This document shows, piece after piece, positions 1-64,000 of a stretch of 64,000 nt of DNA (within the stretch, counting starts at the first letter, position 1; each line of letters opens with the position of its first letter). A model generated the notes under the pieces. The model saw only the letters and a list, made by a program, of their open reading frames with translations, did no database searches and was not told the DNA's origin. This DNA is from a virus, in IMG/VR virus record IMGVR_UViG_3300031952_000005, positions 1-64,000 of that record, one strand, 5' to 3'. The position numbers and the translations under genes were made by a program.

Positions 1-2
1 TA

Positions 3-776
3 TTACCAACATCACAACCAAGTAGGTTAGTTAAGCAAAAATATGATACACTTGATAGACTATGTTTAGCTGATATAGCCACAAAAAGAACTGAATATAA
101 AAGATTTAACATCTACATCACTTCTGATGAAGAAATTAAAGAAGGTGATTGGTTTATTACAGACAAAAACACAATTTGTAAATGTGTTAGAGTAGATTGG
201 AAATATGCTTACTCTATTGAAGCAGGAAGTAGAAGTAAAAACAATTGTAAAAAAATCATCCTAACAACAGACCAAGACCTTATCAAAGATGGCGTAGAAG
301 TTATTAACGATGATTTTTTAGAATGGTTTGTGAAAAATCCAAGTTGTGAGGAAGTTGTTATAGACTTTGATTACAATTCTTACAAATTAGGTAAGTCAAA
401 ATCTAAATGCTACAAAATCATCATTCCAAAAGAAGAACCTACTCTTAAAGAACTGTATTTAAAAAATAATCCTGAAAGAAATATTGTTATAGAAGAAAGA
501 GTTAATAATTTTATGAAACAATTAGAACCTAAACAAGAAACAATTGAAGAAGCTTCTGAAAATTATAGTAAAACATTTATAGAAGATGATGGAACAGCAG
601 AAGTAGATTTTATAGCAGGTGCTAAATGGCAAGCTAAAAGAAGTTATAGTGAAGAAGAAGTTTTAGAAATATTAAAACATCATACCTCTTATTTTGAAAG
701 TTTTATATATCAATATATTGATAAAAATGATATGGAAGAAAATAAAGAATGGTTTGAACAATTTAAAAAGAAATAA
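3..776 (+). CDS. Hypothetical modular phage protein, 5'-truncated by the window edge (frame is open from nt 3, well upstream of the called GTG start at 330)
   Basis: Frame 3 reads LPTSQPSRL...NIYITSDEEIKEGDWF...KKIILTTDQDLIKDG...FLEWFVKNPSCEEV...KQETIEEA...GAKWQ...SYSEEEV...WFEQFKKK without stops. These blocks resemble Flavobacteriia phage hypothetical proteins. Confidence 0.75.
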   Translation, partial: LPTSQPSRLVKQKYDTLDRLCLADIATKRTEYKRFNIYITSDEEIKEGDWFITDKNTICKCVRVDWKYAYSIEAGSRSKNNCKKIILTTDQDLIKDGVEVINDDFLEWFVKNPSCEEVVIDFDYNSYKLGKSKSKCYKIIIPKEEPTLKELYLKNNPERNIVIEERVNNFMKQLEPKQETIEEASENYSKTFIEDDGTAEVDFIAGAKWQAKRSYSEEEVLEILKHHTSYFESFIYQYIDKNDMEENKEWFEQFKKK

Positions 777-777
777 G

Positions 778-1026
778 ATGAAAACAACAGAAATAAAAGA
801 TTTAGCATATTGGAAAGCAAATGCGGAAGAAGATTATTTACAAGTTCCAATTAGTGTATTAAAATATATTTCTCAATTAGAACAACAAGAAAAAAGTTAT
901 AGTGAGGAAGAAGTTGAATTAATTGCTAATGAAATGGTTAATTGGGCAATTGATAATATTGGCAATACAAACCCTCAAAGTGGTAAAAAGTTTGATGAGG
1001 TTATGGCAAAATTTAAAAATAAATAA
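778..1026 (+). CDS. Hypothetical protein (MKTTEIKDLAYW...), shares the SYSEEEV module with the upstream gene
   Basis: ATG at 778 lies immediately after the upstream TAA and is a more plausible start than 694. Confidence 0.7.
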   Translation: MKTTEIKDLAYWKANAEEDYLQVPISVLKYISQLEQQEKSYSEEEVELIANEMVNWAIDNIGNTNPQSGKKFDEVMAKFKNK

Positions 1027-1063
1027 AAATGAAAAAAGTATTAATAATGAAAAACAATAAATT

Positions 1064-1390
1064 ATGAGTGGAGGACACTGGGAATACTTGCAGTATAGGT
1101 TTACAGATGTATCTAATGATATAGAAAAACTTATAGAAAATAATGGTAAGCAAAAGAGCGCCGAGGAAATAAAAGAAAATCATTGGCATGATGATGATTG
1201 GTATAATAAGTACCCTGAGGATAGGTATCATTATGAATACCCTAAAGAAGTAATCGAAGAGTTTAGAATAGGTGCTAATATAATTAAGTTAGCCCAAATC
1301 TATATGCATCGTATAGACTGGTTATTATCTGGTGATGATGGAGAAGAACAATTTTTAATAAGATTAAAAAAAGAATTAGAAAACAAATAA
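1064..1390 (+). CDS. Conserved phage hypothetical protein (MSGG...RIDWLLSGDDGEE)
   Basis: ORF track; the MSGG start and DWLxSGDxGE end are typical of a phage hypothetical family. Confidence 0.7.
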   Translation: MSGGHWEYLQYRFTDVSNDIEKLIENNGKQKSAEEIKENHWHDDDWYNKYPEDRYHYEYPKEVIEEFRIGANIIKLAQIYMHRIDWLLSGDDGEEQFLIRLKKELENK

Positions 1391-1393
1391 GAT

Positions 1394-1492
1394 ATGGAGA
1401 CATTTGGAGCACTTGCAGGAATAGCATTAATTATATTAGCAGTATCTATTCTATTTAATGGTGGTATCACAATAACAATTAAAAAGAAATAA
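1394..1492 (+). CDS. Unannotated 32-aa single-TM peptide METFGALAGIALIILAVSILFNGGITITIKKK
   Basis: Translated by hand; fills the gap between neighbouring genes; hydrophobic core with a basic tail. Confidence 0.65.
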   Translation: METFGALAGIALIILAVSILFNGGITITIKKK

Positions 1493-1497
1493 GAGTT

Positions 1498-1689
1498 ATG
1501 GAAAAAGGAAATACATACACAGAAAATGAGTTAGAAGAAAAAGCTCATCTTGAAGAAGAAATAAGATTTATCCTTAACCTAGACTATATATCTAATGTTT
1601 CAGTTACAGTAGGTAATATGTTAATAAAAAGATGGAAACAATTAGTAGAATGGAAAGAAGATGATACCCCTCCTCATGAAACAACCTAA
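1498..1689 (+). CDS. Hypothetical protein
   Basis: ORF track, operon packing. Confidence 0.55.
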   Translation: MEKGNTYTENELEEKAHLEEEIRFILNLDYISNVSVTVGNMLIKRWKQLVEWKEDDTPPHETT

Positions 1690-1858
1690 GAAAAAAGAAT
1701 CTGTTATACCTGAGTATACTATTGGTCAAGTAATAAGACATACTAAATGGGGTACAGGAGAAGTTATCAATGTTATTCCTGGCGAAGCAATAAAAGTACA
1801 ATTTGGTAAAACACAAAGAATACTTTTGTTACAATACAATAAAACTACAATATTATGA
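1661..1858 (+). CDS. Small Tudor/SH3-like protein resembling the PcrA/UvrD C-terminal domain
   Basis: IGQVIRHTKWGTGEVINV...IKVQFG matches the GxxVxHxKFGxGxV...VxF pattern. Confidence 0.55.
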   Translation: MIPLLMKQPKKKESVIPEYTIGQVIRHTKWGTGEVINVIPGEAIKVQFGKTQRILLLQYNKTTIL

Positions 1859-2331
1859 GTGCATATGTATTTAGTGATCCACATTTTCATCATGAAAATA
1901 TGGCAAAACATCGAGGTTTTTCTTGTGCAGAAGAAATGAATGAACACATTGTAAAGAACTGGAATAACTATGTATCAAAAAGAGATGCAGTGTATCTACT
2001 AGGTGATATTACAATGGAAAAAAATAACTACGCAATTCTTGATAGACTCAACGGTGTTATAAACGTAGTTCTGGGAAACCATGACCAGCGTCAACATGTT
2101 AAATATCTTGCAGAACATGTAAATTCAGTAGCAGGAATGATTGACTATAAAGACAAGTGTATACTAACACACTGTCCAGTGCATCCAAGTCAGTTAGCAT
2201 TCAGATATTCATATAATATTCATGGACATGTTCATGAAAACAGTATTGATGATGAAAGATACGTTAACGTGTGTGCAGAAGTTATTGATTACAGACCTAG
2301 ATTAATAATGAACTTGGTTCCTTATATGTAA
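1855..2331 (+). CDS. Calcineurin-like metallophosphoesterase
   Basis: Motifs SDPH, LLGD, GNHD, THCP, HGHVH. Confidence 0.9.
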   Translation: MSAYVFSDPHFHHENMAKHRGFSCAEEMNEHIVKNWNNYVSKRDAVYLLGDITMEKNNYAILDRLNGVINVVLGNHDQRQHVKYLAEHVNSVAGMIDYKDKCILTHCPVHPSQLAFRYSYNIHGHVHENSIDDERYVNVCAEVIDYRPRLIMNLVPYM

Positions 2332-2335
2332 ATGT

Positions 2336-2602
2336 ATGAGAAAAAGAATCCCTTACAGAAAAAAAACCAGAAAAGAAAAATCAGTTATGCAAAAGTATTT
2401 TGAACATGCGTTAATTGCAGATGTTAAGTATGGTTTGTTAAAACCTGCTAAAAAACTAGTAGAATATTGTAAAGAAAATGACAAAATCATCATTAAAGAA
2501 CATGATGTAAAACATGTGCAAGATCATCTTACACCTGACTTTTTTAAATCTAAAATAGAAATTAAAAACTTTATTAGTTATGAACTACGAGGAGCATATT
2601 AA
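2336..2602 (+). CDS. Hypothetical basic protein
   Basis: ORF track, operon packing. Confidence 0.55.
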   Translation: MRKRIPYRKKTRKEKSVMQKYFEHALIADVKYGLLKPAKKLVEYCKENDKIIIKEHDVKHVQDHLTPDFFKSKIEIKNFISYELRGAY

Positions 2603-3140
2603 GAATTTTAAAGTAGCAAATACAGAGTTAATGTCATATTTGCTAAGTAAACAAGGAGGTTTTGCACCTATGGTAACAGTTCTTGTGAAAAAGAATGAAG
2701 AGGTTAATGTTATGGCAATTCCTATTCCAGAACAGTTTTTAGATTCAGAACTTTCAAAAGACATGTTGGCAAAAACATTACCAAGTTTGTTTGATCATGT
2801 TGTAAAACAAGGTATGGAACCTATGTGTTTTTCATTTTCATCTGAAGCGTGGTTACGCAAAACACCAGAAGGTGTAAAAGAACTACCAGATGACTGGAAA
2901 GATTTACCTAAAATAGAATGTTTAATTTCTACTTATGAATCTAAAAATGATTCATCAATGGATATACACGAGATTGTAAGAGAAGGTAAGCTTGCAAATG
3001 AAAATGGTGAATTAATTGACGCAATTGTATTAAAACCTTATGATACAGGTGAAAAACAACTTGTATCCATAGAAGGCAGATTTACAGGATTATTTGATAA
3101 TTATTTAAAAAGTAAAAAAGATGAACAAACAGATTGTTAG
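2580..3140 (+). CDS. Hypothetical protein
   Basis: 186-aa ORF overlapping its neighbours. Confidence 0.7.
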   Translation: MNYEEHIKNFKVANTELMSYLLSKQGGFAPMVTVLVKKNEEVNVMAIPIPEQFLDSELSKDMLAKTLPSLFDHVVKQGMEPMCFSFSSEAWLRKTPEGVKELPDDWKDLPKIECLISTYESKNDSSMDIHEIVREGKLANENGELIDAIVLKPYDTGEKQLVSIEGRFTGLFDNYLKSKKDEQTDC

Positions 3141-3387
3141 TGTAAATTTTGATTTTTCAGAAAAGTATATAGATAGTAGTTTTAGAACATTACATGCAAC
3201 AGTAAGATTGAGTATAGATGTAAAAAGTAAATCTTTTAACATTACACCAAATGAAACAAAACAAGATTTTGTGTTTATTAATACTTCAAAACATAATTGG
3301 CAAATGTGGATTGCAATAGCAAAAGCAATTCAAACAGCAACTGAGTTTGGAGTACAGTTTTTAGAAGATGTTGATTTAAAAGTATAA
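3121..3387 (+). CDS. Hypothetical protein
   Basis: ORF track. Confidence 0.6.
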   Translation: MNKQIVSVNFDFSEKYIDSSFRTLHATVRLSIDVKSKSFNITPNETKQDFVFINTSKHNWQMWIAIAKAIQTATEFGVQFLEDVDLKV

Positions 3388-3390
3388 ACA

Positions 3391-3591
3391 ATGGCACATC
3401 ATAGTGAAGATTTAGTAGGTAAACGTGTAGAGTTAATATACATGAATGACAATCAAGCACCTGAACCTGGTACAAAAGGTACAGTTACAAAAATAGATGG
3501 CATAGGTACAATACATGTCAACTGGGATAATGGTAGTTCTCTTGGATTGATTAAAGATGAAGATATATTTAAAGTAATACACGATGAGTAA
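3391..3591 (+). CDS. DUF4314-like small SH3-fold protein
   Basis: GKRVELIYMND...PGTKGTVTKIDGIGTIHVNWDNGSSLGLI fits the DUF4314 pattern. Confidence 0.8.
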   Translation: MAHHSEDLVGKRVELIYMNDNQAPEPGTKGTVTKIDGIGTIHVNWDNGSSLGLIKDEDIFKVIHDE

Positions 3592-3763
3592 TTTTAAAAA
3601 ACTAGTTGTACTTGATCATGGTGAACAAACTGTTACAGTATATTCTTATGATGAAGATATATGGGAATCTCCTGAAGATTTTACAGATGAAGATGGCAAT
3701 TGTTTACTAGACAGCAACTGTCAATGGATGGTTGTAAAAAATCTTAATATAAAAATAGTATGA
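3584..3763 (+). CDS. Unannotated 59-aa acidic hypothetical protein (MSNFKKLVVLDHGEQ...NCQWMVVKNLNIKIV)
   Basis: Translated by hand; overlaps the upstream stop and fills the gap. Confidence 0.65.
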   Translation: MSNFKKLVVLDHGEQTVTVYSYDEDIWESPEDFTDEDGNCLLDSNCQWMVVKNLNIKIV

Positions 3764-3789
3764 TTATAACAATTTAAAATTAAAAGATT

Positions 3790-4197
3790 ATGTCGCACCC
3801 TTTATATCATAGTATAAGCAGCGTTAAGAAATTTGGCGGAAAAATTGATGATTACATTTGCTTGCATTCGTGGTTCGATGAGACCAAGAAGCACTATCCA
3901 GACATGCGTCATAGAGCATTACGACATCATTCAGAAGGTATTTTCTGGTGTGAAGAGAAGTTTGGCACTTATATCATTAACTCTGAAGGAAAAATGGTTC
4001 CTGTAAGAGCACTTGGTGAGCAGCATATTATGGAAGATATTGGTTTTATTCCAACTATTAAAGATTACCTTGACAACATGACTCAAGTAAACTGGATGTA
4101 TAAACCAGGTGAAGGTCGAAAAGTATTAAAAGCAATACAAGAAGAAAAATTAGATAATGTATTTAGTAACAAAGCAAAATTAGAAAATCATGAGTAA
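3790..4197 (+). CDS. DUF6915-like His-rich protein
   Basis: HPLYHSISSVKKFGG...WFDETK...HRALRHHSEGIF...VPVRALGEQHIMEDIGFIP. Confidence 0.75.
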   Translation: MSHPLYHSISSVKKFGGKIDDYICLHSWFDETKKHYPDMRHRALRHHSEGIFWCEEKFGTYIINSEGKMVPVRALGEQHIMEDIGFIPTIKDYLDNMTQVNWMYKPGEGRKVLKAIQEEKLDNVFSNKAKLENHE

Positions 4198-4873
4198 AAC
4201 ACTTAGTATAAAAGAGATTGTTGCATGGTGTGACAAACAAACTGAAGAAGGTAAATTACTTGAACTTTGCTGGGAAGGTGGAGGTGACTCTGGATGGGCA
4301 TTCTTTAAGATTGATGGTGACAATGCTGAGACAGAAGAAACAACTGCATTAGTAGACATGATCTATAATGAACTTGACTATGGTTCATGGGCAGGTGAAT
4401 TTTCTGCAAATGGTAGAGCAACATATGATCCAATGACTAAATGTTTTGAAGGTATTGATCACTATTCAGAAGATGATTTCGATACACTTACATTGGCAGA
4501 ACCAATTCAAGTGCTTATTCCAAAATCATTAGGTTTTGACAGTATTGAATATAATATTAAAGGAGATGATAGTGATGAAGTGAGAGTAGAAATTACTTTT
4601 AATATTGTAAATGGTTTTATTAGACCAGAATTACATGAACTTGAAGAAAAAATGTCAAAAGAAATTAAAGAAGAACTCAACAATGTATTTGAAAACATTG
4701 ATGTAAACTACTTTAATACACATGTGTTTGTAGAAAGACATGAAATGAACATGCAAAATGATAATGTTGTGTTTCAAATTAATCACGTTGAATATTTAAC
4801 ATGGAATAGTCAAAAAAATACAATATGTTTAGATTTACAAGAACGATTAGAAAACGAAAAAGAAAATGAATAA
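4190..4873 (+). CDS. DUF6878-like acidic protein
   Basis: WEGGGDSG motif, then YGSWAGEFSANG; acidic composition. Confidence 0.55.
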   Translation: MSKTLSIKEIVAWCDKQTEEGKLLELCWEGGGDSGWAFFKIDGDNAETEETTALVDMIYNELDYGSWAGEFSANGRATYDPMTKCFEGIDHYSEDDFDTLTLAEPIQVLIPKSLGFDSIEYNIKGDDSDEVRVEITFNIVNGFIRPELHELEEKMSKEIKEELNNVFENIDVNYFNTHVFVERHEMNMQNDNVVFQINHVEYLTWNSQKNTICLDLQERLENEKENE

Positions 4874-5564
4874 ATTTGAAAATTATACATTCACAGTAAG
4901 GAATGTAAGAGGTGTATCATTAGATGAAGCACTAAGATTGTGGAAAACAACATACTCTTCTTTTAACGAGTTTCTGAAAAATGTGATTATCTATGAATCA
5001 CTTGAAGAATTTGGCGATTACGTGTCAACTATATGGTCTGACATTAAAACTATTGAAGTATCAGAAGCGTTTGAACAGATTAATACAGAAAGAAGAAGAT
5101 TGTATTTTGACATAATAGGTGTAGATAATGTCTTTGAAAGTGTAGATCCTGATCTAATAGACATGAAAAGCATCGCGTTAAACAACAGAAGATGGGATGC
5201 TGATGGAAAAGAATATCTACAAACAGGTATTGACACCTATAAACTTTACAAAATTGATAGTTACAAGTTATTTGGTAGTACCATCAGTGAGTGGCAACGC
5301 AAAAACAGTGCTGTATATGCAGTAAACTGTACTTGTACTTCAACTGGTAAAAGTTATTGGTTGTATGTACCACGTGAGGTAGGAATAAAAGAATCTGCGT
5401 TAGAAGCAATCGCATGGACTTGCAGAATTGGTATTACCAATCCAAAAGCAATTTACAGACAAGGTGATATTTTTATTGTTGCTGCAAATGCAGACTCAGA
5501 AGAATGTACACCATATCATTTAGACTATGCAACATACAGTAAACTAATCCAATCTCAAACATAA
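4866..5564 (+). CDS. DUF6745-like protein
   Basis: NTERRR, VNCTCTSTGKSYWLYVP, ALEAIAWT, RQGD, and a terminal ..QT. Confidence 0.6.
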   Translation: MNKFENYTFTVRNVRGVSLDEALRLWKTTYSSFNEFLKNVIIYESLEEFGDYVSTIWSDIKTIEVSEAFEQINTERRRLYFDIIGVDNVFESVDPDLIDMKSIALNNRRWDADGKEYLQTGIDTYKLYKIDSYKLFGSTISEWQRKNSAVYAVNCTCTSTGKSYWLYVPREVGIKESALEAIAWTCRIGITNPKAIYRQGDIFIVAANADSEECTPYHLDYATYSKLIQSQT

Positions 5565-5818
5565 TGGCAACACAACTAAAATCCAATCGAATTGTACTAG
5601 CATTAGGTGATTTTGCTAATACACATGCAGTTGTTTCTGACAAACAAATGCAGTATGAACACTTAGACAACAGTGTTATTAAATTTAACGTTGCAAAAGA
5701 AGCAACTATTACACATGAGGAACATGATATAATCAAAATTCCTGGTGATGTATATTATAAATTCAATCAACTTGAGTTTAATCCATTTAATAATACAGTA
5801 TCATTTGTATTTGATTAA
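5564..5818 (+). CDS. Small HEEH-motif beta protein (usual partner of DUF6745-like genes)
   Basis: LALGD..THAV...THEEHDIIKIPG.YY..NQLEFNP. Confidence 0.65.
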   Translation: MATQLKSNRIVLALGDFANTHAVVSDKQMQYEHLDNSVIKFNVAKEATITHEEHDIIKIPGDVYYKFNQLEFNPFNNTVSFVFD

Positions 5819-5825
5819 GTAATTA

Positions 5826-5872
5826 GTAACGCGGATTCAAATATTTATTATAGCGAATCCGTGTTACTTTTT
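5826..5872 (+). terminator. Stem-loop with U-tract closing the DUF module
   Basis: GTAACGCGGATTC...GAATCCGTGTTAC forms a 13-bp stem (one G-U pair) with a 16-nt loop, followed by TTTTT. Confidence 0.7.
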
Positions 5873-5902
5873 AAAATTTTTTGTAATATTGTAAAAAAAA
5901 CC

Positions 5903-6160
5903 ATGATGCACATTATTGTACTTTTATTGATAATTTTATTATTTATAGTGTTCATAGTACTTGAAATATGTACTGTATCCTATACTTTTATATTTGATTT
6001 TGTTAAAGGTTTTGTAATTGGCGCTCTTTACAATGAAGATGAATATCCAGAAGAAAATTTAGTAGAACACGTCATACAAATTGGATTGGTGTTTTGTACT
6101 TTTTCTTTCATTTGGGAAACAAATAATAACAATAATTCAAATAATAATTATGCAAGTTAA
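5903..6160 (+). CDS. Small membrane protein
   Basis: Strongly hydrophobic N-terminus; ATG at 5903 preferred over the called start. Confidence 0.6.
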   Translation: MMHIIVLLLIILLFIVFIVLEICTVSYTFIFDFVKGFVIGALYNEDEYPEENLVEHVIQIGLVFCTFSFIWETNNNNNSNNNYAS

Positions 6161-6593
6161 AATAAAAAAACTACACGATTTAGTAGAAATACTTACTTAC
6201 GCAAAAGAAGGAGACGCTGGAATGGATCTTACAGCAGTTAAAATTGAAAAAGATGCATATGGTAATGCAGTGATTTACACAGGATTAGCATTAGAAATTC
6301 CAAAAGGATATGTTGGATTAGTTTTTCCTAGAAGTAGTATATCAAAATACGACATGCATTTACGAAATAGTGTTGGTGTTATTGATAGTGGTTACAGAGG
6401 AGAAATTATGCTAAAGTTTAGTTTCTTGGAAGATGGTAATCTGTATCAAATGGGTGACAAGGTTGCTCAATTAATTATAATGCCTTATCCTCAAATTACT
6501 TTTGAAGAAGTTGATGAATTATCAGAAACAGAAAGAGGAGAAGGTGGTTTTGGATCAACTACAATGCAAGATGAAGTTACAACTAATTTGTAA
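6150..6593 (+). CDS. dut: Trimeric dUTPase
   Basis: AGMDL, RSS, GVIDSGYRGE, AQ and RGEGGFGST motifs; start at MQVKIKK. Confidence 0.97.
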   Translation: MQVKIKKLHDLVEILTYAKEGDAGMDLTAVKIEKDAYGNAVIYTGLALEIPKGYVGLVFPRSSISKYDMHLRNSVGVIDSGYRGEIMLKFSFLEDGNLYQMGDKVAQLIIMPYPQITFEEVDELSETERGEGGFGSTTMQDEVTTNL

Positions 6594-6726
6594 CATATCA
6601 GAAGATTTTGGAGCAGGTTTTTTTATTATGAAAGAACCTGTTTTATCATCTACTTGTTACAGCGTGTATGTAAAAATACTTTGGTTTAAAATTGGTTTTG
6701 GTATAAAATATGGAAACAAATTATGA
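6571..6726 (+). CDS. Small hypothetical protein
   Basis: MKLQLICN...; overlaps both neighbours. Confidence 0.45.
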   Translation: MKLQLICNISEDFGAGFFIMKEPVLSSTCYSVYVKILWFKIGFGIKYGNKL

Positions 6727-7084
6727 TACAGGACAAATAGAAATTGTTGGTCCATACGGTAGAGTTTTTTTATATACACATAAAACTGCAAGCGATTTAA
6801 TCAATGTTGTTAGTGATGTTTTGTGCAGAGTAGTAAGATGGGATGATCCTGATTATCTTGCAAGAATGATTTTTTGCAGAATGATTCCTAAAAGCAAATG
6901 GGATAGTGAATTAGGATTTGGTATTGGTACTCAAATGTACAAAGATGTCAATATATTAATAACACTTGATACTGTTCATGCTACAGTTAAAATATTTTCT
7001 TATTTTGATACAAGTGCTACACGCGGTGTAGCAATGTCTTTTGCAGATTTTATAAATAAATATGCAGATAATGCTAATTTATAA
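6710..7084 (+). CDS. Conserved phage hypothetical protein
   Basis: VFLYTH...RWDDPDYLARMIFCRM...GFGIG pattern. Confidence 0.7.
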   Translation: METNYDTGQIEIVGPYGRVFLYTHKTASDLINVVSDVLCRVVRWDDPDYLARMIFCRMIPKSKWDSELGFGIGTQMYKDVNILITLDTVHATVKIFSYFDTSATRGVAMSFADFINKYADNANL

Positions 7085-7209
7085 AAGTAATAGAAAATAA
7101 AGTTAAGTCATAGCGTTATAGTCGAAAAAACTTTTTCATAAATATCAATTTGTCATTTTTAGTGAAAAATATGTATTATTTTAGTACGTAAAATTAATAA
7201 TCAACTAAA

Positions 7210-7494
7210 ATGATATACCAGTTGCCCAATGGTAAAAGTATAGAAATGTCAATAGAACAGTATTTAAGAATGTCTGATGATGAACTTAAAAACATGGTTG
7301 CTTACAATTTTGGTGAAGAATTTAATGATCCTTTTATTTTTAGTGTATTAAGACACGGTCTTGCAAAAGAAGACGTTGAAGAAGAATTAGAAAATGATTT
7401 TTCTGAAGAAGAAATAGAAGATCTACTAGATGTTGCACCAGAAGATAAGATATTTGATGAAGACTATATTGACTACGATAATTTAGAACAATAA
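7210..7494 (+). CDS. Acidic hypothetical protein (MIYQLPNGK...)
   Basis: ORF track; C-terminal half is D/E-rich. Confidence 0.75.
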   Translation: MIYQLPNGKSIEMSIEQYLRMSDDELKNMVAYNFGEEFNDPFIFSVLRHGLAKEDVEEELENDFSEEEIEDLLDVAPEDKIFDEDYIDYDNLEQ

Positions 7495-7914
7495 ATGATT
7501 CAAGTAAAAAAAAAGGTTTGTGATAGTTGTAAAACAGAACAAATCATATGGAAAAACCACAATGGCAATAAGTGTTGCAGACAGTGTTGGTTAAAGGAAC
7601 ACTTGTCACCACTTCTTAAAAAACTACCAAAACCTATTAAACCAAAATCTGACAAAAAAAGTATACAAGATCAATTATATACTGTTTTGAGAAACAAGTT
7701 TTTTCAAAATGATAATAACAAGTCTTGTAAAGCAAAATTACAAGGGTGTATGTTAATTGCTTGTGACGTACATCATTTATATTCAGGTAGCAGTAGATCA
7801 GAACATTACTTAAATGTAAAAGAATGGATACCAGTTTGTAGAAACTGCCATTCTGTAATTCATAATAAAATGACAAAAGAAGAACTTATTAGTTTGAATT
7901 TAAAAAAAATATGA
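7495..7914 (+). CDS. Zn-binding HNH nuclease (NinG/Rap-like)
   Basis: CxxC pairs, DVHH, WIPVCRNCHSVIH. Confidence 0.75.
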   Translation: MIQVKKKVCDSCKTEQIIWKNHNGNKCCRQCWLKEHLSPLLKKLPKPIKPKSDKKSIQDQLYTVLRNKFFQNDNNKSCKAKLQGCMLIACDVHHLYSGSSRSEHYLNVKEWIPVCRNCHSVIHNKMTKEELISLNLKKI

Positions 7915-7924
7915 TGTATATTTG
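7893..7924 (+). promoter_or_regulatory. Bacteroidota-type sigma promoter upstream of the GIY-YIG HEG
   Basis: TTTG (7893-7896), 20-nt spacer, TATATTTG (7917-7924), matching the -33/-7 consensus. Confidence 0.65.
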
Positions 7925-7942
7925 TAGTATAATACTAAAGAT

Positions 7943-8668
7943 ATGCATCATAATAATTTTTATGTTTATTTACACAGACGTTTAGATACAAATGAAATAT
8001 TTTATGTTGGAATTGGTAAAACACCACCTCCACATAAAGTTTGGAAACATAACACAAAATATTCCAGAGCTTTTGAAAAAACTAAAAGAACTCAATTTTG
8101 GAAAAATATTATTTGTAAAACAGATTATTTTGTTGAAATATATTTTGAATCTGAAAGTGAAGCAGAAGTTAAATTAAAAGAACAAGAGTTAATATTGTTA
8201 TATGGTAGAAAATGTTGTGACAAAAATGGAACTCTTGTTAATTTTACATCAGGTGGTGACAGAAATGATGGTCCTAAAAATTATAACATAAAGATTATTC
8301 AAAAAGATCTAAACAATAATGTTGTAAAAATATGGGAACAACTAAAAGATATTGAATTAGAATTAGGTTATTTAAAAACTAATATTGTAAAATGTTGTAG
8401 AAAAAAACAAATTACAGCGTATGGATATTTTTGGGAATATGATAATGAATTGTATAAAGATAAATATTCTAGTACAGCAAGAAAAAAAACAACAAACAAT
8501 GGTGTGGGAATTGAACTTTTTGACAAAAATAATAAGTTATTAAAAACTTTTAGATCACAACAAGAAGTTGCTGATTACTTAAATATACACAGAACAACTG
8601 TTAACAGGTATTTAAACAATAAAAACAATAAAAATAAATACTTTACATTAAAGTATAGAAAATGGTAA
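7943..8668 (+). mobile_element. Free-standing GIY-YIG homing endonuclease with NUMOD1-type DNA-binding repeats
   Basis: FYVYLH...FYVGIG; C-terminal NUMOD1/HTH-like repeats (IIQKDLNNNVVKIW...CCRKK..TAYGYFW; FRSQQEVADYL). Confidence 0.85.
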
Positions 8669-8688
8669 AATTTTAAAAAACAAAGAAA

Positions 8689-8946
8689 ATGGATAACAAG
8701 AAGTTTGTTGGTTATTACATCATTGGCGCGTACAATGAAGAAGAAGCACAGAAAGGTGCTGGATTATTATTATGGTCACAACAAAAACCAAATTGTGTGA
8801 CAAAATTCTTTAGTAAATTATTGTTAAATATCTACTGGATTGATAAAGAAAATTACACACCGGTAGAAAAGGTATTACAAGTAAGTAAAGCTGAGTTTCC
8901 TAAACATAGAGTTTACAAAAAGAAAAAAACTGATGAAACAAAATAA
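8689..8946 (+). CDS. Hypothetical protein
   Basis: ORF track. Confidence 0.65.
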   Translation: MDNKKFVGYYIIGAYNEEEAQKGAGLLLWSQQKPNCVTKFFSKLLLNIYWIDKENYTPVEKVLQVSKAEFPKHRVYKKKKTDETK

Positions 8947-10042
8947 ACGAGAAGAAATCCAGAGTGAAGCACTTGCTGCTACACAAGGAATCAATCGTTG
9001 TACATTAGGTGTCAGTATTGGTGTTGGTAAAACTTACATAGGTTTACAACACATGCAAAAAGAGTTTGATAATGGTGCAAGAAACTTTATGGTTGTTGCA
9101 CCAAAACTTTCTATATTTACTTCATGGAAAGATGATGCACTAAAGTTTGGTGTAGAACATTTGTTACCTTGTATTACATTTACTACATACTTATCGTTGA
9201 CAAAACAAAATGTAGCATACGATTGTTTGTATTTAGATGAGTGTCATAACTTACTGTATACTCACGAAAATTATCTTCTTTTCTATCATGGTAAGATTGT
9301 AGGTCTTTCTGGTACACCTCCTCGTCATGCTATTTCAGAAAAAGGTATAATGGTTAGTAGATATTGTCCTATTGTGTATTCGTACATAACAGATGATGCT
9401 ATTGATGATAACATACTTAATGATTATCGTATTATAGTACATTTATTACCATTATCAACCTATAAAAACTTTAAAGTTTCTACTAAAGCAGGTGGGGGAT
9501 TCATGACTTCAGAAAAAGATCATTATACTTACTGGACAAGTAGAATAGAAAAAGAGTTTTCTATTGGTTCTAAACAAAAATTACGCATCATGCGCATGCA
9601 AGGACTAATGCAATATCCTACAAAAGAAAGATACGCAAAAAAGTTACTTGAAAATCTAGATGACAAGTGCATAGTGTTTTGTAATAACACTGATCAAGCT
9701 GATCGTGTTTGTGACAACAGTTACCATAGTAAGAATGTAAACAGCGAGGATAACCTCAATGCATTTAAACAAGGATTGTTTAACTGTCTGTCATCAGTGC
9801 AGCAACTAAATGAAGGTGTAAACATTCCAAATTTAAAGTATGGAATAATATTACACGCATATAGTAACGAACGTAAGAGTAATCAACGTATTGGTAGATT
9901 ACTGCGACTTAATCCAGATCAAGAATCAATTATACATATTCTTGCATATAAAGACACTGTTGATACTGAATGGGTATTGAGTGCGTTAAGTGATTTAGAT
10001 CAATCAAAAATAACATGGAAAGATGCAGAATATAACAGTTAA
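8933..10042 (+). CDS. Superfamily 2 helicase (UvsW/ResIII-like)
   Basis: GVGKT, DECH, SGT, NEGVNIP, QRIGRLLR. Confidence 0.92.
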   Translation: MKQNKREEIQSEALAATQGINRCTLGVSIGVGKTYIGLQHMQKEFDNGARNFMVVAPKLSIFTSWKDDALKFGVEHLLPCITFTTYLSLTKQNVAYDCLYLDECHNLLYTHENYLLFYHGKIVGLSGTPPRHAISEKGIMVSRYCPIVYSYITDDAIDDNILNDYRIIVHLLPLSTYKNFKVSTKAGGGFMTSEKDHYTYWTSRIEKEFSIGSKQKLRIMRMQGLMQYPTKERYAKKLLENLDDKCIVFCNNTDQADRVCDNSYHSKNVNSEDNLNAFKQGLFNCLSSVQQLNEGVNIPNLKYGIILHAYSNERKSNQRIGRLLRLNPDQESIIHILAYKDTVDTEWVLSALSDLDQSKITWKDAEYNS

Positions 10043-10400
10043 ATTTGGTAAACATAATGGTGAACTAAAACCATTAACTCCTGAAGATGGCGCAAAATTC
10101 TTTGAATTTAGAAGACAATTGTCTGAAGGAGAAACAGTAGAATATTATATTACAAAAATTACTGACGAAAATGACCATACACTAGGTCAATTGGCAAAAG
10201 TGCATGCTATGATTAAAGAATTAGCAAGAGAAACAGGACATGGTTTTCAAGAAATGAAAGATACTGTAAAAGAAAAAGCAGGACTTGTCGATCCTGCTTC
10301 TAAAGAATATAAAAGTTTTTCTGTATGTTCTAAAAAAGAATTGTCTGACGCAATTCAAGTGTGCATTGAAATTGGTTCACTAGTAGGATACTACTTTTGA
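10023..10400 (+). CDS. NinB/Orf-like recombination accessory protein (tentative)
   Basis: TLGQLAKVHAMIKELARETG resembles the NinB/YbcN helix. Confidence 0.45.
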   Translation: MQNITVKFGKHNGELKPLTPEDGAKFFEFRRQLSEGETVEYYITKITDENDHTLGQLAKVHAMIKELARETGHGFQEMKDTVKEKAGLVDPASKEYKSFSVCSKKELSDAIQVCIEIGSLVGYYF

Positions 10401-10756
10401 GTTTCTTCAGCAACTGGTTCTTGAGACATTCTTTCTTCATTCAGTTTCTTCAGTTCTTCAGGAGATACTGATTTAGTAAAACCTTCAGTTTTTGCATTTT
10501 TTTGAAACTCTGACAAAATGATTAACAAAGTTTCAACATGAAAATCTTCTTCACTGTCAATTGTTTGTAGTTTTACTTTTTCAAGAAACTTTTCAATTTC
10601 TTCAGGTTTTTTATCTTTTATCATAGAAAGATAAATCATTTGTAATCTTTGAAAAAAGGTTGTACTTATTTTAATATTTACAATCGCTTTTTTATCAATA
10701 ACCTCAATTTGTTGAGGTGGTACTACAGGAGCTTTGTCTGCTTTTGTTTTTGCCAT
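10391..10756 (-). CDS. Hypothetical protein; lone antisense gene in the replication block
   Basis: 121-aa ORF fills the gap, has an MAK start and an apparent promoter of its own. Confidence 0.8.
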   Translation of the reverse strand: MAKTKADKAPVVPPQQIEVIDKKAIVNIKISTTFFQRLQMIYLSMIKDKKPEEIEKFLEKVKLQTIDSEEDFHVETLLIILSEFQKNAKTEGFTKSVSPEELKKLNEERMSQEPVAEETQK

Positions 10757-10782
10757 TACGTTATAATTAATTAATTAATACA

Positions 10783-10813
10783 CAAATATATACAAAATGT
10801 CCAACATACCAAA
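10783..10813 (-). promoter_or_regulatory. Bacteroidota-type promoter for the antisense gene
   Basis: Minus strand TTTG (10813-10810), 19 nt, TATATTTG (10790-10783). Confidence 0.55.
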
Positions 10814-11534
10814 TAAATTATTACCAGAAGAGTACGCTACTAAGATGTACGAGATGTTGAAACCTTCTGGTTGGCACAATGTTCTAAAAGGATTTTTACT
10901 ATCAGAAGATTTTGTACACATTATAAAAGTACTTGAAAATTGTGTTGCAGATGGTCTAAGATTTACTCCACCATTGAAACAAGTCTTTAGAGCATTTATG
11001 GAATGTCCTTTTGATAGTACCAATGTGATAATGGTAGGACAGGATCCTTATCCAAATTTAGGTATTGCCGATGGTATTGCTTTTTCATGTGGTAACACTA
11101 AAAAACCAGAGGCATCACTACGTTATATATTTAAAAATATAAACAAAACTGTTTACGATGACAAGAAAGATGTATTAGCATTTGATCCAGACTTATCAAG
11201 ATGGTCACAACAAGGAGTACTTATGTTAAATACATCACTTACAACAGAAATTGGTAAAATTGGTAAACACATTCCTATATGGGATCCTTTTAACAAGTAT
11301 CTTATAGATATGCTTAACGCAAATGACAAAGATTATGTGTGGGTGCTGATGGGTAAACAAGCACAATCTAATGAAGATTTGATTGATAACATACTCTGTA
11401 ACACGCAGATACTAAAATGTTCACACCCAGCATCAGCAGCATATCAAAAAGCATCTGAATGGAATAGTAATGACATTTTTAATCAAGTAAATGACGCATT
11501 ACAGTTGACAAATAAACCAAAAATAGTTTGGTAA
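10797..11534 (+). CDS. ung: Uracil-DNA glycosylase, family 1
   Basis: GQDPY, GIAFS, QGVLMLNTSLT, SHP motifs. Confidence 0.95.
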   Translation: MSNIPNKLLPEEYATKMYEMLKPSGWHNVLKGFLLSEDFVHIIKVLENCVADGLRFTPPLKQVFRAFMECPFDSTNVIMVGQDPYPNLGIADGIAFSCGNTKKPEASLRYIFKNINKTVYDDKKDVLAFDPDLSRWSQQGVLMLNTSLTTEIGKIGKHIPIWDPFNKYLIDMLNANDKDYVWVLMGKQAQSNEDLIDNILCNTQILKCSHPASAAYQKASEWNSNDIFNQVNDALQLTNKPKIVW

Positions 11535-11601
11535 ATACTTGCGTAACTTTCAAAAGTTTACTATATTCGTATTTTAATTTAAACTTTATATATTTATTTC
11601 C

Positions 11602-12585
11602 ATGGGTGATGAACCAAAAAAAATAGAATGGAAACAATATGGTGAAGTGATGGATGAAGGTATAGTATACATTCACTCAAGAGCAAGTGGAAGTATAAAA
11701 TCTTTAAAAACTCAATGGAAACAGTTTAATAAAATTGGACTGAACGGTATTGAGTGGCAATCACTATATGTTATTGCTGCAAGACCAGGAGTTGGTAAAA
11801 CTCTTATTGCAGCATCTTTAACACGAGAATTACAGCGTTTGAATCCTGAACAGGAGTTTGCTGTACTGCATTTTCAATTTGAGATGCTTGGAAGAAACAT
11901 GGCGTTGCGTGAGTTATCAGCAACCAGTGGGTTAAATATTAGATATTTACAATCTGCACAAGATGATGGAATGCCTCCATTGACAAGTGCTGATTTTAAT
12001 AAGTTAAAAGATTATGCGAGTAAACAAAAAACAAGAAAAGAATACATCATTGATACTGCATTAACAGTAAATGAAATGCGTAGTGCTATTTTTAGTTTCT
12101 ACAACACAATGAAAAAACCTTTTGTTATTACGTTAGACCATACTCTTTTGGTTAAACAATCTGGTAGTGAGAACAATAAGCAAGCAACCTTGCAAAATCT
12201 TGCTATCATGATGACAGAAATGAAAAATAAATTGCCAGTAACTTTCATTATACTGACGCAATTGAATAGAGATATTGACGATCCAGAACGTCAGAAACCG
12301 ACAGGAAGAGGCGAAGGTCACTATCCTACTGAGTCTGATGTTTATGGTAGCGACTTCTTACTTCAATGTGCAGACGTTATGATTGCTTTTAACAGACCAG
12401 CAAAGTATAACTTAGGACTTTATGGACCAAACAAGTATATCATAGATGACAAGTTCTTATTGGCAATGCATATTTTGAAGAATCGTTTTGGTGAAGTGGG
12501 AATACAATGGTATAGAGCAGAATATGCAAAAATGACCATTGTGGAAGCACCTACTCCATCAACACGAATAATTAGTAGTTCGTAA
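11602..12585 (+). CDS. dnaB: DnaB-like replicative helicase (ATPase domain only)
   Basis: AARPGVGKT, FEM, LDH, LTQLNR, ADV, KNRFG. Confidence 0.93.
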   Translation: MGDEPKKIEWKQYGEVMDEGIVYIHSRASGSIKSLKTQWKQFNKIGLNGIEWQSLYVIAARPGVGKTLIAASLTRELQRLNPEQEFAVLHFQFEMLGRNMALRELSATSGLNIRYLQSAQDDGMPPLTSADFNKLKDYASKQKTRKEYIIDTALTVNEMRSAIFSFYNTMKKPFVITLDHTLLVKQSGSENNKQATLQNLAIMMTEMKNKLPVTFIILTQLNRDIDDPERQKPTGRGEGHYPTESDVYGSDFLLQCADVMIAFNRPAKYNLGLYGPNKYIIDDKFLLAMHILKNRFGEVGIQWYRAEYAKMTIVEAPTPSTRIISSS

Positions 12586-12626
12586 AGTTAAATGTAAAAA
12601 ATGTAAAATTAAAAAATGTAATTAGT

Positions 12627-13268
12627 ATGTCAACAACAACAAAGAGAAAACACATTAATGAATTAACAGAAGAGTTCAGACCTTTTTGGGAACCTTTGTT
12701 TAAAGAAATGGATATTGAAAATCCATTATTTTTTGCAAAATTATGTTACAATGGTAATGAATTTGGAGTACTTCCTGTAGAAACATTGCGTTTCTATGCT
12801 GAACAAATTTCTAAAAATCAAGACGTATACGTAGAACTGTTTGATTGGTATGATAAACCATATCATGAAGGAGAACGCGTGTTATACAGATTTAAGAACA
12901 CACCTGACTGGAGAAATAATCTAGCAGATTATGTAGAAGTTACAAGAAAAAAAGATGGATCAATGCTTCCTTATCCTTCTTATGCTTTTAAACTTACTTC
13001 ATTTGAAAGATTGAATACTACAAATGTAAAATTTAGTATTCCTGCAACTACAAAAACATCAGAAGAACCAGAACTTTCGCTTCCAAAGTATGGTGAAATT
13101 GATAATGAGATTTTTGATGACAATTTTCTCGAAAAAGATGATAATCATTATGCACAAATGACTATTAGAGATATTTATTGTATTGTACAAAATACTCCTA
13201 TGTCAAACAAAAAGTGGTTAAACAATTTAATAAAAGATGGTAAACAATGGCAAGTACAACAGAAGTAA
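12627..13268 (+). CDS. Conserved crAss-like hypothetical protein
   Basis: ORF track; ends MTIRD...PMSNKKWLN.LIK. Confidence 0.7.
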   Translation: MSTTTKRKHINELTEEFRPFWEPLFKEMDIENPLFFAKLCYNGNEFGVLPVETLRFYAEQISKNQDVYVELFDWYDKPYHEGERVLYRFKNTPDWRNNLADYVEVTRKKDGSMLPYPSYAFKLTSFERLNTTNVKFSIPATTKTSEEPELSLPKYGEIDNEIFDDNFLEKDDNHYAQMTIRDIYCIVQNTPMSNKKWLNNLIKDGKQWQVQQK

Positions 13269-14014
13269 AAGAAGGTTTGGTATTACCAACTGCAACAGTA
13301 AAAGCAGTAATTAAAAGTCCAAAGAATTTGATTATATTTAGTAAACCAAAAACTGGTAAGACAACATTGTTGTCACAATTACCAAATTGTTTATTAATAG
13401 ATCTAGAAGGTGGTTCTGATTATGTTGACGCAATGAAAATCAAAGCAAATAACATCAAAGAACTTATGGATATAGAAGCTGCTATTATAAAAGCTGGTAA
13501 ACCATACAAGTATATTGCTTTAGATACTATTACAGCATTAGAAGATATGTGTATTCCATACGCAGAACATTTGTATTCACTGTCCCCTATGGGTTCTAAT
13601 TGGAAAACAACTGGTAAAGCAAAACATGGTAGTATATTAAATCTTGCTAATGGTGCAGGGTATCCATGGTTGCGTCAAGCATTTAATGATATGACAACAA
13701 GAATTAAAAATCTTGCTCCTCATATTATTTTGTGTGGTCACGTAAAAGATACTCTTCTTTCAAAAAATGGAAATGATTTTAGTTCGTTGGATCTTAATCT
13801 TACAGGTAAACTGAAAGATATTACCACTTCTAAATCAGATGCCATTGGTTACTTAGTTAGAAAAGATGACAAAAATATCTTGAGTTTTAAGACACAAGAT
13901 GATATTTTGTGTGGTGCAAGACCAGAACACTTGAGAAACAAGGAGATAATTATTTCTGAAACTCTTGAAGATGGTACTATTATATCACACTGGAATGAAA
14001 TATTTATAGATTAA
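13247..14014 (+). CDS. AAA_24/Sak4-like ssDNA annealing ATPase
   Basis: SKPKTGKTT, IDLEGG, LDTIT, GAGY, GHVKD. Confidence 0.85.
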   Translation: MASTTEVKEGLVLPTATVKAVIKSPKNLIIFSKPKTGKTTLLSQLPNCLLIDLEGGSDYVDAMKIKANNIKELMDIEAAIIKAGKPYKYIALDTITALEDMCIPYAEHLYSLSPMGSNWKTTGKAKHGSILNLANGAGYPWLRQAFNDMTTRIKNLAPHIILCGHVKDTLLSKNGNDFSSLDLNLTGKLKDITTSKSDAIGYLVRKDDKNILSFKTQDDILCGARPEHLRNKEIIISETLEDGTIISHWNEIFID

Positions 14015-14051
14015 TTAAAAATTATTACTTAACAAATTAAAATTAGAAAAA

Positions 14052-14792
14052 ATGAAATCATTTAGTTTAAACAATTACACACCATCAGAAGGAAATTACG
14101 TATCTAAAATTCTATTACCTGGTACACATAAATGTAAAATTATTGACTTAAAATTGGAAAGACCACCTTATGACAAGGATCAATACAATTTGATTTTTGT
14201 ATTAGAAGGTGAACCAATGGGTAATGATTTTGAAGGTATCCAGATTAACAGACTAGATCCTTCTAAAGGAAACTATAAAGGTCAGATTGCTTCTGTAAGA
14301 AGTGGACAGTTTGGTTTTAAAGACTGGGTATATAAAGGTAAAACTATATCAAGAGATGAATCAATTCAGAATTTTGCAGGAAGTTTCTTGAAACAAATTG
14401 GTATGTTAGACAAGTTTAAAGCACTTAATATTCAATGTGATACAATTGAAGAATTAGTAATTGCTATTAAGAATTTTGTATGTAGACCTGACTTCTGGTT
14501 GTTTTTTACAATTGGTGGACAAAAATATTACAAAGATGGTTCTGAATATGCAAACTATTCTTTATTTTTACCAAAAAGAACTGAAGGTAAATATGCATAT
14601 GCATTAACAGAAGATGATGCTACCTTTTTACCATTCAATGAAGCTGTTCATATTTATGAGAAAAAAGTTTCTGATGACAATTCTGAAAGTATCAGTGAAT
14701 TTTCACCAGCTCCAGTTTCTGAGGATGTTTTTAATCCTGCAAATAGTTCACCTGTTTTTGAAGACAACGTTAGCGACTTGCAACTACCATAA
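14052..14792 (+). CDS. Putative single-stranded DNA-binding protein
   Basis: Follows the Sak4-like gene; PGTHKCKI OB-like start; acidic/Pro C-terminal tail. Confidence 0.55.
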   Translation: MKSFSLNNYTPSEGNYVSKILLPGTHKCKIIDLKLERPPYDKDQYNLIFVLEGEPMGNDFEGIQINRLDPSKGNYKGQIASVRSGQFGFKDWVYKGKTISRDESIQNFAGSFLKQIGMLDKFKALNIQCDTIEELVIAIKNFVCRPDFWLFFTIGGQKYYKDGSEYANYSLFLPKRTEGKYAYALTEDDATFLPFNEAVHIYEKKVSDDNSESISEFSPAPVSEDVFNPANSSPVFEDNVSDLQLP

Positions 14793-14816
14793 TTAAAATG
14801 TTTTATTTTTAAGATG

Positions 14817-14848
14817 AGGGTAGATGTAATGTCTACCCTTTTCATTTT
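14817..14848 (+). terminator. Rho-independent terminator
   Basis: AGGGTAGAT-gtaat-GTCTACCCT followed by TTTCATTTT. Confidence 0.75.
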
Positions 14849-14865
14849 AATATAAAATAGTAATT

Positions 14866-15897
14866 ATGTTTAGTTTAAATAACTATGTTTCTTCACTAGA
14901 AGATGTTCCATCAGATTGGATACTTGAACATTATTTACAGTTACCTGAAAAGTTAACAGGTCAAAATGTAAGAATGAAAAGTTTATTTAATCCAGATGAT
15001 AGAGATCCTTCTATGTATTTGTACTATGTAAAAGGAACTAATACGTACAAGTATAAATGTTTTTCAACAGGTAAATCTGGAAGTCCTTCTGATTTAATGA
15101 CAAAATTGTGGGGAATTGACTATGGTTCTGCTGTTTCTAAGATCATGCAAGACTATAAAGTTTATTTAAAAACTGGTGTTAAACCAATAAAAAAAAATTT
15201 TGTAGAAACTAAATGGATAGTATCTGATTATTTTATCAGAGGCTGGACTAAAGATGATGCAGATTATTGGTTACAGTTCAACATTGGTAGTAAACTGCTT
15301 GAACAGTACAATGTGATTCCTATTCGTAGTTATACAATGACTAAGCAAATAGGTAACGTTGATACAAAAGAGATGTTTACTGTACAGAAAAAGAACATTT
15401 ACATGTACACTACAAAGTACAACGAGATGTACAAAATATATCAACCAAAAAGTGCAACAAAAAAGTTTTTCAAATTAATGGACCACACTCAAGGTATTGA
15501 TCAGCTAGAAGGTAAGCGATTCATGGTAATTGCATCTTCTCTAAAAGATTGTATGGCAATCAAAAGTATTCCAGGTCTTGACGTTGATGTTATTGCACCA
15601 GATAGTGAGAATACAAAACTAGATCCAGAGTTGATAGATGCTCTAAAAAATGATTACGAAGCTGTTGTTACTTATATGGATAGTGACGCTGCAGGTATTG
15701 CGAGTATGAAATATTACTTAGAGACTCACAATTTACCATTTTGTTATATATCATTGGAAAAAGACTTTAGTGACATTGTCAAAGTACATGGTATTAAAAA
15801 AGCAGTGTATGCTTTTGTTCCAGTTTTAGATAAAGCAATTGCAAAATATAAAGAATTAAATCTAGAATATGTTGACAATAGTGATTTAGTTTACTAG
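14866..15897 (+). CDS. dnaG: DNA primase (TOPRIM), crAss-type
   Basis: SSLKD, APDSE, MDSDAAG, KDFSD; N-terminal degenerate Zn-binding-like region. Confidence 0.85.
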   Translation: MFSLNNYVSSLEDVPSDWILEHYLQLPEKLTGQNVRMKSLFNPDDRDPSMYLYYVKGTNTYKYKCFSTGKSGSPSDLMTKLWGIDYGSAVSKIMQDYKVYLKTGVKPIKKNFVETKWIVSDYFIRGWTKDDADYWLQFNIGSKLLEQYNVIPIRSYTMTKQIGNVDTKEMFTVQKKNIYMYTTKYNEMYKIYQPKSATKKFFKLMDHTQGIDQLEGKRFMVIASSLKDCMAIKSIPGLDVDVIAPDSENTKLDPELIDALKNDYEAVVTYMDSDAAGIASMKYYLETHNLPFCYISLEKDFSDIVKVHGIKKAVYAFVPVLDKAIAKYKELNLEYVDNSDLVY

Positions 15898-15918
15898 ATT
15901 TGTAAAAAAATCAAAACT

Positions 15919-16374
15919 ATGAGCAATTGGATTCTTACTAAAAGTAGCAACAAAGTAATTACAAAATTAGAAGATCTACCTGATAATGAACATGTTATAG
16001 GTTTTGTTTACAAAATAACACATGTTGAAACTGGTAAGTTTTACATTGGCAAAAAAAGTCTGTTCTCTTCAAGAAAAACAGCAATAAGTAAAAAGGAAAA
16101 AGCAACTACTGGTACAAGGAAGCGTGTAAAAACAGTAGTTAAACAATCAAATTGGTTGTCATATTTTGGTAGTTGTAAAGAACTATCTGAAGAAGTGTTA
16201 AGAAATGGAGCACATAATTATAAACGCGAAATTCTTGAATTGTGTTGCACTAAGAAATATCTTAATTATTGTGAGTTAGCATATCAAGTAAAAATGGATG
16301 TGCTAACAAACAATAGTTATAATGGTAATATATTAGGAAGATACTTTGCAAGAGATATGCAAAATTGTAAATAA
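15919..16374 (+). CDS. GIY-YIG family nuclease
   Basis: GFVYKIT...FYIGKK...W.SYFGS...REIL...E...YNGNI. Confidence 0.8.
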   Translation: MSNWILTKSSNKVITKLEDLPDNEHVIGFVYKITHVETGKFYIGKKSLFSSRKTAISKKEKATTGTRKRVKTVVKQSNWLSYFGSCKELSEEVLRNGAHNYKREILELCCTKKYLNYCELAYQVKMDVLTNNSYNGNILGRYFARDMQNCK

Positions 16375-17417
16375 TGAAAGTAACTAATTTACTACCGACA
16401 GTAGCAGAACGTCTACAAAAAGAAGAAGAGTTTTTTGACAAAAATTTTATGATGTCTTATTCAGGTTTGAATAAGTTATTGTACAGTCCTAGATTATTTT
16501 ACATGCATTATGTATTAGGACAACGTGATGATTCTACTGACAAATTTGCAATAGAGGGTAAACTTATCCACTGTTTGTTTCTAAAACCTGAAGATTTTGA
16601 CAAAGAATTTGCATTAAGTATTGCTGATGTACCAAGTGATAATCCAAAAACATTATTGGATAGATTATTTGTGCATTATAAAGAACTTAACGCTGCTGGT
16701 GATCCACGAGAAAATCTAGAACATTTTGAATATGCAATACTAGATATTCTACAAGATATGAGTTTATATCAGACATTAAAAACTGATAAACAACGTATTG
16801 AGAAAATTATCACAGAAAGACATGTTGCTTACTGGGACCACTTAAAAAATGGTCAAGGTAAAATACTTGTAGATCCAGATATATTTGCGCAGTGTACAGC
16901 AATTGTAGAAGAAATTAAATCAAAAGATAATGTTATGTCTGTAATGGGGTATAGACCTCAGTTTGGTGATAACATTAAATTGCAAAATGAAGTTGCACTT
17001 GCTGCATTTGATGATAAGTATCCATTGTTTGGATTAAGAGGATTTATTGACAACTTGGTAATTGATCATACTAACAAGGTAATCCGTGTTAATGATTTAA
17101 AGAAATCAAGTAAAGACATATCTTCTTTTCCAGAATCAATTGAATACTACAAATATTGGATGCAAGCGTCTATGTATTACATGTTAGTGTGTAATGTGTA
17201 TTTGTTTAAACCAGAGTATGCTGATTACAAATTTGAATTTAGATTTATTGTAATTGACAACTATCTGCAGATTGCACCGATTAGAGTTTCAAATGAAACT
17301 TTAAAAGAATGGGTAAAGAAAACCCAAGCGTTATTAGATCAAGCAAATTATCATTTTGATAATAGATGTTTTGATCTACCTTATGAATTTTTAATAAACA
17401 AAGAAGTTGTACTATGA
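16374..17417 (+). CDS. PD-(D/E)XK exonuclease (ExoVIII/DUF3799-like)
   Basis: SYSGL, GKLIH, RGFIDNL, NDLK, YWMQASMY. Confidence 0.85.
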   Translation: MKVTNLLPTVAERLQKEEEFFDKNFMMSYSGLNKLLYSPRLFYMHYVLGQRDDSTDKFAIEGKLIHCLFLKPEDFDKEFALSIADVPSDNPKTLLDRLFVHYKELNAAGDPRENLEHFEYAILDILQDMSLYQTLKTDKQRIEKIITERHVAYWDHLKNGQGKILVDPDIFAQCTAIVEEIKSKDNVMSVMGYRPQFGDNIKLQNEVALAAFDDKYPLFGLRGFIDNLVIDHTNKVIRVNDLKKSSKDISSFPESIEYYKYWMQASMYYMLVCNVYLFKPEYADYKFEFRFIVIDNYLQIAPIRVSNETLKEWVKKTQALLDQANYHFDNRCFDLPYEFLINKEVVL

Positions 17418-17962
17418 TAACTGATATTTATAGAAAATATTTTCAGAAGTCTTACAATTTTTTATATCCTCTTTTAGGATTTAAAAAACACAATAACCAC
17501 AAACCTTTTCAGACTTATATTGCATGGGAAGGTGTTTGTGATACAAAATCAAAGAGATTAGTATGCATGTACAAAAAACTTGATACACCAGAATGGAACC
17601 ATTTTGAAAAAGAGTATTTGATTACGCATACAATGCTTGATTATTGTATACCAATAGACAATAACACAATTGCATACATATTTAGTTTTGATTCTAAAGC
17701 TGATGATTATGATGCTTTTTGTAATGGAAAATATTCAACATTTTGTCAACAATCAAAAAAACTATTAAGTACTTATTATGGTGTTCATACACCAGAGTGG
17801 ATTTTTATGGAGTCTTATTTATATCCTGAAAAGTATTATAAAAAATACGCAGACATACTAGGTGTAGATATAGAACTTCTTAGAATTACAGTAGAACTTT
17901 GTGAGAAATATGATGAGGTAAAAGAAACATGTCAGATATCTCATCCAGAACATACAATTTAA
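17414..17962 (+). CDS. Conserved crAss-like hypothetical protein
   Basis: YFQKS..FLYPLLG, GKYS, ELC motifs. Confidence 0.7.
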   Translation: MITDIYRKYFQKSYNFLYPLLGFKKHNNHKPFQTYIAWEGVCDTKSKRLVCMYKKLDTPEWNHFEKEYLITHTMLDYCIPIDNNTIAYIFSFDSKADDYDAFCNGKYSTFCQQSKKLLSTYYGVHTPEWIFMESYLYPEKYYKKYADILGVDIELLRITVELCEKYDEVKETCQISHPEHTI

Positions 17963-17974
17963 TAAAACAAAAAA

Positions 17975-18340
17975 ATGAATAGTACAAAAAGTATGTTTAT
18001 ATACTCTGCTGACTGGCACGGTAAAAAAACATTTAGAATGTTACCAGTAGTAGAATCATGTCCATTTAACGAGGTTATTTATGATCCTGAAACAAAAGTT
18101 CTTGCTGTAATAAGTAAAGAATTTAAGGAAAAACCTCATATGTTTGCTAAACTTAACAATGCTGGTAAACCTATGCGAGGAAATGGAGATAGTGCTCTGG
18201 AAGAACGTGTCTTTATGGATACTTATTTTGAGTATTATATTGACAATAAAGCAGACATCAAAAATTTTATTTCTGAGTTTGCATTAAATCCTGCACATAG
18301 TTCTGTTAATGTAATAGATGATGTAACAACAGAAGAATAA
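17975..18340 (+). CDS. Hypothetical protein
   Basis: ORF track. Confidence 0.7.
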   Translation: MNSTKSMFIYSADWHGKKTFRMLPVVESCPFNEVIYDPETKVLAVISKEFKEKPHMFAKLNNAGKPMRGNGDSALEERVFMDTYFEYYIDNKADIKNFISEFALNPAHSSVNVIDDVTTEE

Positions 18341-18357
18341 TTCTGTATAAATAATTA

Positions 18358-20340
18358 ATGTCAATGGATTCACGTACAAAAAAGTTTTGGATTTACGACT
18401 ACGAAACAATTCAAAATTGTTTTGTTGCAGTGTTTACTGGATATTCTTCTAGTGATACACGAATCTTTGTAGTAAATAGAGATAGAAATGATTTGCCTGA
18501 CTTTCTTGATTTTTTAGATGATAACATTGCATATAAAGATTGGCATTTAGGATACAATAATCTTGCATTTGACGCTCAGATAACTGAATTTATATTAGAA
18601 AACAGAGATGAGTTATATCATTTATCATCTGATGATTTTACAGCAACAATTGCACAGTATGCAAGTTCTGTAATAGGAAAATCAAACAGAGGAGAGTGGT
18701 TAGATTATCCAGAATTTAAGTTATCTATTCCATGTCTTGACATATTCAAATTGAATCACTGGGATAGTATGGCAAAAAGATGTTCTCTGAAGTGGATACA
18801 GTTCTCAATGGATTGGTTTAGTGTAGAAGAAATGCCTCATCATTATACAGAACCAGTTCTTACTGATACAGTACTAGATTCTATTATTAGATATTGTATC
18901 AATGATGTTAGGTCTACTAAACAAATATTTGTTCTTAAAAATCCAAAAGGAGAACAAGTAATGGCAAGTCAAATTAATTTACGTGCTCAACTGAGTGCAG
19001 ATTATAACTTAAACTTGTATTCTGCTAGTGAACCACGTATTAGTAAAGAGATGTTTCTACACTTTTTGTCTCAGAAACTAGGAAAAGACAAGAAAGAAAT
19101 CAGAGTGATGAAGACAGAACGTGATAACGTGGTTGTCAGAAACATTATTTTACCAAGCATTGCATTTACAACACCAGAATTTACGGGTGTATTCAATTGG
19201 TTTAAAAGTCAAATAGTAAACACTACAATTGACATCGAACAAACAGAAACAAAAGGTCCTAAGTATAGAATGATGTACAAAGGAGTACCAACTGATTATG
19301 GTTTAGGTGGTCTGCATGGATGTATCAAATCTGGTATATACACTGCAGGTCATGGTAAAAAGATTTTATCTGCTGACGTTACTTCTTTTTATCCAAATCT
19401 TGCTATCAAAAACGAGTGGTCTCCTTTGCATATACCTAAGAAAGACTTTTGTGAATTGTACGAATGGTTCTTTGAAGAGAGAAAGAAATATCCAAAAACT
19501 TCTCCTTTGAATTACTTGTTCAAAATTATATTAAATTCTACTTATGGATTAAGTAAGCATAAGTATTCATTTTTGTATGATCCTGAATTTACTTTTAGAA
19601 TCACCATCAATGGTCAACTGCAACTGTCTATGCTGTATGAAATGATTGCCACTAGAATACCTAATGCGCAACCACTAATGCAAAATACAGATGGTTTGGA
19701 GTTCATTGTAGATGAAAAAGATGAAAAGTTATTTTATGAAATCTGTAAAGAGTGGGAAGAGTTGACATCTTTACAACTTGAAACAGTAGAATATGACAAA
19801 ATGATTATTGGCGATGTAAACAATTACATTGCAGTGTATACAGATGGAAAAACAAAATGCAAAGGTCGTTTTGAATTTGAAGAGTTGGCACTTCATAAGA
19901 ATAAATCTCATCTAATAATACCAAAAGCATTGCATGCCTATTTTATATATGGAAAAGAACCTCGAGAATTTCTACAAGAAAATAGAAACATCTTTGATTA
20001 CTGTGCTGGAGCAAAACTAAAAGGTAACTGGTTCTTTGAAAAAAGAGGAGTTATAGATGGTAAGTATACTGCAGAAAAGCTGCAGAAACTTGTTAGATAT
20101 TTTGTTTCTAATACAGGAGTAAAACTGATTAAGTGTAATCCAGATGGTCGCGAGATTCAACTAGAAAGTGGTAAACACATGCAAACAATATTTAATCTGT
20201 ATGAAAAAAAACCATGGGAGCAGTATGATGTAAATGAAAAGTATTATTTAAATAAGATCTATGATGAAATCCAAAAGATAGAAAAGTCATCTATCGTATT
20301 ACCTCAAGATAAATTAAATCAACAATTAAGTCTCTTTTAA
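18358..20340 (+). CDS. polB: Family B DNA polymerase with 3'-5' exonuclease
   Basis: ExoI YDYET, ExoII GYNNLAFD, ExoIII YCINDV; polymerase motifs DVTSFYP, KIILNSTYG, NTDG; C-terminal QLSLF. Confidence 0.95.
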   Translation: MSMDSRTKKFWIYDYETIQNCFVAVFTGYSSSDTRIFVVNRDRNDLPDFLDFLDDNIAYKDWHLGYNNLAFDAQITEFILENRDELYHLSSDDFTATIAQYASSVIGKSNRGEWLDYPEFKLSIPCLDIFKLNHWDSMAKRCSLKWIQFSMDWFSVEEMPHHYTEPVLTDTVLDSIIRYCINDVRSTKQIFVLKNPKGEQVMASQINLRAQLSADYNLNLYSASEPRISKEMFLHFLSQKLGKDKKEIRVMKTERDNVVVRNIILPSIAFTTPEFTGVFNWFKSQIVNTTIDIEQTETKGPKYRMMYKGVPTDYGLGGLHGCIKSGIYTAGHGKKILSADVTSFYPNLAIKNEWSPLHIPKKDFCELYEWFFEERKKYPKTSPLNYLFKIILNSTYGLSKHKYSFLYDPEFTFRITINGQLQLSMLYEMIATRIPNAQPLMQNTDGLEFIVDEKDEKLFYEICKEWEELTSLQLETVEYDKMIIGDVNNYIAVYTDGKTKCKGRFEFEELALHKNKSHLIIPKALHAYFIYGKEPREFLQENRNIFDYCAGAKLKGNWFFEKRGVIDGKYTAEKLQKLVRYFVSNTGVKLIKCNPDGREIQLESGKHMQTIFNLYEKKPWEQYDVNEKYYLNKIYDEIQKIEKSSIVLPQDKLNQQLSLF

Positions 20341-21144
20341 ATGAAAAGAACAGTAAATGGCATGATTGCCTATGGTAAAATGTTAAGTACAAAATTACCA
20401 GAAAGAACAAAAACGTATACTCCTATTTCTCACAAAGACGTTGTCAGTCGTGTGAGAACAGAAATTACTGCAGCAGGATATGTTATTACTGGCGAAGATT
20501 ACAAGTGCACTCAAGATGGCACTGTAGCAATTGGAAATTTTAAACTGAATTATAAAGCAGATCCAGATATTGAGTTGTCTGCAAACTTTATGAATTCATA
20601 TAATAAACAATATGCATTTAGATTCTCTCTAGGAGGATTGGTAAAAGTATGTATGAACGGTATGATGTTGTCAAACAGTAAGTTTGGTGCATATAAACGC
20701 GTTCACAAAGGAGCTGCAGATATACTTGCTGCTGGTAAAATAGCAGAGTTTATTAAAGATTCAGATGAATACTGGTCAACTTTAGTAGAACACAAAGAAA
20801 TGTTGAAAAGTCGCACTGTTACAAAACCAATTGCTTACATAATTCTTGGTAGATTATTCTTTGAACATGAACTATTAACTACTATGCAGTTAAACATGAT
20901 TAAGAAAGAAATAGAAAAACCAAGTTTTGAGTATAACGCAGATCTTGATAGTGCATGGGTGTTATATAATCACATCACTCTTGCATTAAAAGAAGCACAT
21001 CCTTCTACCTGGATGGATGATCAAGTAAAAATGCATGATGTATTTTGTGAAACATTTGGTATTAATACTTCTGATGGAGAAGATGAAGAAGACATATTGA
21101 TGGATATTTTAGAAGAAGAACTTGTAGATGATTTACCATTTTAA
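20341..21144 (+). CDS. DUF932-like protein
   Basis: TYTPISH, NSYNK, VCMNGM, AWVLYNHIT..LK; ends in DDLPF. Confidence 0.75.
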   Translation: MKRTVNGMIAYGKMLSTKLPERTKTYTPISHKDVVSRVRTEITAAGYVITGEDYKCTQDGTVAIGNFKLNYKADPDIELSANFMNSYNKQYAFRFSLGGLVKVCMNGMMLSNSKFGAYKRVHKGAADILAAGKIAEFIKDSDEYWSTLVEHKEMLKSRTVTKPIAYIILGRLFFEHELLTTMQLNMIKKEIEKPSFEYNADLDSAWVLYNHITLALKEAHPSTWMDDQVKMHDVFCETFGINTSDGEDEEDILMDILEEELVDDLPF

Positions 21145-21150
21145 ATTAAT

Positions 21151-21172
21151 TGGGGAGTGTAAAAGCTCCCCA
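21151..21172 (+). terminator. GC-rich hairpin after DUF932
   Basis: TGGGGAG-tgtaaaag-CTCCCCA; the U-tract is weak. Confidence 0.55.
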
Positions 21173-21186
21173 TAAATTATATTACT

Positions 21187-21342
21187 ATGAAAGATTTTAT
21201 AACCATTCAGTATGCTAAAATCTGTGTAAGATTTAGTAATTCAGAACTTGACAAAAAAGAGATACTAAGAAGGTATCTTAAACGTTACCACAATATAAAC
21301 ATTAGTAAAACATGTATTAACAATAGATTTAGAGAATCATGA
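21187..21342 (+). CDS. Unannotated 51-aa basic protein (MKDFITIQYAK...NNRFRES)
   Basis: Translated by hand; its TGA overlaps (ATGA) the start of the kinase remnant. Confidence 0.6.
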   Translation: MKDFITIQYAKICVRFSNSELDKKEILRRYLKRYHNINISKTCINNRFRES

Positions 21343-21389
21343 TAATAGGTATTAACGGTAAAATTGGGAGTGGTAAGTTTGCATATTAG
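21339..21389 (+). pseudogene. Orphaned original 5' end of the dNMP kinase (MIIGINGKIGSGK-FAY*)
   Basis: The first 13 codons parallel the start of 21990..22778 (MIIAIGGKIASGK) and break right after the P-loop Lys. Confidence 0.85.
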
Positions 21390-21408
21390 ATGTATATTTT
21401 AGTTTTAA

Positions 21409-21440
21409 TTTGCATTTTTAAATTTTTATATTTAAGTTTG
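21409..21440 (+). promoter_or_regulatory. Bacteroidota-type promoter within the HNH insert
   Basis: TTTG (21409-21412), 20 nt, TAAGTTTG (21433-21440). Confidence 0.65.
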
Positions 21441-21459
21441 AAACTTAAACATAAGTATT

Positions 21460-21993
21460 ATGAAAGAACAATGGAAAGATATACCTGGACATGAAGGTGT
21501 TTATCAAATAAGTAACTTAAGTAAAGTAAAAAGATTAAAAGGAAAATGTTTAGCAAAAGCTGGTAAGTATAGAAATATTTCTGAAAATATACTTACTGCT
21601 TTTCCTAATAAAGCTAGATACAATTATTTATATATTAACTTAAATAATAATGGATTAAAACAATTTAGATTACATAGATTAGTTGCTCTAGTTTTTATAC
21701 CTAATCCTGATAATTTACCAGAAGTAAACCACATTGATGGTAATAAAGAAAACAATTGTATAACAAATTTAGAATGGTGTACTAATTTAGAAAATATAAA
21801 ACATTCCTATAAAATAGGAACTCATAAAATTAGAAAGAATGATGATGCGCCAAATACTAAATTAAATAGTAAACAAGTTATGGAAATAAGAAAAAAACTT
21901 CAAGAAGGATCTTCAGGTAGAAGTTTATCTAAAGAATATAATATAAGTGAAGGAATGATTTCATTAATTAAAAATAATAAATACTGGACATGA
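21460..21993 (+). mobile_element. NUMOD4-HNH homing endonuclease
   Basis: WKDIPGHEGVYQISN (NUMOD4); HRLVA..FIPNP...VNHIDGNKENN..NLEW (HNH); C-terminal HTH. Confidence 0.93.
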
Positions 21994-22778
21994 TAATAGC
22001 AATTGGAGGCAAAATTGCTTCAGGAAAAAATAATGTATGTGAGATTATACAGGATTTATGTAAAAAACACAAAGGACCATCTTTTGAACAAAAAGCTTTT
22101 GCAGGAAAGTTAAAAACAATTGCATCTTTACTTACAGGTATTCCTGTAGAGAGTTTTGAAGACCAAGAGTTTAAGAAAGCATTGTTAGGACCTGAATGGG
22201 GAACTGTAAGAACTAATCCTCTTAACGCAATTCCTGTGTTTGGAGATGTAAAGTTTCTTCATATGATGTCTGTAAGAGAATTTCTTCAAAAACTAGGCAC
22301 AGAGGCAATGCGTGATGGATTACATAAAAATGTATGGGTGAATGCTTTGTTTGCTGATTATACAAAACGTATTGTACATTATCCTTTAACAGAGGAACAA
22401 ATTGAATATAATAATAAACAAACAGGTCCTGTACCAAGCGTAAATGAAAAATTAGATTATCCTAACTGGGTTATTACAGACATGAGATTTCCTAATGAAA
22501 TGGATGCTGTAGAAGAAAGAAAAGGTATTACTATTAGAGTGGTACGTTACCCAGAAACAATAGAACAATCAAGAGGTCCAAAAAATGTTGAGACTATTTT
22601 ATTTGATCCAACAAATCAAAAACATATGGATTTATGGAAAGCAAATTGTTTAAGAATGCATCCCTCAGAAACAGCTTTAGATGATGCTAAGTTTGATTAT
22701 GAAATAATCAATGATGGTACAATGGAAAAACTTGTACATAAAGTGCGAGAAATTCTTATAAAAGAAAATATAATATGA
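21990..22778 (+). CDS. Deoxynucleoside monophosphate kinase
   Basis: P-loop GKIASGK, FAGKLK, REFLQKLGTE, VWV, ITDMRFPNE, HPSE. Confidence 0.92.
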   Translation: MIIAIGGKIASGKNNVCEIIQDLCKKHKGPSFEQKAFAGKLKTIASLLTGIPVESFEDQEFKKALLGPEWGTVRTNPLNAIPVFGDVKFLHMMSVREFLQKLGTEAMRDGLHKNVWVNALFADYTKRIVHYPLTEEQIEYNNKQTGPVPSVNEKLDYPNWVITDMRFPNEMDAVEERKGITIRVVRYPETIEQSRGPKNVETILFDPTNQKHMDLWKANCLRMHPSETALDDAKFDYEIINDGTMEKLVHKVREILIKENII

Positions 22779-23572
22779 AAAAAGAAAAAAATAATAAAAA
22801 AAGACGTACTTTTTGTGTTGGTGACATTCACGGTAATTATCGTGCACTCTTACAATGTCTTGAGAGATCAGGATTTGATAAAGAAAATGACAAACTAATA
22901 TCACTTGGTGATATTGCAGATGGTTGGAGCGAAGTTTCTGAGTGTGTTGACACTTTGCTATCAATTAAAAATTTAGTTGCCATACGAGGCAACCATGATG
23001 TTTGGTGTTATGACTGGTTTGAATATGGTAGAACACCTCTTATTTGGACAGAACAAGGTGGTAAAGCAACTATGTCAGGTTATGTACGTACAGGTAAACT
23101 AGTAGAACAATCACATAAAGATTTTTGGAAAAATCAAATCGATTGGTACATAGATGATGAAAACAGATTGTTCATACATGCTGGATGGGGTTATACATTA
23201 AGACCAATTGAGCTTAGTATTGGAGATGTTTCTGACAGAAAATTATTTGAACTACAAGCAAAAACTTCAGTTAATGCAGGAAGTATTGCAAAAGAATGTC
23301 ACTGGGACAGAAGTTTACTAATGGGTGCAAAATTTGCATTTGGTAACAAGATGACAAAAAATGGTAAGTTCAAAGCACTAGAAGAGTTTAAAGAAGTGTA
23401 CATTGGACATACTGCAGAAAATGATGGTCCTAACCAGTATGGTAATCTATGGAATCTAGATACAGGAGCTGGATGGAATGGTAAACTTACAATAATGGAT
23501 GTTGACACAAAAGAGTTTTGGCAATCTGACTTTGCTACTCTGTTGTATCTAGATGAACGAGGAAGAGGATAA
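22775..23572 (+). CDS. PPP-family Ser/Thr phosphatase-like metallophosphoesterase (lambda NinI-like)
   Basis: GDIHG, LGD, RGNHD, HAG, WDR, GHT, LDTGA. Confidence 0.9.
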   Translation: MKKEKNNKKRRTFCVGDIHGNYRALLQCLERSGFDKENDKLISLGDIADGWSEVSECVDTLLSIKNLVAIRGNHDVWCYDWFEYGRTPLIWTEQGGKATMSGYVRTGKLVEQSHKDFWKNQIDWYIDDENRLFIHAGWGYTLRPIELSIGDVSDRKLFELQAKTSVNAGSIAKECHWDRSLLMGAKFAFGNKMTKNGKFKALEEFKEVYIGHTAENDGPNQYGNLWNLDTGAGWNGKLTIMDVDTKEFWQSDFATLLYLDERGRG

Positions 23573-23575
23573 ATA

Positions 23576-23603
23576 GAAAAACCCCCAGGAATGGGGGTCT
23601 TTC
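23576..23603. terminator. Hairpin at the convergence of the early and late arms (probably bidirectional)
   Basis: GAAAAACCCCCA-ggaa-TGGGGGTCTTTC. Confidence 0.8.
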
Positions 23604-23646
23604 AACAGAAGAGAGAAGAAATCAACTAATTAAAAAAACAGTTGTT

Positions 23647-24066
23647 TTATATTTTCGCAAGTTGGAAGTGCATAGGATCAGTTCTACCTTTCCAAGATCC
23701 ACCCCAGTCAAACCCTGCATCTGTAAAACATTTAACAAAACCAGGTGTTAGTTTTGGTATTTGATTGAGTTGGTTCTCAAAAGCATTAATATCTACTGCA
23801 ATACCCCATGAGTGTAATGACATAGAAGTGAGTGCTCTCTTTTTTCTTATGTTAAAACAACCATCCCATGTTTTTATTTCTTTTACATATCCTGTTGCAA
23901 TAAGATTTTTAAATGCTTGTCCAAGAGGAGCAACCATGTCTTTGTTACAATAAATTCTTTTAGGTATCAAACCTATTTCCAATTCACTTGGTACATCCCA
24001 TACAATCATACTACGTTCTAATGTTGGATCACCATACTTTTTTAATGCTTGTGCACTTGTTACCAT
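23647..24066 (-). CDS. Endolysin, peptidase M15 family
   Basis: FNIRKKR...SLHSWGIAVDIN...WGGSW...DPMHFQ; start at MVTSAQ (TAATG overlap). Confidence 0.9.
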   Translation of the reverse strand: MVTSAQALKKYGDPTLERSMIVWDVPSELEIGLIPKRIYCNKDMVAPLGQAFKNLIATGYVKEIKTWDGCFNIRKKRALTSMSLHSWGIAVDINAFENQLNQIPKLTPGFVKCFTDAGFDWGGSWKGRTDPMHFQLAKI

Positions 24067-25085
24067 TATTTCTTTAAGTATTTTACCCACACTGCTTCAG
24101 ATGCTTTTGAATTTTTAGAAAGTAGGTGTTTATTAATAAATTTTAATGTTGTAGCAATTCTTAATGTAGTTTTAATTGTATCTTTTATTTCCTTTGCATC
24201 TTTAGTTACATTTACTTGTGAAAGTGAACTTACAAAAGAAATTTCTTTACAAGTAACAATAGGAATTTCTTGATTTACAAAATCTGCAGCTACTATATTG
24301 TATGTTTCTGACAAAGATACTTGTAATCCAATGTCCATTTTGGATACCAGATAAATAAATTCACTGTGATTTAACCACCCATGTTCTACAAGAGTGTGTT
24401 TTGTATCTTTGAATAACGCTTTTATATTTTTAAGACCATTCTGACCATCTTGTTCTACTCTACTAGAGTTAATATGAAAATTTAAAACTTTGTTTTTTTC
24501 ATTTGCATATATTATAGCAGCAACTGTTTGTGTTAAACCATTTTTCAGTGGTCTGATTGCTCCAAATAGTCCAATATTAATAACTTTATCATTTTTAACT
24601 TTACAGTTACCTCCAACAGGTTTACTAATAGGATAGTAATTTGGTAAATAATCTATTTTACCAATTAATGGCGTCATAGACTCTATAAAATATTTAGAAT
24701 TAGAACTTATAATAACATTAGAATACTTAATATATTCTCTTAACCATTCCATTGCAACACCTTCGTTTGCTATAAAAGGAAGTTCAGAATGTAATCTAAT
24801 AATCCATTTTACTTTTGGATGTAATTTTTGCAATACTTCAAATTTACTAGGTACTACCCATAGTGCCTCAATTATGACAATATCAGGTTTGTTCTCAGTA
24901 ACATGTTTATTAATTTCATTATTATCTAGTACTTCAATAATCTTTGTGTCAATGCAATTTTTTAAAAGCATGTCATTTACAAAATTTGCAGAGTTAAACA
25001 ATCCACTACTTGTAGTAGAATAACTAGTGTTAGAATAAATCTGTCTTTTTTTAAGAATGAATAAAACTTTTTTTGCAGTTTTCAT
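24066..25085 (-). CDS. GT-B fold (GT4-like) glycosyltransferase
   Basis: KPDIVIIE, GAIRPLKN, SETYNIVAAD..IPIV; start at MKTAKK. Confidence 0.75.
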   Translation of the reverse strand: MKTAKKVLFILKKRQIYSNTSYSTTSSGLFNSANFVNDMLLKNCIDTKIIEVLDNNEINKHVTENKPDIVIIEALWVVPSKFEVLQKLHPKVKWIIRLHSELPFIANEGVAMEWLREYIKYSNVIISSNSKYFIESMTPLIGKIDYLPNYYPISKPVGGNCKVKNDKVINIGLFGAIRPLKNGLTQTVAAIIYANEKNKVLNFHINSSRVEQDGQNGLKNIKALFKDTKHTLVEHGWLNHSEFIYLVSKMDIGLQVSLSETYNIVAADFVNQEIPIVTCKEISFVSSLSQVNVTKDAKEIKDTIKTTLRIATTLKFINKHLLSKNSKASEAVWVKYLKK

Positions 25086-25086
25086 A

Positions 25087-25716
25087 TTATTGTTGTTTTC
25101 TAAATGATATTTTCCAATATGCTCCAACACCATAAGTAAATGTACCATCAAAGTTAATTCCTATATTTGCTTGGTATATCTGATCTTTTTTAGTCTTGTA
25201 TAATATTCCAGGAGTCAATAATTGCAAAGCGTTTTTATTACCAAATAAATTGCCTCCTACATAAAACTGACGTACAGGATCTTTTTCTTTTGTTATTACC
25301 ACTGTTTTTGTGACAGTAGGTATTTTTATGTTTGTAGTGTATGTTCTTTTACCAAGTTTGTTTAACCATACAGTGTCTATTACTGTTACAGTACCAAGAC
25401 TATCTATTTTTAATGTGTCTTGATATACTCTTCTTGCAATATGTTGTTTAAGTAAGTAACCAAATCTTGCATTACAAGTGTCTATATCACTACTTTGAGT
25501 GTATTGTGGACCCTTTGGTTTTATATAAACAAATGTTTTTACTGGTACTTTTTTAATGACAGTATCAATAACATTTTTATATACAGTGTCAATCTGTATG
25601 ATAACTTCTGGTTTATTATCAATTATTATTGGACTATTACATGATCTTTGTAATACAATAATTGCTATTAAAATTCCAATAACTATTAAATTAAAAAAAG
25701 ATTTTATTTGTTTCAT
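25087..25716 (-). CDS. Membrane-anchored lysis-cassette protein, possible spanin
   Basis: N-terminal TM followed by Cys, DTV repeats, C-terminal amphipathic beta strands (..YGVGAYWKISF); adjacent to the holin. Confidence 0.55.
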   Translation of the reverse strand: MKQIKSFFNLIVIGILIAIIVLQRSCNSPIIIDNKPEVIIQIDTVYKNVIDTVIKKVPVKTFVYIKPKGPQYTQSSDIDTCNARFGYLLKQHIARRVYQDTLKIDSLGTVTVIDTVWLNKLGKRTYTTNIKIPTVTKTVVITKEKDPVRQFYVGGNLFGNKNALQLLTPGILYKTKKDQIYQANIGINFDGTFTYGVGAYWKISFRKQQ

Positions 25717-25720
25717 TGTG

Positions 25721-26158
25721 TTATATTTTTATTTCATCAATATCATGTCTGACTTCTTTTGCTCTGCTTAATACATTTTTTACAATACGCCATATTTTTA
25801 TTTTAAGTGCTGCTTCTACATTTTCTTTAATTGAAGTTCCTTCTATTAAAATTATTACAATACATGCAAGTTTTGTTGCAAAATAAGTAACTGATATTAA
25901 TTCCAGTAACAAATCATTTAACAAAAACTTGTCTATTGGAAACAATAATAAAATACACATTTCATACAGTAACATTTTACTAATTATGTTAGAAAGAGTT
26001 CTGCTTCTTATGGAAGACCATCCTTGCAATTTTACAGATTTAAAAACTCCTGTAAAAGTATCTAACATTACAATTAATCCAACCGCAATCACCAGTCCTT
26101 GAATAGGTGTAAAAAAAAGTAATAACCCTGCAAAAGCATTTAGTAAATACGTTTTCAT
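25721..26158 (-). CDS. Holin (phage holin 4-like)
   Basis: Three TM segments; LDTFTGV..S, SK...Y, E..SIKEN motifs. Confidence 0.8.
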   Translation of the reverse strand: MKTYLLNAFAGLLLFFTPIQGLVIAVGLIVMLDTFTGVFKSVKLQGWSSIRSRTLSNIISKMLLYEMCILLLFPIDKFLLNDLLLELISVTYFATKLACIVIILIEGTSIKENVEAALKIKIWRIVKNVLSRAKEVRHDIDEIKI

Positions 26159-26313
26159 GAATAAAAATATTAATATATAATAAAAAGTAACTTATTGTCT
26201 TCATTATTAATATACTAAAAACTTTAAAATTATCCTTACAATTAACTAAATATTTAATTTTTATTTTTGATATTTGTAGTCCTTCTTGAAAAATTAACTA
26301 ATCTAGTAATTAT

Positions 26314-26553
26314 ATGAAAAAAATATTTGAACAATTTAAAAATATGTTAGTAGTGCATCCTAAATACAAAGGATATGTATGTGGATATACTGATTCGCAT
26401 GTTATTCTAGCAGTAGAAACAGATGACAAAAATTTCTTTAGAAAAATGCAAAATCCAACTATCATGGATGAGTATAAAGATGTAAAATACAGATATGTAT
26501 TTGAAGATGAACGTGAACTAATAAAACAATTTAACAATGACATACCCCAGTAA
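26314..26553 (+). CDS. Hypothetical protein
   Basis: ORF track; first of three coupled + strand genes. Confidence 0.65.
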   Translation: MKKIFEQFKNMLVVHPKYKGYVCGYTDSHVILAVETDDKNFFRKMQNPTIMDEYKDVKYRYVFEDERELIKQFNNDIPQ

Positions 26554-26731
26554 AAGATTAACATTGCAAACTAAACTTTTGATATGCGAATTTAAAGAAA
26601 AGTATCCATCAGTACCCGATGAACTTATTTCAGAAATATTACAACTTGAAATTCCATCTTTAAAAAAGTTTTTTAATGATGAGTACATTGTTGTACCATC
26701 AAAAATGAATAACACAAAAAATAAAATATGA
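26537..26731 (+). CDS. Small hypothetical protein, possibly DNA-binding
   Basis: ORF track; ATGA overlap with the next gene. Confidence 0.55.
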   Translation: MTYPSKRLTLQTKLLICEFKEKYPSVPDELISEILQLEIPSLKKFFNDEYIVVPSKMNNTKNKI

Positions 26732-27348
26732 AAGACTTTTATGATCATCTTGTCAAGAATGAAATAACTCCAAATGGATTATTTGTATTACATTGCATTT
26801 ATAAAAATTATAGTTATTTAAACTATATCAATACAGCAACAGAATTGTACAGATTACAATTACATGACTATGTTGCTAAAAAGGAAAATGAGTTTGGTAG
26901 TTCTTATTTAATTACTACTAAAGGATTACATCTTCTAAAAGAATCAGAAGACATTATACTTCGTAACAAAAGAATTAAAAAGAATGAAGTTCCATTCGAA
27001 GACTGGCAGGAAAAAATTATTGCATACAATAACCATTTTCCAAAAGGTAAGAAAGAAGGTTCTTCGGTAAGTTTCAGAGCAAATCCAAAAGAACTGTACG
27101 ACAAATTTAAATGGTTTTTTGCAGAATATTCCGATTATGACTGGGACATGGTGTTTAAAGCAGTTGCAGAATATGTAAAACCATTTGATGAAACATCTGA
27201 TTATCAGTACATGCAAACTTCTAAATATTTTATCAAGAAAGAAGACAAAAATAGAACTACTACTTCTACATTAGGCACAATGTGTTATAATATAACAGAA
27301 GGTAACCTTGAACAAGTTTCTGACAACTACAAATACTTTGGTGACTAA
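26728..27348 (+). CDS. Putative winged-helix DNA-binding protein
   Basis: N-terminal helices with a YLITTKG wing; FP..K..G and YMQTSKYFI motifs. Confidence 0.55.
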   Translation: MKDFYDHLVKNEITPNGLFVLHCIYKNYSYLNYINTATELYRLQLHDYVAKKENEFGSSYLITTKGLHLLKESEDIILRNKRIKKNEVPFEDWQEKIIAYNNHFPKGKKEGSSVSFRANPKELYDKFKWFFAEYSDYDWDMVFKAVAEYVKPFDETSDYQYMQTSKYFIKKEDKNRTTTSTLGTMCYNITEGNLEQVSDNYKYFGD

Positions 27349-27358
27349 TAAAAAATAT

Positions 27359-27383
27359 AAGGGGGTTATTACACCCCCTTTAT
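27359..27383. terminator. Bidirectional terminator
   Basis: AAGGGGGT-tattac-ACCCCCTT flanked by A and T tracts between convergent genes. Confidence 0.8.
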
Positions 27384-27387
27384 TCTT

Positions 27388-27525
27388 TTACTTACCCTGT
27401 CCTCTGTACAATTTCTTGTAATTCTTTGAAGATTTTAAAAGAGAAGATTTAGTTTTAGAATGCACACCTGGTCTAGATACTTTCTCTTTAACTTTTATTG
27501 TTGTTGTTTGTGATATTTTTGCCAT
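27388..27525 (-). CDS. Unannotated 45-aa very basic peptide (MAKISQ...RPGVHSK...NYKKLYRGQGK)
   Basis: Translated by hand; starts right after the upstream stop and ends at the terminator. Confidence 0.75.
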   Translation of the reverse strand: MAKISQTTTIKVKEKVSRPGVHSKTKSSLLKSSKNYKKLYRGQGK

Positions 27526-27526
27526 C

Positions 27527-27892
27527 TTACGTTATTAATAAAATTGTATAAATAATTATTCCTATTATAGAAGATATAAACCAAGAAGCAACTACATCTT
27601 TGTCACTTTCAAATTGATTAGGTCTGCTCTTTCCTTTATAACTTGCATACATACCTTGTGCTCTTTCAAACCCCCAATATAAAGCAAGTGGTACAGCTAG
27701 TAATACAAAGTATTGAAACCACAATGCTTCATTAAGTTTAAAAGATAATTTTAATAATGGAGCAAATCCTATTATAAAAAACACACTTACAAAAATGTGT
27801 TCAATCCAATTGCTTGCTACAATTTTCTTCTTACTTTTCATATCTTGAAAATAAGCAGCAAATACTGATTTCCAATAATTTAATTTTTCCAT
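27527..27892 (-). CDS. Multi-pass membrane protein
   Basis: Three hydrophobic segments. Confidence 0.7.
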   Translation of the reverse strand: MEKLNYWKSVFAAYFQDMKSKKKIVASNWIEHIFVSVFFIIGFAPLLKLSFKLNEALWFQYFVLLAVPLALYWGFERAQGMYASYKGKSRPNQFESDKDVVASWFISSIIGIIIYTILLIT

Positions 27893-27905
27893 TTTGTTTT
27901 TGTTT

Positions 27906-29387
27906 TTAAATTTTATAATATTTTAATGTGTAAACTATTCCTGTAAATGTATCTGTTACTTTTATAATATACCAACGACTTTTTAGTGTGGTTAAATTAT
28001 TGCTAGTTGATTTTAGTATTCCTGATAAATTATAAACACCTATTGTATATGAAAATAAATTAGTAACTTTAATTATATTGTTCTCAACGTAAACTGTAAC
28101 AACTGGTTTTGGGGGTGATACAGTTCCTATTGTTACTGTTTGATTTAATTTGTTATACCCTATTACTGAATTGTATATGTTTATATTAGCAAATCTTATT
28201 GAGTATGCTGGATTAGTTAATGTCTTATCTGGTATGTTTAAGCATATTTCATAGAATCCAAAAGGTACATTATGAGAGAGTAAATCATCAGAGATTGTTA
28301 TTGTTGTACCTGCATCCCATCTTCTAATATCAGTGTTTAATTTAAAGGAATACACTAAACCATCTGCTGTATTTTTTAAAACTATGTATGCATCTCTTTG
28401 ATTATAAATATTTGCAAAACCTACATTTTTTATATTTAAAGTAATAACATTATTTGTTATATTTGAACTAACTAACTCAAATCTATAACCAAGTCTGTTT
28501 TGAATTTCATTATAACATTCTTGTGTTCTCCATAAATCCAACGTTGCAGGGTAGTATCCAAAGTTTAAATAATTATAATGAAACCTTGTTAACCAACCAA
28601 ACACTACTGCACAATCTTGTTTTGTAGCAAATAGTGCATTTGATTCTCCCCCACAAAAAGTATATTTTGATTGAGAATCTAAATAAGTATATTCAGTTGT
28701 TGTATTTTTAAATGTACCTGAATCAGAGTTACTAGATAAAAAAGCATCGTTATGCAAACCTATTCTTGAACTGTTAGTTCCTTCAACCATTTGTTGAAAA
28801 TAAGGAGTTCTAAGCATTACCAATCTTTCAGGTGCTAGTTCCATTATTTTTAATCCTATTTCTTTTCTATCTGCTATATTTTGAGTTGTTAGCACACCTT
28901 TATCCCCATAATTAGATGTATAATACCATTCTCCATATTGACCTATAAAACCAGCCTCAACTACATGAATAACATCTTGATTAGGAATAGTAATTACTTT
29001 TAATTGTTCTATGTGGTTTAGCAATATAATTTTACTAGCATCTACGTTGTCAGCTTCAGTATATCTAAATCTAAGAATACATTTAACACCTGAAGCTCTT
29101 AATGTGTTAAAATCAGTTTGAATATTATCTAAAAAAGTTTGAGAAATTGGGGTATTCTTAAACGCTCCTAAATCATAAATTCTAAGTATTAGTGTTATGT
29201 TTTCTGAAGTCCTCATTGTAGTTAATGAAGATTGAGATAGAAATGAATAAGTGCCTATACTATTTGATTTACTATACTTATACCAACCTCTTTCAGGATT
29301 GGCAAAATTGGTGTTGTCAGAAACATACGTAACTGATTGGCTAAAAGATAGTGTAGTGAATAATAATAATAAAAATAATTTTTTCAT
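27906..29387 (-). CDS. Secreted DUF4874/DUF4832 glycoside-hydrolase-like protein with signal peptide and T9SS-like C-terminal domain
   Basis: Signal peptide MKKLFLLLLFTTLSFS/Q; NPERGW, LRFRY, GFIGQYGEW, HNDAFL, GGE, LGYRF, NVGFA, YSIRFAN; Pro linker then VYNLSG...L...WYIIKV...KYYK. Confidence 0.8.
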   Translation of the reverse strand: MKKLFLLLLFTTLSFSQSVTYVSDNTNFANPERGWYKYSKSNSIGTYSFLSQSSLTTMRTSENITLILRIYDLGAFKNTPISQTFLDNIQTDFNTLRASGVKCILRFRYTEADNVDASKIILLNHIEQLKVITIPNQDVIHVVEAGFIGQYGEWYYTSNYGDKGVLTTQNIADRKEIGLKIMELAPERLVMLRTPYFQQMVEGTNSSRIGLHNDAFLSSNSDSGTFKNTTTEYTYLDSQSKYTFCGGESNALFATKQDCAVVFGWLTRFHYNYLNFGYYPATLDLWRTQECYNEIQNRLGYRFELVSSNITNNVITLNIKNVGFANIYNQRDAYIVLKNTADGLVYSFKLNTDIRRWDAGTTITISDDLLSHNVPFGFYEICLNIPDKTLTNPAYSIRFANINIYNSVIGYNKLNQTVTIGTVSPPKPVVTVYVENNIIKVTNLFSYTIGVYNLSGILKSTSNNLTTLKSRWYIIKVTDTFTGIVYTLKYYKI

Positions 29388-29713
29388 AATTTAATTGCAT
29401 CTATACAATGCTTCTCGGTTAATATCCACACAAGAACTTTTCCTGTATTTGTTAAATTGTTAGTTAATATGTTCTTTCCTAATACACTTGATATTGTTTC
29501 TCCTTGTAATCCAAATGGATAAGATATTTTATTTTTAATAAGATGGTTATTCCAAAAGGTCCTAAACTCTACATTTCCCCAAACATCTAGATTAATAGCT
29601 GTGCTTCTGAAATAACCCTTCTTGTTTTTTACTTCAATAAAATTTACAATAGTCATTACAAAAATAAGAATTAATGCTATTACAAATAATAAAAATCCGA
29701 TTATCTGTTTCAT
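29384..29713 (-). CDS. Phage membrane protein (ETISSxLGK family)
   Basis: N-terminal TM; D..GN, ETISSVLGK, HC..A. Confidence 0.7.
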   Translation of the reverse strand: MKQIIGFLLFVIALILIFVMTIVNFIEVKNKKGYFRSTAINLDVWGNVEFRTFWNNHLIKNKISYPFGLQGETISSVLGKNILTNNLTNTGKVLVWILTEKHCIDAIKL

Positions 29714-29714
29714 C

Positions 29715-30989
29715 TTATACTCCGTAACTAGCTACTTGACTACCTGTTGAATCAACTGTTGCACAATTTTGCAACCTAACTGCAACAGCTGTTGAACTTG
29801 TTCCTAATTCTGTAACAAACTGAGCTGGCGTCATAAGTAAACTTCCTACAGTTGCATCAGTCAAAGTACCTAAAAGAACTGTATTAGGATTAGGAACTCT
29901 AAGAGTACCAGTGAATTCACTTGCAGCACCATATACTGTTCCAAATCTAACATTATTAGTGGTTGGTTGTCCCAATGCACCTGATGAACCAATATACATT
30001 ATTTGATTACCACTTGCAAAAGTCTGATAAGTTATTGATGTAGTAGTTGGTTCTATTGTTATTTTAGGTGCAAACACTGCTTGCCATTGATTATGATTAA
30101 ATAATAAACCACTCACCTTAACTAAACCTTGTGTACTAGCAACTCCATTACCAGCACCATTTGGTGATAAAACAGATATTGGACCACTAACTGTAACACC
30201 ACCTGTAGTTGTACTAACACCAGCGCCAGTATTATTAACATTGATAGCTCCTGTTACACTTACAGTTGCTGTAGGTGAATTAATTGCAGCACCTACACCA
30301 GTATTATTTATATCTCCAATAACATTTACTTGTGTTCCACCAGCAATATTTGCATTACCACTTGTATTTATCTGTCCTGTAATATTTATTGTTCCACTAG
30401 CTGAAATAATCCCACCACCAGCAGCACCACCACCACTAACTATTCCGTTGATATTTAATGTTCCACCAGCTACAAGAATACAAGCATTTCCAGATGAAGC
30501 ACCAGCACCTGTTGTTGATACAATACCATTTATAGTTAAGATACCTGTTGATGTTCCTTGAATATGATATCTACCACTAAACGTACCTGTATTATAAGTA
30601 ATATCTCCATTAATTGTTAATGAACCTGTATTAGAATGTAATACACTAACTTGACTTGCTGTATTAGATATTGTTGCTGGTAATGTAACATTAAGAGTTG
30701 CTGTAGTTCCACTACCACCAGCAAATTGAACTGGTGGTGTAGTAGAACCTATATAGATACCTTGACTTGATGTGCAAGTTAAATTACTACCATTATTTAA
30801 GTTAAATAGTCCACCAGCTACTATTGGTGCAGCAGCTGTACTTCTAACAGATAATACAGTAAAAGCTCCATTTACTTGAACAGTAAAATTATTTGAGAAT
30901 ACATCATCAGCAGCAGTTGGTACAGTACCAGTATTCCAAGTTGAACCACTTGACCAGTTTCCATTTGCTATTGCATATACATTTGCCAT
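29715..30989 (-). CDS. Gly/Thr-rich beta-helical fibre or receptor-binding protein
   Basis: GNWS..STW...VP..DDV start; periodic LTING/INITG repeats. Confidence 0.65.
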   Translation of the reverse strand: MANVYAIANGNWSSGSTWNTGTVPTAADDVFSNNFTVQVNGAFTVLSVRSTAAAPIVAGGLFNLNNGSNLTCTSSQGIYIGSTTPPVQFAGGSGTTATLNVTLPATISNTASQVSVLHSNTGSLTINGDITYNTGTFSGRYHIQGTSTGILTINGIVSTTGAGASSGNACILVAGGTLNINGIVSGGGAAGGGIISASGTINITGQINTSGNANIAGGTQVNVIGDINNTGVGAAINSPTATVSVTGAINVNNTGAGVSTTTGGVTVSGPISVLSPNGAGNGVASTQGLVKVSGLLFNHNQWQAVFAPKITIEPTTTSITYQTFASGNQIMYIGSSGALGQPTTNNVRFGTVYGAASEFTGTLRVPNPNTVLLGTLTDATVGSLLMTPAQFVTELGTSSTAVAVRLQNCATVDSTGSQVASYGV

Positions 30990-30995
30990 ATCTTA

Positions 30996-31304
30996 TTAAA
31001 GTTGTTTTGTATTTATAAAGTATTGAATACCTGTTATGATATATCCCATTGCCTGAGCTAAATCTGCATCATTTTCTGCTTCTTTGTAAATGTCAGTCAT
31101 ATAGATAGAATACCTACCATCAGTATATACATCCATTAAACCATTAGGTAAAACTCTATAAGGTGTTAAAAGCATTGATACATTACCTTCAATGTCTGCT
31201 GCTGGTGTTGTCTCATCATATTTAGGTGAGATAGCTAAATTTACTAGTAAGTATGGATATGTAAATCCATTATTTTCTATTACTCTTGTTGTTGAAATTG
31301 GCAT
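30996..31304 (-). CDS. Hypothetical protein, possible fibre accessory
   Basis: ORF track; lies between fibre genes. Confidence 0.65.
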   Translation of the reverse strand: MPISTTRVIENNGFTYPYLLVNLAISPKYDETTPAADIEGNVSMLLTPYRVLPNGLMDVYTDGRYSIYMTDIYKEAENDADLAQAMGYIITGIQYFINTKQL

Positions 31305-31332
31305 ATTATTTTTTTTATATTTTGTTATTTTA

Positions 31333-33258
31333 TTATGTGTATATTACTGTTACTCTGTCTGTCCAAGCAACATTTGTTGCAACACCTTTTGTTACAGAAC
31401 CAAAAGCATTTATAGTTAATCTTGTTATTGTCCAAACATTAGCTGATTCAGAACTTCCTTGAACAGCATAACCATTATATGAATAACTATTACTACCATC
31501 AAAGTTAGTAAAAGAATGTCTTCTAATAAATGATGAACCAGGTGTAACATTCAATGGAATTGGAACAAATGTTCTTACAGGTGTAGTACCACCAAATTGA
31601 AACTGATAACTTGGGTTTGAACCACCAGCTATTCTATTAGCATAAAATTTTAATACTATTCTATCTGTTGATAGAAAATTACCATCATTCCATAAACCAA
31701 TTGCAAAAAACTCAGAATAGGTACCATTACCAATAGGTAAAGTATTATCAGATGTTGCTACAAGTGTTTCTGTTCCACCACTAGTTCTTTTATAAGCTTG
31801 AAAATAAAAAGTAGCATCACCACTACCACTTACTCTTCTTATGTTACCAACAGTTGTAATGTTAAATACACCAGGGTTGCCAATTATAATATTTACTGGT
31901 GATGCTAATGCAGAAATAAATTGTGATGTACCAGTAATAGCACCTGTTGATACATCTGTAGCACCAGTGTTATAACTTGGGTCTGTTATACTAGTAACTA
32001 ATTTAGAATAACCACTAATATCACTAGCAGCAGTTGTTGGATATAAAATTAAGTTACTTGGTAAATCTTGTAAAGATATAAAATGTGTGCTACCATTATC
32101 ACCATCGTTTATTAATTCTGATGTTTTGGTTACCGTTGTACCCAATGTACCATCACCTTTTACATATTGAGCTGTTGTACCTGCACCTGTTATAGCAAAT
32201 GTTCCTGATGAAGTTATAGGAGTAGTAGGTGTAACATTAAATGCTGAAGGTAAAGTTAGTCCAACAGAAGTTACTGTTCCTGAACCTGAAGATATTGTCC
32301 AACTTCTATCAGCAGTTAAATCATAAGTAACGCCATTAATAGTTAATGTTCTTGCATTTGTTACAGGAGTATACCCAAGAGCTGTTGTTACATCTGAAGA
32401 TGTTATTCCTGTTAAGTATATAGATGTATCAAGAGTGAATACGCCTGCGGCTGTCATTTTTACAAATGGTGTACCGCTAGTCCATGTAGGATAGTTTAAC
32501 GCTCCCCAAGTACCTACAGTTGGTATTGTAGGTTTATTTAATATCTGATTGTTACCAGTTGCTGAGTTCCAATTCATAGGTTGTTGAACAATTGGAAATC
32601 CTGTACCAATATTTGTCCAATATAGTGTACTAGTAGGTATTATAGAATCGTTACTAGCTATGCATCTGTAAACATCTCCAAGATAATATACAATATCACC
32701 TATTACATATTCATTATTTGTTGCTGCTAAGTGGTCTGTTGAAAATGGTAAAGCTGAAAGTATAGTTGGTGGTGGACTTACAATACTTGACCAGTTATAT
32801 GACACACCATCTATATTAATTGTATCAAGATCAATAGTTAAATTATGTGCAGCATTTAAATTATCAACTATTTTTATAGTTGCAAATGCATCATTATTTA
32901 AATAAAGTGTTCTGTTATTTACAAAATTTGTAGATTGAATATCTGCAGTACTAGTACCACCAAAGTTAGAAATAGCATTTCCCGCATTAACAACTAACTG
33001 TAAAGATTGTTGTGGATTAATATTACTAATAGCATAATCTAATTTTTCAAGTGCTGATAGTACAGTATCATTTGCAGTAATTACGCCTGGAAGAGGTGTA
33101 AAGTTATCAAGTGGTCTATCTAATACTACATCAGAAATAGTTGTACCATCAAATAGTTTAAAATATCCATCTTTTAAATAAAATTTTTTAAAACCAGTTT
33201 GTACACCTCCAGGTGCTCCTGTATAATTAATAACATGTATAGGTGCAATAAATTTCAT
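31333..33258 (-). CDS. Mosaic tail/head fibre protein with a CBM5/12-like module
   Basis: YVIGDIVYYLGDVYRC..W module; fibre motifs ILNKPTIP, VTTALGYTP, GTVTSV, TSELINDG. Confidence 0.7.
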   Translation of the reverse strand: MKFIAPIHVINYTGAPGGVQTGFKKFYLKDGYFKLFDGTTISDVVLDRPLDNFTPLPGVITANDTVLSALEKLDYAISNINPQQSLQLVVNAGNAISNFGGTSTADIQSTNFVNNRTLYLNNDAFATIKIVDNLNAAHNLTIDLDTINIDGVSYNWSSIVSPPPTILSALPFSTDHLAATNNEYVIGDIVYYLGDVYRCIASNDSIIPTSTLYWTNIGTGFPIVQQPMNWNSATGNNQILNKPTIPTVGTWGALNYPTWTSGTPFVKMTAAGVFTLDTSIYLTGITSSDVTTALGYTPVTNARTLTINGVTYDLTADRSWTISSGSGTVTSVGLTLPSAFNVTPTTPITSSGTFAITGAGTTAQYVKGDGTLGTTVTKTSELINDGDNGSTHFISLQDLPSNLILYPTTAASDISGYSKLVTSITDPSYNTGATDVSTGAITGTSQFISALASPVNIIIGNPGVFNITTVGNIRRVSGSGDATFYFQAYKRTSGGTETLVATSDNTLPIGNGTYSEFFAIGLWNDGNFLSTDRIVLKFYANRIAGGSNPSYQFQFGGTTPVRTFVPIPLNVTPGSSFIRRHSFTNFDGSNSYSYNGYAVQGSSESANVWTITRLTINAFGSVTKGVATNVAWTDRVTVIYT

Positions 33259-33272
33259 AGTAAATAATATGT

Positions 33273-33292
33273 TACACTATAATATACAAAAT
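33273..33292 (-). promoter_or_regulatory. Candidate late promoter motif (minus strand TTGTATATT)
   Basis: Related motifs lie upstream of other late genes at about 26202-26217, 61990-62005 and 63700-63715. Confidence 0.45.
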
Positions 33293-33302
33293 TATATACA
33301 AA

Positions 33303-36300
33303 TTATTGATTACGTTTCATAATATCTATTCTCCAATTTGGATCTGCAATGTCTCTAAAGTTTTTAATACCAGTAAGATCGTAAAAATCTTTCATGATTT
33401 TTGCATCACCTTTCTCGTAACCACCAGCTTGTCTCATGTAGTGAGAATCTTTCCAGATTTCATATTTCCATCCACCATCATCTTCATCTGGTTCTTCTGA
33501 ACCATTAATTATCATTGATAGCATTAAGTTTAACATGTGACTACTTGTTGCCATTATTGCGTTTAACTCTCGAGTGTATGCAGTAAATGTTGTAAAGTTT
33601 TTAATATATTCTTTAGAACCTCCTCCAACAGGAAACATTGAGTTTGTTTCACCTTGCACACCCCATAAAACTCTGATTGCATTACCTTCTAAGAAAGAAA
33701 GTTCTTCATCATCATCATCTTTTTTACGAACATATACTAGTGCCATCATACTTAATACAGTAAATAACGCCATCATTATTGCATCGCGTTTTGCTTGATT
33801 AACTTTTCTACTATAAAAGTCATTCATTTTACTTTTGTTAGAACGCATTATGTGTTTGCTACCTAGTACTACATGTTTTGCAACTTCTCCTGGACCATAG
33901 TATTTTACTGCAGTAGCAAATGCTCTCCAGTATCCAACAGCAACTTCGCCTGCTTCATAGTTAGGTCTAAGATATCCAAATCTATTTAACATCTGAGGTA
34001 TTACATATTTTCTAAAGAAAAATACAAGTTTACCAGTTACAGTTTCTTCAAATGCAGTTTGATCTGATTTAGCATAGTTACCCTGTGCTCTACGCATTTC
34101 AGAATAAATAGTATTTCGCAATCTGTTTTCATCTTCTTGTGTATATTCTACATCAGCACGTCTTACAATAGCACCACTGGTATCTTTAATATATACTTCA
34201 TGTGCAGGTATAACTTCCTCTTCTCCTTCTGCATTCTTTCTGTATACTTTTTGACCATTTGCATCAATATCAAATGTTTTATATTTGTAACGATTTAGTA
34301 TAGCATACATTACTGTTACACCTATTTCAGTGTCACCTTTATCTTGTAATAAATATCCAAGTTCTTGTACATTCATTGCTTTTGCTAATAATCTTCTTGA
34401 GCTGTCACCAGTAACTTCATCAACGTATTTTAGATAATCTTTTTGCATTGGATTAAATAATCTGTACATCATGGTAGATTTACTAATGTCACTAACTCTA
34501 CCCCAGTCACCAAAATAGTTTTTGATAAATGCGTTTTCACCAAGTCCATATACTTGTCCTTTTGCCCACATGTAGTCTTCTTGACTGTAGTGATCACTTT
34601 CTAATCCACCTGCAGCAATGAATGCTTGTACATTACCAGATACGTAGTTCTTAGTCTGGTTAACAACATCAAATCCAATTCTGATAAAACTGGTATACGA
34701 CATTACATTATTTACAATCTTGGTAAGTTTTCTATTAAGATATGTAAGTGACTGATCTTGTGCATTAATAAACTTTCTCCTTTCAAATTTAAGTATAGAA
34801 ACCACATTATCAAGTTCTTTAAGACGTTTGTTCATATCAATAGGTCTACCATCTTTATCTGTTACAACTGCTTTGTTTTGAATAGACTTTTTTAAATCTT
34901 CAGATAGTAATTCTATACCTGCAATAAATATATCTCCTACTGGTGCAATTTCTTGCATTGCAATATTATAATGTGCTTCAGTAGTCCATTTAATTAAACA
35001 TCCTATTGCGTCTTTTGATTGCATGTTCTCAGGAAGTTGATCATTAAATCGCTGTCTAATTCTACCACCATTATCACCAAATGTATTATTTACAGTATCT
35101 TGTACACTATGCGTTTTCCATGCTTTGTCAATGTATTGCTCCCATCTATTTTTTGCACCTTCAATTACACCTTCTCTTGAGAAGTTCTGCATTGTAGTTG
35201 ACGCAAATCCAGGAACCATGTATCCAATTTTTTTACCATCTGTTCTTACTTGCAGGTCAAAAAACATCTTAGTTAGTTTATTATAGAAATTGAACAACTG
35301 TGGATCTTGCATTATGTTCATGTATTTACCACTAATATTTTCTGCTTTATAAGCAGAACGATCAATTTGATACACATCATCAGCATCTTTGTATATACCT
35401 TTTGGCATTGGTATACCATCAGGTGATTTTAAAAAGTCTGGATTATAAGATGATTCCTTAAGTTTTTTGATTTTGTATTTTGGATGAGGCAATGTTTCCA
35501 TAAATTCAGCAGCAGCACTAGGTGCAGGAAGTCTCTGATAGTTAAATGATTTTGCAACCATTCTTTTATAAATGTCTTCTTCAGTATCTAGTATACTTTT
35601 ATACGCTTCTTCATGAGTTAGATTGTACCATTTTTGAAATTCTTTTTCGTGTATGTCAAACTGATTTTCTTGGTCAATAACAGCTTTTGTTGCTTCAGTA
35701 ATTAAAGCAGCATCTTTTAAATCTTTTGCTTTTTCTAATGTTAGTTTTGCATTTACTAGTAATTTCTTAGAACTATACAATGCTTTTATTTTTACATCTC
35801 TTATTCTAAGATATGATTTAGTCAACTGCATTGACGCAATTCTGTTAATCTGTTCTTTTATAGAAGTAGATCTTTGTTTTTCTTCTGGAGTTAACTTACT
35901 CATATCAAAAGTCTTACCTTCAAATATAGACTCAAGTTGTGCTTCTATATCAGCAATGTTTTCAGCATCTTCTTCTGTAACAAATTGTGATTGAAGTATA
36001 CCTGCTACTTTGTGAGGTTTTAATATTTCTGAACGCTGTTTTATTAAATCAGCAACAGCAGAATCAGAACCAAATATTTCTGCGCGTTGTTCGTATAAAT
36101 CTGATAATACAGTGTACCATCCTTTTACCAGTTGACCATTAACTTCTTTGTCAGAAGTAGGAACAGTAACCTGGTTATCTTCAAACCATTTTTTAAGTAA
36201 CTCAGGATGCTCTTGAAACTTTGCAATTGCATCTGCTTTTTTTCTTTCAAAGTATGCTATACTTGTATCAAAATCAAAAAGATTATTAAACTCTTCCATG

Positions 36301-39215
36301 TATACAGCATACTGTGGATTAATCTTTTTTGCTTTGTTTCTTAATACACGAATGTCATCTTCTAATTCTTGCAGTCTATCAAAGTCATTGTCATCAAGTA
36401 ACACTTCATTTCCTTTTCCTACTTGGAATGTAATTTGTTGAATTTCAAAATATTTTTCCTGCAGTTCATTTCTAATGTCTTCAGGCATTAACTCTTGCAG
36501 TTTATAAAATGATTCATTAAATGGTAAAGATGTATTATATATTAACCATCTAATTCTTTCTGTATTAAACGCTTCTTTTTCTTTATACTTGTCAAACAAC
36601 TGTTGTTTAGCAGCATCATGTTCAGGAGTGCCAAATTTAGTATTTACCTCACTTACAAGAACACGTATATCAGCATTTAATTCTCTTAGTTTTGAAGTGT
36701 ATTCTTTATAGGTGTTTTCATATTGCTGACTGTATGGTTTATTAAAAGTAAGATTTCTTCTATCTTCATATTCACCAGTGTCTTTATTGAAAACTTTATA
36801 ATCTCTCCACTCAGATATTGCATCATTTAATTCATCAACAGTAAATCTTTTTAATAACTCATCTCTGTCTTTATCAAATTGCATAACAGCAAGGTCATTT
36901 TGCATATTGTATACAGCACGTGCTTGTCCATTTTTGTACATTTGTGTCATTGCAGATATTGCAAGGTCACTATTAGATGCAGATGCAATACCTTGGTCTA
37001 ATAATAATCCTGAAAATAATGATGTACTATTATAAATATCTTGTGAACCAATGTACACTTGTGAATTTGGATCAGTAACAGCATTAATATATTTCTTTAA
37101 TGCTTCTACGTTAAATTCTATTCCAGTAGTAACATACGCGCGTAAACGTAATAACTCAAGTTCTTTACGTTGTATATTGTCTAGTAGATTTTTATTAGTA
37201 ACATTACCTTTTGTAACTTTTTCTACAAACTCAGGTGATATTAATGATATTAAACTTCCTTTTAATTGCTTGAATAATCCTGCTGCTTTACCAGCTTTCA
37301 TATCCTCTAGTTCTTTTTCTAGTTGTGCAATTTTTGGTAAAAGTGCTTCACGTGTTTGTTTATTTACAGAAGAAAACACTGCTTCACCTGGAGTCATAAG
37401 TATCTTTACACCGTTTAGTAAAAATGCCTCTCTAAAATTAGACTCAATAGTTAAGTGATTTAATTCTAGCCGAGTTAATTTCTGATATACAGGACTGCTT
37501 AATGAAATATTATTTTCTGGATTTTTACTTGCGTCGTTAATAATGTTTTTTAATATTTCAACAATATCGCGTAGACCTTTGGATCTTGAAAATGCTTGAT
37601 GTATTTGTGTAGTATCTGTAGTAAAAAAATCTAGTGTGCCATTTCTAAATGATTTAATTGCTTCTTCTGACAAATCAGATAACTTTTGTAAGTCTTCTTC
37701 AGCAGCTGCTAGTATATTAAAAAAGTTATTTTGATATGCTTTATCTGTATTAGATGACTTTTCAACATACTGATTAAACGTTGTAAGAGTTTGTCTTCTT
37801 GTTGCAAGTAACTCGCGTAATGGTGTAGTGTTCTTACCTTGAGAATCTAACTCGTTAATTCTATTACGAATTTCTTCAATCTGTTGTTTATACGCTTCTT
37901 TTAATGCATCCATTATTCTCTGGTTTTCTTCTGCAGTAGGAGTAAACTCTAGAGTCTGAAAGTTTTTTAAAAGTTTATCTTCAACTTCTTTGTTACCAAT
38001 TGGTATTTCTTTATCGATGGCATCACGATATTCTTTTAATCTTCTAGCAGTTTCTAGTGGTTGTGTAACCCAGAATCCTGTAGTATTAGATGGAGTTACT
38101 GCGTATGTTGCATAGTCCCAGTAGTTATTACCTTGAAATATATGTAAAACCTCGCCTAAGAATTTGTTGTTAGCATCTGTCTGATACATAAGAGCAACAA
38201 TCTTACTTTCTTCTGTAACAAGTCCTATTTGACCAAGCATGTTTTCATATGCTTTTAACTGCAGTGTCCAGTTATCGTATGCTGTTCTATTTAAATTTAC
38301 ATTTTCTAATTCACCAGCCATTCCTTTCTGACCTTTTACAAGATAAGAAGTATTAGCAAGATTTTCAAATGCTCTATCTCTATCTACTTCAACACCAAAT
38401 GGTGTAACAGTGACCATGTTGTGAACTTTTTTAGTCTTAAAGTCAAACACTTTTACTTTACCAGAGTTACTGATAAGAAGTAAATCTAAACGACCAACTA
38501 CAAAGTTACCATTAGCATCTTTACCAGCAAGTGTAATTTCAGGTAATATAATATAACCTTCATCTTTGTTTATAGATACATGTTTTGCAACGCGTGTTGC
38601 CATGTCAAATATCTTTTCTTTAGATAGTTCTTCAATATAAAATGGAGTTCTTTCTAAATACTTCTTGTATGTTTCATCAAAAAATTCTTCAGTAAGTACA
38701 ACTTCAATACTTGAGTTTTTCTTTAATGCTTCTATCTGTGCTTTCTCTAACACATTATGCATAAATGTACCAAACAATTTAAATGCTTCATACTTTAAAG
38801 GATCACCTTTAAACTCAGAAGAACCAATAAATGATGTTACAGAATAAGAAGGTAGTGTATTTCGACCATCTTTGCGTAATTCAATATTCTTTTCTAGAAA
38901 CGCTTGATAGTCTCTGTTGTTTTGCATTAACTTGCCAATTGCCTCACGTTGTGCATTGTTTGCAAATAAACTAATATTTGCTAGAGTAGCTGCTTGTTCT
39001 TTAGTTCTTTCCAGTTTAAATTCATCAGAGTGTCGAACATGTCGCTCATCAGTTTCTTCAACTTTCATACCAGCAATAAGAGCTTTTGCTTCATCAACTG
39101 ATGGAATAATATCTTGATTTAATGTAACAGCAGTTCTTGCAAGAGCTTCATTACCTTCAAATGCAGCAACAAGTGCTTTGAACATTGGATCATTTATGTT
39201 AATACAATTTGTCAT
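33303..39215 (-). CDS. Giant virion cargo protein with an N-terminal PD-(D/E)XK nuclease domain
   Basis: SVTSFI, GTFMH, PE, GRLDLL, FDFKT, LQLKAY; coiled coils; hydrophobic C-terminal segment; directly downstream of the virion RNAP. Confidence 0.8.
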   Translation of the reverse strand: MTNCININDPMFKALVAAFEGNEALARTAVTLNQDIIPSVDEAKALIAGMKVEETDERHVRHSDEFKLERTKEQAATLANISLFANNAQREAIGKLMQNNRDYQAFLEKNIELRKDGRNTLPSYSVTSFIGSSEFKGDPLKYEAFKLFGTFMHNVLEKAQIEALKKNSSIEVVLTEEFFDETYKKYLERTPFYIEELSKEKIFDMATRVAKHVSINKDEGYIILPEITLAGKDANGNFVVGRLDLLLISNSGKVKVFDFKTKKVHNMVTVTPFGVEVDRDRAFENLANTSYLVKGQKGMAGELENVNLNRTAYDNWTLQLKAYENMLGQIGLVTEESKIVALMYQTDANNKFLGEVLHIFQGNNYWDYATYAVTPSNTTGFWVTQPLETARRLKEYRDAIDKEIPIGNKEVEDKLLKNFQTLEFTPTAEENQRIMDALKEAYKQQIEEIRNRINELDSQGKNTTPLRELLATRRQTLTTFNQYVEKSSNTDKAYQNNFFNILAAAEEDLQKLSDLSEEAIKSFRNGTLDFFTTDTTQIHQAFSRSKGLRDIVEILKNIINDASKNPENNISLSSPVYQKLTRLELNHLTIESNFREAFLLNGVKILMTPGEAVFSSVNKQTREALLPKIAQLEKELEDMKAGKAAGLFKQLKGSLISLISPEFVEKVTKGNVTNKNLLDNIQRKELELLRLRAYVTTGIEFNVEALKKYINAVTDPNSQVYIGSQDIYNSTSLFSGLLLDQGIASASNSDLAISAMTQMYKNGQARAVYNMQNDLAVMQFDKDRDELLKRFTVDELNDAISEWRDYKVFNKDTGEYEDRRNLTFNKPYSQQYENTYKEYTSKLRELNADIRVLVSEVNTKFGTPEHDAAKQQLFDKYKEKEAFNTERIRWLIYNTSLPFNESFYKLQELMPEDIRNELQEKYFEIQQITFQVGKGNEVLLDDNDFDRLQELEDDIRVLRNKAKKINPQYAVYMEEFNNLFDFDTSIAYFERKKADAIAKFQEHPELLKKWFEDNQVTVPTSDKEVNGQLVKGWYTVLSDLYEQRAEIFGSDSAVADLIKQRSEILKPHKVAGILQSQFVTEEDAENIADIEAQLESIFEGKTFDMSKLTPEEKQRSTSIKEQINRIASMQLTKSYLRIRDVKIKALYSSKKLLVNAKLTLEKAKDLKDAALITEATKAVIDQENQFDIHEKEFQKWYNLTHEEAYKSILDTEEDIYKRMVAKSFNYQRLPAPSAAAEFMETLPHPKYKIKKLKESSYNPDFLKSPDGIPMPKGIYKDADDVYQIDRSAYKAENISGKYMNIMQDPQLFNFYNKLTKMFFDLQVRTDGKKIGYMVPGFASTTMQNFSREGVIEGAKNRWEQYIDKAWKTHSVQDTVNNTFGDNGGRIRQRFNDQLPENMQSKDAIGCLIKWTTEAHYNIAMQEIAPVGDIFIAGIELLSEDLKKSIQNKAVVTDKDGRPIDMNKRLKELDNVVSILKFERRKFINAQDQSLTYLNRKLTKIVNNVMSYTSFIRIGFDVVNQTKNYVSGNVQAFIAAGGLESDHYSQEDYMWAKGQVYGLGENAFIKNYFGDWGRVSDISKSTMMYRLFNPMQKDYLKYVDEVTGDSSRRLLAKAMNVQELGYLLQDKGDTEIGVTVMYAILNRYKYKTFDIDANGQKVYRKNAEGEEEVIPAHEVYIKDTSGAIVRRADVEYTQEDENRLRNTIYSEMRRAQGNYAKSDQTAFEETVTGKLVFFFRKYVIPQMLNRFGYLRPNYEAGEVAVGYWRAFATAVKYYGPGEVAKHVVLGSKHIMRSNKSKMNDFYSRKVNQAKRDAIMMALFTVLSMMALVYVRKKDDDDEELSFLEGNAIRVLWGVQGETNSMFPVGGGSKEYIKNFTTFTAYTRELNAIMATSSHMLNLMLSMIINGSEEPDEDDGGWKYEIWKDSHYMRQAGGYEKGDAKIMKDFYDLTGIKNFRDIADPNWRIDIMKRNQ

Positions 39216-39218
39216 ATC

Positions 39219-42200
39219 TTATAAACATTTAAGTTTTTCTATAATTTCTTGATTTGTCATTCCTGTTGTTTTCAAATTAGCAGCATAAGCAGCAAACTCA
39301 GTAGAGTAAGTATCAAATGATTTACCAGTAGCACTCTGATCATAAAAATATTTTACCATATCAAAGGTAACATTAATATTCTGAATATCTAAATCCAATT
39401 TTGATGGTGTAGTTGTTTCAAAATAATCAACATAATAATCAGTAGGATCACTTTTTAAAGTTTCTAATGATGTTTTTAAGTTGTTTATTTTAGTTATAAT
39501 ATTTTGTTTTTCTGCAGCATTAACAGCTTTAAAAACAAAGTTATCTACAGAACCTGTTTTTGTGTAACCATCTTTATCTATTTTAATAGTGTATTCTTTA
39601 TTTTTAGCTGCTCTACCTTTTACAATTGCATAATCAGTATATCTTTCAATTTCTAAAACTTTAATTTTATATTCAGAAGAATTATCATCATTGTAAACTG
39701 TAAGAATGCTACCCACAGTAGTTTCAGTTGCTCCTGTAAGTTGTTGTCTTAATGATTCAAGTTCTTTATTAATTTTTTCATTATTAGATTTAACAGTATT
39801 ATATTTTTCTTCAGCTTTTAAAAAATTATACGCTTGTTTAATAGTGTCAAAATCTTTTTGTTCAATTTTATCTTGTAGACTTCTTAATGAAACACCTTGT
39901 TTTAATTGATCTATTGTATATTCTTTAAAAATGCTTTCTAAAGTTAAAATAACAGGTGTTTTAGGTTTAACAGAATAATCTTCAAACATGTCTGCAGTTA
40001 AACCTTGAGTCATTTCTTCTGCAACATCTACTTCTGACACATCAAGTCTTGCTTTTTTATTAACCAAACTTGTGTAGCGTTTTGATTCTGCAACACTGAA
40101 TCCAATAGGACTTATTGTATTTACTGCAAGTTCCATTGGAAGTGCCACATATTTTGCAGCATTACCTACTGTTTTAAATTCACCAGTACCAGATATTGAA
40201 TTGATAACAGATTTACCAAAACTTTGATTATAAATTTGACTGTCTACACCTTGTAACAAAAATGTAGTTTTACCCATTCTTAACATAATAGGAAACTTGT
40301 ACTTGTTCTTTTCATCTTTGTCTTTAAAGATATTTAGTTTTTCACCAATTGCTGCAATAGCACCACTTGTTGTTTCTTCCATCTCATTAGCACCTTTCAT
40401 GTTAATGATAATTTCTTCAAGTTTTTGATCAGCTCCAAATATAGTATCTGTTAGTAAGAAAGATTTTTGTGTTGGACTTAGTGTAAGACCTAATACTTTA
40501 CCAACTATTTCATTTGCAATTGCTGTACGTTCATTAACATCAGTAGTTTTAAAATTAATATTTTTCATAAGTTTAGAAGAAAACCCTTCTGACTGATTGA
40601 ATGAAATAGTATTACTCTTTTTATTAGATGTAGATTTTATCTTTTTATTACCAACTTCTTTTGATGCACCATATGCCATCAGTACAAACAAGTCATCAAA
40701 TAACTTGTACACATCTTCTTGTGTAGCAGGATTGTCAGGAGTACTAATGTAATCTTGTATTGCATCAACTAATTCTTTTTTATTACCTTGTGCATTATCG
40801 AGTATTTTAATAAACTCTTCTATGTTTTTAGATAATGGTATTTGTAAATCTGCTGGCAAATACTGTAAGAATGAACCTGATTTATATTGCAAACCTGTTC
40901 TAGCAAGTTCATGATAAAATAATTTTTTCATAAACAAGTTCTCTTGTTGCAATAAGAAATAAGCATCATCAGCTATGTTATCAGCTAACTCACCAGCAAT
41001 CTTTGCTTTACTTACCATCTCTAAAGTTTTTTCTTGAATGTTTTCTCCATCAGTAGTAAGTACTGTTGATTTACTATTAGACACTTTTAAGAACTGTAAA
41101 AACCTATTTTCAGGATATTCAGTCTTCATTGCATCTAGTTCTTTCTCAATTGAATTTGTAAACCATTGATCTGCTTTAAATGTATTAATTAAGTTTTTAT
41201 CATCTTCATCAAAACTTGCTTGCATAGATGGATTAGTACTTTTTCTACTACCAGGTACAGATATCTGATACTTACGTATAGCAATAAAACTTGTAATAAG
41301 TCTTGCAATATTTGATGAGTCTGTATATACAGTTTCAAATGCATTTTTAATTGGTTGAAAGAAAAGAGTTCTTTCTAAAAATATTTTACCTGCTTGTTCA
41401 TCTAAATCATTCATTGCATCTGCTAATGGAACCCATGCTTGTTTACCATCAAATAATTTATCACTTGATTCTTTAGTAAACATAGACTCACCATTACGTA
41501 GTTCATTGATACTTCTTTGTAATTTATCAAATGATATAAAAGTTGGATTAATTTTCTTATACAAGTTTACTAATGAACCTGCGTTTCTAATACCCCATGT
41601 TTGCTGTGTTTGTTCTTTATATAACTGTAATAATATTACTTTCTGTGCTTCATTAGATAATAGAGTAGTTACACCTTTTATATGAGAAGATACAGTAAAT
41701 CCAATATCTTCAACAGTAAGGGTGTTACTTTCTAGTCTACTTTCATTAAGAGCATTCTGTTGAAAATCAATCATCAAGTTTTCCTTGTTGATTTTAACAT
41801 TACCAGGAAATGAATCTTGTGTAATTAATCCTGCATCTTTTAGTTCATTTAATAATGCTGCATTACCATTGTTTTTGATAAAGTCTTCCATTTCAGTTTT
41901 TAACTCATTAGTCAAAAACTTGAACTCAGTTGATATAGAGTCACTTACTGCAAAACGAGATGCTTGTACTTTATTAATTGCATTGTTAATTTCTGGAATA
42001 AAGTTAAATCCAAATGCAAATGCGGGATCTAATCCAATACCTATCATTGCAAGAGTAACTCCTGTATTTATTTCATTCATTCCAAGTGCTGCTGGAATAG
42101 GTTTTTTCATACCATCTGCAGCAATACCTAATACAACACCATTTAACATGATTACTCGTTGTCCATTTTTGTTTATTACACCAAATTTAAAAAGATTATT

Positions 42201-45200
42201 TTGTGTAACAACTGTACTACCATCTGATTGTAAATCATTACTTGCATATTTCCAAATTACATTATCAGAATTAAGTTCTAATTCATACTGACTTGCAAGT
42301 GCCAAGAACTTCTGCAATGATGCAGCAATACCAATCATGTCTTTGTATGCAGCACCTAATGCTTTAGATTCAATAACTGATGTAATTGTGTTGGGATCAG
42401 ACTTAGGTCCAAAGTTATCAAGATCTCTACCATATCCTGTTACAATACTTTCAAAATATTCTGTAGAAGAAGTCTCGTGTATATACAAGTTTTTAAATAC
42501 TGCTTCGTTAGATAGTATATCTATTTTTGCTTGTAAGTTTTTATTTTGATGTATTGGTAGTACTGACAAATGATTTACAATATTACTATCAAAGTTTGCT
42601 TGGTCTACTGGTAAACCATATTTTTCAAATACTTGCAGTGCTGCTTCTATACGTAATGAACCATTTGCAAAAGTTCTTAATCTACGTTTTTCATCACGTG
42701 TCTTTTTAAGATCTTGATATGTTTCATCAAGTTCAGTTTTTAAATCAAAATGTTCTTTACCAAATTTTCTACGATTTGCTTTTGCAAGATAATCATCAGG
42801 ATCATTTTCTGTATCTTCAATAGATTGAACAAATGCTTGTTTAACTACTTTTTTTTCAGATTTTATTTGTTTAATATCATCTTGTAAATCTTCTTCATAA
42901 CTTTCGAGTTCTTCATATATACCTGAAGTCATTGCTTTAATATAGTCTTCTTGAGTGTATCCCATTGCATACATAACTTCTAGAGCATTTGCACTTACAG
43001 AAAAATTATTTGTTTCAGTTAATGCTTTTCTTTTTGCACTGATCAACTTTCTAAAGTTTTCATCATCTGCCCTGTAATGTATGTACTCAATAAACTTACC
43101 TTGTGCAGGAGATTTATAAATGTTATAGTTACCATATTTTGCGTAGTCACCAACAGCATTTACATAATGAGCAAATGTTTGACCATAAAGTGAGTCAACG
43201 TCAAAGTCAGATCCAGCAAGTAAGTGTATAAATTGTGGTACAATAATACTATTTATGTGAGAACTATCTATATAATCTACCACTTTTAATACAATCATAG
43301 AACGTTTATCCTCAGTAGGAATACGTAATGCAAACATTTCACGAAGATTTTCCATAAAAAAATCTTCTTGTTGTTGACTTCTAAAAAATTGTTTTGGTAA
43401 TATACATTCTACAAAGTATTTTTTACTAACCAGTTCTCCTGCATCATCATATTCTGCTTCTATACGTACACCTAATGGTCTTACTTTTGTATTACGATAT
43501 TTTCCTGGATTATTTCTGTATTCTTCAGTTGTTATTACTTCACCATTTTCATCTTCTCTTACATCATAACCAAATGATGATACGTGAATGTTTTTAAATC
43601 CAGAACCTTTTTCATCTGTTATATGCTTACTATAAAGCGAAAAGAAATAATATTCTAGCATACTTCTTATTCCAGGTAAGTTAGGACTATGAACTGGTTT
43701 ACCAAAAGCATCAACATCAAATAGTTTTAATACTGAAGATGGTGCATTCTGTTGCTCAAGATTTTCTCTTATTAAATCAAATACTTTACCTAAATCAAAG
43801 TCTTCACCTTTACGTAAAAAGTGCTGTAACGACTGCAGATTAGAATCAGAAATATCATAAAGTGACTCTTGATATTTAAGAAGACTGTCACCTAATTCAT
43901 TCATTGCTTTTCTTTCAGTAGAAGACATAATTGTACCCGCCTCTGCATGACGTTTGTTTGCAAGTTCTTCTATGTAATTTAAATCTGCAGGTAATAATAT
44001 TTTACCTTGTACAGAGAATCGTGCAGTGTCATGTACACCAGAAGTTTCTACTTGAAGATACTTGTCTTCATTGTTTACTTTTAATGATGATATATTTAAT
44101 GGTAAGTAGTCATTATCAGCATGTGCAAAATAATCAACAGGAAGTTTTGTAGCATTTTTAGATGCTTCAGTATCCATGATTTGATCAATATTATGATACT
44201 CCATAGAATTTAAAATTTTATGCAATTTTATTCTATTTGGTTCATATTTTGCATGTATCTCAAGATATGTTTTTTGAATTTGTTGTTCTAATTCTTCAAT
44301 ATTACTGCTTACACTACCATCTTTGTTTATCTTATGATGTTCTTGTATTTGTTTACGTAAGGCGTATATAGTCATGTATTTGTCATGCAAATTATCATAT
44401 ACTTGATCACGAGTCATTCCTTCAGGTATAATTAATATACTTACATCATTTCTATCAATGTAACTTTCTGATTGTTTGTGATAAATATTACGAGAAGCAG
44501 TAACAGTCTTTTTAGGATTGTTTACTACTTTGTTTTTTTCCATTTTGAGTACTTCTTCTTCAGTAAGTTCACGATAATGTTTTGCAATTATAGAATGCAA
44601 TATCTCAGGAGTAAGTCTTCCTAATGATTCATGCATATCTGCTTGATGAAACAATGATGAAATACTCTGACCATCAAATACTTTTTGATTTAGTTTAAAG
44701 TTCTCATAGATTGTTTTACGTATTGTTTCATCTGGAATTTGAATATCATCTAGTACTTCTTGTGGAGAATAAAATGGACCATAATTAGGATGTTCTTCAT
44801 TAATATATCCAAACAATGTGTTAAGATAAGCAACTGTGTGTTTACCTTCTTTCATTGTACTACCAGATGCAAGAAACTTTTTATTACGTTTAGTAGAATC
44901 AATACCATCTTTAACGTTCATTGCTTTATCACCTGTATACAATTCATTTACCATTAGTGAATTATACCACTGATTGAAAAAGAAATCTGCTAGTAATCCA
45001 TTTAAATCAGCACGAGATTCTAATACACCTTGTACATTATAGTTTGGTTTTGTATTTGCATAAACAGAAGTAGTACTTACTGCAAGATTGTTATCAATTT
45101 TTAAAGTATCAGCAATAAGAGAAGATGTTAAGTATCTTAACGATGGTTGTTTTGTTTCAAACACTACAGGATACCCTTCTTCTTCAATAACTTTTCCTGT

Positions 45201-48200
45201 TGCAGGATCTTTCTTAATTGCTTTTACAGATTCTTCTTTTTCATTTACAACACCAAGTTTTTTTAAAGTGTTAATGTATGTGTTTAGTTCTTCTAACGCA
45301 AAATCATTTAATCCTTGACGTAAATCTGCAAGTGTACTTTCATCAATGTCTTCAAAGGATGCTTTGTCATCTTTAGCATACTCTAGTAATTTACTAGTAA
45401 GTAACTCATTTTTAGCATTTGCAAAAAAGTATGGTAAGTAATTAAAGTTATATGCTCTTAAATTTTCACTATCAACAGTTGCTCTTGTTTTATCATCCTT
45501 GCTTAGTACACCATTGTAGTTATTAATAAGTTTGTTAGAACTACCATCATCAAAGTTTTTTTTGTTAACCTCTCTTCTGTTCCATTCTTTTTTGATTCTG
45601 TTAAATTCTTGTTTTACTTTTCCTTCTAAATCATTTACAATTTTTAAATTCTTACCATCTTTTACAAGACCATTTTTATCAGCGTATGTTTGATAAAGAG
45701 ATGTAATTAAAAAGTTTGTTTGAGATGCCTCAAGAGTATCAAATGTACGAAGGAATGTCTGGATACTTGTTTTAGGAGTAGTTATGTTACCATCTTCATC
45801 AACAACAGTTTCATATGAAGAAACAGTTGTTCTTTGTAAAAATGATAGTATACTCATTACATGGAATGATTGTTTATCAAGTTTACCAAAAGTTTTACCT
45901 TCCTTGTATGTCTGGTTATTCATCTGAGCAACTCCACCAAACAATGATATGTTAGTATTGTCTAATAGTAACTTAGCAATTGTTGCTTGTTTACTAGTTT
46001 TGTCTTTTAACAAGTCGCCAAATAATGGATTGTCATTATAAAAGTCTTCTAAGAAATCATCATAGTATGGATCAGTTCTTAATGTATCTTTTAATCCTTC
46101 TCTTCTTAATGATTGACCTGTTAAAATTAATGGTGTATATTTCGTATAACGATACACAGGTTTACCAGCAGCATTACGAAATACACTTGGTAAATCAGTT
46201 GCATCATATTTTAATATGTATTTAGCAAATCTAGTAGAGATGTTAAAGAATGCACCTAAGTTTTTATTATTTTCATCAAGTGTTTTTCCAAATGCGTTTG
46301 AACTAATAGACTCATTTATTACTGGATCATATATTGATTTTATACTTCTAAAAAATTGTTTTTCAAGATACGCTTTATCAGCAATCATTGCAGAATTTGT
46401 AGCGTAATGATCTAGTGTCTTCTTGTCTATGTTTTCAAGAGCACCGTTAAGATTGTCAATTTTATCTATTGCAAGAATAGACATTCTGATTAATGATTTT
46501 GGTAATGTAATGCCTACATCTTTAAATGCATTATACAATTCAAATGTCATAGTTTCCAATACTGTATTTGCATTTAATAAACTACCTATAAGTATTTTTT
46601 TATTAATAATGTTTTCAGATAAAGTAACAAGTCTTTTTACTGCAGTTACATATTCAGGATCAGTTCTTTTTTTAGCGTGTGTTGTTATCATAGATGATAC
46701 CATGTCACGTCTTTTCTTTAATGCATCTGCTTGAAGAACTCTATCTGTTAATGTAAAACTTTCAATATTATTACCTGCTTCTTCAATTTCTGCAGTTTTT
46801 AAACGAGCATTTAACATTACATATTCTATTTCAGTACCATGAAGTACATCTATAAACATATTATATAATTCTTTGTTTGTTGATGGATTACCATTGGTAT
46901 CCATTCCTGTGTACTCTTTTAACTGATTGTAAATTGCTTGTAAATCAGCAGCTGCATCAAAATTACCATCTTCTTTATAGATTTTAGCAGTAACTTGCAT
47001 ATTGTTTATAATCTCATCTACTTTGACATCAGCTGATATTTTTAGTAATGAACCAAAAATACTTTCTCCATCAATTACTCTTGGAAATAGTATACCAGAT
47101 TCTGTATCTTCTTTCTCATAACTTATAATACCAAGAAATCTTCTTAATTGTCTTGGAGCTGAGTCAAGTCTGTTGTGCTCACCAAATCCTTCATCAATAT
47201 TTATATCATCAGAAATTTCTTCACCATCTTCAAAGTCTTCATCAACTTGTGACTTTTTTTCATTTTCACCTGCTAATTCTTTTAACAGTGTATTTTTATC
47301 AATTGCTGTACCAGTACCATCCAGTAATGAATATAACTCTTGAGTTTTTTTCTTAACTAGTTTTTTTAATACTTCAACAGATACTTGTCCAAGATTATTA
47401 TCTAAAGGATCTGCTTCATATTGTTTTACTTTATTTGGTAATACTTTACCCTTGTATGCAGCATTGCCTGAGTTATTTATATCATTAACAGTTTCATTAT
47501 TTAACCTTGCTCCTAACATAAATCTATATTGAGAAACAAGATTGCTATATTGTTCAAGAACTTGTTTTTCTTTACCAGGATTCTTTTTAATCAATTCATC
47601 AAGATTATATACTTTTTCAAGTAACAATGTTTGCGCTGTTTTAAATTTTGCATCAAAAGTTTGTCCAGATGTATTTTCAATAACATATTTTGTCATCATA
47701 TATACCAACTGATTTTGTTCAGCTTTTAATAATGTTGTAGGTGATTGACTAACGCCAGATGATGAATACTTGTCGTTAATAATTTTTTTCAATCCAGGTA
47801 TTAACTCATATGCTGCTTGTCCATCATATAATTCAGATTGTATTTGTTCTGATTTATAGTATCCTCTTTTGATATTCTTGTATGTACTGTCAACTAGATT
47901 ACTTCTTTGAGTAAACATGTCAATCAGTTTTTTTAGTAACTCAAATAATTTTGCTACAAGACCTTGTGGTTTTGTATTTTTATTCATGTAGTTTTGAAAA
48001 CCATCTGCAAGAATTTCTTCTGCTTGTAACTGAAACATTTTATCATACTCATACACATAGTTTTTTTCACTTGCAAATTTCTTTAATGCTGCAGGTGTAA
48101 ATGCACTCTTGTGTTTTTTATTAGATGATACTGCATCAATTAATCTTGAACGTTGTTCTGGTGTCATCAAGTATCTAAACACACCATGAAATGCCTCGTG

Positions 48201-51200
48201 AAATACTACACCTTTTGACAAGATAGAGTTATTCAAATAGATAACTTTGTCTTTAAACATTCCTAGTACGTTACCATCAATACTTGACAAATCAATTATA
48301 CTTGCAATTTCTTCTTGACTGATACCAAACTGAGGAAGATTTTCTTGTAACCATTGTACAGCATTCTGTCTTTCTGCTTCTGTTTCTGTTTGTACTTCTG
48401 TATTAGAAATAGAAAACATTTCATTTTCAGGAATATCATCTATAGTAACATTATTACTGTCTGTTACAATAATAGGTTGAGCTTGTACAACAACAACGTT
48501 TTCTACAGGGTGCTGTGTAACTTCTAATGGACTTTTATTAGATAAAGGTATTCCAGCAGCAGTTGGAGATTTTGAAGTGATTACAAGACGATTTCTTGGT
48601 ACATCTGATATATTAAAACTATTTACATTTCTTTCATAATCTTTTTTTGCTTGTGTGTCATTTAAATCTGAAAATACAACACGAGAAACTTGTTTACCTT
48701 CATCATCAATATCTACTACTAAATGTTTTGGTTCTGGATAGTCATTCATAAAGTTTTCAATAAATCCAGGATATTTTTTACCATTTTCTAGTAACTGTCC
48801 AATAACTTTATTAATTATTAATTTTGAAAACCCTTCTTGTTGTTCTTTTATTGCATCAATTAATTTTACTACATTAGGAGAAGAATTTGTATTACTATAC
48901 ATTTCATTTACCATGGAGTAAAACTTTGCAAGATCTTTTTGTTTGTTTAAATCTAATTTAGAAAATGCAATATTTTCTGCAACAACATCTGCTACTAATG
49001 AAGCATTGCCTCTTAGTGTACTTGCAAATGCTATTATTTTTCCTTCTTCACCATTAACAATTTTACCATCTACTACTCTTGGACCAAACGTAAAGTTAAA
49101 ATCTGATTTGTTATCTTCTATAAAACCATACTTACTATCTTTTGATTTATTAGATGGTCGTACTTCAATTTGCAAATGTCCATTTTGATCACTTGCAAAA
49201 TTTATAAATAATTCTACTTTTTTATTTGCTGATGCAAACGCTTTAAATTTGTAAACTTTTCTATCAAATGATTGTAATTGTAATTTTCTATCAGCAGCAT
49301 TTAATACATCAGATAACGTAGTTATAAATGTAGCAAACCCTTCTACTTGTGATAATACATTTACAGGAGATACTGCTCGCCATCCATATGTACCATTATT
49401 ATTAAACCTTATAATAATATGTCTCTGCGTATTATAACTACTACCTTTAAATATTTGATCTTTAATGTATGAATCATCAAGTTTTATTCTAGAATCAAAA
49501 TGTGAATTTACGTATTCTTCCTGTGTAACAATATCTTGTACATTACCTTGATTATCTTTTACAACAATTCTTTCATTAGAATTTAGTGTATTTAATAATC
49601 TAAATTTACTTTGTTTTGCTTTTTCAGGATAGTTTCCATCCTTATTTTTTTTGTCAGAAAACTTAGTAAATGCAAATACTACATTACGCTCTTCTTCTTT
49701 TATAGTTTTACCAACCTGGTCAATAGTGGCAATAGTTAATTTACGTGATAAATTTGTTTCTTCTTCTATTACTTCAGAAAGATTTTTAATTTTTGTGTCA
49801 CCTGTTTTTTGAGAACCAATGTTGTACTGAGAAAAGAATTGTTCTGTTACATCAACAGAATTTACATCATCAGTAAACTGAGGTTCTACAATTGCTGATA
49901 GTTGCTCTTTAAAGTCATTGTATAACTCATAAGCGTTTTTCATTGTGTTAATATCGTTCTCATCTAAACTATCTGTAGTATTATCATTTAATCTTTTGAT
50001 AGACAGTTCTTTAACTTTTTCAAGATGTACAGGATTTGAAAAATCTATTTTTTGTGAAGTGTTATCACTATTTAAAAATACATAGTTATCTAATGGATAC
50101 AAGTAAAATTTTTCACCAGTACCAATTATCTCACCAACTAATGCAAATTTACTTTCAGATTGTTGTGGTCTAGCAACTGTAATAACAGTTCCTTTTGAAG
50201 TTGATTTTAAATATTTTATTTGAGTTTCATTTTCAAATGTTTCATGTGTTCTGTTTGCAAGTCCTTTATATTTTGGATTAGTTGCAGCAAGTCCTTGTAT
50301 TCTACTGATACGATCATCACCAACAGTACTTAATGAAACAGCATGTATTCTTACACCTGCTGATGGAAAACCTGTTTTAGCAAGATTCTTTAATGCATCT
50401 TCAACTTTTTGTTGTAAACCAATTTCACTTCTTATAGGTTTAATAGTAAAGTTAGATGATATTCTATCCTGATAAAATTCTTGTTGTCCTTTGTTACTAT
50501 TAGATGTATCATCATTACGTGCAGGTCTTTCTGTTAAAATATCTTCAGCATCAAGTTTAAATTCATCACCATTTTCAGTTGTTATAAATAATCCTTCAGG
50601 TTTACTTGTTGCTTCAACCATGTTATTATCCTTAAATGTAACAAGAACAGTTTTTAATTCAGCAAGATCTGATATATCTCGTATTGCAATAAAATCAGAT
50701 TGTTTATTTAAAGATTCTATAACAGAGGTCATTCGACTTAATAAAAAACTTTTGTTATCAAAATTATTTATAACATCTCTTAGTTCAGATGTAATATAAA
50801 TTAATATAGTATTTTTTGTTTCAAGATCTTCAAAATCATTTGTGTTAAAATAGTTATTAATCATTGTGAGTACTTCTGTAAGATCATCACCAGTTATAAC
50901 TTTTTTATTTTCAAGATTTAGTATTGCTCTTTGAATTGCTTCAACTTTTCCAATAGGTGTTTTCTTAACAGTATATAATGGAGATATTGAAGAAAGAAAA
51001 TTATCAGCATCAGATAATAATATTTTTGCATCAATGATTTTTTCTGCATTTCCTACTTCATAAAATGATTGATCTAATCCATTTAAACCAACATATATTT
51101 CTGCAATAGAAAATAAAGAAAGTGATTTTTCATAATTAGAAAGACCACTTTTTAAAATAAACTTTGCAGTATTGTCAAAGTTCTTATATGTTTCAGGATT

Positions 51201-51263
51201 TAGTTTGATTAAATTTCTTACAACTGATACAAATTTGTCAGTTGATAATTCACATTGTTTCAT
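39219..51263 (-). CDS. Virion-packaged RNA polymerase (crAss-like, phi14:2 gp66-type) fused to a zincin-like domain
   Basis: RIPTEDKRS and catalytic AGSDFDVDS (43194-43208); FDGQS; FHEAFH (48186-48200) followed by EEILADGF. Confidence 0.9.
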   Translation of the reverse strand: MKQCELSTDKFVSVVRNLIKLNPETYKNFDNTAKFILKSGLSNYEKSLSLFSIAEIYVGLNGLDQSFYEVGNAEKIIDAKILLSDADNFLSSISPLYTVKKTPIGKVEAIQRAILNLENKKVITGDDLTEVLTMINNYFNTNDFEDLETKNTILIYITSELRDVINNFDNKSFLLSRMTSVIESLNKQSDFIAIRDISDLAELKTVLVTFKDNNMVEATSKPEGLFITTENGDEFKLDAEDILTERPARNDDTSNSNKGQQEFYQDRISSNFTIKPIRSEIGLQQKVEDALKNLAKTGFPSAGVRIHAVSLSTVGDDRISRIQGLAATNPKYKGLANRTHETFENETQIKYLKSTSKGTVITVARPQQSESKFALVGEIIGTGEKFYLYPLDNYVFLNSDNTSQKIDFSNPVHLEKVKELSIKRLNDNTTDSLDENDINTMKNAYELYNDFKEQLSAIVEPQFTDDVNSVDVTEQFFSQYNIGSQKTGDTKIKNLSEVIEEETNLSRKLTIATIDQVGKTIKEEERNVVFAFTKFSDKKNKDGNYPEKAKQSKFRLLNTLNSNERIVVKDNQGNVQDIVTQEEYVNSHFDSRIKLDDSYIKDQIFKGSSYNTQRHIIIRFNNNGTYGWRAVSPVNVLSQVEGFATFITTLSDVLNAADRKLQLQSFDRKVYKFKAFASANKKVELFINFASDQNGHLQIEVRPSNKSKDSKYGFIEDNKSDFNFTFGPRVVDGKIVNGEEGKIIAFASTLRGNASLVADVVAENIAFSKLDLNKQKDLAKFYSMVNEMYSNTNSSPNVVKLIDAIKEQQEGFSKLIINKVIGQLLENGKKYPGFIENFMNDYPEPKHLVVDIDDEGKQVSRVVFSDLNDTQAKKDYERNVNSFNISDVPRNRLVITSKSPTAAGIPLSNKSPLEVTQHPVENVVVVQAQPIIVTDSNNVTIDDIPENEMFSISNTEVQTETEAERQNAVQWLQENLPQFGISQEEIASIIDLSSIDGNVLGMFKDKVIYLNNSILSKGVVFHEAFHGVFRYLMTPEQRSRLIDAVSSNKKHKSAFTPAALKKFASEKNYVYEYDKMFQLQAEEILADGFQNYMNKNTKPQGLVAKLFELLKKLIDMFTQRSNLVDSTYKNIKRGYYKSEQIQSELYDGQAAYELIPGLKKIINDKYSSSGVSQSPTTLLKAEQNQLVYMMTKYVIENTSGQTFDAKFKTAQTLLLEKVYNLDELIKKNPGKEKQVLEQYSNLVSQYRFMLGARLNNETVNDINNSGNAAYKGKVLPNKVKQYEADPLDNNLGQVSVEVLKKLVKKKTQELYSLLDGTGTAIDKNTLLKELAGENEKKSQVDEDFEDGEEISDDINIDEGFGEHNRLDSAPRQLRRFLGIISYEKEDTESGILFPRVIDGESIFGSLLKISADVKVDEIINNMQVTAKIYKEDGNFDAAADLQAIYNQLKEYTGMDTNGNPSTNKELYNMFIDVLHGTEIEYVMLNARLKTAEIEEAGNNIESFTLTDRVLQADALKKRRDMVSSMITTHAKKRTDPEYVTAVKRLVTLSENIINKKILIGSLLNANTVLETMTFELYNAFKDVGITLPKSLIRMSILAIDKIDNLNGALENIDKKTLDHYATNSAMIADKAYLEKQFFRSIKSIYDPVINESISSNAFGKTLDENNKNLGAFFNISTRFAKYILKYDATDLPSVFRNAAGKPVYRYTKYTPLILTGQSLRREGLKDTLRTDPYYDDFLEDFYNDNPLFGDLLKDKTSKQATIAKLLLDNTNISLFGGVAQMNNQTYKEGKTFGKLDKQSFHVMSILSFLQRTTVSSYETVVDEDGNITTPKTSIQTFLRTFDTLEASQTNFLITSLYQTYADKNGLVKDGKNLKIVNDLEGKVKQEFNRIKKEWNRREVNKKNFDDGSSNKLINNYNGVLSKDDKTRATVDSENLRAYNFNYLPYFFANAKNELLTSKLLEYAKDDKASFEDIDESTLADLRQGLNDFALEELNTYINTLKKLGVVNEKEESVKAIKKDPATGKVIEEEGYPVVFETKQPSLRYLTSSLIADTLKIDNNLAVSTTSVYANTKPNYNVQGVLESRADLNGLLADFFFNQWYNSLMVNELYTGDKAMNVKDGIDSTKRNKKFLASGSTMKEGKHTVAYLNTLFGYINEEHPNYGPFYSPQEVLDDIQIPDETIRKTIYENFKLNQKVFDGQSISSLFHQADMHESLGRLTPEILHSIIAKHYRELTEEEVLKMEKNKVVNNPKKTVTASRNIYHKQSESYIDRNDVSILIIPEGMTRDQVYDNLHDKYMTIYALRKQIQEHHKINKDGSVSSNIEELEQQIQKTYLEIHAKYEPNRIKLHKILNSMEYHNIDQIMDTEASKNATKLPVDYFAHADNDYLPLNISSLKVNNEDKYLQVETSGVHDTARFSVQGKILLPADLNYIEELANKRHAEAGTIMSSTERKAMNELGDSLLKYQESLYDISDSNLQSLQHFLRKGEDFDLGKVFDLIRENLEQQNAPSSVLKLFDVDAFGKPVHSPNLPGIRSMLEYYFFSLYSKHITDEKGSGFKNIHVSSFGYDVREDENGEVITTEEYRNNPGKYRNTKVRPLGVRIEAEYDDAGELVSKKYFVECILPKQFFRSQQQEDFFMENLREMFALRIPTEDKRSMIVLKVVDYIDSSHINSIIVPQFIHLLAGSDFDVDSLYGQTFAHYVNAVGDYAKYGNYNIYKSPAQGKFIEYIHYRADDENFRKLISAKRKALTETNNFSVSANALEVMYAMGYTQEDYIKAMTSGIYEELESYEEDLQDDIKQIKSEKKVVKQAFVQSIEDTENDPDDYLAKANRRKFGKEHFDLKTELDETYQDLKKTRDEKRRLRTFANGSLRIEAALQVFEKYGLPVDQANFDSNIVNHLSVLPIHQNKNLQAKIDILSNEAVFKNLYIHETSSTEYFESIVTGYGRDLDNFGPKSDPNTITSVIESKALGAAYKDMIGIAASLQKFLALASQYELELNSDNVIWKYASNDLQSDGSTVVTQNNLFKFGVINKNGQRVIMLNGVVLGIAADGMKKPIPAALGMNEINTGVTLAMIGIGLDPAFAFGFNFIPEINNAINKVQASRFAVSDSISTEFKFLTNELKTEMEDFIKNNGNAALLNELKDAGLITQDSFPGNVKINKENLMIDFQQNALNESRLESNTLTVEDIGFTVSSHIKGVTTLLSNEAQKVILLQLYKEQTQQTWGIRNAGSLVNLYKKINPTFISFDKLQRSINELRNGESMFTKESSDKLFDGKQAWVPLADAMNDLDEQAGKIFLERTLFFQPIKNAFETVYTDSSNIARLITSFIAIRKYQISVPGSRKSTNPSMQASFDEDDKNLINTFKADQWFTNSIEKELDAMKTEYPENRFLQFLKVSNSKSTVLTTDGENIQEKTLEMVSKAKIAGELADNIADDAYFLLQQENLFMKKLFYHELARTGLQYKSGSFLQYLPADLQIPLSKNIEEFIKILDNAQGNKKELVDAIQDYISTPDNPATQEDVYKLFDDLFVLMAYGASKEVGNKKIKSTSNKKSNTISFNQSEGFSSKLMKNINFKTTDVNERTAIANEIVGKVLGLTLSPTQKSFLLTDTIFGADQKLEEIIINMKGANEMEETTSGAIAAIGEKLNIFKDKDEKNKYKFPIMLRMGKTTFLLQGVDSQIYNQSFGKSVINSISGTGEFKTVGNAAKYVALPMELAVNTISPIGFSVAESKRYTSLVNKKARLDVSEVDVAEEMTQGLTADMFEDYSVKPKTPVILTLESIFKEYTIDQLKQGVSLRSLQDKIEQKDFDTIKQAYNFLKAEEKYNTVKSNNEKINKELESLRQQLTGATETTVGSILTVYNDDNSSEYKIKVLEIERYTDYAIVKGRAAKNKEYTIKIDKDGYTKTGSVDNFVFKAVNAAEKQNIITKINNLKTSLETLKSDPTDYYVDYFETTTPSKLDLDIQNINVTFDMVKYFYDQSATGKSFDTYSTEFAAYAANLKTTGMTNQEIIEKLKCL

Positions 51264-51281
51264 AAGAATAATTTTTTTTAA

Positions 51282-54200
51282 TTATTTGAAGCAAGAAAGA
51301 GCATCTTTCAGTTGGTCAATTATTGAGGCGTCAGTAATAATGTCCTCCTTTACAAATTTACTAATTTCTTTTGACTTTTCTGCATTTACAGTTTTGAAAT
51401 CTTTAAGTTCCTCATTTAATGATTCTAACATGTTGCGATTAGTTGACAATACATTAGGAGTATTTACTACATCAAACAAATCAATTTGTTGTTCTTTACC
51501 AGCAGTAGGTGCTTTTTTCTTTGGTGCATACTTGATTGGTTTACCAGTTATAACAGATTCACGTATTCCTTCAAGTTTAGTTTTACCTTCTTTTATTGAT
51601 GCATATTCTTGTAATGTTTTAAAGTCAGTACCATTTTTACTATTATGCACTTTCATAGATTTTTCACCACGCGCTTGCATACTACTATACATCATAGTAT
51701 CTAGTTTGTCTTCTGGATTAGTCAATGCACTATCCATAAATGTTTTTACAAACTCAATATCCTTTCTAGTATTATTAGCAGAATCTACAATTTCCTGTGC
51801 TTTTACTTCTGTCTCAACAGTTTGTACTACATTATCATTTTTATCTTTTACATCAAATGTTTGTTGAGTATTTGTTTGAACAACAAAAGATTCTTTAGTC
51901 ACTGGTTCAACAGCAGGTAAATCCATCATTTGACGAAGTAAAGCACTTTGATCTAATGCATTTTCATTTTCTTCAGGAGCAGCATTTACATTTGGAGTAG
52001 GAGCTGGCGTAGGTGCAGGAGTTACAATTGGTGCAGGTTGTGGTGGTGTAGGTGGTTCTTCTTCTTCTACATTAACAACAGGTTCTTCAGGTATTTCTTC
52101 TACTGGTACAACAGGTGCACTTGATGCAGAAGTTTTATTTATTATTTTATTTAACGCTGCAAGTATATATTGTTTTTCAAGTAATATATCATCAATTTGT
52201 TCTTGAGTACCGTCGATAGTTAATTCATCATAAATTTCATTTACCTCAGTAAGTTCATGTCGTAACTCAAGTTCTGACATATCCAAGTATTGTTGTCCAG
52301 GTGTTGTCTCAGGAATTTCGTGTACAGGATCTTCAGATGTATTTAGTAAACCATTAGCTGCAGCAACTGCTTCTTCTTCAGTTGCATGTCCTTGTGTAAT
52401 AACTGTTTTGTTACTATCCATAACACCAAATGTACCATCAGGATCTTGAAAAGTTTGATTATCTAAATTTACTGGAGTAATATTTTGTTTAGCAATTTCT
52501 ACAAGTGCTTCAATTGATTGTTTAAATTGTGATGAGTTTACAAGTTTTTCTTCATTAGGACCTAGTGCAATTTCACCACGAGCAATTTTATCTACAAGTA
52601 ATTGTTCTTTAACTGGTTCAATTTTACCAGTAGCAATCATTTGATCATACTCTTCATCTGTAATGTCTTCTACATACTCGTTTGGTGCATACTTTTTAGT
52701 TATGTCAGCAAACTTTGCAATCATGTTATCTTTAAGATCATCAAACAACTTTTGTGCATACTCACCATTTGCAATACCAAGATTTGGATCAAGTGATATG
52801 GTCAATAAGTTTTTATAGTTTTCATCTTCATACAGCATGTTTATTACTTCAAAACCAATTTGCACTTTATCTGATTGATTAAATGCACCATTTACTTCTT
52901 CTAAACTATCAAGTAATCCACCTTGACCATATACACTTGCGTATATATCAAGTTGAAATCTATTTAAAAATGATATAATTTGAAACTTCATTTTACCATC
53001 AGACATTTTGCTAATAGCATACTTAAAGTTTTTAGGATTCATCAATGTATCAACAGCACTCATGTAATCTTTTGTGTCTTTATCAAGTTTCATATAATCT
53101 ACTAACTTGTTATGCACATCACGCATTGCTGTTTCAGATATTTCAGTATCAACACCTGCCTGTTTATTTTTTACATTTAATAGTTTTCTAAATACTTCGA
53201 TTACTTCTGCATCATGTGAGTCAAATGTAGTATTAGTACTTGCAACATCTTCACCATCTTCATTAGTAACTGTTTGTACTTTATCTAATCGTTTACCAAC
53301 AAATGTATCTAGTACAACATTATCTCTTGTTACAACTTCTCCTTCTTCGTTTAAAGCAATACCTACATCAGTACGTTTACTAAAGTAAGACTGCCACTTT
53401 TGTAAATTTTCTAGTTCATCTTTCTTATCTTCAATTTGCTTTTTAATTTTAGGTGTCAGTGATGCATCAGTATTTTGTTGTAAGTTATTTTCATATATTC
53501 TTAATTCAGACATGATGTTACCTAATTCATCATTAAGTATTTTAGGATCTGTTAATACACGTATAACATAATCTGAACTAGTAGCAATACTTGAGTTGCT
53601 TAATAACTCTTGTGATATTTGACTAGCACGTTTTGCAGTCATATCACCTTTGACAGCATTCATTGCAATTATATGAACAGCATCTTCTTCTGCAGAACGA
53701 GCAATCATTGCTGTATAATGTTCTTTACTACCTGGAGTATATAAACTAGGTTCTGTAAAATTCTTTATCTTATTTCTCAGACCATCTGTTACGTCAGAAT
53801 ATTTTTTAATATCATTTGCCAGATTCTTAGAAAAGTCTAATGGTGTTGCATACTTAGTATCTTCTAGTTTAACACCAAATGATTTTTCAAAATCCTCATT
53901 ACTCATGTCCACACCCATCTCACGAACAGCTCTTTGCAATACATCGATAGAATCTGTACGTTTAGCGGCAGATATTGCAGATACTAATGCATTATCTCTA
54001 CTATTTTCAAATTCATATTGTAAACCTTTTGCTGCAGCTTCTGCTTGATTCTGTCCTTCTTGTACTTGATTAACAAAATTTACTATTTTATGTTTAAAGT
54101 TTCTTTCTTCTGTTTGTTTGAAGAAAGTATTTAAATATTCTATGTCTTTATCAAACTGTTTTTTAACAGCAAGTACAGGATTATCTCCAGGAGTTTTTGC

Positions 54201-56096
54201 ATATTGACGCTCACTCATTTTGTCAGAGATACCTTCTAATGCTTTTGTTGTAACATGTACAGGTAATCTAACAAGTGTTCCTGTTAATGCACCCATCAAG
54301 AATGTTTTTAATCCTTGTTTACTTATCTCATCTTCAAATGCTTTACCAAATGATTCACTTAGTATAGAATTAGATTTCTGATACTGACCAACATAATAGT
54401 CTTTCCAACCATTTGCTGATATACCTTGCATGTTTTCTTGTAAACCTTCTACAAGTTCAAACCTTGCCATGTCTTTAAAGAATGCTTTACCTACTTGATA
54501 GGTTGCTTCTTTTTTACCAAAGTCTTTTGCTATTTGTCCAGTTACACCATACGCTCCAGCAAATCCTTTTTTGTAAAATTTCTTTAATCCATTCTTTTCT
54601 ACTAGTAATAAGTTATCTTTTGTTGCTTCTACCAACTCACGCATAGTTTTGTTTGCTGGTATAAACTTATTAAACATATTACCAAACTGTAACTTGTTAG
54701 TTGCCAGTAAGATAGCCATGTTTGTTTTGTAATTAGCTCCACTTGAATCCATTGAGATTTTTCTCATTTCTTCAAACTGAACTTCATTAGGATCATCACC
54801 ATTATTACTATTACGATGATCTTCAATAAGTTTGTTTAATGTATCACCATAAGAAGACACTGCTTCAAAAGATGATTCTGTCGCAGACATATTTAGTTCT
54901 TGTGCAACACGTCTAAGACCTTGTGCACCTATACCAATAAGTTTACCAGTAGAAAGTCCTGCTTCTACACCAGCTGCAACTCTTTCACCATATCGTATAC
55001 CACTACCTAGTAATGGTAATCCTCTTGCAACATTGCCAGTTAACTCAGCAATGCTTTTTGATTTCATTATACCTGGCAAATTACCACTAAATACAGTAAA
55101 CGTATCATTTAATGCTTGACGTGCAACAGAACCAGATACATTTGCAATTTCTGATGCTTCTCCTATTTTGTTTAATAATCTGATTTCTTCTGCAGATTTA
55201 TTACCTAACGTAAATCCTTGTGCAACATCTCTAAAAATATTTGTTTTTGTTGCAAGTGCTTCTGCAGATTCTCTTGCACCAACTTCTAGTGCATCCTTTC
55301 CCATCATTCTTCCAAATCCTGCACCAATTTTTGCAAAGGTAGGAGCAAATAATGCTGCGCCCGCACCACCTTCAGGAAGTGTTAATCCTGTAATTAATAT
55401 GTCTGCTGCAATTTCTAATGATAATGCACCAAATGTTCCAAGCATAAATCCACTACTACCTATAAATTCTGATATGGTTCCTTTAGTAAATATGCTATCT
55501 TGATCTTCAGGTGTTTGAAATACAAAGTTTTTTTGTGCATCTTTTTGGTCTTGATAATACTGTTGCATCATCTCATCTTCAGATGGCATAAGTAATGACA
55601 TATCCATGTTTGCTATTGCAGAACCTATTCTACCATAACCAATAAAGTTTTCTTTAAATGCTGCACCAAACTTACTTGACATAGAATCAAATCCTTTTGC
55701 AAGAGCAGTACCCCATGTTTCTTCTTTTAATGCTCTGTCAAAATTGGTAGAATCTAATGGGTTAAATCCACTAGCATTAAATGATTCTTGTTGTGTAAAA
55801 TTTGCAATAGTATCTGCATCCTGATATCTTACCCCAGGTGACTCTTGATAAGTCATAGAATCAATAAGAGACTTTCCAGGATTTATTTCTCGCGCAAGTT
55901 GTTGGGCACTTGCATTTTGTGCGTTACGCATTGTTTCTGCAAATGATCCATCACCAGGACCAGTAGGTATATTTTCTGGTACTATATTGGTGTTATTTGC
56001 TTGACTTTGTGATGACATTATTGAGGCAAAATCCTGTTGTTGATTTGCATCTGTAGCGTTTAATGATGCTGCTTCTAATTCTGTATTTTCTGCCAT
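51282..56096 (-). CDS. Giant virion cargo/ejection protein with Gly/Ala-rich membrane-like segments
   Basis: 1604 aa; hydrophobic Gly/Ala helices, EGLQE..Q motif, Pro-rich linker; upstream of the RNAP as in crAss-like phages. Confidence 0.7.
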   Translation of the reverse strand: MAENTELEAASLNATDANQQQDFASIMSSQSQANNTNIVPENIPTGPGDGSFAETMRNAQNASAQQLAREINPGKSLIDSMTYQESPGVRYQDADTIANFTQQESFNASGFNPLDSTNFDRALKEETWGTALAKGFDSMSSKFGAAFKENFIGYGRIGSAIANMDMSLLMPSEDEMMQQYYQDQKDAQKNFVFQTPEDQDSIFTKGTISEFIGSSGFMLGTFGALSLEIAADILITGLTLPEGGAGAALFAPTFAKIGAGFGRMMGKDALEVGARESAEALATKTNIFRDVAQGFTLGNKSAEEIRLLNKIGEASEIANVSGSVARQALNDTFTVFSGNLPGIMKSKSIAELTGNVARGLPLLGSGIRYGERVAAGVEAGLSTGKLIGIGAQGLRRVAQELNMSATESSFEAVSSYGDTLNKLIEDHRNSNNGDDPNEVQFEEMRKISMDSSGANYKTNMAILLATNKLQFGNMFNKFIPANKTMRELVEATKDNLLLVEKNGLKKFYKKGFAGAYGVTGQIAKDFGKKEATYQVGKAFFKDMARFELVEGLQENMQGISANGWKDYYVGQYQKSNSILSESFGKAFEDEISKQGLKTFLMGALTGTLVRLPVHVTTKALEGISDKMSERQYAKTPGDNPVLAVKKQFDKDIEYLNTFFKQTEERNFKHKIVNFVNQVQEGQNQAEAAAKGLQYEFENSRDNALVSAISAAKRTDSIDVLQRAVREMGVDMSNEDFEKSFGVKLEDTKYATPLDFSKNLANDIKKYSDVTDGLRNKIKNFTEPSLYTPGSKEHYTAMIARSAEEDAVHIIAMNAVKGDMTAKRASQISQELLSNSSIATSSDYVIRVLTDPKILNDELGNIMSELRIYENNLQQNTDASLTPKIKKQIEDKKDELENLQKWQSYFSKRTDVGIALNEEGEVVTRDNVVLDTFVGKRLDKVQTVTNEDGEDVASTNTTFDSHDAEVIEVFRKLLNVKNKQAGVDTEISETAMRDVHNKLVDYMKLDKDTKDYMSAVDTLMNPKNFKYAISKMSDGKMKFQIISFLNRFQLDIYASVYGQGGLLDSLEEVNGAFNQSDKVQIGFEVINMLYEDENYKNLLTISLDPNLGIANGEYAQKLFDDLKDNMIAKFADITKKYAPNEYVEDITDEEYDQMIATGKIEPVKEQLLVDKIARGEIALGPNEEKLVNSSQFKQSIEALVEIAKQNITPVNLDNQTFQDPDGTFGVMDSNKTVITQGHATEEEAVAAANGLLNTSEDPVHEIPETTPGQQYLDMSELELRHELTEVNEIYDELTIDGTQEQIDDILLEKQYILAALNKIINKTSASSAPVVPVEEIPEEPVVNVEEEEPPTPPQPAPIVTPAPTPAPTPNVNAAPEENENALDQSALLRQMMDLPAVEPVTKESFVVQTNTQQTFDVKDKNDNVVQTVETEVKAQEIVDSANNTRKDIEFVKTFMDSALTNPEDKLDTMMYSSMQARGEKSMKVHNSKNGTDFKTLQEYASIKEGKTKLEGIRESVITGKPIKYAPKKKAPTAGKEQQIDLFDVVNTPNVLSTNRNMLESLNEELKDFKTVNAEKSKEISKFVKEDIITDASIIDQLKDALSCFK

Positions 56097-56099
56097 GAT

Positions 56100-58745
56100 T
56101 TATTTTTTCTTTTTTTGATCATCATAATATGCTTTTAAAAAACCCAAGTAATTATTGTAATCTGTTTTAATGTTTTTATCAAGTGCTAAAATACTATCAA
56201 TATCATCAGGTCCTGTCATTGGTAAAAACTCAACATTTGAACTAACCCACTTGTCTGTTTGAGGATCCTGAAATTTTGTACTATATGAAACAGAGTAGTT
56301 ACCATATTTGTCATAATTACCAGTAGCAGTAAAATCAAATCCTGCATCTTTGTATACCTTTTTAGCATTAATAGTAGTAGTTGGATTTTGAAACAAAGAA
56401 TTAAAATCTCCAATAGAAGTATTATTCATTGTAGATTCACTTACATTTTTCTTAAGTCTTGACAATGCTGGATTTGTGTTTATAGTATTGTAAGGTAATG
56501 TAATTACTAATGGTACTGTTGCAGTTTTAGGATTATCATTTTTATTTCTAACAGTAATTGTAACAACCTTTGCAGCAGGATTACTACTAATTTCATATTC
56601 ATTTCCTAATGCGTCTGCTTTTGCTGTGTTATTCATAGAAGCAAACTTGGTAAATACTTCAGGATTATTTGAATTTTTTGCAGCAACTGAACCAAATATG
56701 TTACCCCATTCATCTGGAGTTACACCAGTATTCATTCTTGTAAAAGTAGTACCTGCTGTTCTACCTTTAAACTCTGGTGTTATTATGCGATCTAATCCTG
56801 CTCTTTGTTGTACTGATAATCTAGATAAATCAAATATTGGATAATTTTTACTTGTTTTTCCCATTACTTTTACTTTACCTTCATACATCTCTTTTACAGT
56901 TCCATCAGGATTCATTATTGCTTTTGCAATATTTTCATAATTCTTTTCTAACTGTGCTTTCTGAGAAATTGTTTGATCAAATTTACCTAACATATTACTA
57001 AGCGTATATATCTGGTCTTTATAATTCTGAGCACTTCCTTGTTTTGAAAGTGTTGGAAGTAATTTTCTTGCTTTGTTATGTATACCAAGAGCAACAGCAT
57101 CAATCATTGTTTGTGCAACTTGTGCTGTTTTAGGATCAACTACTTGTACACCAGCGTGTCCACCAAGAATACCAAATAATTTTTTATCAGGTTCAGTAAG
57201 TTTTTCTTGACTGCCATTAGCAATTCTTTTTACTTTATCCATTACTGAATAAAACTTACCAGAATTTGCAGCACCTACAACAATGTTTAATACACCTTCT
57301 TTAGGATCAAATGCATCAGAAAATATTTCATTACGATTTTTGTTTAATGAATCTAATACAATATCTACACCAGGAACAGCATCTGCTTGTGGAGTACTAG
57401 GATCAAAATCTGCTTGACTAGTACCTATAATACTACTACTAGGTAATTCACCTTTTGCAACTGCTTGTTTAATTTTTAATTGCATATCATCTACATGAAA
57501 TCTTTCATCTTGTGCCATTTTTTTTGCAGCAAGATCTGCTTCTTGATTCATTTTTGCATATGCAAGACTCTGATCCATTTTGATTTTGTACAAACTCATC
57601 TGAACATCATCTTGGTCAATCTCAACTTTTGCAGTTACATTTGCATAATTCTTACCCCAGTCTAATGCAGTTTTTATCATTGCATTATTCTTATAAAGAT
57701 TGTGTAAATTATTAGCAATATATTCATAACCACCATTAGTTACATCAGCAACATCTTTATCAGCATTTGCACTAATCTTTTCAAGTTCTTCTTTTTGTTT
57801 CATCAAATCATCATAGTACACTTTTTTTATTGCAGGAACTCCATCAGGATATTCTCTGTCAAATACTTCAAGTTTTTCTTTAACGTCTGACAATCCTAAG
57901 TTTGTTTGTGTTTGCACTTTTGTTGCTTCTGCAACAGTAGGTTGTTCAATTTTTTTTGCAAGATTCTGTAACGCTTGGTCTCTAGAAACTTTAGTAGTTT
58001 CCATTTCCTGTTGTATATCATTTTCAGCATTCATAAAACCCATTACCTGCATTTGGTCATTAAATCTGCCATCATTTTTTATTTCTGACATTGCCCATTG
58101 TGCAAATGATGGAGCAACATCTGCTCCATTAGTTTTTTTAATTTTGTAAAAACCATGTAGTTCATCTCTAACAATTATAGCATCTATCTTTTTTGCACGT
58201 TCATCAAGAAAACCCATCACATCTTCAAATGGTACAAAGTTTCTTGGTTGTGCTTTTAGTATACTACCATCACCACGTTTTGAATTCTTTAGTTCATTAA
58301 TACCATAGTTCATGTACGCCATACTATAATCATTTGCAAGTGCTCTCTGTTTAGGATCATCACTTGCTTTTAAATTATTATACTTGCCTATTTCAGTACC
58401 ATAGTATTTTGTAAGTGCAATATCGCGACCAAACTCTTTATCTTGTGTAATAGGATCTACAATAGAATTTGCAGTACTAATGTTTGCAGGATTTGATAAA
58501 TCTAGATTTGAAATGTCTTTTAATGAACCTTGTATTTTTTTAAATACTTGTTTACGATATTCTTCATTAGAAGTAGAAGTCAATGGGTCATTTAATGCAG
58601 AGTTAACTATGTTTTTTACATAACTAAATCCACGATCATATTCACCTTGTTTGGTTCCTAGTACTTGTGTAAGAAAACCATAATCTGGTTTGAACATATT
58701 TCCCTGTGGAAACTCATCAGTAACTCCCTTTATAAATGTTGCCAT
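56100..58745 (-). CDS. Virion cargo/structural protein
   Basis: 881 aa; helical N-terminus (PDY..L...Q.EYD.G, DLSNPAN). Confidence 0.6.
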   Translation of the reverse strand: MATFIKGVTDEFPQGNMFKPDYGFLTQVLGTKQGEYDRGFSYVKNIVNSALNDPLTSTSNEEYRKQVFKKIQGSLKDISNLDLSNPANISTANSIVDPITQDKEFGRDIALTKYYGTEIGKYNNLKASDDPKQRALANDYSMAYMNYGINELKNSKRGDGSILKAQPRNFVPFEDVMGFLDERAKKIDAIIVRDELHGFYKIKKTNGADVAPSFAQWAMSEIKNDGRFNDQMQVMGFMNAENDIQQEMETTKVSRDQALQNLAKKIEQPTVAEATKVQTQTNLGLSDVKEKLEVFDREYPDGVPAIKKVYYDDLMKQKEELEKISANADKDVADVTNGGYEYIANNLHNLYKNNAMIKTALDWGKNYANVTAKVEIDQDDVQMSLYKIKMDQSLAYAKMNQEADLAAKKMAQDERFHVDDMQLKIKQAVAKGELPSSSIIGTSQADFDPSTPQADAVPGVDIVLDSLNKNRNEIFSDAFDPKEGVLNIVVGAANSGKFYSVMDKVKRIANGSQEKLTEPDKKLFGILGGHAGVQVVDPKTAQVAQTMIDAVALGIHNKARKLLPTLSKQGSAQNYKDQIYTLSNMLGKFDQTISQKAQLEKNYENIAKAIMNPDGTVKEMYEGKVKVMGKTSKNYPIFDLSRLSVQQRAGLDRIITPEFKGRTAGTTFTRMNTGVTPDEWGNIFGSVAAKNSNNPEVFTKFASMNNTAKADALGNEYEISSNPAAKVVTITVRNKNDNPKTATVPLVITLPYNTINTNPALSRLKKNVSESTMNNTSIGDFNSLFQNPTTTINAKKVYKDAGFDFTATGNYDKYGNYSVSYSTKFQDPQTDKWVSSNVEFLPMTGPDDIDSILALDKNIKTDYNNYLGFLKAYYDDQKKKK

Positions 58746-58766
58746 GTTTATCTATTATATAAAATA

Positions 58767-61700
58767 TTAATCTTCAAAAAAGTACAATGGTAATGCACCA
58801 AAATCAACTACTGTTCCACCATATTTTTTTATGTATCCACCGTATTTTCCTACTCTTTGTGGTATTGCTTGTCCTGCTGCAACTATATCACGCATATTAT
58901 TTCTTTGTGATGAACCTGTTCCAGAACCTGATTTACCAAGTTGACGTAACACTGCTTCGTGCGCTTGGTCAGAAGTCATTCCATTATTCATGTAGTCTTT
59001 TTTCATTGCTGCAAATTGAGGACCTGTAACATAACCATTACCAGATGCTACATCATTTGGATATGCAGCATTTTGATATGGATCATATAAAAGATTACCA
59101 TTCTCATCGTATGCCTCTCTACCTTGAGTAAAGTTAACATTACCATTTATACGATTAAATGCATACTGAGGAAACATACTTTCTAATTGATTAGTACGTT
59201 GCATATTAGTTGTACCATTATTAAACGCATCTATTACACCCCATTTTAAATCTCTACGTGCATTGTCGTATTGTTGATTTGCTGTTGCAGATTCTGCAAG
59301 ATATTTTTGTTGAGCATTTGCATTCAAAAGTCTTTCTTGATTTACAATTTGCGCATTTCTTGGAAGTGCTTGATTAACAGTATTAACATTTCTATTTTCT
59401 ACAGTACCAATAGTATTTGCAATTTGTCCAAGTCTTTGATTGGATTGTCCTACCATAGATGCACCTGCAACATTACCAGCAGTTGAGTTATAAGCACCTT
59501 CTCTTGTAGCTGCTGCATCTTCTTGTAGTGCTGCAATTTGTCTAGCAGGATCTTCTAATACGTAAGGAGAAGTTTCAAGATTTACTTTTGCTAATCCTGG
59601 ACCATACTTGCGCGCATCATCAGTCATTTTACCAGCAAAATAAACCTGGTCTTGTAACCACCATGGTTTTCTTTCTTGTGGTCCCATCTGATTTTCCATA
59701 ACAGGAATATCAAACTCTTGTTCTGCAGCAGGAGTGGTTTTTACAACTGGTGCAGGTTTTTTACTGATACCTGGTAAGTTATAATTTTCAACACCTGGTA
59801 CTAACGCACCTTCAATACCCATGTCAATGTACGGTTTGTTTCCAGAAACTGTTCCGATAGCAGCATTTTCATATTCTAACAAATGTGTCATTGCTGGATT
59901 TGCTTTACCTTTTCCTGCAATCTGATCTTGTCTCCATTTAGCAGCACCACCTGGATATGCATTAATTGCATCTGCGTGAATCTTCATGTATTCATCTAGT
60001 CCTCTTGTACCAGGTTTTATATCTTTATATAAAAATCCTGATTCTGGATCTATTTTATAACCTGTCTGAGAAGTTTGTGGTCCAACTGTTTTTTCTTTGT
60101 ATCTAAGATCTTCTGGTAGATAACCAAAGTTATAACCTTTGTCTTGAACAGTTTTTGTCAGGTCAGCATCTTCAACATCATATAAAATTACTTGTCCTTT
60201 TGTACCATCACTATACACAGGTCTTTTGTTACCTGTCTTATTAGAGTACTCATATCCTACAACTGTTTTACCAGAACCTTGTACAGTACTTGGTACACCA
60301 GGTTGTGTTCCTTGATGTTTAGGTAAATACAATCCACCATCTGCAAACTCTTCATCTGTATAAATAATATTATTATTAGGATTTGATGATTGCGCAGCTG
60401 CTTTTACTGGTACTTTAGATGCAACAGGTTTAACAGCATTGGTTACAACAGGTGCAGAAGCAACTACTACTTGTGGTTGTTTTACAGTGGGAGCATTTTC
60501 TTTTACAACAGTTCTGACATTTCTTTCTTGTGCTGTACGAGTTGTATCAATTGGTGTTGGAGCATAAACACTTTTAACTTTTGGTTGTGGTGTTACTTCA
60601 ACATTTGTATTTTCATTTTCATCAACTGCATGTAGTCCTGCTTGACCAATTCTACTTGCAATTGAATACCCTTTTGATAAAAGTTGTTCAAATGGTATTT
60701 TACCAATATATTGTGCTAGAAATTTACCAGCTTGTTTTCCATATTTTGCAGTTAATTCAGCAGCTTGTGCAACGTATGGGGCTGCTACTTGTACTGCTTT
60801 ACCAGTAAGTTTTACTGCACCTTTTCCTAATGCTACAGGTATTTCTGGATATATCATTGGATCTGTTGCAACATCTCCCCAGAAATGTTGAGTATCAGAT
60901 ACTGGTGAGTATCTTGATTTAGTATCCATGGGAGACTCATAGTAACCAGTTAACAACGAGTTAATACCTTTTTGAGGAAGAGTAAACATGTTAGCAGCAT
61001 AATCAAGTACACCACTAGAACCATTAAAAGGAATAAGTTCTTTTAATGCTTGTTTCATTCTTGGATCATCATCAGGATTATTAAGACTCTTTTTGAAATC
61101 AACACTACTCCAGTTTTCTCCAACTCTATCCCAATATCCTGTTGATGTATCTGGACCAACTTTATATGTATTTGTTGGTATGTATGGTTTTTCTTTTGCT
61201 ACTTTTTTCTTACCAGGTAATTTTTTAGTTTGTGGTTGTTTGGTTGTACCAGCTCTCTGATAGTATGCACTACCACCATAACGCATCTGACCTTCTTCTG
61301 CAGCTTCTTGTCCTTCCATCATTTCTTCTGGAGCACCTTGTTCTTGACCAGGTGCTTGTTGTCCTTGTAATCCTGCCATAACAGATTCTGCAATTGCAGG
61401 TATACCATCAGGAAATCCTTTCATAGATTCTTGTACCAATGCAAGCATACCAAGTTTCTCTAAATTGTTTTCTAACATTTTAGATGCAGTACGTTTACTT
61501 ATTTGATCATAATTATTATCCTTTAGAATATTCATATAGTTATTCATAGGATACTTATTTGCAATTTTTGCAGGAGTTACACCACCTTTGTCAAAACTAG
61601 TAATACCAAATATAGAAAGTACTTCTGGATCTTTAATTTTTAACTTCTTTGTATCAGAGAATATAAAAGAACCTGGTGCAACATTAAGAGGTACTCCACC

Positions 61701-61949
61701 TCCAGTATGTCTTTTACCAACAATTTTATTATGTTCTAAAAAACCATCATTGTTTATATCACCAATTACAGTTTCACCACCTTCAGCTTCTATATTTGCT
61801 TCTTCACGTGGTACTGCACTGATAGTGTTTTTGACATTACTATCTTGGTTAATTGGATTTACTTTAATGTATAAATCATTTCTATCAACTAAACTATAGT
61901 TACGTTGATCACCATTTTTTGGTAGTTGTTTTATTCTAATGTTGTACAT
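58767..61949 (-). CDS. Virion protein with EAEGGE/GKRH..GG domain and repeated xxxGG motifs
   Basis: ANIEAEGGET, GKRHTGGGVP, FIFSD; low-complexity linkers. Confidence 0.65.
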   Translation of the reverse strand: MYNIRIKQLPKNGDQRNYSLVDRNDLYIKVNPINQDSNVKNTISAVPREEANIEAEGGETVIGDINNDGFLEHNKIVGKRHTGGGVPLNVAPGSFIFSDTKKLKIKDPEVLSIFGITSFDKGGVTPAKIANKYPMNNYMNILKDNNYDQISKRTASKMLENNLEKLGMLALVQESMKGFPDGIPAIAESVMAGLQGQQAPGQEQGAPEEMMEGQEAAEEGQMRYGGSAYYQRAGTTKQPQTKKLPGKKKVAKEKPYIPTNTYKVGPDTSTGYWDRVGENWSSVDFKKSLNNPDDDPRMKQALKELIPFNGSSGVLDYAANMFTLPQKGINSLLTGYYESPMDTKSRYSPVSDTQHFWGDVATDPMIYPEIPVALGKGAVKLTGKAVQVAAPYVAQAAELTAKYGKQAGKFLAQYIGKIPFEQLLSKGYSIASRIGQAGLHAVDENENTNVEVTPQPKVKSVYAPTPIDTTRTAQERNVRTVVKENAPTVKQPQVVVASAPVVTNAVKPVASKVPVKAAAQSSNPNNNIIYTDEEFADGGLYLPKHQGTQPGVPSTVQGSGKTVVGYEYSNKTGNKRPVYSDGTKGQVILYDVEDADLTKTVQDKGYNFGYLPEDLRYKEKTVGPQTSQTGYKIDPESGFLYKDIKPGTRGLDEYMKIHADAINAYPGGAAKWRQDQIAGKGKANPAMTHLLEYENAAIGTVSGNKPYIDMGIEGALVPGVENYNLPGISKKPAPVVKTTPAAEQEFDIPVMENQMGPQERKPWWLQDQVYFAGKMTDDARKYGPGLAKVNLETSPYVLEDPARQIAALQEDAAATREGAYNSTAGNVAGASMVGQSNQRLGQIANTIGTVENRNVNTVNQALPRNAQIVNQERLLNANAQQKYLAESATANQQYDNARRDLKWGVIDAFNNGTTNMQRTNQLESMFPQYAFNRINGNVNFTQGREAYDENGNLLYDPYQNAAYPNDVASGNGYVTGPQFAAMKKDYMNNGMTSDQAHEAVLRQLGKSGSGTGSSQRNNMRDIVAAGQAIPQRVGKYGGYIKKYGGTVVDFGALPLYFFED

Positions 61950-62045
61950 AAACTTTTGAAGTTTAAAGTTAAAAATGATAAATCTCTTACATTTAGAATT
62001 TACAAATATAATTTGTTTTTTCCTATTTTGTTACAGAGTTTGTTA

Positions 62046-63659
62046 TTAATTGATGAATTCAATTTCTGCACCATCTTGCATAAGTTGCAATAGTTCATCT
62101 TCTGATACTTGATATTCACCACCTTGTGCAAATGACTTTTTCATAAAACCACCATATCTGGCACTTTGAATAGGTGTTGTCATACCTGGTTGGAAATTTT
62201 GAGATGGTCCAACATTAAGTGTGTAATCACCAAATGGATTTGGACTATTATACGCCATACCAAAATCAGTATTTCCAGTACGTCTTAACATGTCTTCATA
62301 TTCTCTTTGTTGTTTTTCCGCTTCTCTTGAACGAATAGTATTGGCAAATGCACCTAACCCTGCTAGTGATTTTTGTGCATACTCCATTCCATTAAAAGAG
62401 TTGTTATTTATGTTATTATTTCTTCTTGCATCACGAATATATTTTTTCTCTAAAGGATTTGTCTCATAAAGATCATTAGGTTCTTCTGTAATTAATTGCT
62501 GTTCATCTAACATGTATTGGTCAGGTACATTATTATTTCCTTGCATTGGCGCAAATTGTGATTCATCAATAGTAGAATCTTCATTAGCAGGAATTGCAGG
62601 TTTTGGAAATTGTATTTTATTGTTATTAAAAGCATTCAATTGATTGCTGGTCATGTTATCTGTATTGAACGGTTGTCCAAAAGAACGTATAGCATTATTA
62701 TATTGATTATATGCATCAGCACCTTGCGCTCTTGCAGAAGCATCTACTGTTGTATTTTGTGGATATTCATTTGGATCAGGTGTGTTATTTTGTTGTGCGT
62801 ATGGTGGTCCTTGAGGATTACTAAATCCAAACTGTGCTTGTGGTAAAACACCACCATAAGCAGCAACCATAGAATCATACTCACCATTGTACTGTGGTTG
62901 TTTTGTAAAATCAGTATTTCTAATTTTGTTATAGTTTATTGAAGGAGCAGGTGTAAGGTTTGGAGCAGGAATATTATTCATATTATTAATATTTCTATTT
63001 CTGTTATAACCTAAGTCAGTACTAAAGTCCACAACATTTCCTAAACTGTTATTTGTATTTTGTAAAATATTACTACCAGGTTTTATTTTGTTACCAATCC
63101 ATTGTGCAGCTTTACCATATCCTAAAGCAGCACCTGCTGTAGCACCTACAAGTCCTAGTACACCAGAAGCGTCATTTAACAGTTTTCCAAATGGTCCTTT
63201 TCTTTCTGAAGTAAGCGCGTTGATTGTAGGATTAATATATGGAATACCTTGTCCAAATCCAACTGCACCACGTGCACCATAAGCACCACCACCTTGATAA
63301 GACTCCATCTCTTGAGACTCATCATTATCTGCATATGACATTGGAGCTTCTTGTTGCTGAGGTTCTTGCATTTGTTGTTGTTGCATTTGTCCAGCACCTT
63401 GTTGCACTTCAGCAACCATAGTCTGAATTGCTTGTTGCTGACCATTCTCATCAAGTTCCTGTAATTTTTGTACAATCATTTTGGGATCAACACCATGTAT
63501 CTTTGCATACATAGTAATTAACTGCATGATCTGTTCTTGCTCTCCTCCTTGTTGTGCTTTATGTAAACCACCATGTTCTAAAACAGTTAATGGATTAGTA
63601 AAGTATTCGTATGGTAATACAAATTTATTTTTTTCGCATTCTGTACACTTCTTATTCAT
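62046..63659 (-). CDS. Low-complexity Q/N/P-rich virion protein with repeated xxxGG motifs
   Basis: AQQGG, AAYGG, ARYGG, FAQGG; N-terminal CxxC; C-terminal GAEIEFI. Confidence 0.65.
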   Translation of the reverse strand: MNKKCTECEKNKFVLPYEYFTNPLTVLEHGGLHKAQQGGEQEQIMQLITMYAKIHGVDPKMIVQKLQELDENGQQQAIQTMVAEVQQGAGQMQQQQMQEPQQQEAPMSYADNDESQEMESYQGGGAYGARGAVGFGQGIPYINPTINALTSERKGPFGKLLNDASGVLGLVGATAGAALGYGKAAQWIGNKIKPGSNILQNTNNSLGNVVDFSTDLGYNRNRNINNMNNIPAPNLTPAPSINYNKIRNTDFTKQPQYNGEYDSMVAAYGGVLPQAQFGFSNPQGPPYAQQNNTPDPNEYPQNTTVDASARAQGADAYNQYNNAIRSFGQPFNTDNMTSNQLNAFNNNKIQFPKPAIPANEDSTIDESQFAPMQGNNNVPDQYMLDEQQLITEEPNDLYETNPLEKKYIRDARRNNNINNNSFNGMEYAQKSLAGLGAFANTIRSREAEKQQREYEDMLRRTGNTDFGMAYNSPNPFGDYTLNVGPSQNFQPGMTTPIQSARYGGFMKKSFAQGGEYQVSEDELLQLMQDGAEIEFIN

Positions 63660-63709
63660 AACACAAATTTTTAGTTACATGTTTATTATCACATGATTAC
63701 ATTACTAAT

Positions 63710-64000
63710 TTACAATTTATTTCTTGGATTTATTATGTTTTCTCTATAATATTCATCAAAGGGTACAGGACCTCCTACCACTTTTCTTTTCATAAAATCT
63801 ATAACAGTTTTACCAGGTGCAAGATATTTTGCCATTGATTGTTCATGTGGTAACTTGTTATTGACATTTGCATATAACATTCCTCCTAGTTCTTGTATTG
63901 CCATTCTATCAAATCCTGTCATATCACTGTAAGGACTTGACAAGTCACCACCATTTTTTTGTTGTTGTAATGTTGCTGCTCCTACTGCTGCAGGAACCAT
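63710..64000 (-). CDS. C-terminal part of a virion protein, probably truncated by the window edge
   Basis: Frame is open to the edge; QKNGG, QELGG and KVVGG motifs. Confidence 0.6.
   Translation of the reverse strand: MVPAAVGAATLQQQKNGGDLSSPYSDMTGFDRMAIQELGGMLYANVNNKLPHEQSMAKYLAPGKTVIDFMKRKVVGGPVPFDEYYRENIINPRNKL

Follow-up and report, generated by a model that had tools for sequence, protein, structure and literature searches.

How can a gene be entered at its most conserved codons and still be expressed as a complete protein? The usual view is that a homing endonuclease can spare the gene that it enters only by lying in an intron, an intein or an intergenic site. In the 64,000-nucleotide stretch of viral DNA analysed here (the window), the first codons of a dNMP kinase gene occur twice, on either side of an HNH homing endonuclease gene, which raises the question of which element broke the kinase gene and how the kinase is still made. 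Based on comparisons with related loci, designated here by L numbers, we consider it likely that the locus records two successive invasions of one gene start by selfish endonuclease genes.

Organization of the kinase locus

The features of the locus are listed in Table 1. The stop codon of the upstream ORF overlaps the ATG of a kinase stub (ATGA, 21339-21342), and the stop codon of the HNH gene overlaps the ATG of the complete kinase gene in the same manner (21990-21993). Both couplings had been described in an earlier reading of the sequence alone (the sequence-only reading), as had the early end of the stub, in which MIIGINGKIGSGK is followed by FAY and a TAG codon at 21387-21389. Non-coding DNA is limited to about 80 bases 5' of the HNH gene, with none between the HNH gene and the kinase gene. 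Homologues of the upstream ORF are present in L046, L038 and L061 (77-79% protein identity), and in L061 this ORF is ATGA-coupled straight to an uninterrupted kinase gene. The complete kinase of the window belongs to the Pfam DNMK family, starts with MIIAIGGKIASGK and holds all residues that are invariant in ten homologues. Comparison by blastn and tblastn with 50,697 phage records gave only distant matches to cultured relatives, with Cellulophaga phages at 67% over the phosphatase gene and kinase matches at no more than 32%; therefore, no isolate could be used as a reference.

Table 1. Features of the kinase locus in their order along the window.
Feature	Coordinates	Strand	Description
Upstream ORF (orf51)	21187..21342	+	51 codons; stop overlaps stub ATG
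Kinase remnant	21339..21377	+	Codons 1-13, MIIGINGKIGSGK; the last is the Walker-A lysine codon
Stub ORF	21339..21389	+	16 codons: remnant, FAY and TAG
Scar	21378..21396	+	19 bases; left end of a GIY-YIG homing cassette
HNH cassette leader	21397..21459	+	Promoter-like TTTG-N20-TAAGTTTG at 21409-21440
HNH homing endonuclease gene	21460..21993	+	Free-standing; NUMOD4, HNH_3 and C-terminal DNA-binding tail
dNMP kinase gene	21990..22778	+	Complete, working copy; first 13 codons (21990-22028) replace the stub

Insertion in a conserved motif is typical of introns and inteins, and splicing of RNA or protein could in principle join the stub to the kinase body. We regard a group I or group II intron or an intein as extremely unlikely at this locus. 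The kinase has a complete ORF that starts at an ATG of its own, and the short non-coding segment before the HNH gene has no counterpart after it. Neither a ribozyme core nor joinable exons were found: positions 20900-22900 of the window gave no match to Rfam families up to E = 10, and the whole loci of L019, L046, L015 and L067 gave none at the gathering score, in agreement with the earlier statement that intron features are lacking. The stub ends in a stop codon and the HNH gene has its own start and stop codons, and it is therefore not an in-frame intein.

The stub is a displaced kinase start

The stub is a true remnant of a kinase start, and its resemblance to one is not due to chance. Its protein is 100% identical to the kinase starts of L017 and L027, the closest-backbone relatives without a homing endonuclease gene (HEG). 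At the DNA level, it shares 33/39 bases with L027 and 30/39 with L017, against 28/39 and 26/39, respectively, for the new kinase start. The native remnant is thus nearer to HEG-less alleles than the new start, as in the mORF and WHO systems discussed below. The whole layout of those systems, namely a complete gene, a diverged adjoining end and a truncated native remnant, is found here and in seven loci with a GIY-YIG gene. The sequence-only reading had predicted that relatives lacking the HNH gene would read MIIGINGKIGSGK straight into the kinase body, and this is the case in L017, L027 and L061.

Similar stubs exist in other relatives. The stub of L105 shares 37/39 bases with that of the window, and blastn aligns positions 21335-21396 with L105 at 92% over 62 bases. 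The FAY-stop tail is also present in L019/L021 (16/16 residues). Constraint on the stubs of relatives is relaxed, since near-invariant glycines are altered in L105 (G4V), L110 (G10D) and also L107. The stub is probably translated through its coupling to the preceding gene, without kinase function.

The peptides of the stub and of the new start are nearly alike, as first noticed, with 10/13 identical residues encoded by DNA that is identical at 26/39 bases. As the same 13 codons occur twice, about 650 bases apart, a tandem duplication of the kinase start in this genome could be imagined, followed by divergence and by landing of the HNH gene between the copies. This is hardly credible, given that each copy has closer relatives elsewhere than in the other copy (37/39 for the stub and L105, 30/39 for the new start and L015) and that the junction is common to other phages.

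The break at codon 13 resembles that of GIY-YIG cassettes

Seven IMG/VR contigs carry a GIY-YIG gene at an identical junction, GGNAAG/TTTGCA, which is at the same nucleotide as the break in the window. Among them are five or six versions of the cassette, and the backbones are of four types, including that of the window (DNA-polymerase protein identity to the window of 90%, 71%, about 50% and 48%). The genes encode GIY-YIG and NUMOD1/3 domains (Pfam), show a dN/dS of 0.12-0.21 and are under purifying selection. A second, substitute P-loop start follows the endonuclease gene in all seven. Cassette entry after the Walker-A lysine codon with a substitute start and no splicing, the core of the sequence-only reading, does exist in this phage group.

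The site is polymorphic among the closest relatives: L105, which has the backbone type of the window (polymerase 90%, DUF932 87%), still holds the GIY-YIG cassette, and the site is empty in L017 and L027 (polymerase 90-91% to the window). The stub of L106 corresponds to the L012 allele, which is HEG-less, and on both sides of the insert the flanks of L106 align with HEG-less L023; the stubs thus follow the backbone. The kinase bodies differ, that of L105 resembling L007 and that of L103 resembling L067, and the right end of the cassette is common to L105 and L103. Among the more distant GIY-YIG relatives (L211-L273), none adjoins a kinase.

No GIY-YIG domain was found anywhere in the 105-kb genome to which the window belongs. 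Codon 13 of the window is followed by the same junction (codon 13/TTTGCAT...), and the 19 bases after it, designated TTTGCATATTA-type, are identical to six GIY-YIG cassettes at 16-18 positions, compared with only 12/19 for the HNH gene's own promoter. In intact GIY-YIG cassettes, the equivalent sequence begins a -33-like TTTG promoter box. Similarity to the HNH cassette of L015 starts at about 21397-21399. The sequence-only reading attributed the split to the HNH gene, i.e., to the resident endonuclease, as for mORFs and WHO elements; this attribution is not supported by the junction and the scar, which are of the GIY-YIG type, or by the position of HNH genes elsewhere, which end on the kinase ATG.

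As the record is a metagenome-assembled virus contig and both variants occur in nature on similar backbones, co-occurring GIY-YIG and HNH variants might have been joined by the assembler at 21390-21400. We consider such a chimera very unlikely: the cassettes share about 3-6 bases at the join, far fewer than any assembler k-mer, and the sequences upstream (orf51) and downstream each have their own consistent relatives.

The HNH gene and the start of the working kinase

The HNH protein exhibits the Pfam domains NUMOD4 (4.6e-11) and HNH_3 (7.5e-8) and matches I-HmuI (PDB code 1U3E) over residues 4-144 with an E value of 1.2e-14. In an alignment of 15 homologues, 68 columns are invariant, including the NHID histidine and other motif residues. 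The gene, which encodes the single HNH_3 domain of the genome, is an intact ORF with a catalytic domain and DNA-binding modules, as expected for a free-standing I-HmuI-like HNH endonuclease. Its product is 90% identical to that of L015, with a dN/dS of 0.17, and is under purifying selection. The window and L015 have an intact gene and L067 and L060 a decayed one, and the gene is absent from L017, L027, L061 and most of 80 loci, which is a presence/absence polymorphism at a fixed site. Searches of IMG/VR with the protein and with a 15-sequence profile, and a JGI metagenome scan, gave L015 as the only close intact copy besides the window, and the comparison of genomic contexts is therefore made with this one other copy. 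Homologues at 60-88% identity are present in a large protein database (P0001-P0016).

In the window, L015, L067 and L060, representing four backbones, the kinase ATG marks the end of the HNH gene or of its decayed C-terminal piece. In L015, the gene lies directly 5' of the kinase ATG, without a codon-13 stub. The upstream flank of the gene survives only there and in the window, and that of L015 starts near base 7 of the kinase ORF; homology of L015 to HEG-less relatives ends at kinase base 7, with no match above 82% before about base 109. Between about 21397 and 21990, the window and L015 are mostly 85-97% identical, the lowest 60-base intervals (75-80%) lying within the HNH ORF, and the leader is 93% identical over 21405-21464. 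The promoter attributed to the insert in the sequence-only reading is partly supported, as the promoter-like motif is conserved in L015. However, the motif TTTG-N18-21-TAnnTTTG is not enriched in the window (6 found and 4.4 expected), so the only arguments for a promoter are the consensus and its conservation. Transcript 5' ends are predicted at about 21445.

Up to about position 22180, the kinase gene belongs to the HNH-linked 'GKN-VCEII' type, and the remainder is a mosaic of alleles. The segment 21990-22180 is 77-82% identical to L015, and later segments are nearest to L004, L001 and L061. The starts behind an intact or recently decayed HNH gene (window, L015 and L060) exhibit GKN instead of GKD and, in their first 39 bases, 9-12 mismatches to the consensus. 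The heavy recoding previously ascribed to the new start was overstated: over 45 bases, this start departs from the consensus at 14 positions, compared with 3-18 among HEG-less alleles and 3-7 among those on the closest backbones. As the mismatches are within the range of all HEG-less alleles, we rejected recoding as a statistical outlier that would prove immunity. None of the 44 distinct HEG-less alleles has a start like that of the kinase in the window, as anticipated in the earlier reading. Synonymous divergence between the window and L015 is 0.34 for the HNH gene and 0.91 for the adjoining kinase 5' segment. This segment is far more diverged than the HNH gene, so that the substitute start may either have come with the HNH gene or have been in place before it.

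The HNH and GIY-YIG leaders are alike, with TTTGCAT, a -7 box and TATTATGAA in common, and both may therefore descend from one cassette frame; the HNH enzyme may also target the P-loop codons. This likeness is also compatible with an alternative in which the HNH element itself recognises the Walker-A codons, made the insertion behind codon 13 and has the substitute start as its own immunity copy, the 19 bases being a frame common to HNH and GIY-YIG versions. The unusual kinase starts behind HNH genes would fit this alternative, as would the replacement of endonuclease families at one site known in T4-like phages (10.1101/2022.08.31.505936). Nevertheless, it is unlikely, since the junction holds a GIY-YIG gene in seven contigs and an HNH gene in the window only, the L015 cassette starts at kinase base 7 and has no such stub, and the left end of GIY-YIG cassettes is a far better match to the scar than the HNH promoter is. 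Moreover, GKN is also found in one HEG-less allele, that of L003.

The kinase gene has been entered in at least four places, i.e., ahead of the ATG, at codon 13 and at two motifs of the C-terminal part, a C-terminal mirror form of the cassette being present in the same kinase family in L029 and L007/L008. These multiple entry points help to explain the patchwork of alleles, and the entry pattern agrees with the proposal that genetic exchange between phages has its boundaries at nuclease genes (PMC10448857). N-terminal truncations suggested by tblastn in L007, L008, L018, L040 and L076 were rejected, as the starts of these genes are normal.

Proposed history of the locus

In the two-invasion history that we favour, the first event would be the insertion of a GIY-YIG cassette into the dNMP kinase gene immediately behind codon 13. 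This cassette would have consisted of the endonuclease gene behind a promoter-like left end, followed by a new start codon and by substitute P-loop codons in frame with the resident body. Splicing would not be required: the old codons 1-13 would be left upstream as a dead stub, and the kinase would be made from the substitute start. In a second step, an I-HmuI-like HNH cassette would have replaced the GIY-YIG gene and its substitute start. The HNH cassette would comprise the leader and an ORF with its stop on the kinase ATG, beside the 'GKN-VCEII' kinase 5' segment. The left junction of this second event would lie inside the promoter of the first cassette, at a microhomology of about 3-6 bases, and 19 bases of the first cassette would therefore remain. 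Alternatively, the endonuclease gene could have been swapped inside the cassette, which would then have spread to L015-like phages. Under either order of events, the break at codon 13 would be of the GIY-YIG cassette type. By inference, each of the two enzymes would cleave the conserved 5' DNA in kinase alleles that lack a HEG, the kinase starts attached to the cassettes would resist cleavage, and the breaks would have been repaired by gene conversion with one illegitimate end.

A broader scenario, which we put forward only tentatively and which is rather doubtful, makes the kinase start a contested landing pad. GIY-YIG and I-HmuI-like HNH endonucleases, which are unrelated families, would target the same conserved bases (about 40, covering strand 1 and the Walker-A loop), each with a 'rescue' start giving immunity and each displacing the other, like an engineered home-and-rescue gene drive. 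One branch would have become immune not by synonymous change but by a hairpin and a stop-containing gap of 5 or 7 bases, over which ribosomes would hop.

Comparison with known systems

This kind of layout has been described before: its closest known parallels are the mORF gene hybrids of fungal mitochondria and the WHO elements of yeast. Hybrids formed by mORFs concern atp6 in Allomyces macrogynus (Paquin et al. 1994, as cited in PMC3630166) and atp6, atp9, cox2 and nad3 in Glomus (PMC3630166). As in the window, the endonuclease gene arrives in a conserved gene along with a foreign, diverged version of the end that is displaced, no splicing is involved, and the native end remains beyond the endonuclease gene, nearer to element-free relatives than the inserted copy. 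In contrast, mORFs displace a C-terminal end, are usually fused in frame and need no promoter or start codon. The window cassette, in a phage host, displaces the gene start and must therefore provide the signals for transcription and translation.

At FBA1 of yeast, the homing WHO elements (Coughlan et al. 2020, PMC7282813) also replace the end of an essential gene at each integration, leave layered remnants and are associated with allele-specific resistance. They differ in being eukaryotic and nuclear, in their intein-derived endonuclease and in replacing the 3' end. The closest solved relative of the HNH enzyme, I-HmuI of Bacillus phage SPO1 (PDB code 1U3E), has the same NUMOD4/HNH architecture, but is an intron-encoded nicking enzyme, whereas the HNH enzyme of the window is free-standing. 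Cleavage by WHO elements has been demonstrated experimentally, whereas the window and its HNH enzyme are known from sequence.

Free-standing homing endonucleases of T4-like phages show intronless homing; mobE lies in nrdA of Aeh1 and mobA in the topoisomerase gene, and mobC/mobE have been replaced by segH/hef-type genes (PMC2988022; 10.1101/2022.08.31.505936). There too, GIY-YIG or HNH genes lie between or inside conserved DNA-metabolism genes and are polymorphic among relatives, families succeed each other at one site, and the insert carries a sequence protecting its own genome. However, mobE and mobA split their host gene into two polypeptides that reassemble, whereas in the window the short piece is discarded and replaced, and the kinase remains one chain.

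Entry inside the most conserved codons of a gene, together with a substitute gene start, would thus be a third route in phages. At the population level, some sites are empty, others are occupied, in four backbone types, some copies have decayed, and one site has apparently been overwritten, with a 19-base scar left behind. For annotation, this means that a short orphan ORF next to an endonuclease gene can be the displaced end of a gene.

A gapped P-loop in three relatives

One cassette type, present in L103, L115 and L289 and absent from the window, exhibits a hairpin, a stop codon and a gap of 5 or 7 bases in the P-loop. The 5-base gap lies in GGT-TAG-GT, with GGT as the putative landing codon, and the 7-base gap in GGC-TGA-A-GGA. 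The hairpin comprises 16 pairs, four of which are compensatory among three sequences, and the kinase bodies behind the gap are open for 221 and 244 codons. A search for further copies with a degenerate DNA pattern returned only four contigs already known.

These features make the gap a candidate site for a ribosome hop. In T4 gene 60, a 50-base bypass is carried by the MobA cassette (10.1101/2022.08.31.505936), and the three relatives resemble it in having a coding gap beside a homing endonuclease gene, a stop directly after a glycine codon at the putative take-off site and a matching glycine codon at the putative landing site. In contrast to the 50 bases of gene 60, the gap of the relatives, known from their DNA, spans 5 or 7 bases and lies in a kinase P-loop. 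The T4 stem-loop is located at the take-off site and holds the take-off and stop codons in its loop, whereas the hairpin of the relatives lies just 5' of these codons.

Organisation of the kinase locus

In the window, the first 13 codons of the dNMP kinase gene are displaced upstream of an HNH endonuclease gene, where they form a stub, and the working kinase begins with a second P-loop start, hereafter the substitute start. The sequence-only reading had described this arrangement, and it is confirmed by the ORF coordinates (see the table) and by comparison of the two 13-codon stretches, which are identical at 10 of 13 residues and 26 of 39 bases. About 70 non-coding bases separate the stub ORF from the HNH ORF, whose stop overlaps the kinase ATG. 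The kinase ORF is complete and has all the residues that are invariant across ten homologues. An Rfam search of 20900-22900, up to E = 10, and searches of four related loci at gathering score returned nothing relevant, which, with the complete kinase ORF, agrees with the earlier observation that no intron is visible. The nearest solved structure to the HNH protein is I-HmuI (PDB 1U3E, E 1e-14). The source genome, a virus record of 105 kb in IMG/VR, is about 87% complete; this HNH gene is its only HNH_3 gene, and no GIY-YIG gene was found in it.

Features of the kinase locus in the window and in related IMG/VR contigs (L-numbers)
Feature	Position	Description
orf51, 51-codon ORF	21187-21342	Stop in ATGA overlap with the stub ORF
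Stub ORF, 16 codons	21339-21389	MIIGINGKIGSGK followed by FAY and a stop
HNH ORF, 177 codons	21460-21993	NUMOD4 and HNH_3 domains (Pfam)
dNMP kinase, 262 codons	21990-22778	Pfam DNMK; start is MIIAIGGKIASGK
Hairpin, stop and 5- or 7-base gap in kinase P-loop	L103:3600-3665; L115:2389-2454; L289:822-887	
Decayed HNH	L067:4744-5004	Last codons only (36-52 across L067 and L060), in-frame fusion to upstream ORF, ends on kinase ATG
Decayed HNH	L060:4807-5004	As for L067
3'-end invasion	L029:417-1884	Complete kinase, different GIY-YIG gene, remnant kinase C-terminus from ...ETALDD
3'-end invasion	L007:4012-5388; L008:4980-6356	Complete kinase, Cys-rich 201-residue ORF, remnant from ...DGT

Upstream, in the region 21145-21192, lies the edge of the backbone homology with L017, L027 and L105 (85%), which stops at 21192. 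Shortly before this point is a G+C-rich hairpin (GGGGAG...CTCCCC, at about 21151-21172), in the interval from the DUF932 gene to orf51. The small genes located between DUF932 and the kinase differ from relative to relative.

Uninterrupted alleles in related phages

We compared the locus with 80 IMG/VR loci encoding kinase relatives. The closest backbones, L017 and L027 (DNA polymerase 90-91% and DUF932 protein 89-92% identical to those of the window), have no endonuclease, and their kinase N-termini are exactly the 13 stub residues. In L061, the orf51 homologue is ATGA-coupled straight to an uninterrupted kinase. As, in addition, none of the 44 distinct alleles lacking a homing endonuclease gene (HEG) starts like the working kinase of the window, the main prediction made earlier, that HEG-less relatives are uninterrupted, holds.

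Origin of the codon-13 break

The junction formed by kinase codon 13 and TTTGCAT(A/G)TTA(A/G)AT is present in seven other IMG/VR contigs, where a GIY-YIG gene (Pfam GIY-YIG with NUMOD1/3) comes next and the kinase body is joined, behind that gene, to a second P-loop start. These contigs carry five or six cassette versions across four backbone types, whose polymerases are 90%, 71%, about 50% and 48% identical to that of the window. The stub sequence tracks the backbone allele and the cassette ends are constant: the stub of L106 corresponds to the allele of L012, which lacks a HEG, the alignment of L106 to HEG-less L023 continues on either side of the insert, and one cassette right end adjoins an L007-like kinase body in L105 and an L067-like body in L103. 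Backbone-following stubs with constant cassette ends appear to be the signature of site-specific homing, and the homing unit would comprise a promoter-like left end, the endonuclease gene and the substitute start. L105, which has the backbone type of the window, still holds its GIY-YIG cassette, and its stub is identical to that of the window at 37 of 39 bases.

The 19 bases that follow the window stub (21378-21396) are identical to GIY-YIG cassette left ends at 16-18 positions, versus 12 for the promoter of the HNH cassette itself. The window departs from the GIY-YIG cassettes at about 21397 and from there tracks L015, which alone among the other contigs has a close intact HNH copy (90% protein identity). 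In most 60-base windows, identity across the leader and HNH ORF is 85-97%, with minima of 75-80% inside the ORF. In L015, the HNH sits between a recA-like gene and the kinase, and homology to HEG-less relatives ends at base 7 of the kinase ORF, with no match above 82% before about base 109. The placement of the HNH in L015 and of its decayed copies in L067 and L060, together with the scar match, indicates that the regular HNH position is probably directly 5' of the kinase start and that the codon-13 break is probably older and of GIY-YIG type. An assembly artefact could also produce such a join; however, the two cassettes have just about 3-6 bases in common there, which disfavours an artefact and favours an illegitimate or microhomology junction. 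The interpretation given in the sequence-only reading is partly supported: the intron-free replacement of a gene start that it proposed is real in this phage group, but the HNH probably did not make the split and appears to be a second-comer on the scar of a GIY-YIG cassette.

Some minor features of these cassettes were also observed. The L108/L109 stub (2919-2957) reads GVGK, as in the substitute start of the cassette; in most HEG-less alleles this motif is GSGK or GAGK. The last stub codon is AAG in all stubs and AAA in most empty alleles (exceptions include L001 and L025). This pattern may reflect co-conversion of the last stub codons from the cassette. The leaders of the HNH and GIY-YIG cassettes are related (alignment A2): TTTGCAT is followed after about 20 bases by TAnnTTTG, and TATTATGAA lies at the start codon. 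This motif, found at 21409-21440 of the window, in L015 and in the GIY-YIG leaders, is Bacteroidota-promoter-like but is not enriched in the window (6 observed versus 4.4 expected). Behind the decayed HNH of L067, the kinase begins with the common start, which is presumably sensitive.

Selection and age of the cassettes

The dN/dS ratios of 0.17 for the HNH (window versus L015) and 0.12-0.21 for GIY-YIG pairs show that both endonucleases are, or recently were, under selection. Between the window and L015, synonymous divergence is 0.34 for the HNH and 0.91 for the first 63 kinase codons beside it, which indicates that the HNH cassette moved after the adjoining kinase sequences had diverged. The high-identity HNH tract stops no more than a few bases from the kinase ATG. 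The kinase starts beside the HNH in the window, L015 and L060 share GKN-x-(V/I)-C, where GKDT(V/I)G is usual. The substitute start somewhat more probably arrived with the HNH than was already present. Resistance to cleavage through recoding, as suggested earlier, is plausible at most, since the 14 mismatches of the window start to the consensus over 45 bases lie inside the overall range of 3-18 and one HEG-less allele, L003, has GKN as well.

A hairpin-stop variant in relatives

One type of GIY-YIG cassette right end, which is absent from the window, has a substitute start with an N-terminal extension; it is found in L103/L104, in L105 (= L115) and in the distant L111 (= L289), whose endonuclease is only 38% identical. 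Immediately behind the G-x-G of the extended start, a stop interrupts the reading frame, which then shifts (GGT-TAG-GT-AAA-GAC or GGC-TGA-A-GGA-AAA-GAT). Just 5' of the glycine codon and stop ends a hairpin of 16 pairs, four with compensatory changes, in which extension codons pair with re-spelled P-loop codons; the 100-base stretches holding it have minimum free energies of -22 to -33 kcal/mol. Beyond the gap, the kinase bodies are open for 221 and 244 codons and keep all motifs. A candidate explanation is that ribosomes hop over 5 or 7 bases, leaving at the glycine codon and landing on the next one, which would restore G-S-G-K-D; alternatively, a selfish element could have spread a gene that is dead. 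The variant resembles, on a small scale, the gene 60/MobA cassette.

Comparison with known systems

The layout of the window locus is that of the fungal mitochondrial mORF gene hybrids (PMC3630166), among which the Allomyces atp6 hybrid is cited (Paquin et al. 1994, as cited in PMC3630166). It likewise matches that of the WHO elements of yeast, in which each homing event replaces the 3' end of FBA1 (PMC7282813). Among T4-type free-standing endonucleases, mobE and mobA split genes into two polypeptides (PMC2988022), and replacement at the same site by other endonuclease families is described (10.1101/2022.08.31.505936, section 12). Our literature search found no phage paper describing a substitute gene start. 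This locus adds a history in two layers, marked by a datable scar, and a collection of sites that are empty, occupied or decayed.

Kinase mosaicism and 3'-end invasions

The kinase gene has a mosaic structure, in which conserved blocks are interspersed with variable inserts and the closest relative changes from segment to segment. In the window kinase (alignment A1), three hypervariable inserts lie between conserved blocks, and the closest contigs are L015 for the 5' part, L004 for the middle insert, L001 for the C-terminal insert and L061/L038 for short blocks. The 3' end of the gene is invaded in L029, L007 and L008. The Cys-rich ORF of L007 and L008, for which Pfam gave no match, is taken to be another, putative, endonuclease. 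In all three contigs, the kinase C-terminal remnants are coupled to the next gene, a mirror image of the start invasion.

Follow-up and report, generated by a model that had tools for sequence, protein, structure and literature searches.

Three giant proteins encoded side by side in an uncultured crAss-like phage, which we call A, B and C, carry cysteines at the termini by which they face each other, and two Cys per junction is the rule across 80 related viral contigs. Pairing of the facing termini is strongly supported by the sequence comparisons, and we think it probable that the three proteins are packaged as one chain in which two disulfides link successive proteins head to tail.

The window analysed here is a 64,000-nucleotide stretch (positions 1 to 64,000) of the metagenomic virus record IMGVR_UViG_3300031952_000005, whose genome is 87% complete and for which a DNA search of a phage collection returned no match. 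By exact count, A, B and C together contain 6 Cys in 7,588 aa: one in A, three in B (4, 2620 and 4013) and two in C (4 and 1406). Four of the six lie no more than 4 residues from an inner, facing terminus (Table 1). Around the four inner termini, 16 positions qualify as this close, and at least four of six Cys would land in them with a chance of 3e-10. The outer termini, MAENTELE at the start of A and ..IMKRNQ at the end of C, are Cys-free, and each lies in a motif (MAEN.. and ..RID..KRNQ, respectively) that is conserved among homologues. A preliminary description had estimated about 6 Cys in about 7,590 aa with four near termini, a single Cys in A within ..ALSCFK, and outer ends without Cys; the count bears this out, and the coordinates and lengths of the three open reading frames and all four terminal Cys codon positions were correct as first given. 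At 0.08%, the Cys frequency of A, B and C is far below that of the whole-genome proteome (0.96%), as is the case for Cys-suppressed ejected proteins.

Table 1. Positions in the window of the three giant proteins, their terminal cysteines and the predicted enzymatic regions
Feature	Position	Strand	Basis or annotation
Protein A, 1604 aa (177 kDa), proposed first link of the chain	51282..56096	(-)	no known family
Cys1602 of A (..SCFK), sole Cys of A, at -3	51291..51293	(-)	exact count and homologues
Protein B, 4014 aa (455 kDa), proposed middle link; zincin-like HEAFH region and predicted two-barrel virion RNA polymerase	39219..51263	(-)	profile match to 6VR4, domain mapping
Cys4 of B (MKQC)	51252..51254	(-)	invariant column in alignment A1
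HEAFH motif, zincin-like, B residues 1022-1026	48186..48200	(-)	H1022 nearly invariant
DFDVD (B residues 2686-2690), predicted RNA polymerase catalytic motif	43194..43208	(-)	alignment with gp66
Cys4013 of B (..KLKCL), at -2	39225..39227	(-)	invariant column in A1
Protein C, 1970 aa (227 kDa), proposed last link	33303..39215	(-)	predicted N-terminal PD-(D/E)XK nuclease domain
Cys4 of C (MTNC)	39204..39206	(-)	invariant in alignment A2
Predicted PD-(D/E)XK nuclease domain of C, residues 147-265	38421-38777	(-)	PF12705

Sequence comparison identifies B as a predicted crAss-like two-barrel virion RNA polymerase of the phi14:2 gp66 type. A profile of 19 B homologues matched 6VR4 (phi14:2 gp66) with E=8e-29 in four stretches that span gp66 residues 810-2006, and GSDFDVD at B 2684-2690 aligns to GSDFDID of gp66, with the DFDxD metal-binding motif present. 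GSDLDxD replaces the GSDFDxD-type motif in some B relatives. PDB searches with the single sequences of A, B and C gave no match; the profile alone found 6VR4. The HEAFH region of B aligns to the C-terminal, zincin-bearing part of crAss001 gp47, and the zincin-like motif is conserved; a Pfam search of B returned no match. C has a predicted N-terminal PD-(D/E)XK nuclease domain: it matches PF12705 (E=7e-6; 26.5 bits, the cut-off being 22), and D244, D258 and K260, which form a D...D-x-K motif, are invariant in 41 sequences. Beyond PF12705 in C, PHROGs and Pfam searches with the three proteins found nothing, and a pattern scan for relatives of a 537-aa protein was likewise negative.

The terminal Cys are conserved in homologues of all three proteins. 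Each of 23 A homologues (23/23) has exactly one Cys, located at -3. A C-terminal Cys (-1, -2 or -6) occurs in 44/44 B homologues and an N-terminal one (position 3-5) in 38/44, the remaining six being cut gene calls or lacking a separate A-type gene upstream; the Cys4 column is one of only 25 invariant columns in A1. In C homologues, 83/84 have an N-terminal Cys (position 3-8), which is the sole Cys in many. This conservation supports the interpretation in the preliminary description, as does pairing between partners: in presence or absence of Cys, the two sides of a junction agree in nearly all cases. Among full-length homologues (23 of A, 38 of B and 83 of C), the terminal Cys are invariant down to 19-27% identity and are often the sole Cys of proteins of 2,000-4,000 residues, and the internal Cys B2620 and C1406 are restricted to close relatives.

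A regularity emerges when architectures are compared across the 80 contigs. Counting junctions where the partner has at least 1000 aa, there are 186 distinct examples, with Cys on both sides in 96, on neither side in 86 and on one side in 4. Two-protein chains have Cys in a 1/1 arrangement (one pair), four-protein chains have 1/2/2/1 (three pairs), and single polyproteins of 5,500-5,650 aa (5,520-5,639 aa in the survey) have 0. Overall, 46 related chains contain 219 Cys in 316,964 residues (0.069%), and 165 of these are at junction termini. Where a gene has been newly split, the Cys pair arises right at the split point, and in fused forms both Cys are absent. At least about 6-12 changes of architecture occur on the RNAP tree (a FastTree phylogeny with long branches), and the Cys pattern tracks each of them. 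Six independent evolutionary contrasts have the same direction and none the opposite; the contrasts are few, and a sign test falls short of significance for each junction type alone. In longer relatives A appears to be fused to B, as judged from gene order, the MAEN start and the missing A gene rather than from alignment; the A-family profile detected no A-like sequence in the longer proteins without a separate A gene.

A, B and C are adjacent on the (-) strand, with gaps of 18 nt (A/B) and 3 nt (B/C), an arrangement in which chance, composition or DNA signals at gene boundaries (start/stop context, translational coupling) might generate such a pattern artefactually. We see almost no prospect for this explanation. 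It is refuted by the probability computed from the window alone, by conservation across very divergent DNA with a Cys position that varies, by persistence of the pattern where the two partners are encoded on different strands, which also rejects a DNA-level signal as such, and by its absence from 89 small-protein junctions in the same contigs. Two further candidates were discarded. A split intein is incompatible with Cys 0-8 residues from the C-terminus, too near the end to accommodate an intein half, and would give the N-terminal Cys no role. Lipoprotein or CaaX-type lipidation fails for lack of a signal peptide or CaaX spacing and leaves the pairing unexplained.

In the reading that we favour, the two Cys of one junction would bond each other, Cys1602 of A with Cys4 of B and Cys4013 of B with Cys4 of C, through disulfides formed in the particle. 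The product would be one covalently continuous chain of ~7,600 residues and 859 kDa, the split-gene counterpart of the single Cys-free polyprotein found in some relatives. Such bonds could fix the order and number of the pieces while these are packaged and pass through the tail, and the thiols would be freed again in the reducing cytoplasm; we infer a threaded ejection chain that is released by reduction. A head-to-tail disulfide between Cys(-3) and Cys5 of two ejection proteins is seen in the virion of Anabaena phage A-4L (A4), which makes this chemistry plausible.

Pairing and the fusion/split rule would be explained equally well if the facing Cys joined the proteins through a bridging metal (a Zn, Fe or Cu clasp). 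Such a clasp could form in the reducing cytoplasm, so that no problem of intracellular oxidation arises, and the four Cys of three-protein chains could in principle build one Cys4 site. We nevertheless find it quite improbable: two-protein chains offer only two Cys and four-protein chains six, and the only structure solved for this geometry shows a disulfide. Moreover, no His and no second Cys adjoin the terminal Cys (His makes up 0.3-0.8% of the surrounding residues), and therefore there are no extra metal ligands beyond the two Cys.

The terminal Cys might instead bind elsewhere (the portal, the capsid interior, other cargo or a second copy of the same protein), or the two ends of B might close on one another. 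In L071, L095 and p-crAssphage gp47, the adjacent gene does not supply the partner of the terminal Cys, and the crAss001 particle contains several other, inter-subunit structural disulfides. We give this explanation little weight, given that it would predict neither the joint loss of Cys in fusions nor the Cys-free polyproteins, that new splits bring two Cys right at the split point, and that outer chain termini account for only 3 of the 219 Cys, each where the neighbour is missing.

It is also conceivable that the Cys pair merely staples a non-covalent docking interface, as in A4, ensuring packaging in equal numbers with no role in threaded ejection. This reading and the disulfide chain share the disulfide and differ only in the role assigned to it. 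The segments flanking the Cys (..IIEKIKCL and CPNPNxPEWKxLV) are conserved well past the Cys themselves, and in the ring-shaped pre-ejectosome of A4 the disulfide stabilises a contact of the helix-in-cleft type; both speak for this reading. However, a staple would not need a Cys at the extreme terminus, whereas such a position fits a near-linear joint: of 160 distinct termini, nearly all have the Cys 1-3 residues from the C-terminus or at N-terminal position 3-5 (positions vary over -1 to -7 and 3-6). The natural alternative state is, furthermore, an uninterrupted single chain. We consider a purely stapling role unlikely.

Several observations bear on the disulfide chain from other directions. 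We count in its favour that the crystal of phi14:2 gp66 shows disordered termini and that the enzyme is active in DTT. Against it, the thiols would have to oxidise although particle assembly takes place in the reducing cytoplasm and many of the hosts live anaerobically. Searches of the genome, which is 87% complete, detected neither a thioredoxin nor an Erv1-type oxidase, the Erv1 search having had no working control. When the C-terminal 300 residues of B were co-folded with the N-terminal 300 of C, the score was 0.12, which is below the mark and counts neither way. Cleavage of the polyproteins has been suggested (10.1101/2020.03.07.982082); if they are cleaved after packaging, covalent continuity during ejection would be non-essential. 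More speculatively, terminal Cys pairs may be a general device by which short-tailed phages that inject giant proteins re-join separately translated pieces into a covalent thread of up to ~1 MDa. The thread would be packed and then pass through the tail in a set order, with cytoplasmic reduction freeing, and perhaps switching on, the RNA polymerase. Splits and fusions would be tolerated in evolution because a Cys pair stands in for the peptide bond that was lost. We regard this generalisation as possible, though doubtful.

No phages are more abundant in the human gut than crassviruses. Their delivery of nearly a megadalton of protein, among it the infection-starting polymerase, is still to be explained (PMC10172136), and structures of the delivery proteins are still needed (PMC13434306). 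From the junction rule, two or three particular bonds are predicted in cultured phages; the rule also accounts for the free splitting and fusion of these huge genes. It also corrects gene starts, for example that of crAss002 gp33, and makes the terminal Cys an easily read signature by which the injected chain can be found in phages that have not been cultured.

Among the closest known counterparts are the modules gp67-gp66-gp65 of phi14:2 and gp47-gp50-gp49 of crAss001, which have an RNA polymerase core homologous to B and the same terminal-Cys pattern, despite very low sequence identity to A, B and C. In phi14:2, the sole Cys of gp67 is its last residue, gp66 has exactly two (3 and -2) and the sole Cys of gp65 is at 3, exactly four in all. 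In crAss001, cr85_1 and cr128_1, Cys occur at -3/-4 in the gp47-like protein, at 3-5 and at -1/-8/-9 in the gp50-like protein and at 5 in the gp49-like protein. Five Intestiviridae with two-protein modules have one Cys pair and a Cys-free far C-terminus. Presence in particles and delivery into the host are known for the phi14:2 and crAss001 proteins only (PMC10172136; PDB 6VR4). Domains are spread over the polypeptides in another way: the zincin-like and nuclease regions that here reside in B and C are both in crAss001 gp47. The preliminary description had the Cys follow one another in gene order. The pairing of facing ends stands, but the order is not strict, because the gp47 gene of crAss001-type phages is encoded on the opposite strand. 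We found no mention of the Cys of these module proteins in the accessible papers on them, no published biochemical or structural report of a junction disulfide in any crassvirus, and no peptide-level data in the accessible part of the PMC10172136 supplement.

Other systems share parts of the pattern. In Schitoviridae, the suppression of Cys in ejection proteins (N4 gp50-52, DEV gp71-73) was attributed to passage through the periplasm (PMC11445570). In these phages, a giant particle-borne RNA polymerase and its companion ejection proteins are both purged of Cys relative to the proteome, and the same purge is seen here (0.12% Cys in the cargo block, 31333 to 69749, versus 0.96% in the proteome). 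However, the Schitoviridae proteins have essentially zero Cys and their polymerase is one giant chain, whereas here Cys are kept at each partner-facing end. The crAss-like RNA polymerase modules that are single polyproteins, for which cleavage after synthesis has been proposed (10.1101/2020.03.07.982082), unite this polymerase core with a C-terminal region resembling C. Junctions and Cys are both absent from them, in contrast to the Cys at the junctions of the split A, B and C.

The only bond of this kind with a solved structure is from A4, where cryo-EM of the pre-ejectosome revealed a disulfide between gp27 Cys1715 and gp26 Cys5 (PNAS 2025, PMC12002296). The preliminary description knew of no such mechanism. 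That was not quite right because of this single A4 disulfide, although we found no published description of a two-Cys-per-junction rule for Crassvirales. In A4 gp27 (1717 aa) the sole Cys is at -3, and in gp26 (1114 aa), the product of the next gene, it is at 5. This is the geometry of A/B and B/C, with Cys at -3 in A and -2 in B facing Cys4 of B and of C; gp27 and gp26 are packaged ejection proteins of a short-tailed phage, as A, B and C are predicted to be. Profiles of A, B and C gave no significant match to gp26 or gp27 that would indicate common descent. The A4 bond, which is said to ‘further stabilise’ the helix-in-cleft contact, is given as a structural detail rather than as a rule linked to gene splitting (PMC12002296). 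The A4 pair is bonded in the mature particle; A4 has one link and no RNA polymerase, compared with a chain of two to three proposed links here. The likeness to A4 is in the way of working, not in family.

The window, which has a phage replication module, spans the opening 64 kb of an IMG/VR virus record 105 kb long. The three minus-strand open reading frames at issue, A, B and C, have the coordinates of the preliminary description, and its estimate of about six cysteines (Cys) holds on exact counting: 6 in 7,588 residues. Four of the six lie no more than 4 residues from one of the four termini that face a partner (chance ~3e-10), and the outer ends of the A-B-C chain lack Cys, as first described. 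Cys content is 0.12% in the large virion-gene block (31333-69749) versus 0.96% genome-wide, and Cys suppression in injected proteins is already known from N4-like phages (PMC11445570). Two proteins next to A are free of Cys, as are their counterparts in relatives (MATF/MATY.. starts); they have the Cys purge in common with the chain, yet are outside it. A relative of the 537-aa virion-block protein (in L102, 57% identical) starts MQNSNQNRCPEC and has two further Cys at 42 and 51; the N-terminus of the 537-aa protein has the look of a small zinc-ribbon-like knot, not of a case of the chain rule.

Features of the window, with their cysteines (coordinates in nucleotides unless residues are given)
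Feature	Position	Strand	Remarks
Protein A	51282-56096	-	1604 aa; sole Cys, Cys1602
Protein B	39219-51263	-	4014 aa; virion RNA polymerase; Cys4, Cys2620, Cys4013
HEAFH motif	B residues 1022-1026		Conserved
Catalytic motif GSDFDVD	B residues 2684-2690		RNA polymerase profile/alignment
Protein C	33303-39215	-	1970 aa; Cys4, Cys1406
PD-(D/E)XK nuclease domain	C residues 147-265		
881-aa and 1060-aa proteins	56100-61949	-	Immediately upstream of A; zero Cys
537-aa protein	62046-63659	-	Start MNKKCTEC holds its only two Cys

No PHROG family matches A, B or C, and A is a member of no known family. A profile built from 19 homologues of B hits 6VR4, the virion RNA polymerase structure from the crAss-like phage phi14:2 (E=8e-29). 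The catalytic motif is GSDLD(I/V)D, not GSDFDxD, in the related contigs L043, L045, L048, L050, L056, L058, L060, L063, L065 and L067. Profile mapping shows that other crassviruses distribute these domains over their polypeptides in another way: gp47 of crAss001 holds the zincin-like and nuclease regions that B and C hold in the window, and crAss002 has a C-like region at the end of its fused polymerase.

The terminal Cys proved to be conserved in homologues of all three proteins, a point on which the initial proposal depended. The single Cys of A homologues is always at -3 (23 of 23; -1 being the last residue). Near the C-terminus, every one of the 44 B homologues has a Cys, at -1, -2 or -6. 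An N-terminal Cys, at position 3-5, is present in 38; of the remaining six, four are gene calls that are shorter and start with unrelated sequence, and two are forms without a separate A gene. Cys occurs at position 3-8 in 83 of 84 C homologues, with identity down to 27%, and many of these proteins have no other Cys in ~2,000 residues. Only 25 columns of the B alignment are invariant, Cys4 and Cys4013 among them; Cys4 of C is likewise invariant, and the internal Cys of B and C are limited to close relatives. Of 80 distinct N-termini, 78 have the Cys at position 3-5; of 80 distinct C-termini, 73 have it at -1 to -3. In phi14:2 gp66 the termini are disordered in the crystal and the enzyme works in DTT, so the terminal Cys belong neither to the fold nor to the active site.

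When the B alignment was used for a pattern search, 80 viral contigs (22-72% identity) were retrieved; they differ in chain architecture, and Cys placement tracks architecture. Three-protein chains have Cys counts of 1/2/1 and four-protein chains 1/2/2/1; in the latter, the C-terminal portion of B exists as a protein of its own, 149-744 aa long, with exactly two Cys, one per end. This piece aligns with the end of the window's B, and the split point falls within a continuous, Cys-free stretch of that protein. Two-protein chains have counts of 1/1, with no N-terminal Cys in the polymerase protein and none at all in the protein upstream. Single chains of 5,520-5,639 aa have zero Cys, and the C profile matches the end of such a chain. 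Among 275 distinct same-strand junctions (the facing termini of neighbouring proteins), those where a partner reaches 1000 aa or more have Cys on both sides in 96 cases, on neither in 86 and on one side only in 4, counts for which a Fisher test ignores relatedness; small-protein junctions have a Cys pair in 0 of 89. Per genome, the suggested pairing between adjacent proteins is upheld, with concordance at 65 of 70 N-side and 82 of 83 C-side polymerase junctions. Among the discordant cases, the first chain protein of L094 (2504-7147) and L097 (2505-6755) carries its one Cys at -24/-26 with a Lys-rich tail behind it, and L071/L072 and L095 have no adjacent partner gene. Over 46 complete, distinct chains (316,964 residues), 165 of 219 Cys are at junction termini and 3 at outer termini.

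Parsimony on a FastTree of the polymerase core, whose long branches permit a loose reading only, gives at least 12 architecture changes, ~6 of them forced by well-supported branches. Phylogenetically independent contrasts are few, ~4 at the N-side and 2 at the C-side junction; all are in the same direction with 0 opposite, and neither set is significant alone.

The rule extends to cultured and named crassviruses. In phi14:2, gp67 (1797 aa) ends in its sole Cys; the solved polymerase, gp66 (2180 aa), has two and no more, at 3 and -2; and gp65 (1421 aa) has one, at 3. The sequences at these ends read ..NTIC in gp67, (M)ACK.. and ..QECK in gp66, and (M)SCK.. in gp65. In crAss001, cr85_1 and cr128_1, there is a single Cys in the gp47-like protein, at -3/-4, and a single one in the gp49-like protein, at 5; the gp50-like protein carries one at 3-5 and another near the C-terminus. 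For crAss001 these ends read ..LRCNS in gp47, (M)SKRC.. and ..KICGANTLYEL in gp50, and (M)AKKC.. in gp49. The gp47 gene of these three phages is on the opposite strand, so a DNA signal at gene boundaries is excluded as the cause of the pattern. Five Intestiviridae with two-protein modules (p-crAssphage, Rudgehvirus, cr3_1, cr11_1, cr8_1) have Cys at -1/-2 of the first protein and at 3-5 of the second, with none at the far end. The single apparent exception is crAss002 gp33 (L010, MN917146, 12089-24826). The true start probably lies 32 codons downstream of the annotated one, since codon 33 opens an in-frame MSCTPSN.. that lines up with the MAC/MSC polymerase starts of relatives; moving the start there restores the Cys pair with gp32 (..FVCS). 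Terminal Cys with no evident partner also occur: in L009, L010, L013, L014 and L015 (Intestiviridae), a 264-757 aa protein upstream of the giants ends in RCGG (CGGG in cr11_1) and a short, mostly basic tail (..RCGGHRR, ..RCGGKKKIA, ..RCGGSVKRKMKR), and the only Cys of p-crAssphage gp47 (857 aa) is at -2, the next protein having none. A contig assigned to a 'Rickettsiales bacterium' MAG (L012, RXKF01000051.1) has a crAss-like polymerase module in which two proteins, of 4518 and 1426 aa, carry the Cys pair; it is most likely a phage contig binned by mistake. The terminal Cys go unmentioned in the phi14:2 preprint, the crAss001 structure paper and the 2026 N4 paper, wider literature searches turned up no mention either, and the word 'cysteine' occurs 0 times in a Crassvirales review.

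We infer that the terminal Cys serve as a linear joint, because they are at the extreme ends and the other state that occurs in nature is a chain with no breaks. Such a joint would keep the chain nearly linear, which may suit joint packaging at fixed numbers and transit through a narrow tail; partial unfolding of the cargo has been proposed as a requirement for this transit (PMC10172136). Release by cytoplasmic reduction is plausible and is not needed for the argument.

What the pattern says is that the two Cys of each junction would act together, jointly replacing a peptide bond. A disulfide would be the simplest reading of the pairing rule, because each junction neighbourhood offers two thiols only, with no His or additional Cys close by. 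Counting against it, the reducing cytoplasm is the site of particle assembly, and no oxidase was found in the phage genome (87% complete; Erv1 search without a working control). Precedents again point to a disulfide, as crAss001 particles have other inter-subunit disulfides (crAss001 structure paper), and the A4 particle, solved by cryo-EM, shows a disulfide between the ejection proteins gp27 and gp26 (PMC12002296). A check of the A-4L genome places the sole Cys of gp27 at -3 and that of gp26 at 5. A4, a cyanophage for which CRISPR editing exists, is unrelated, and its likeness to the chain is that a Cys near one C-terminus is bonded to a Cys near the next N-terminus.
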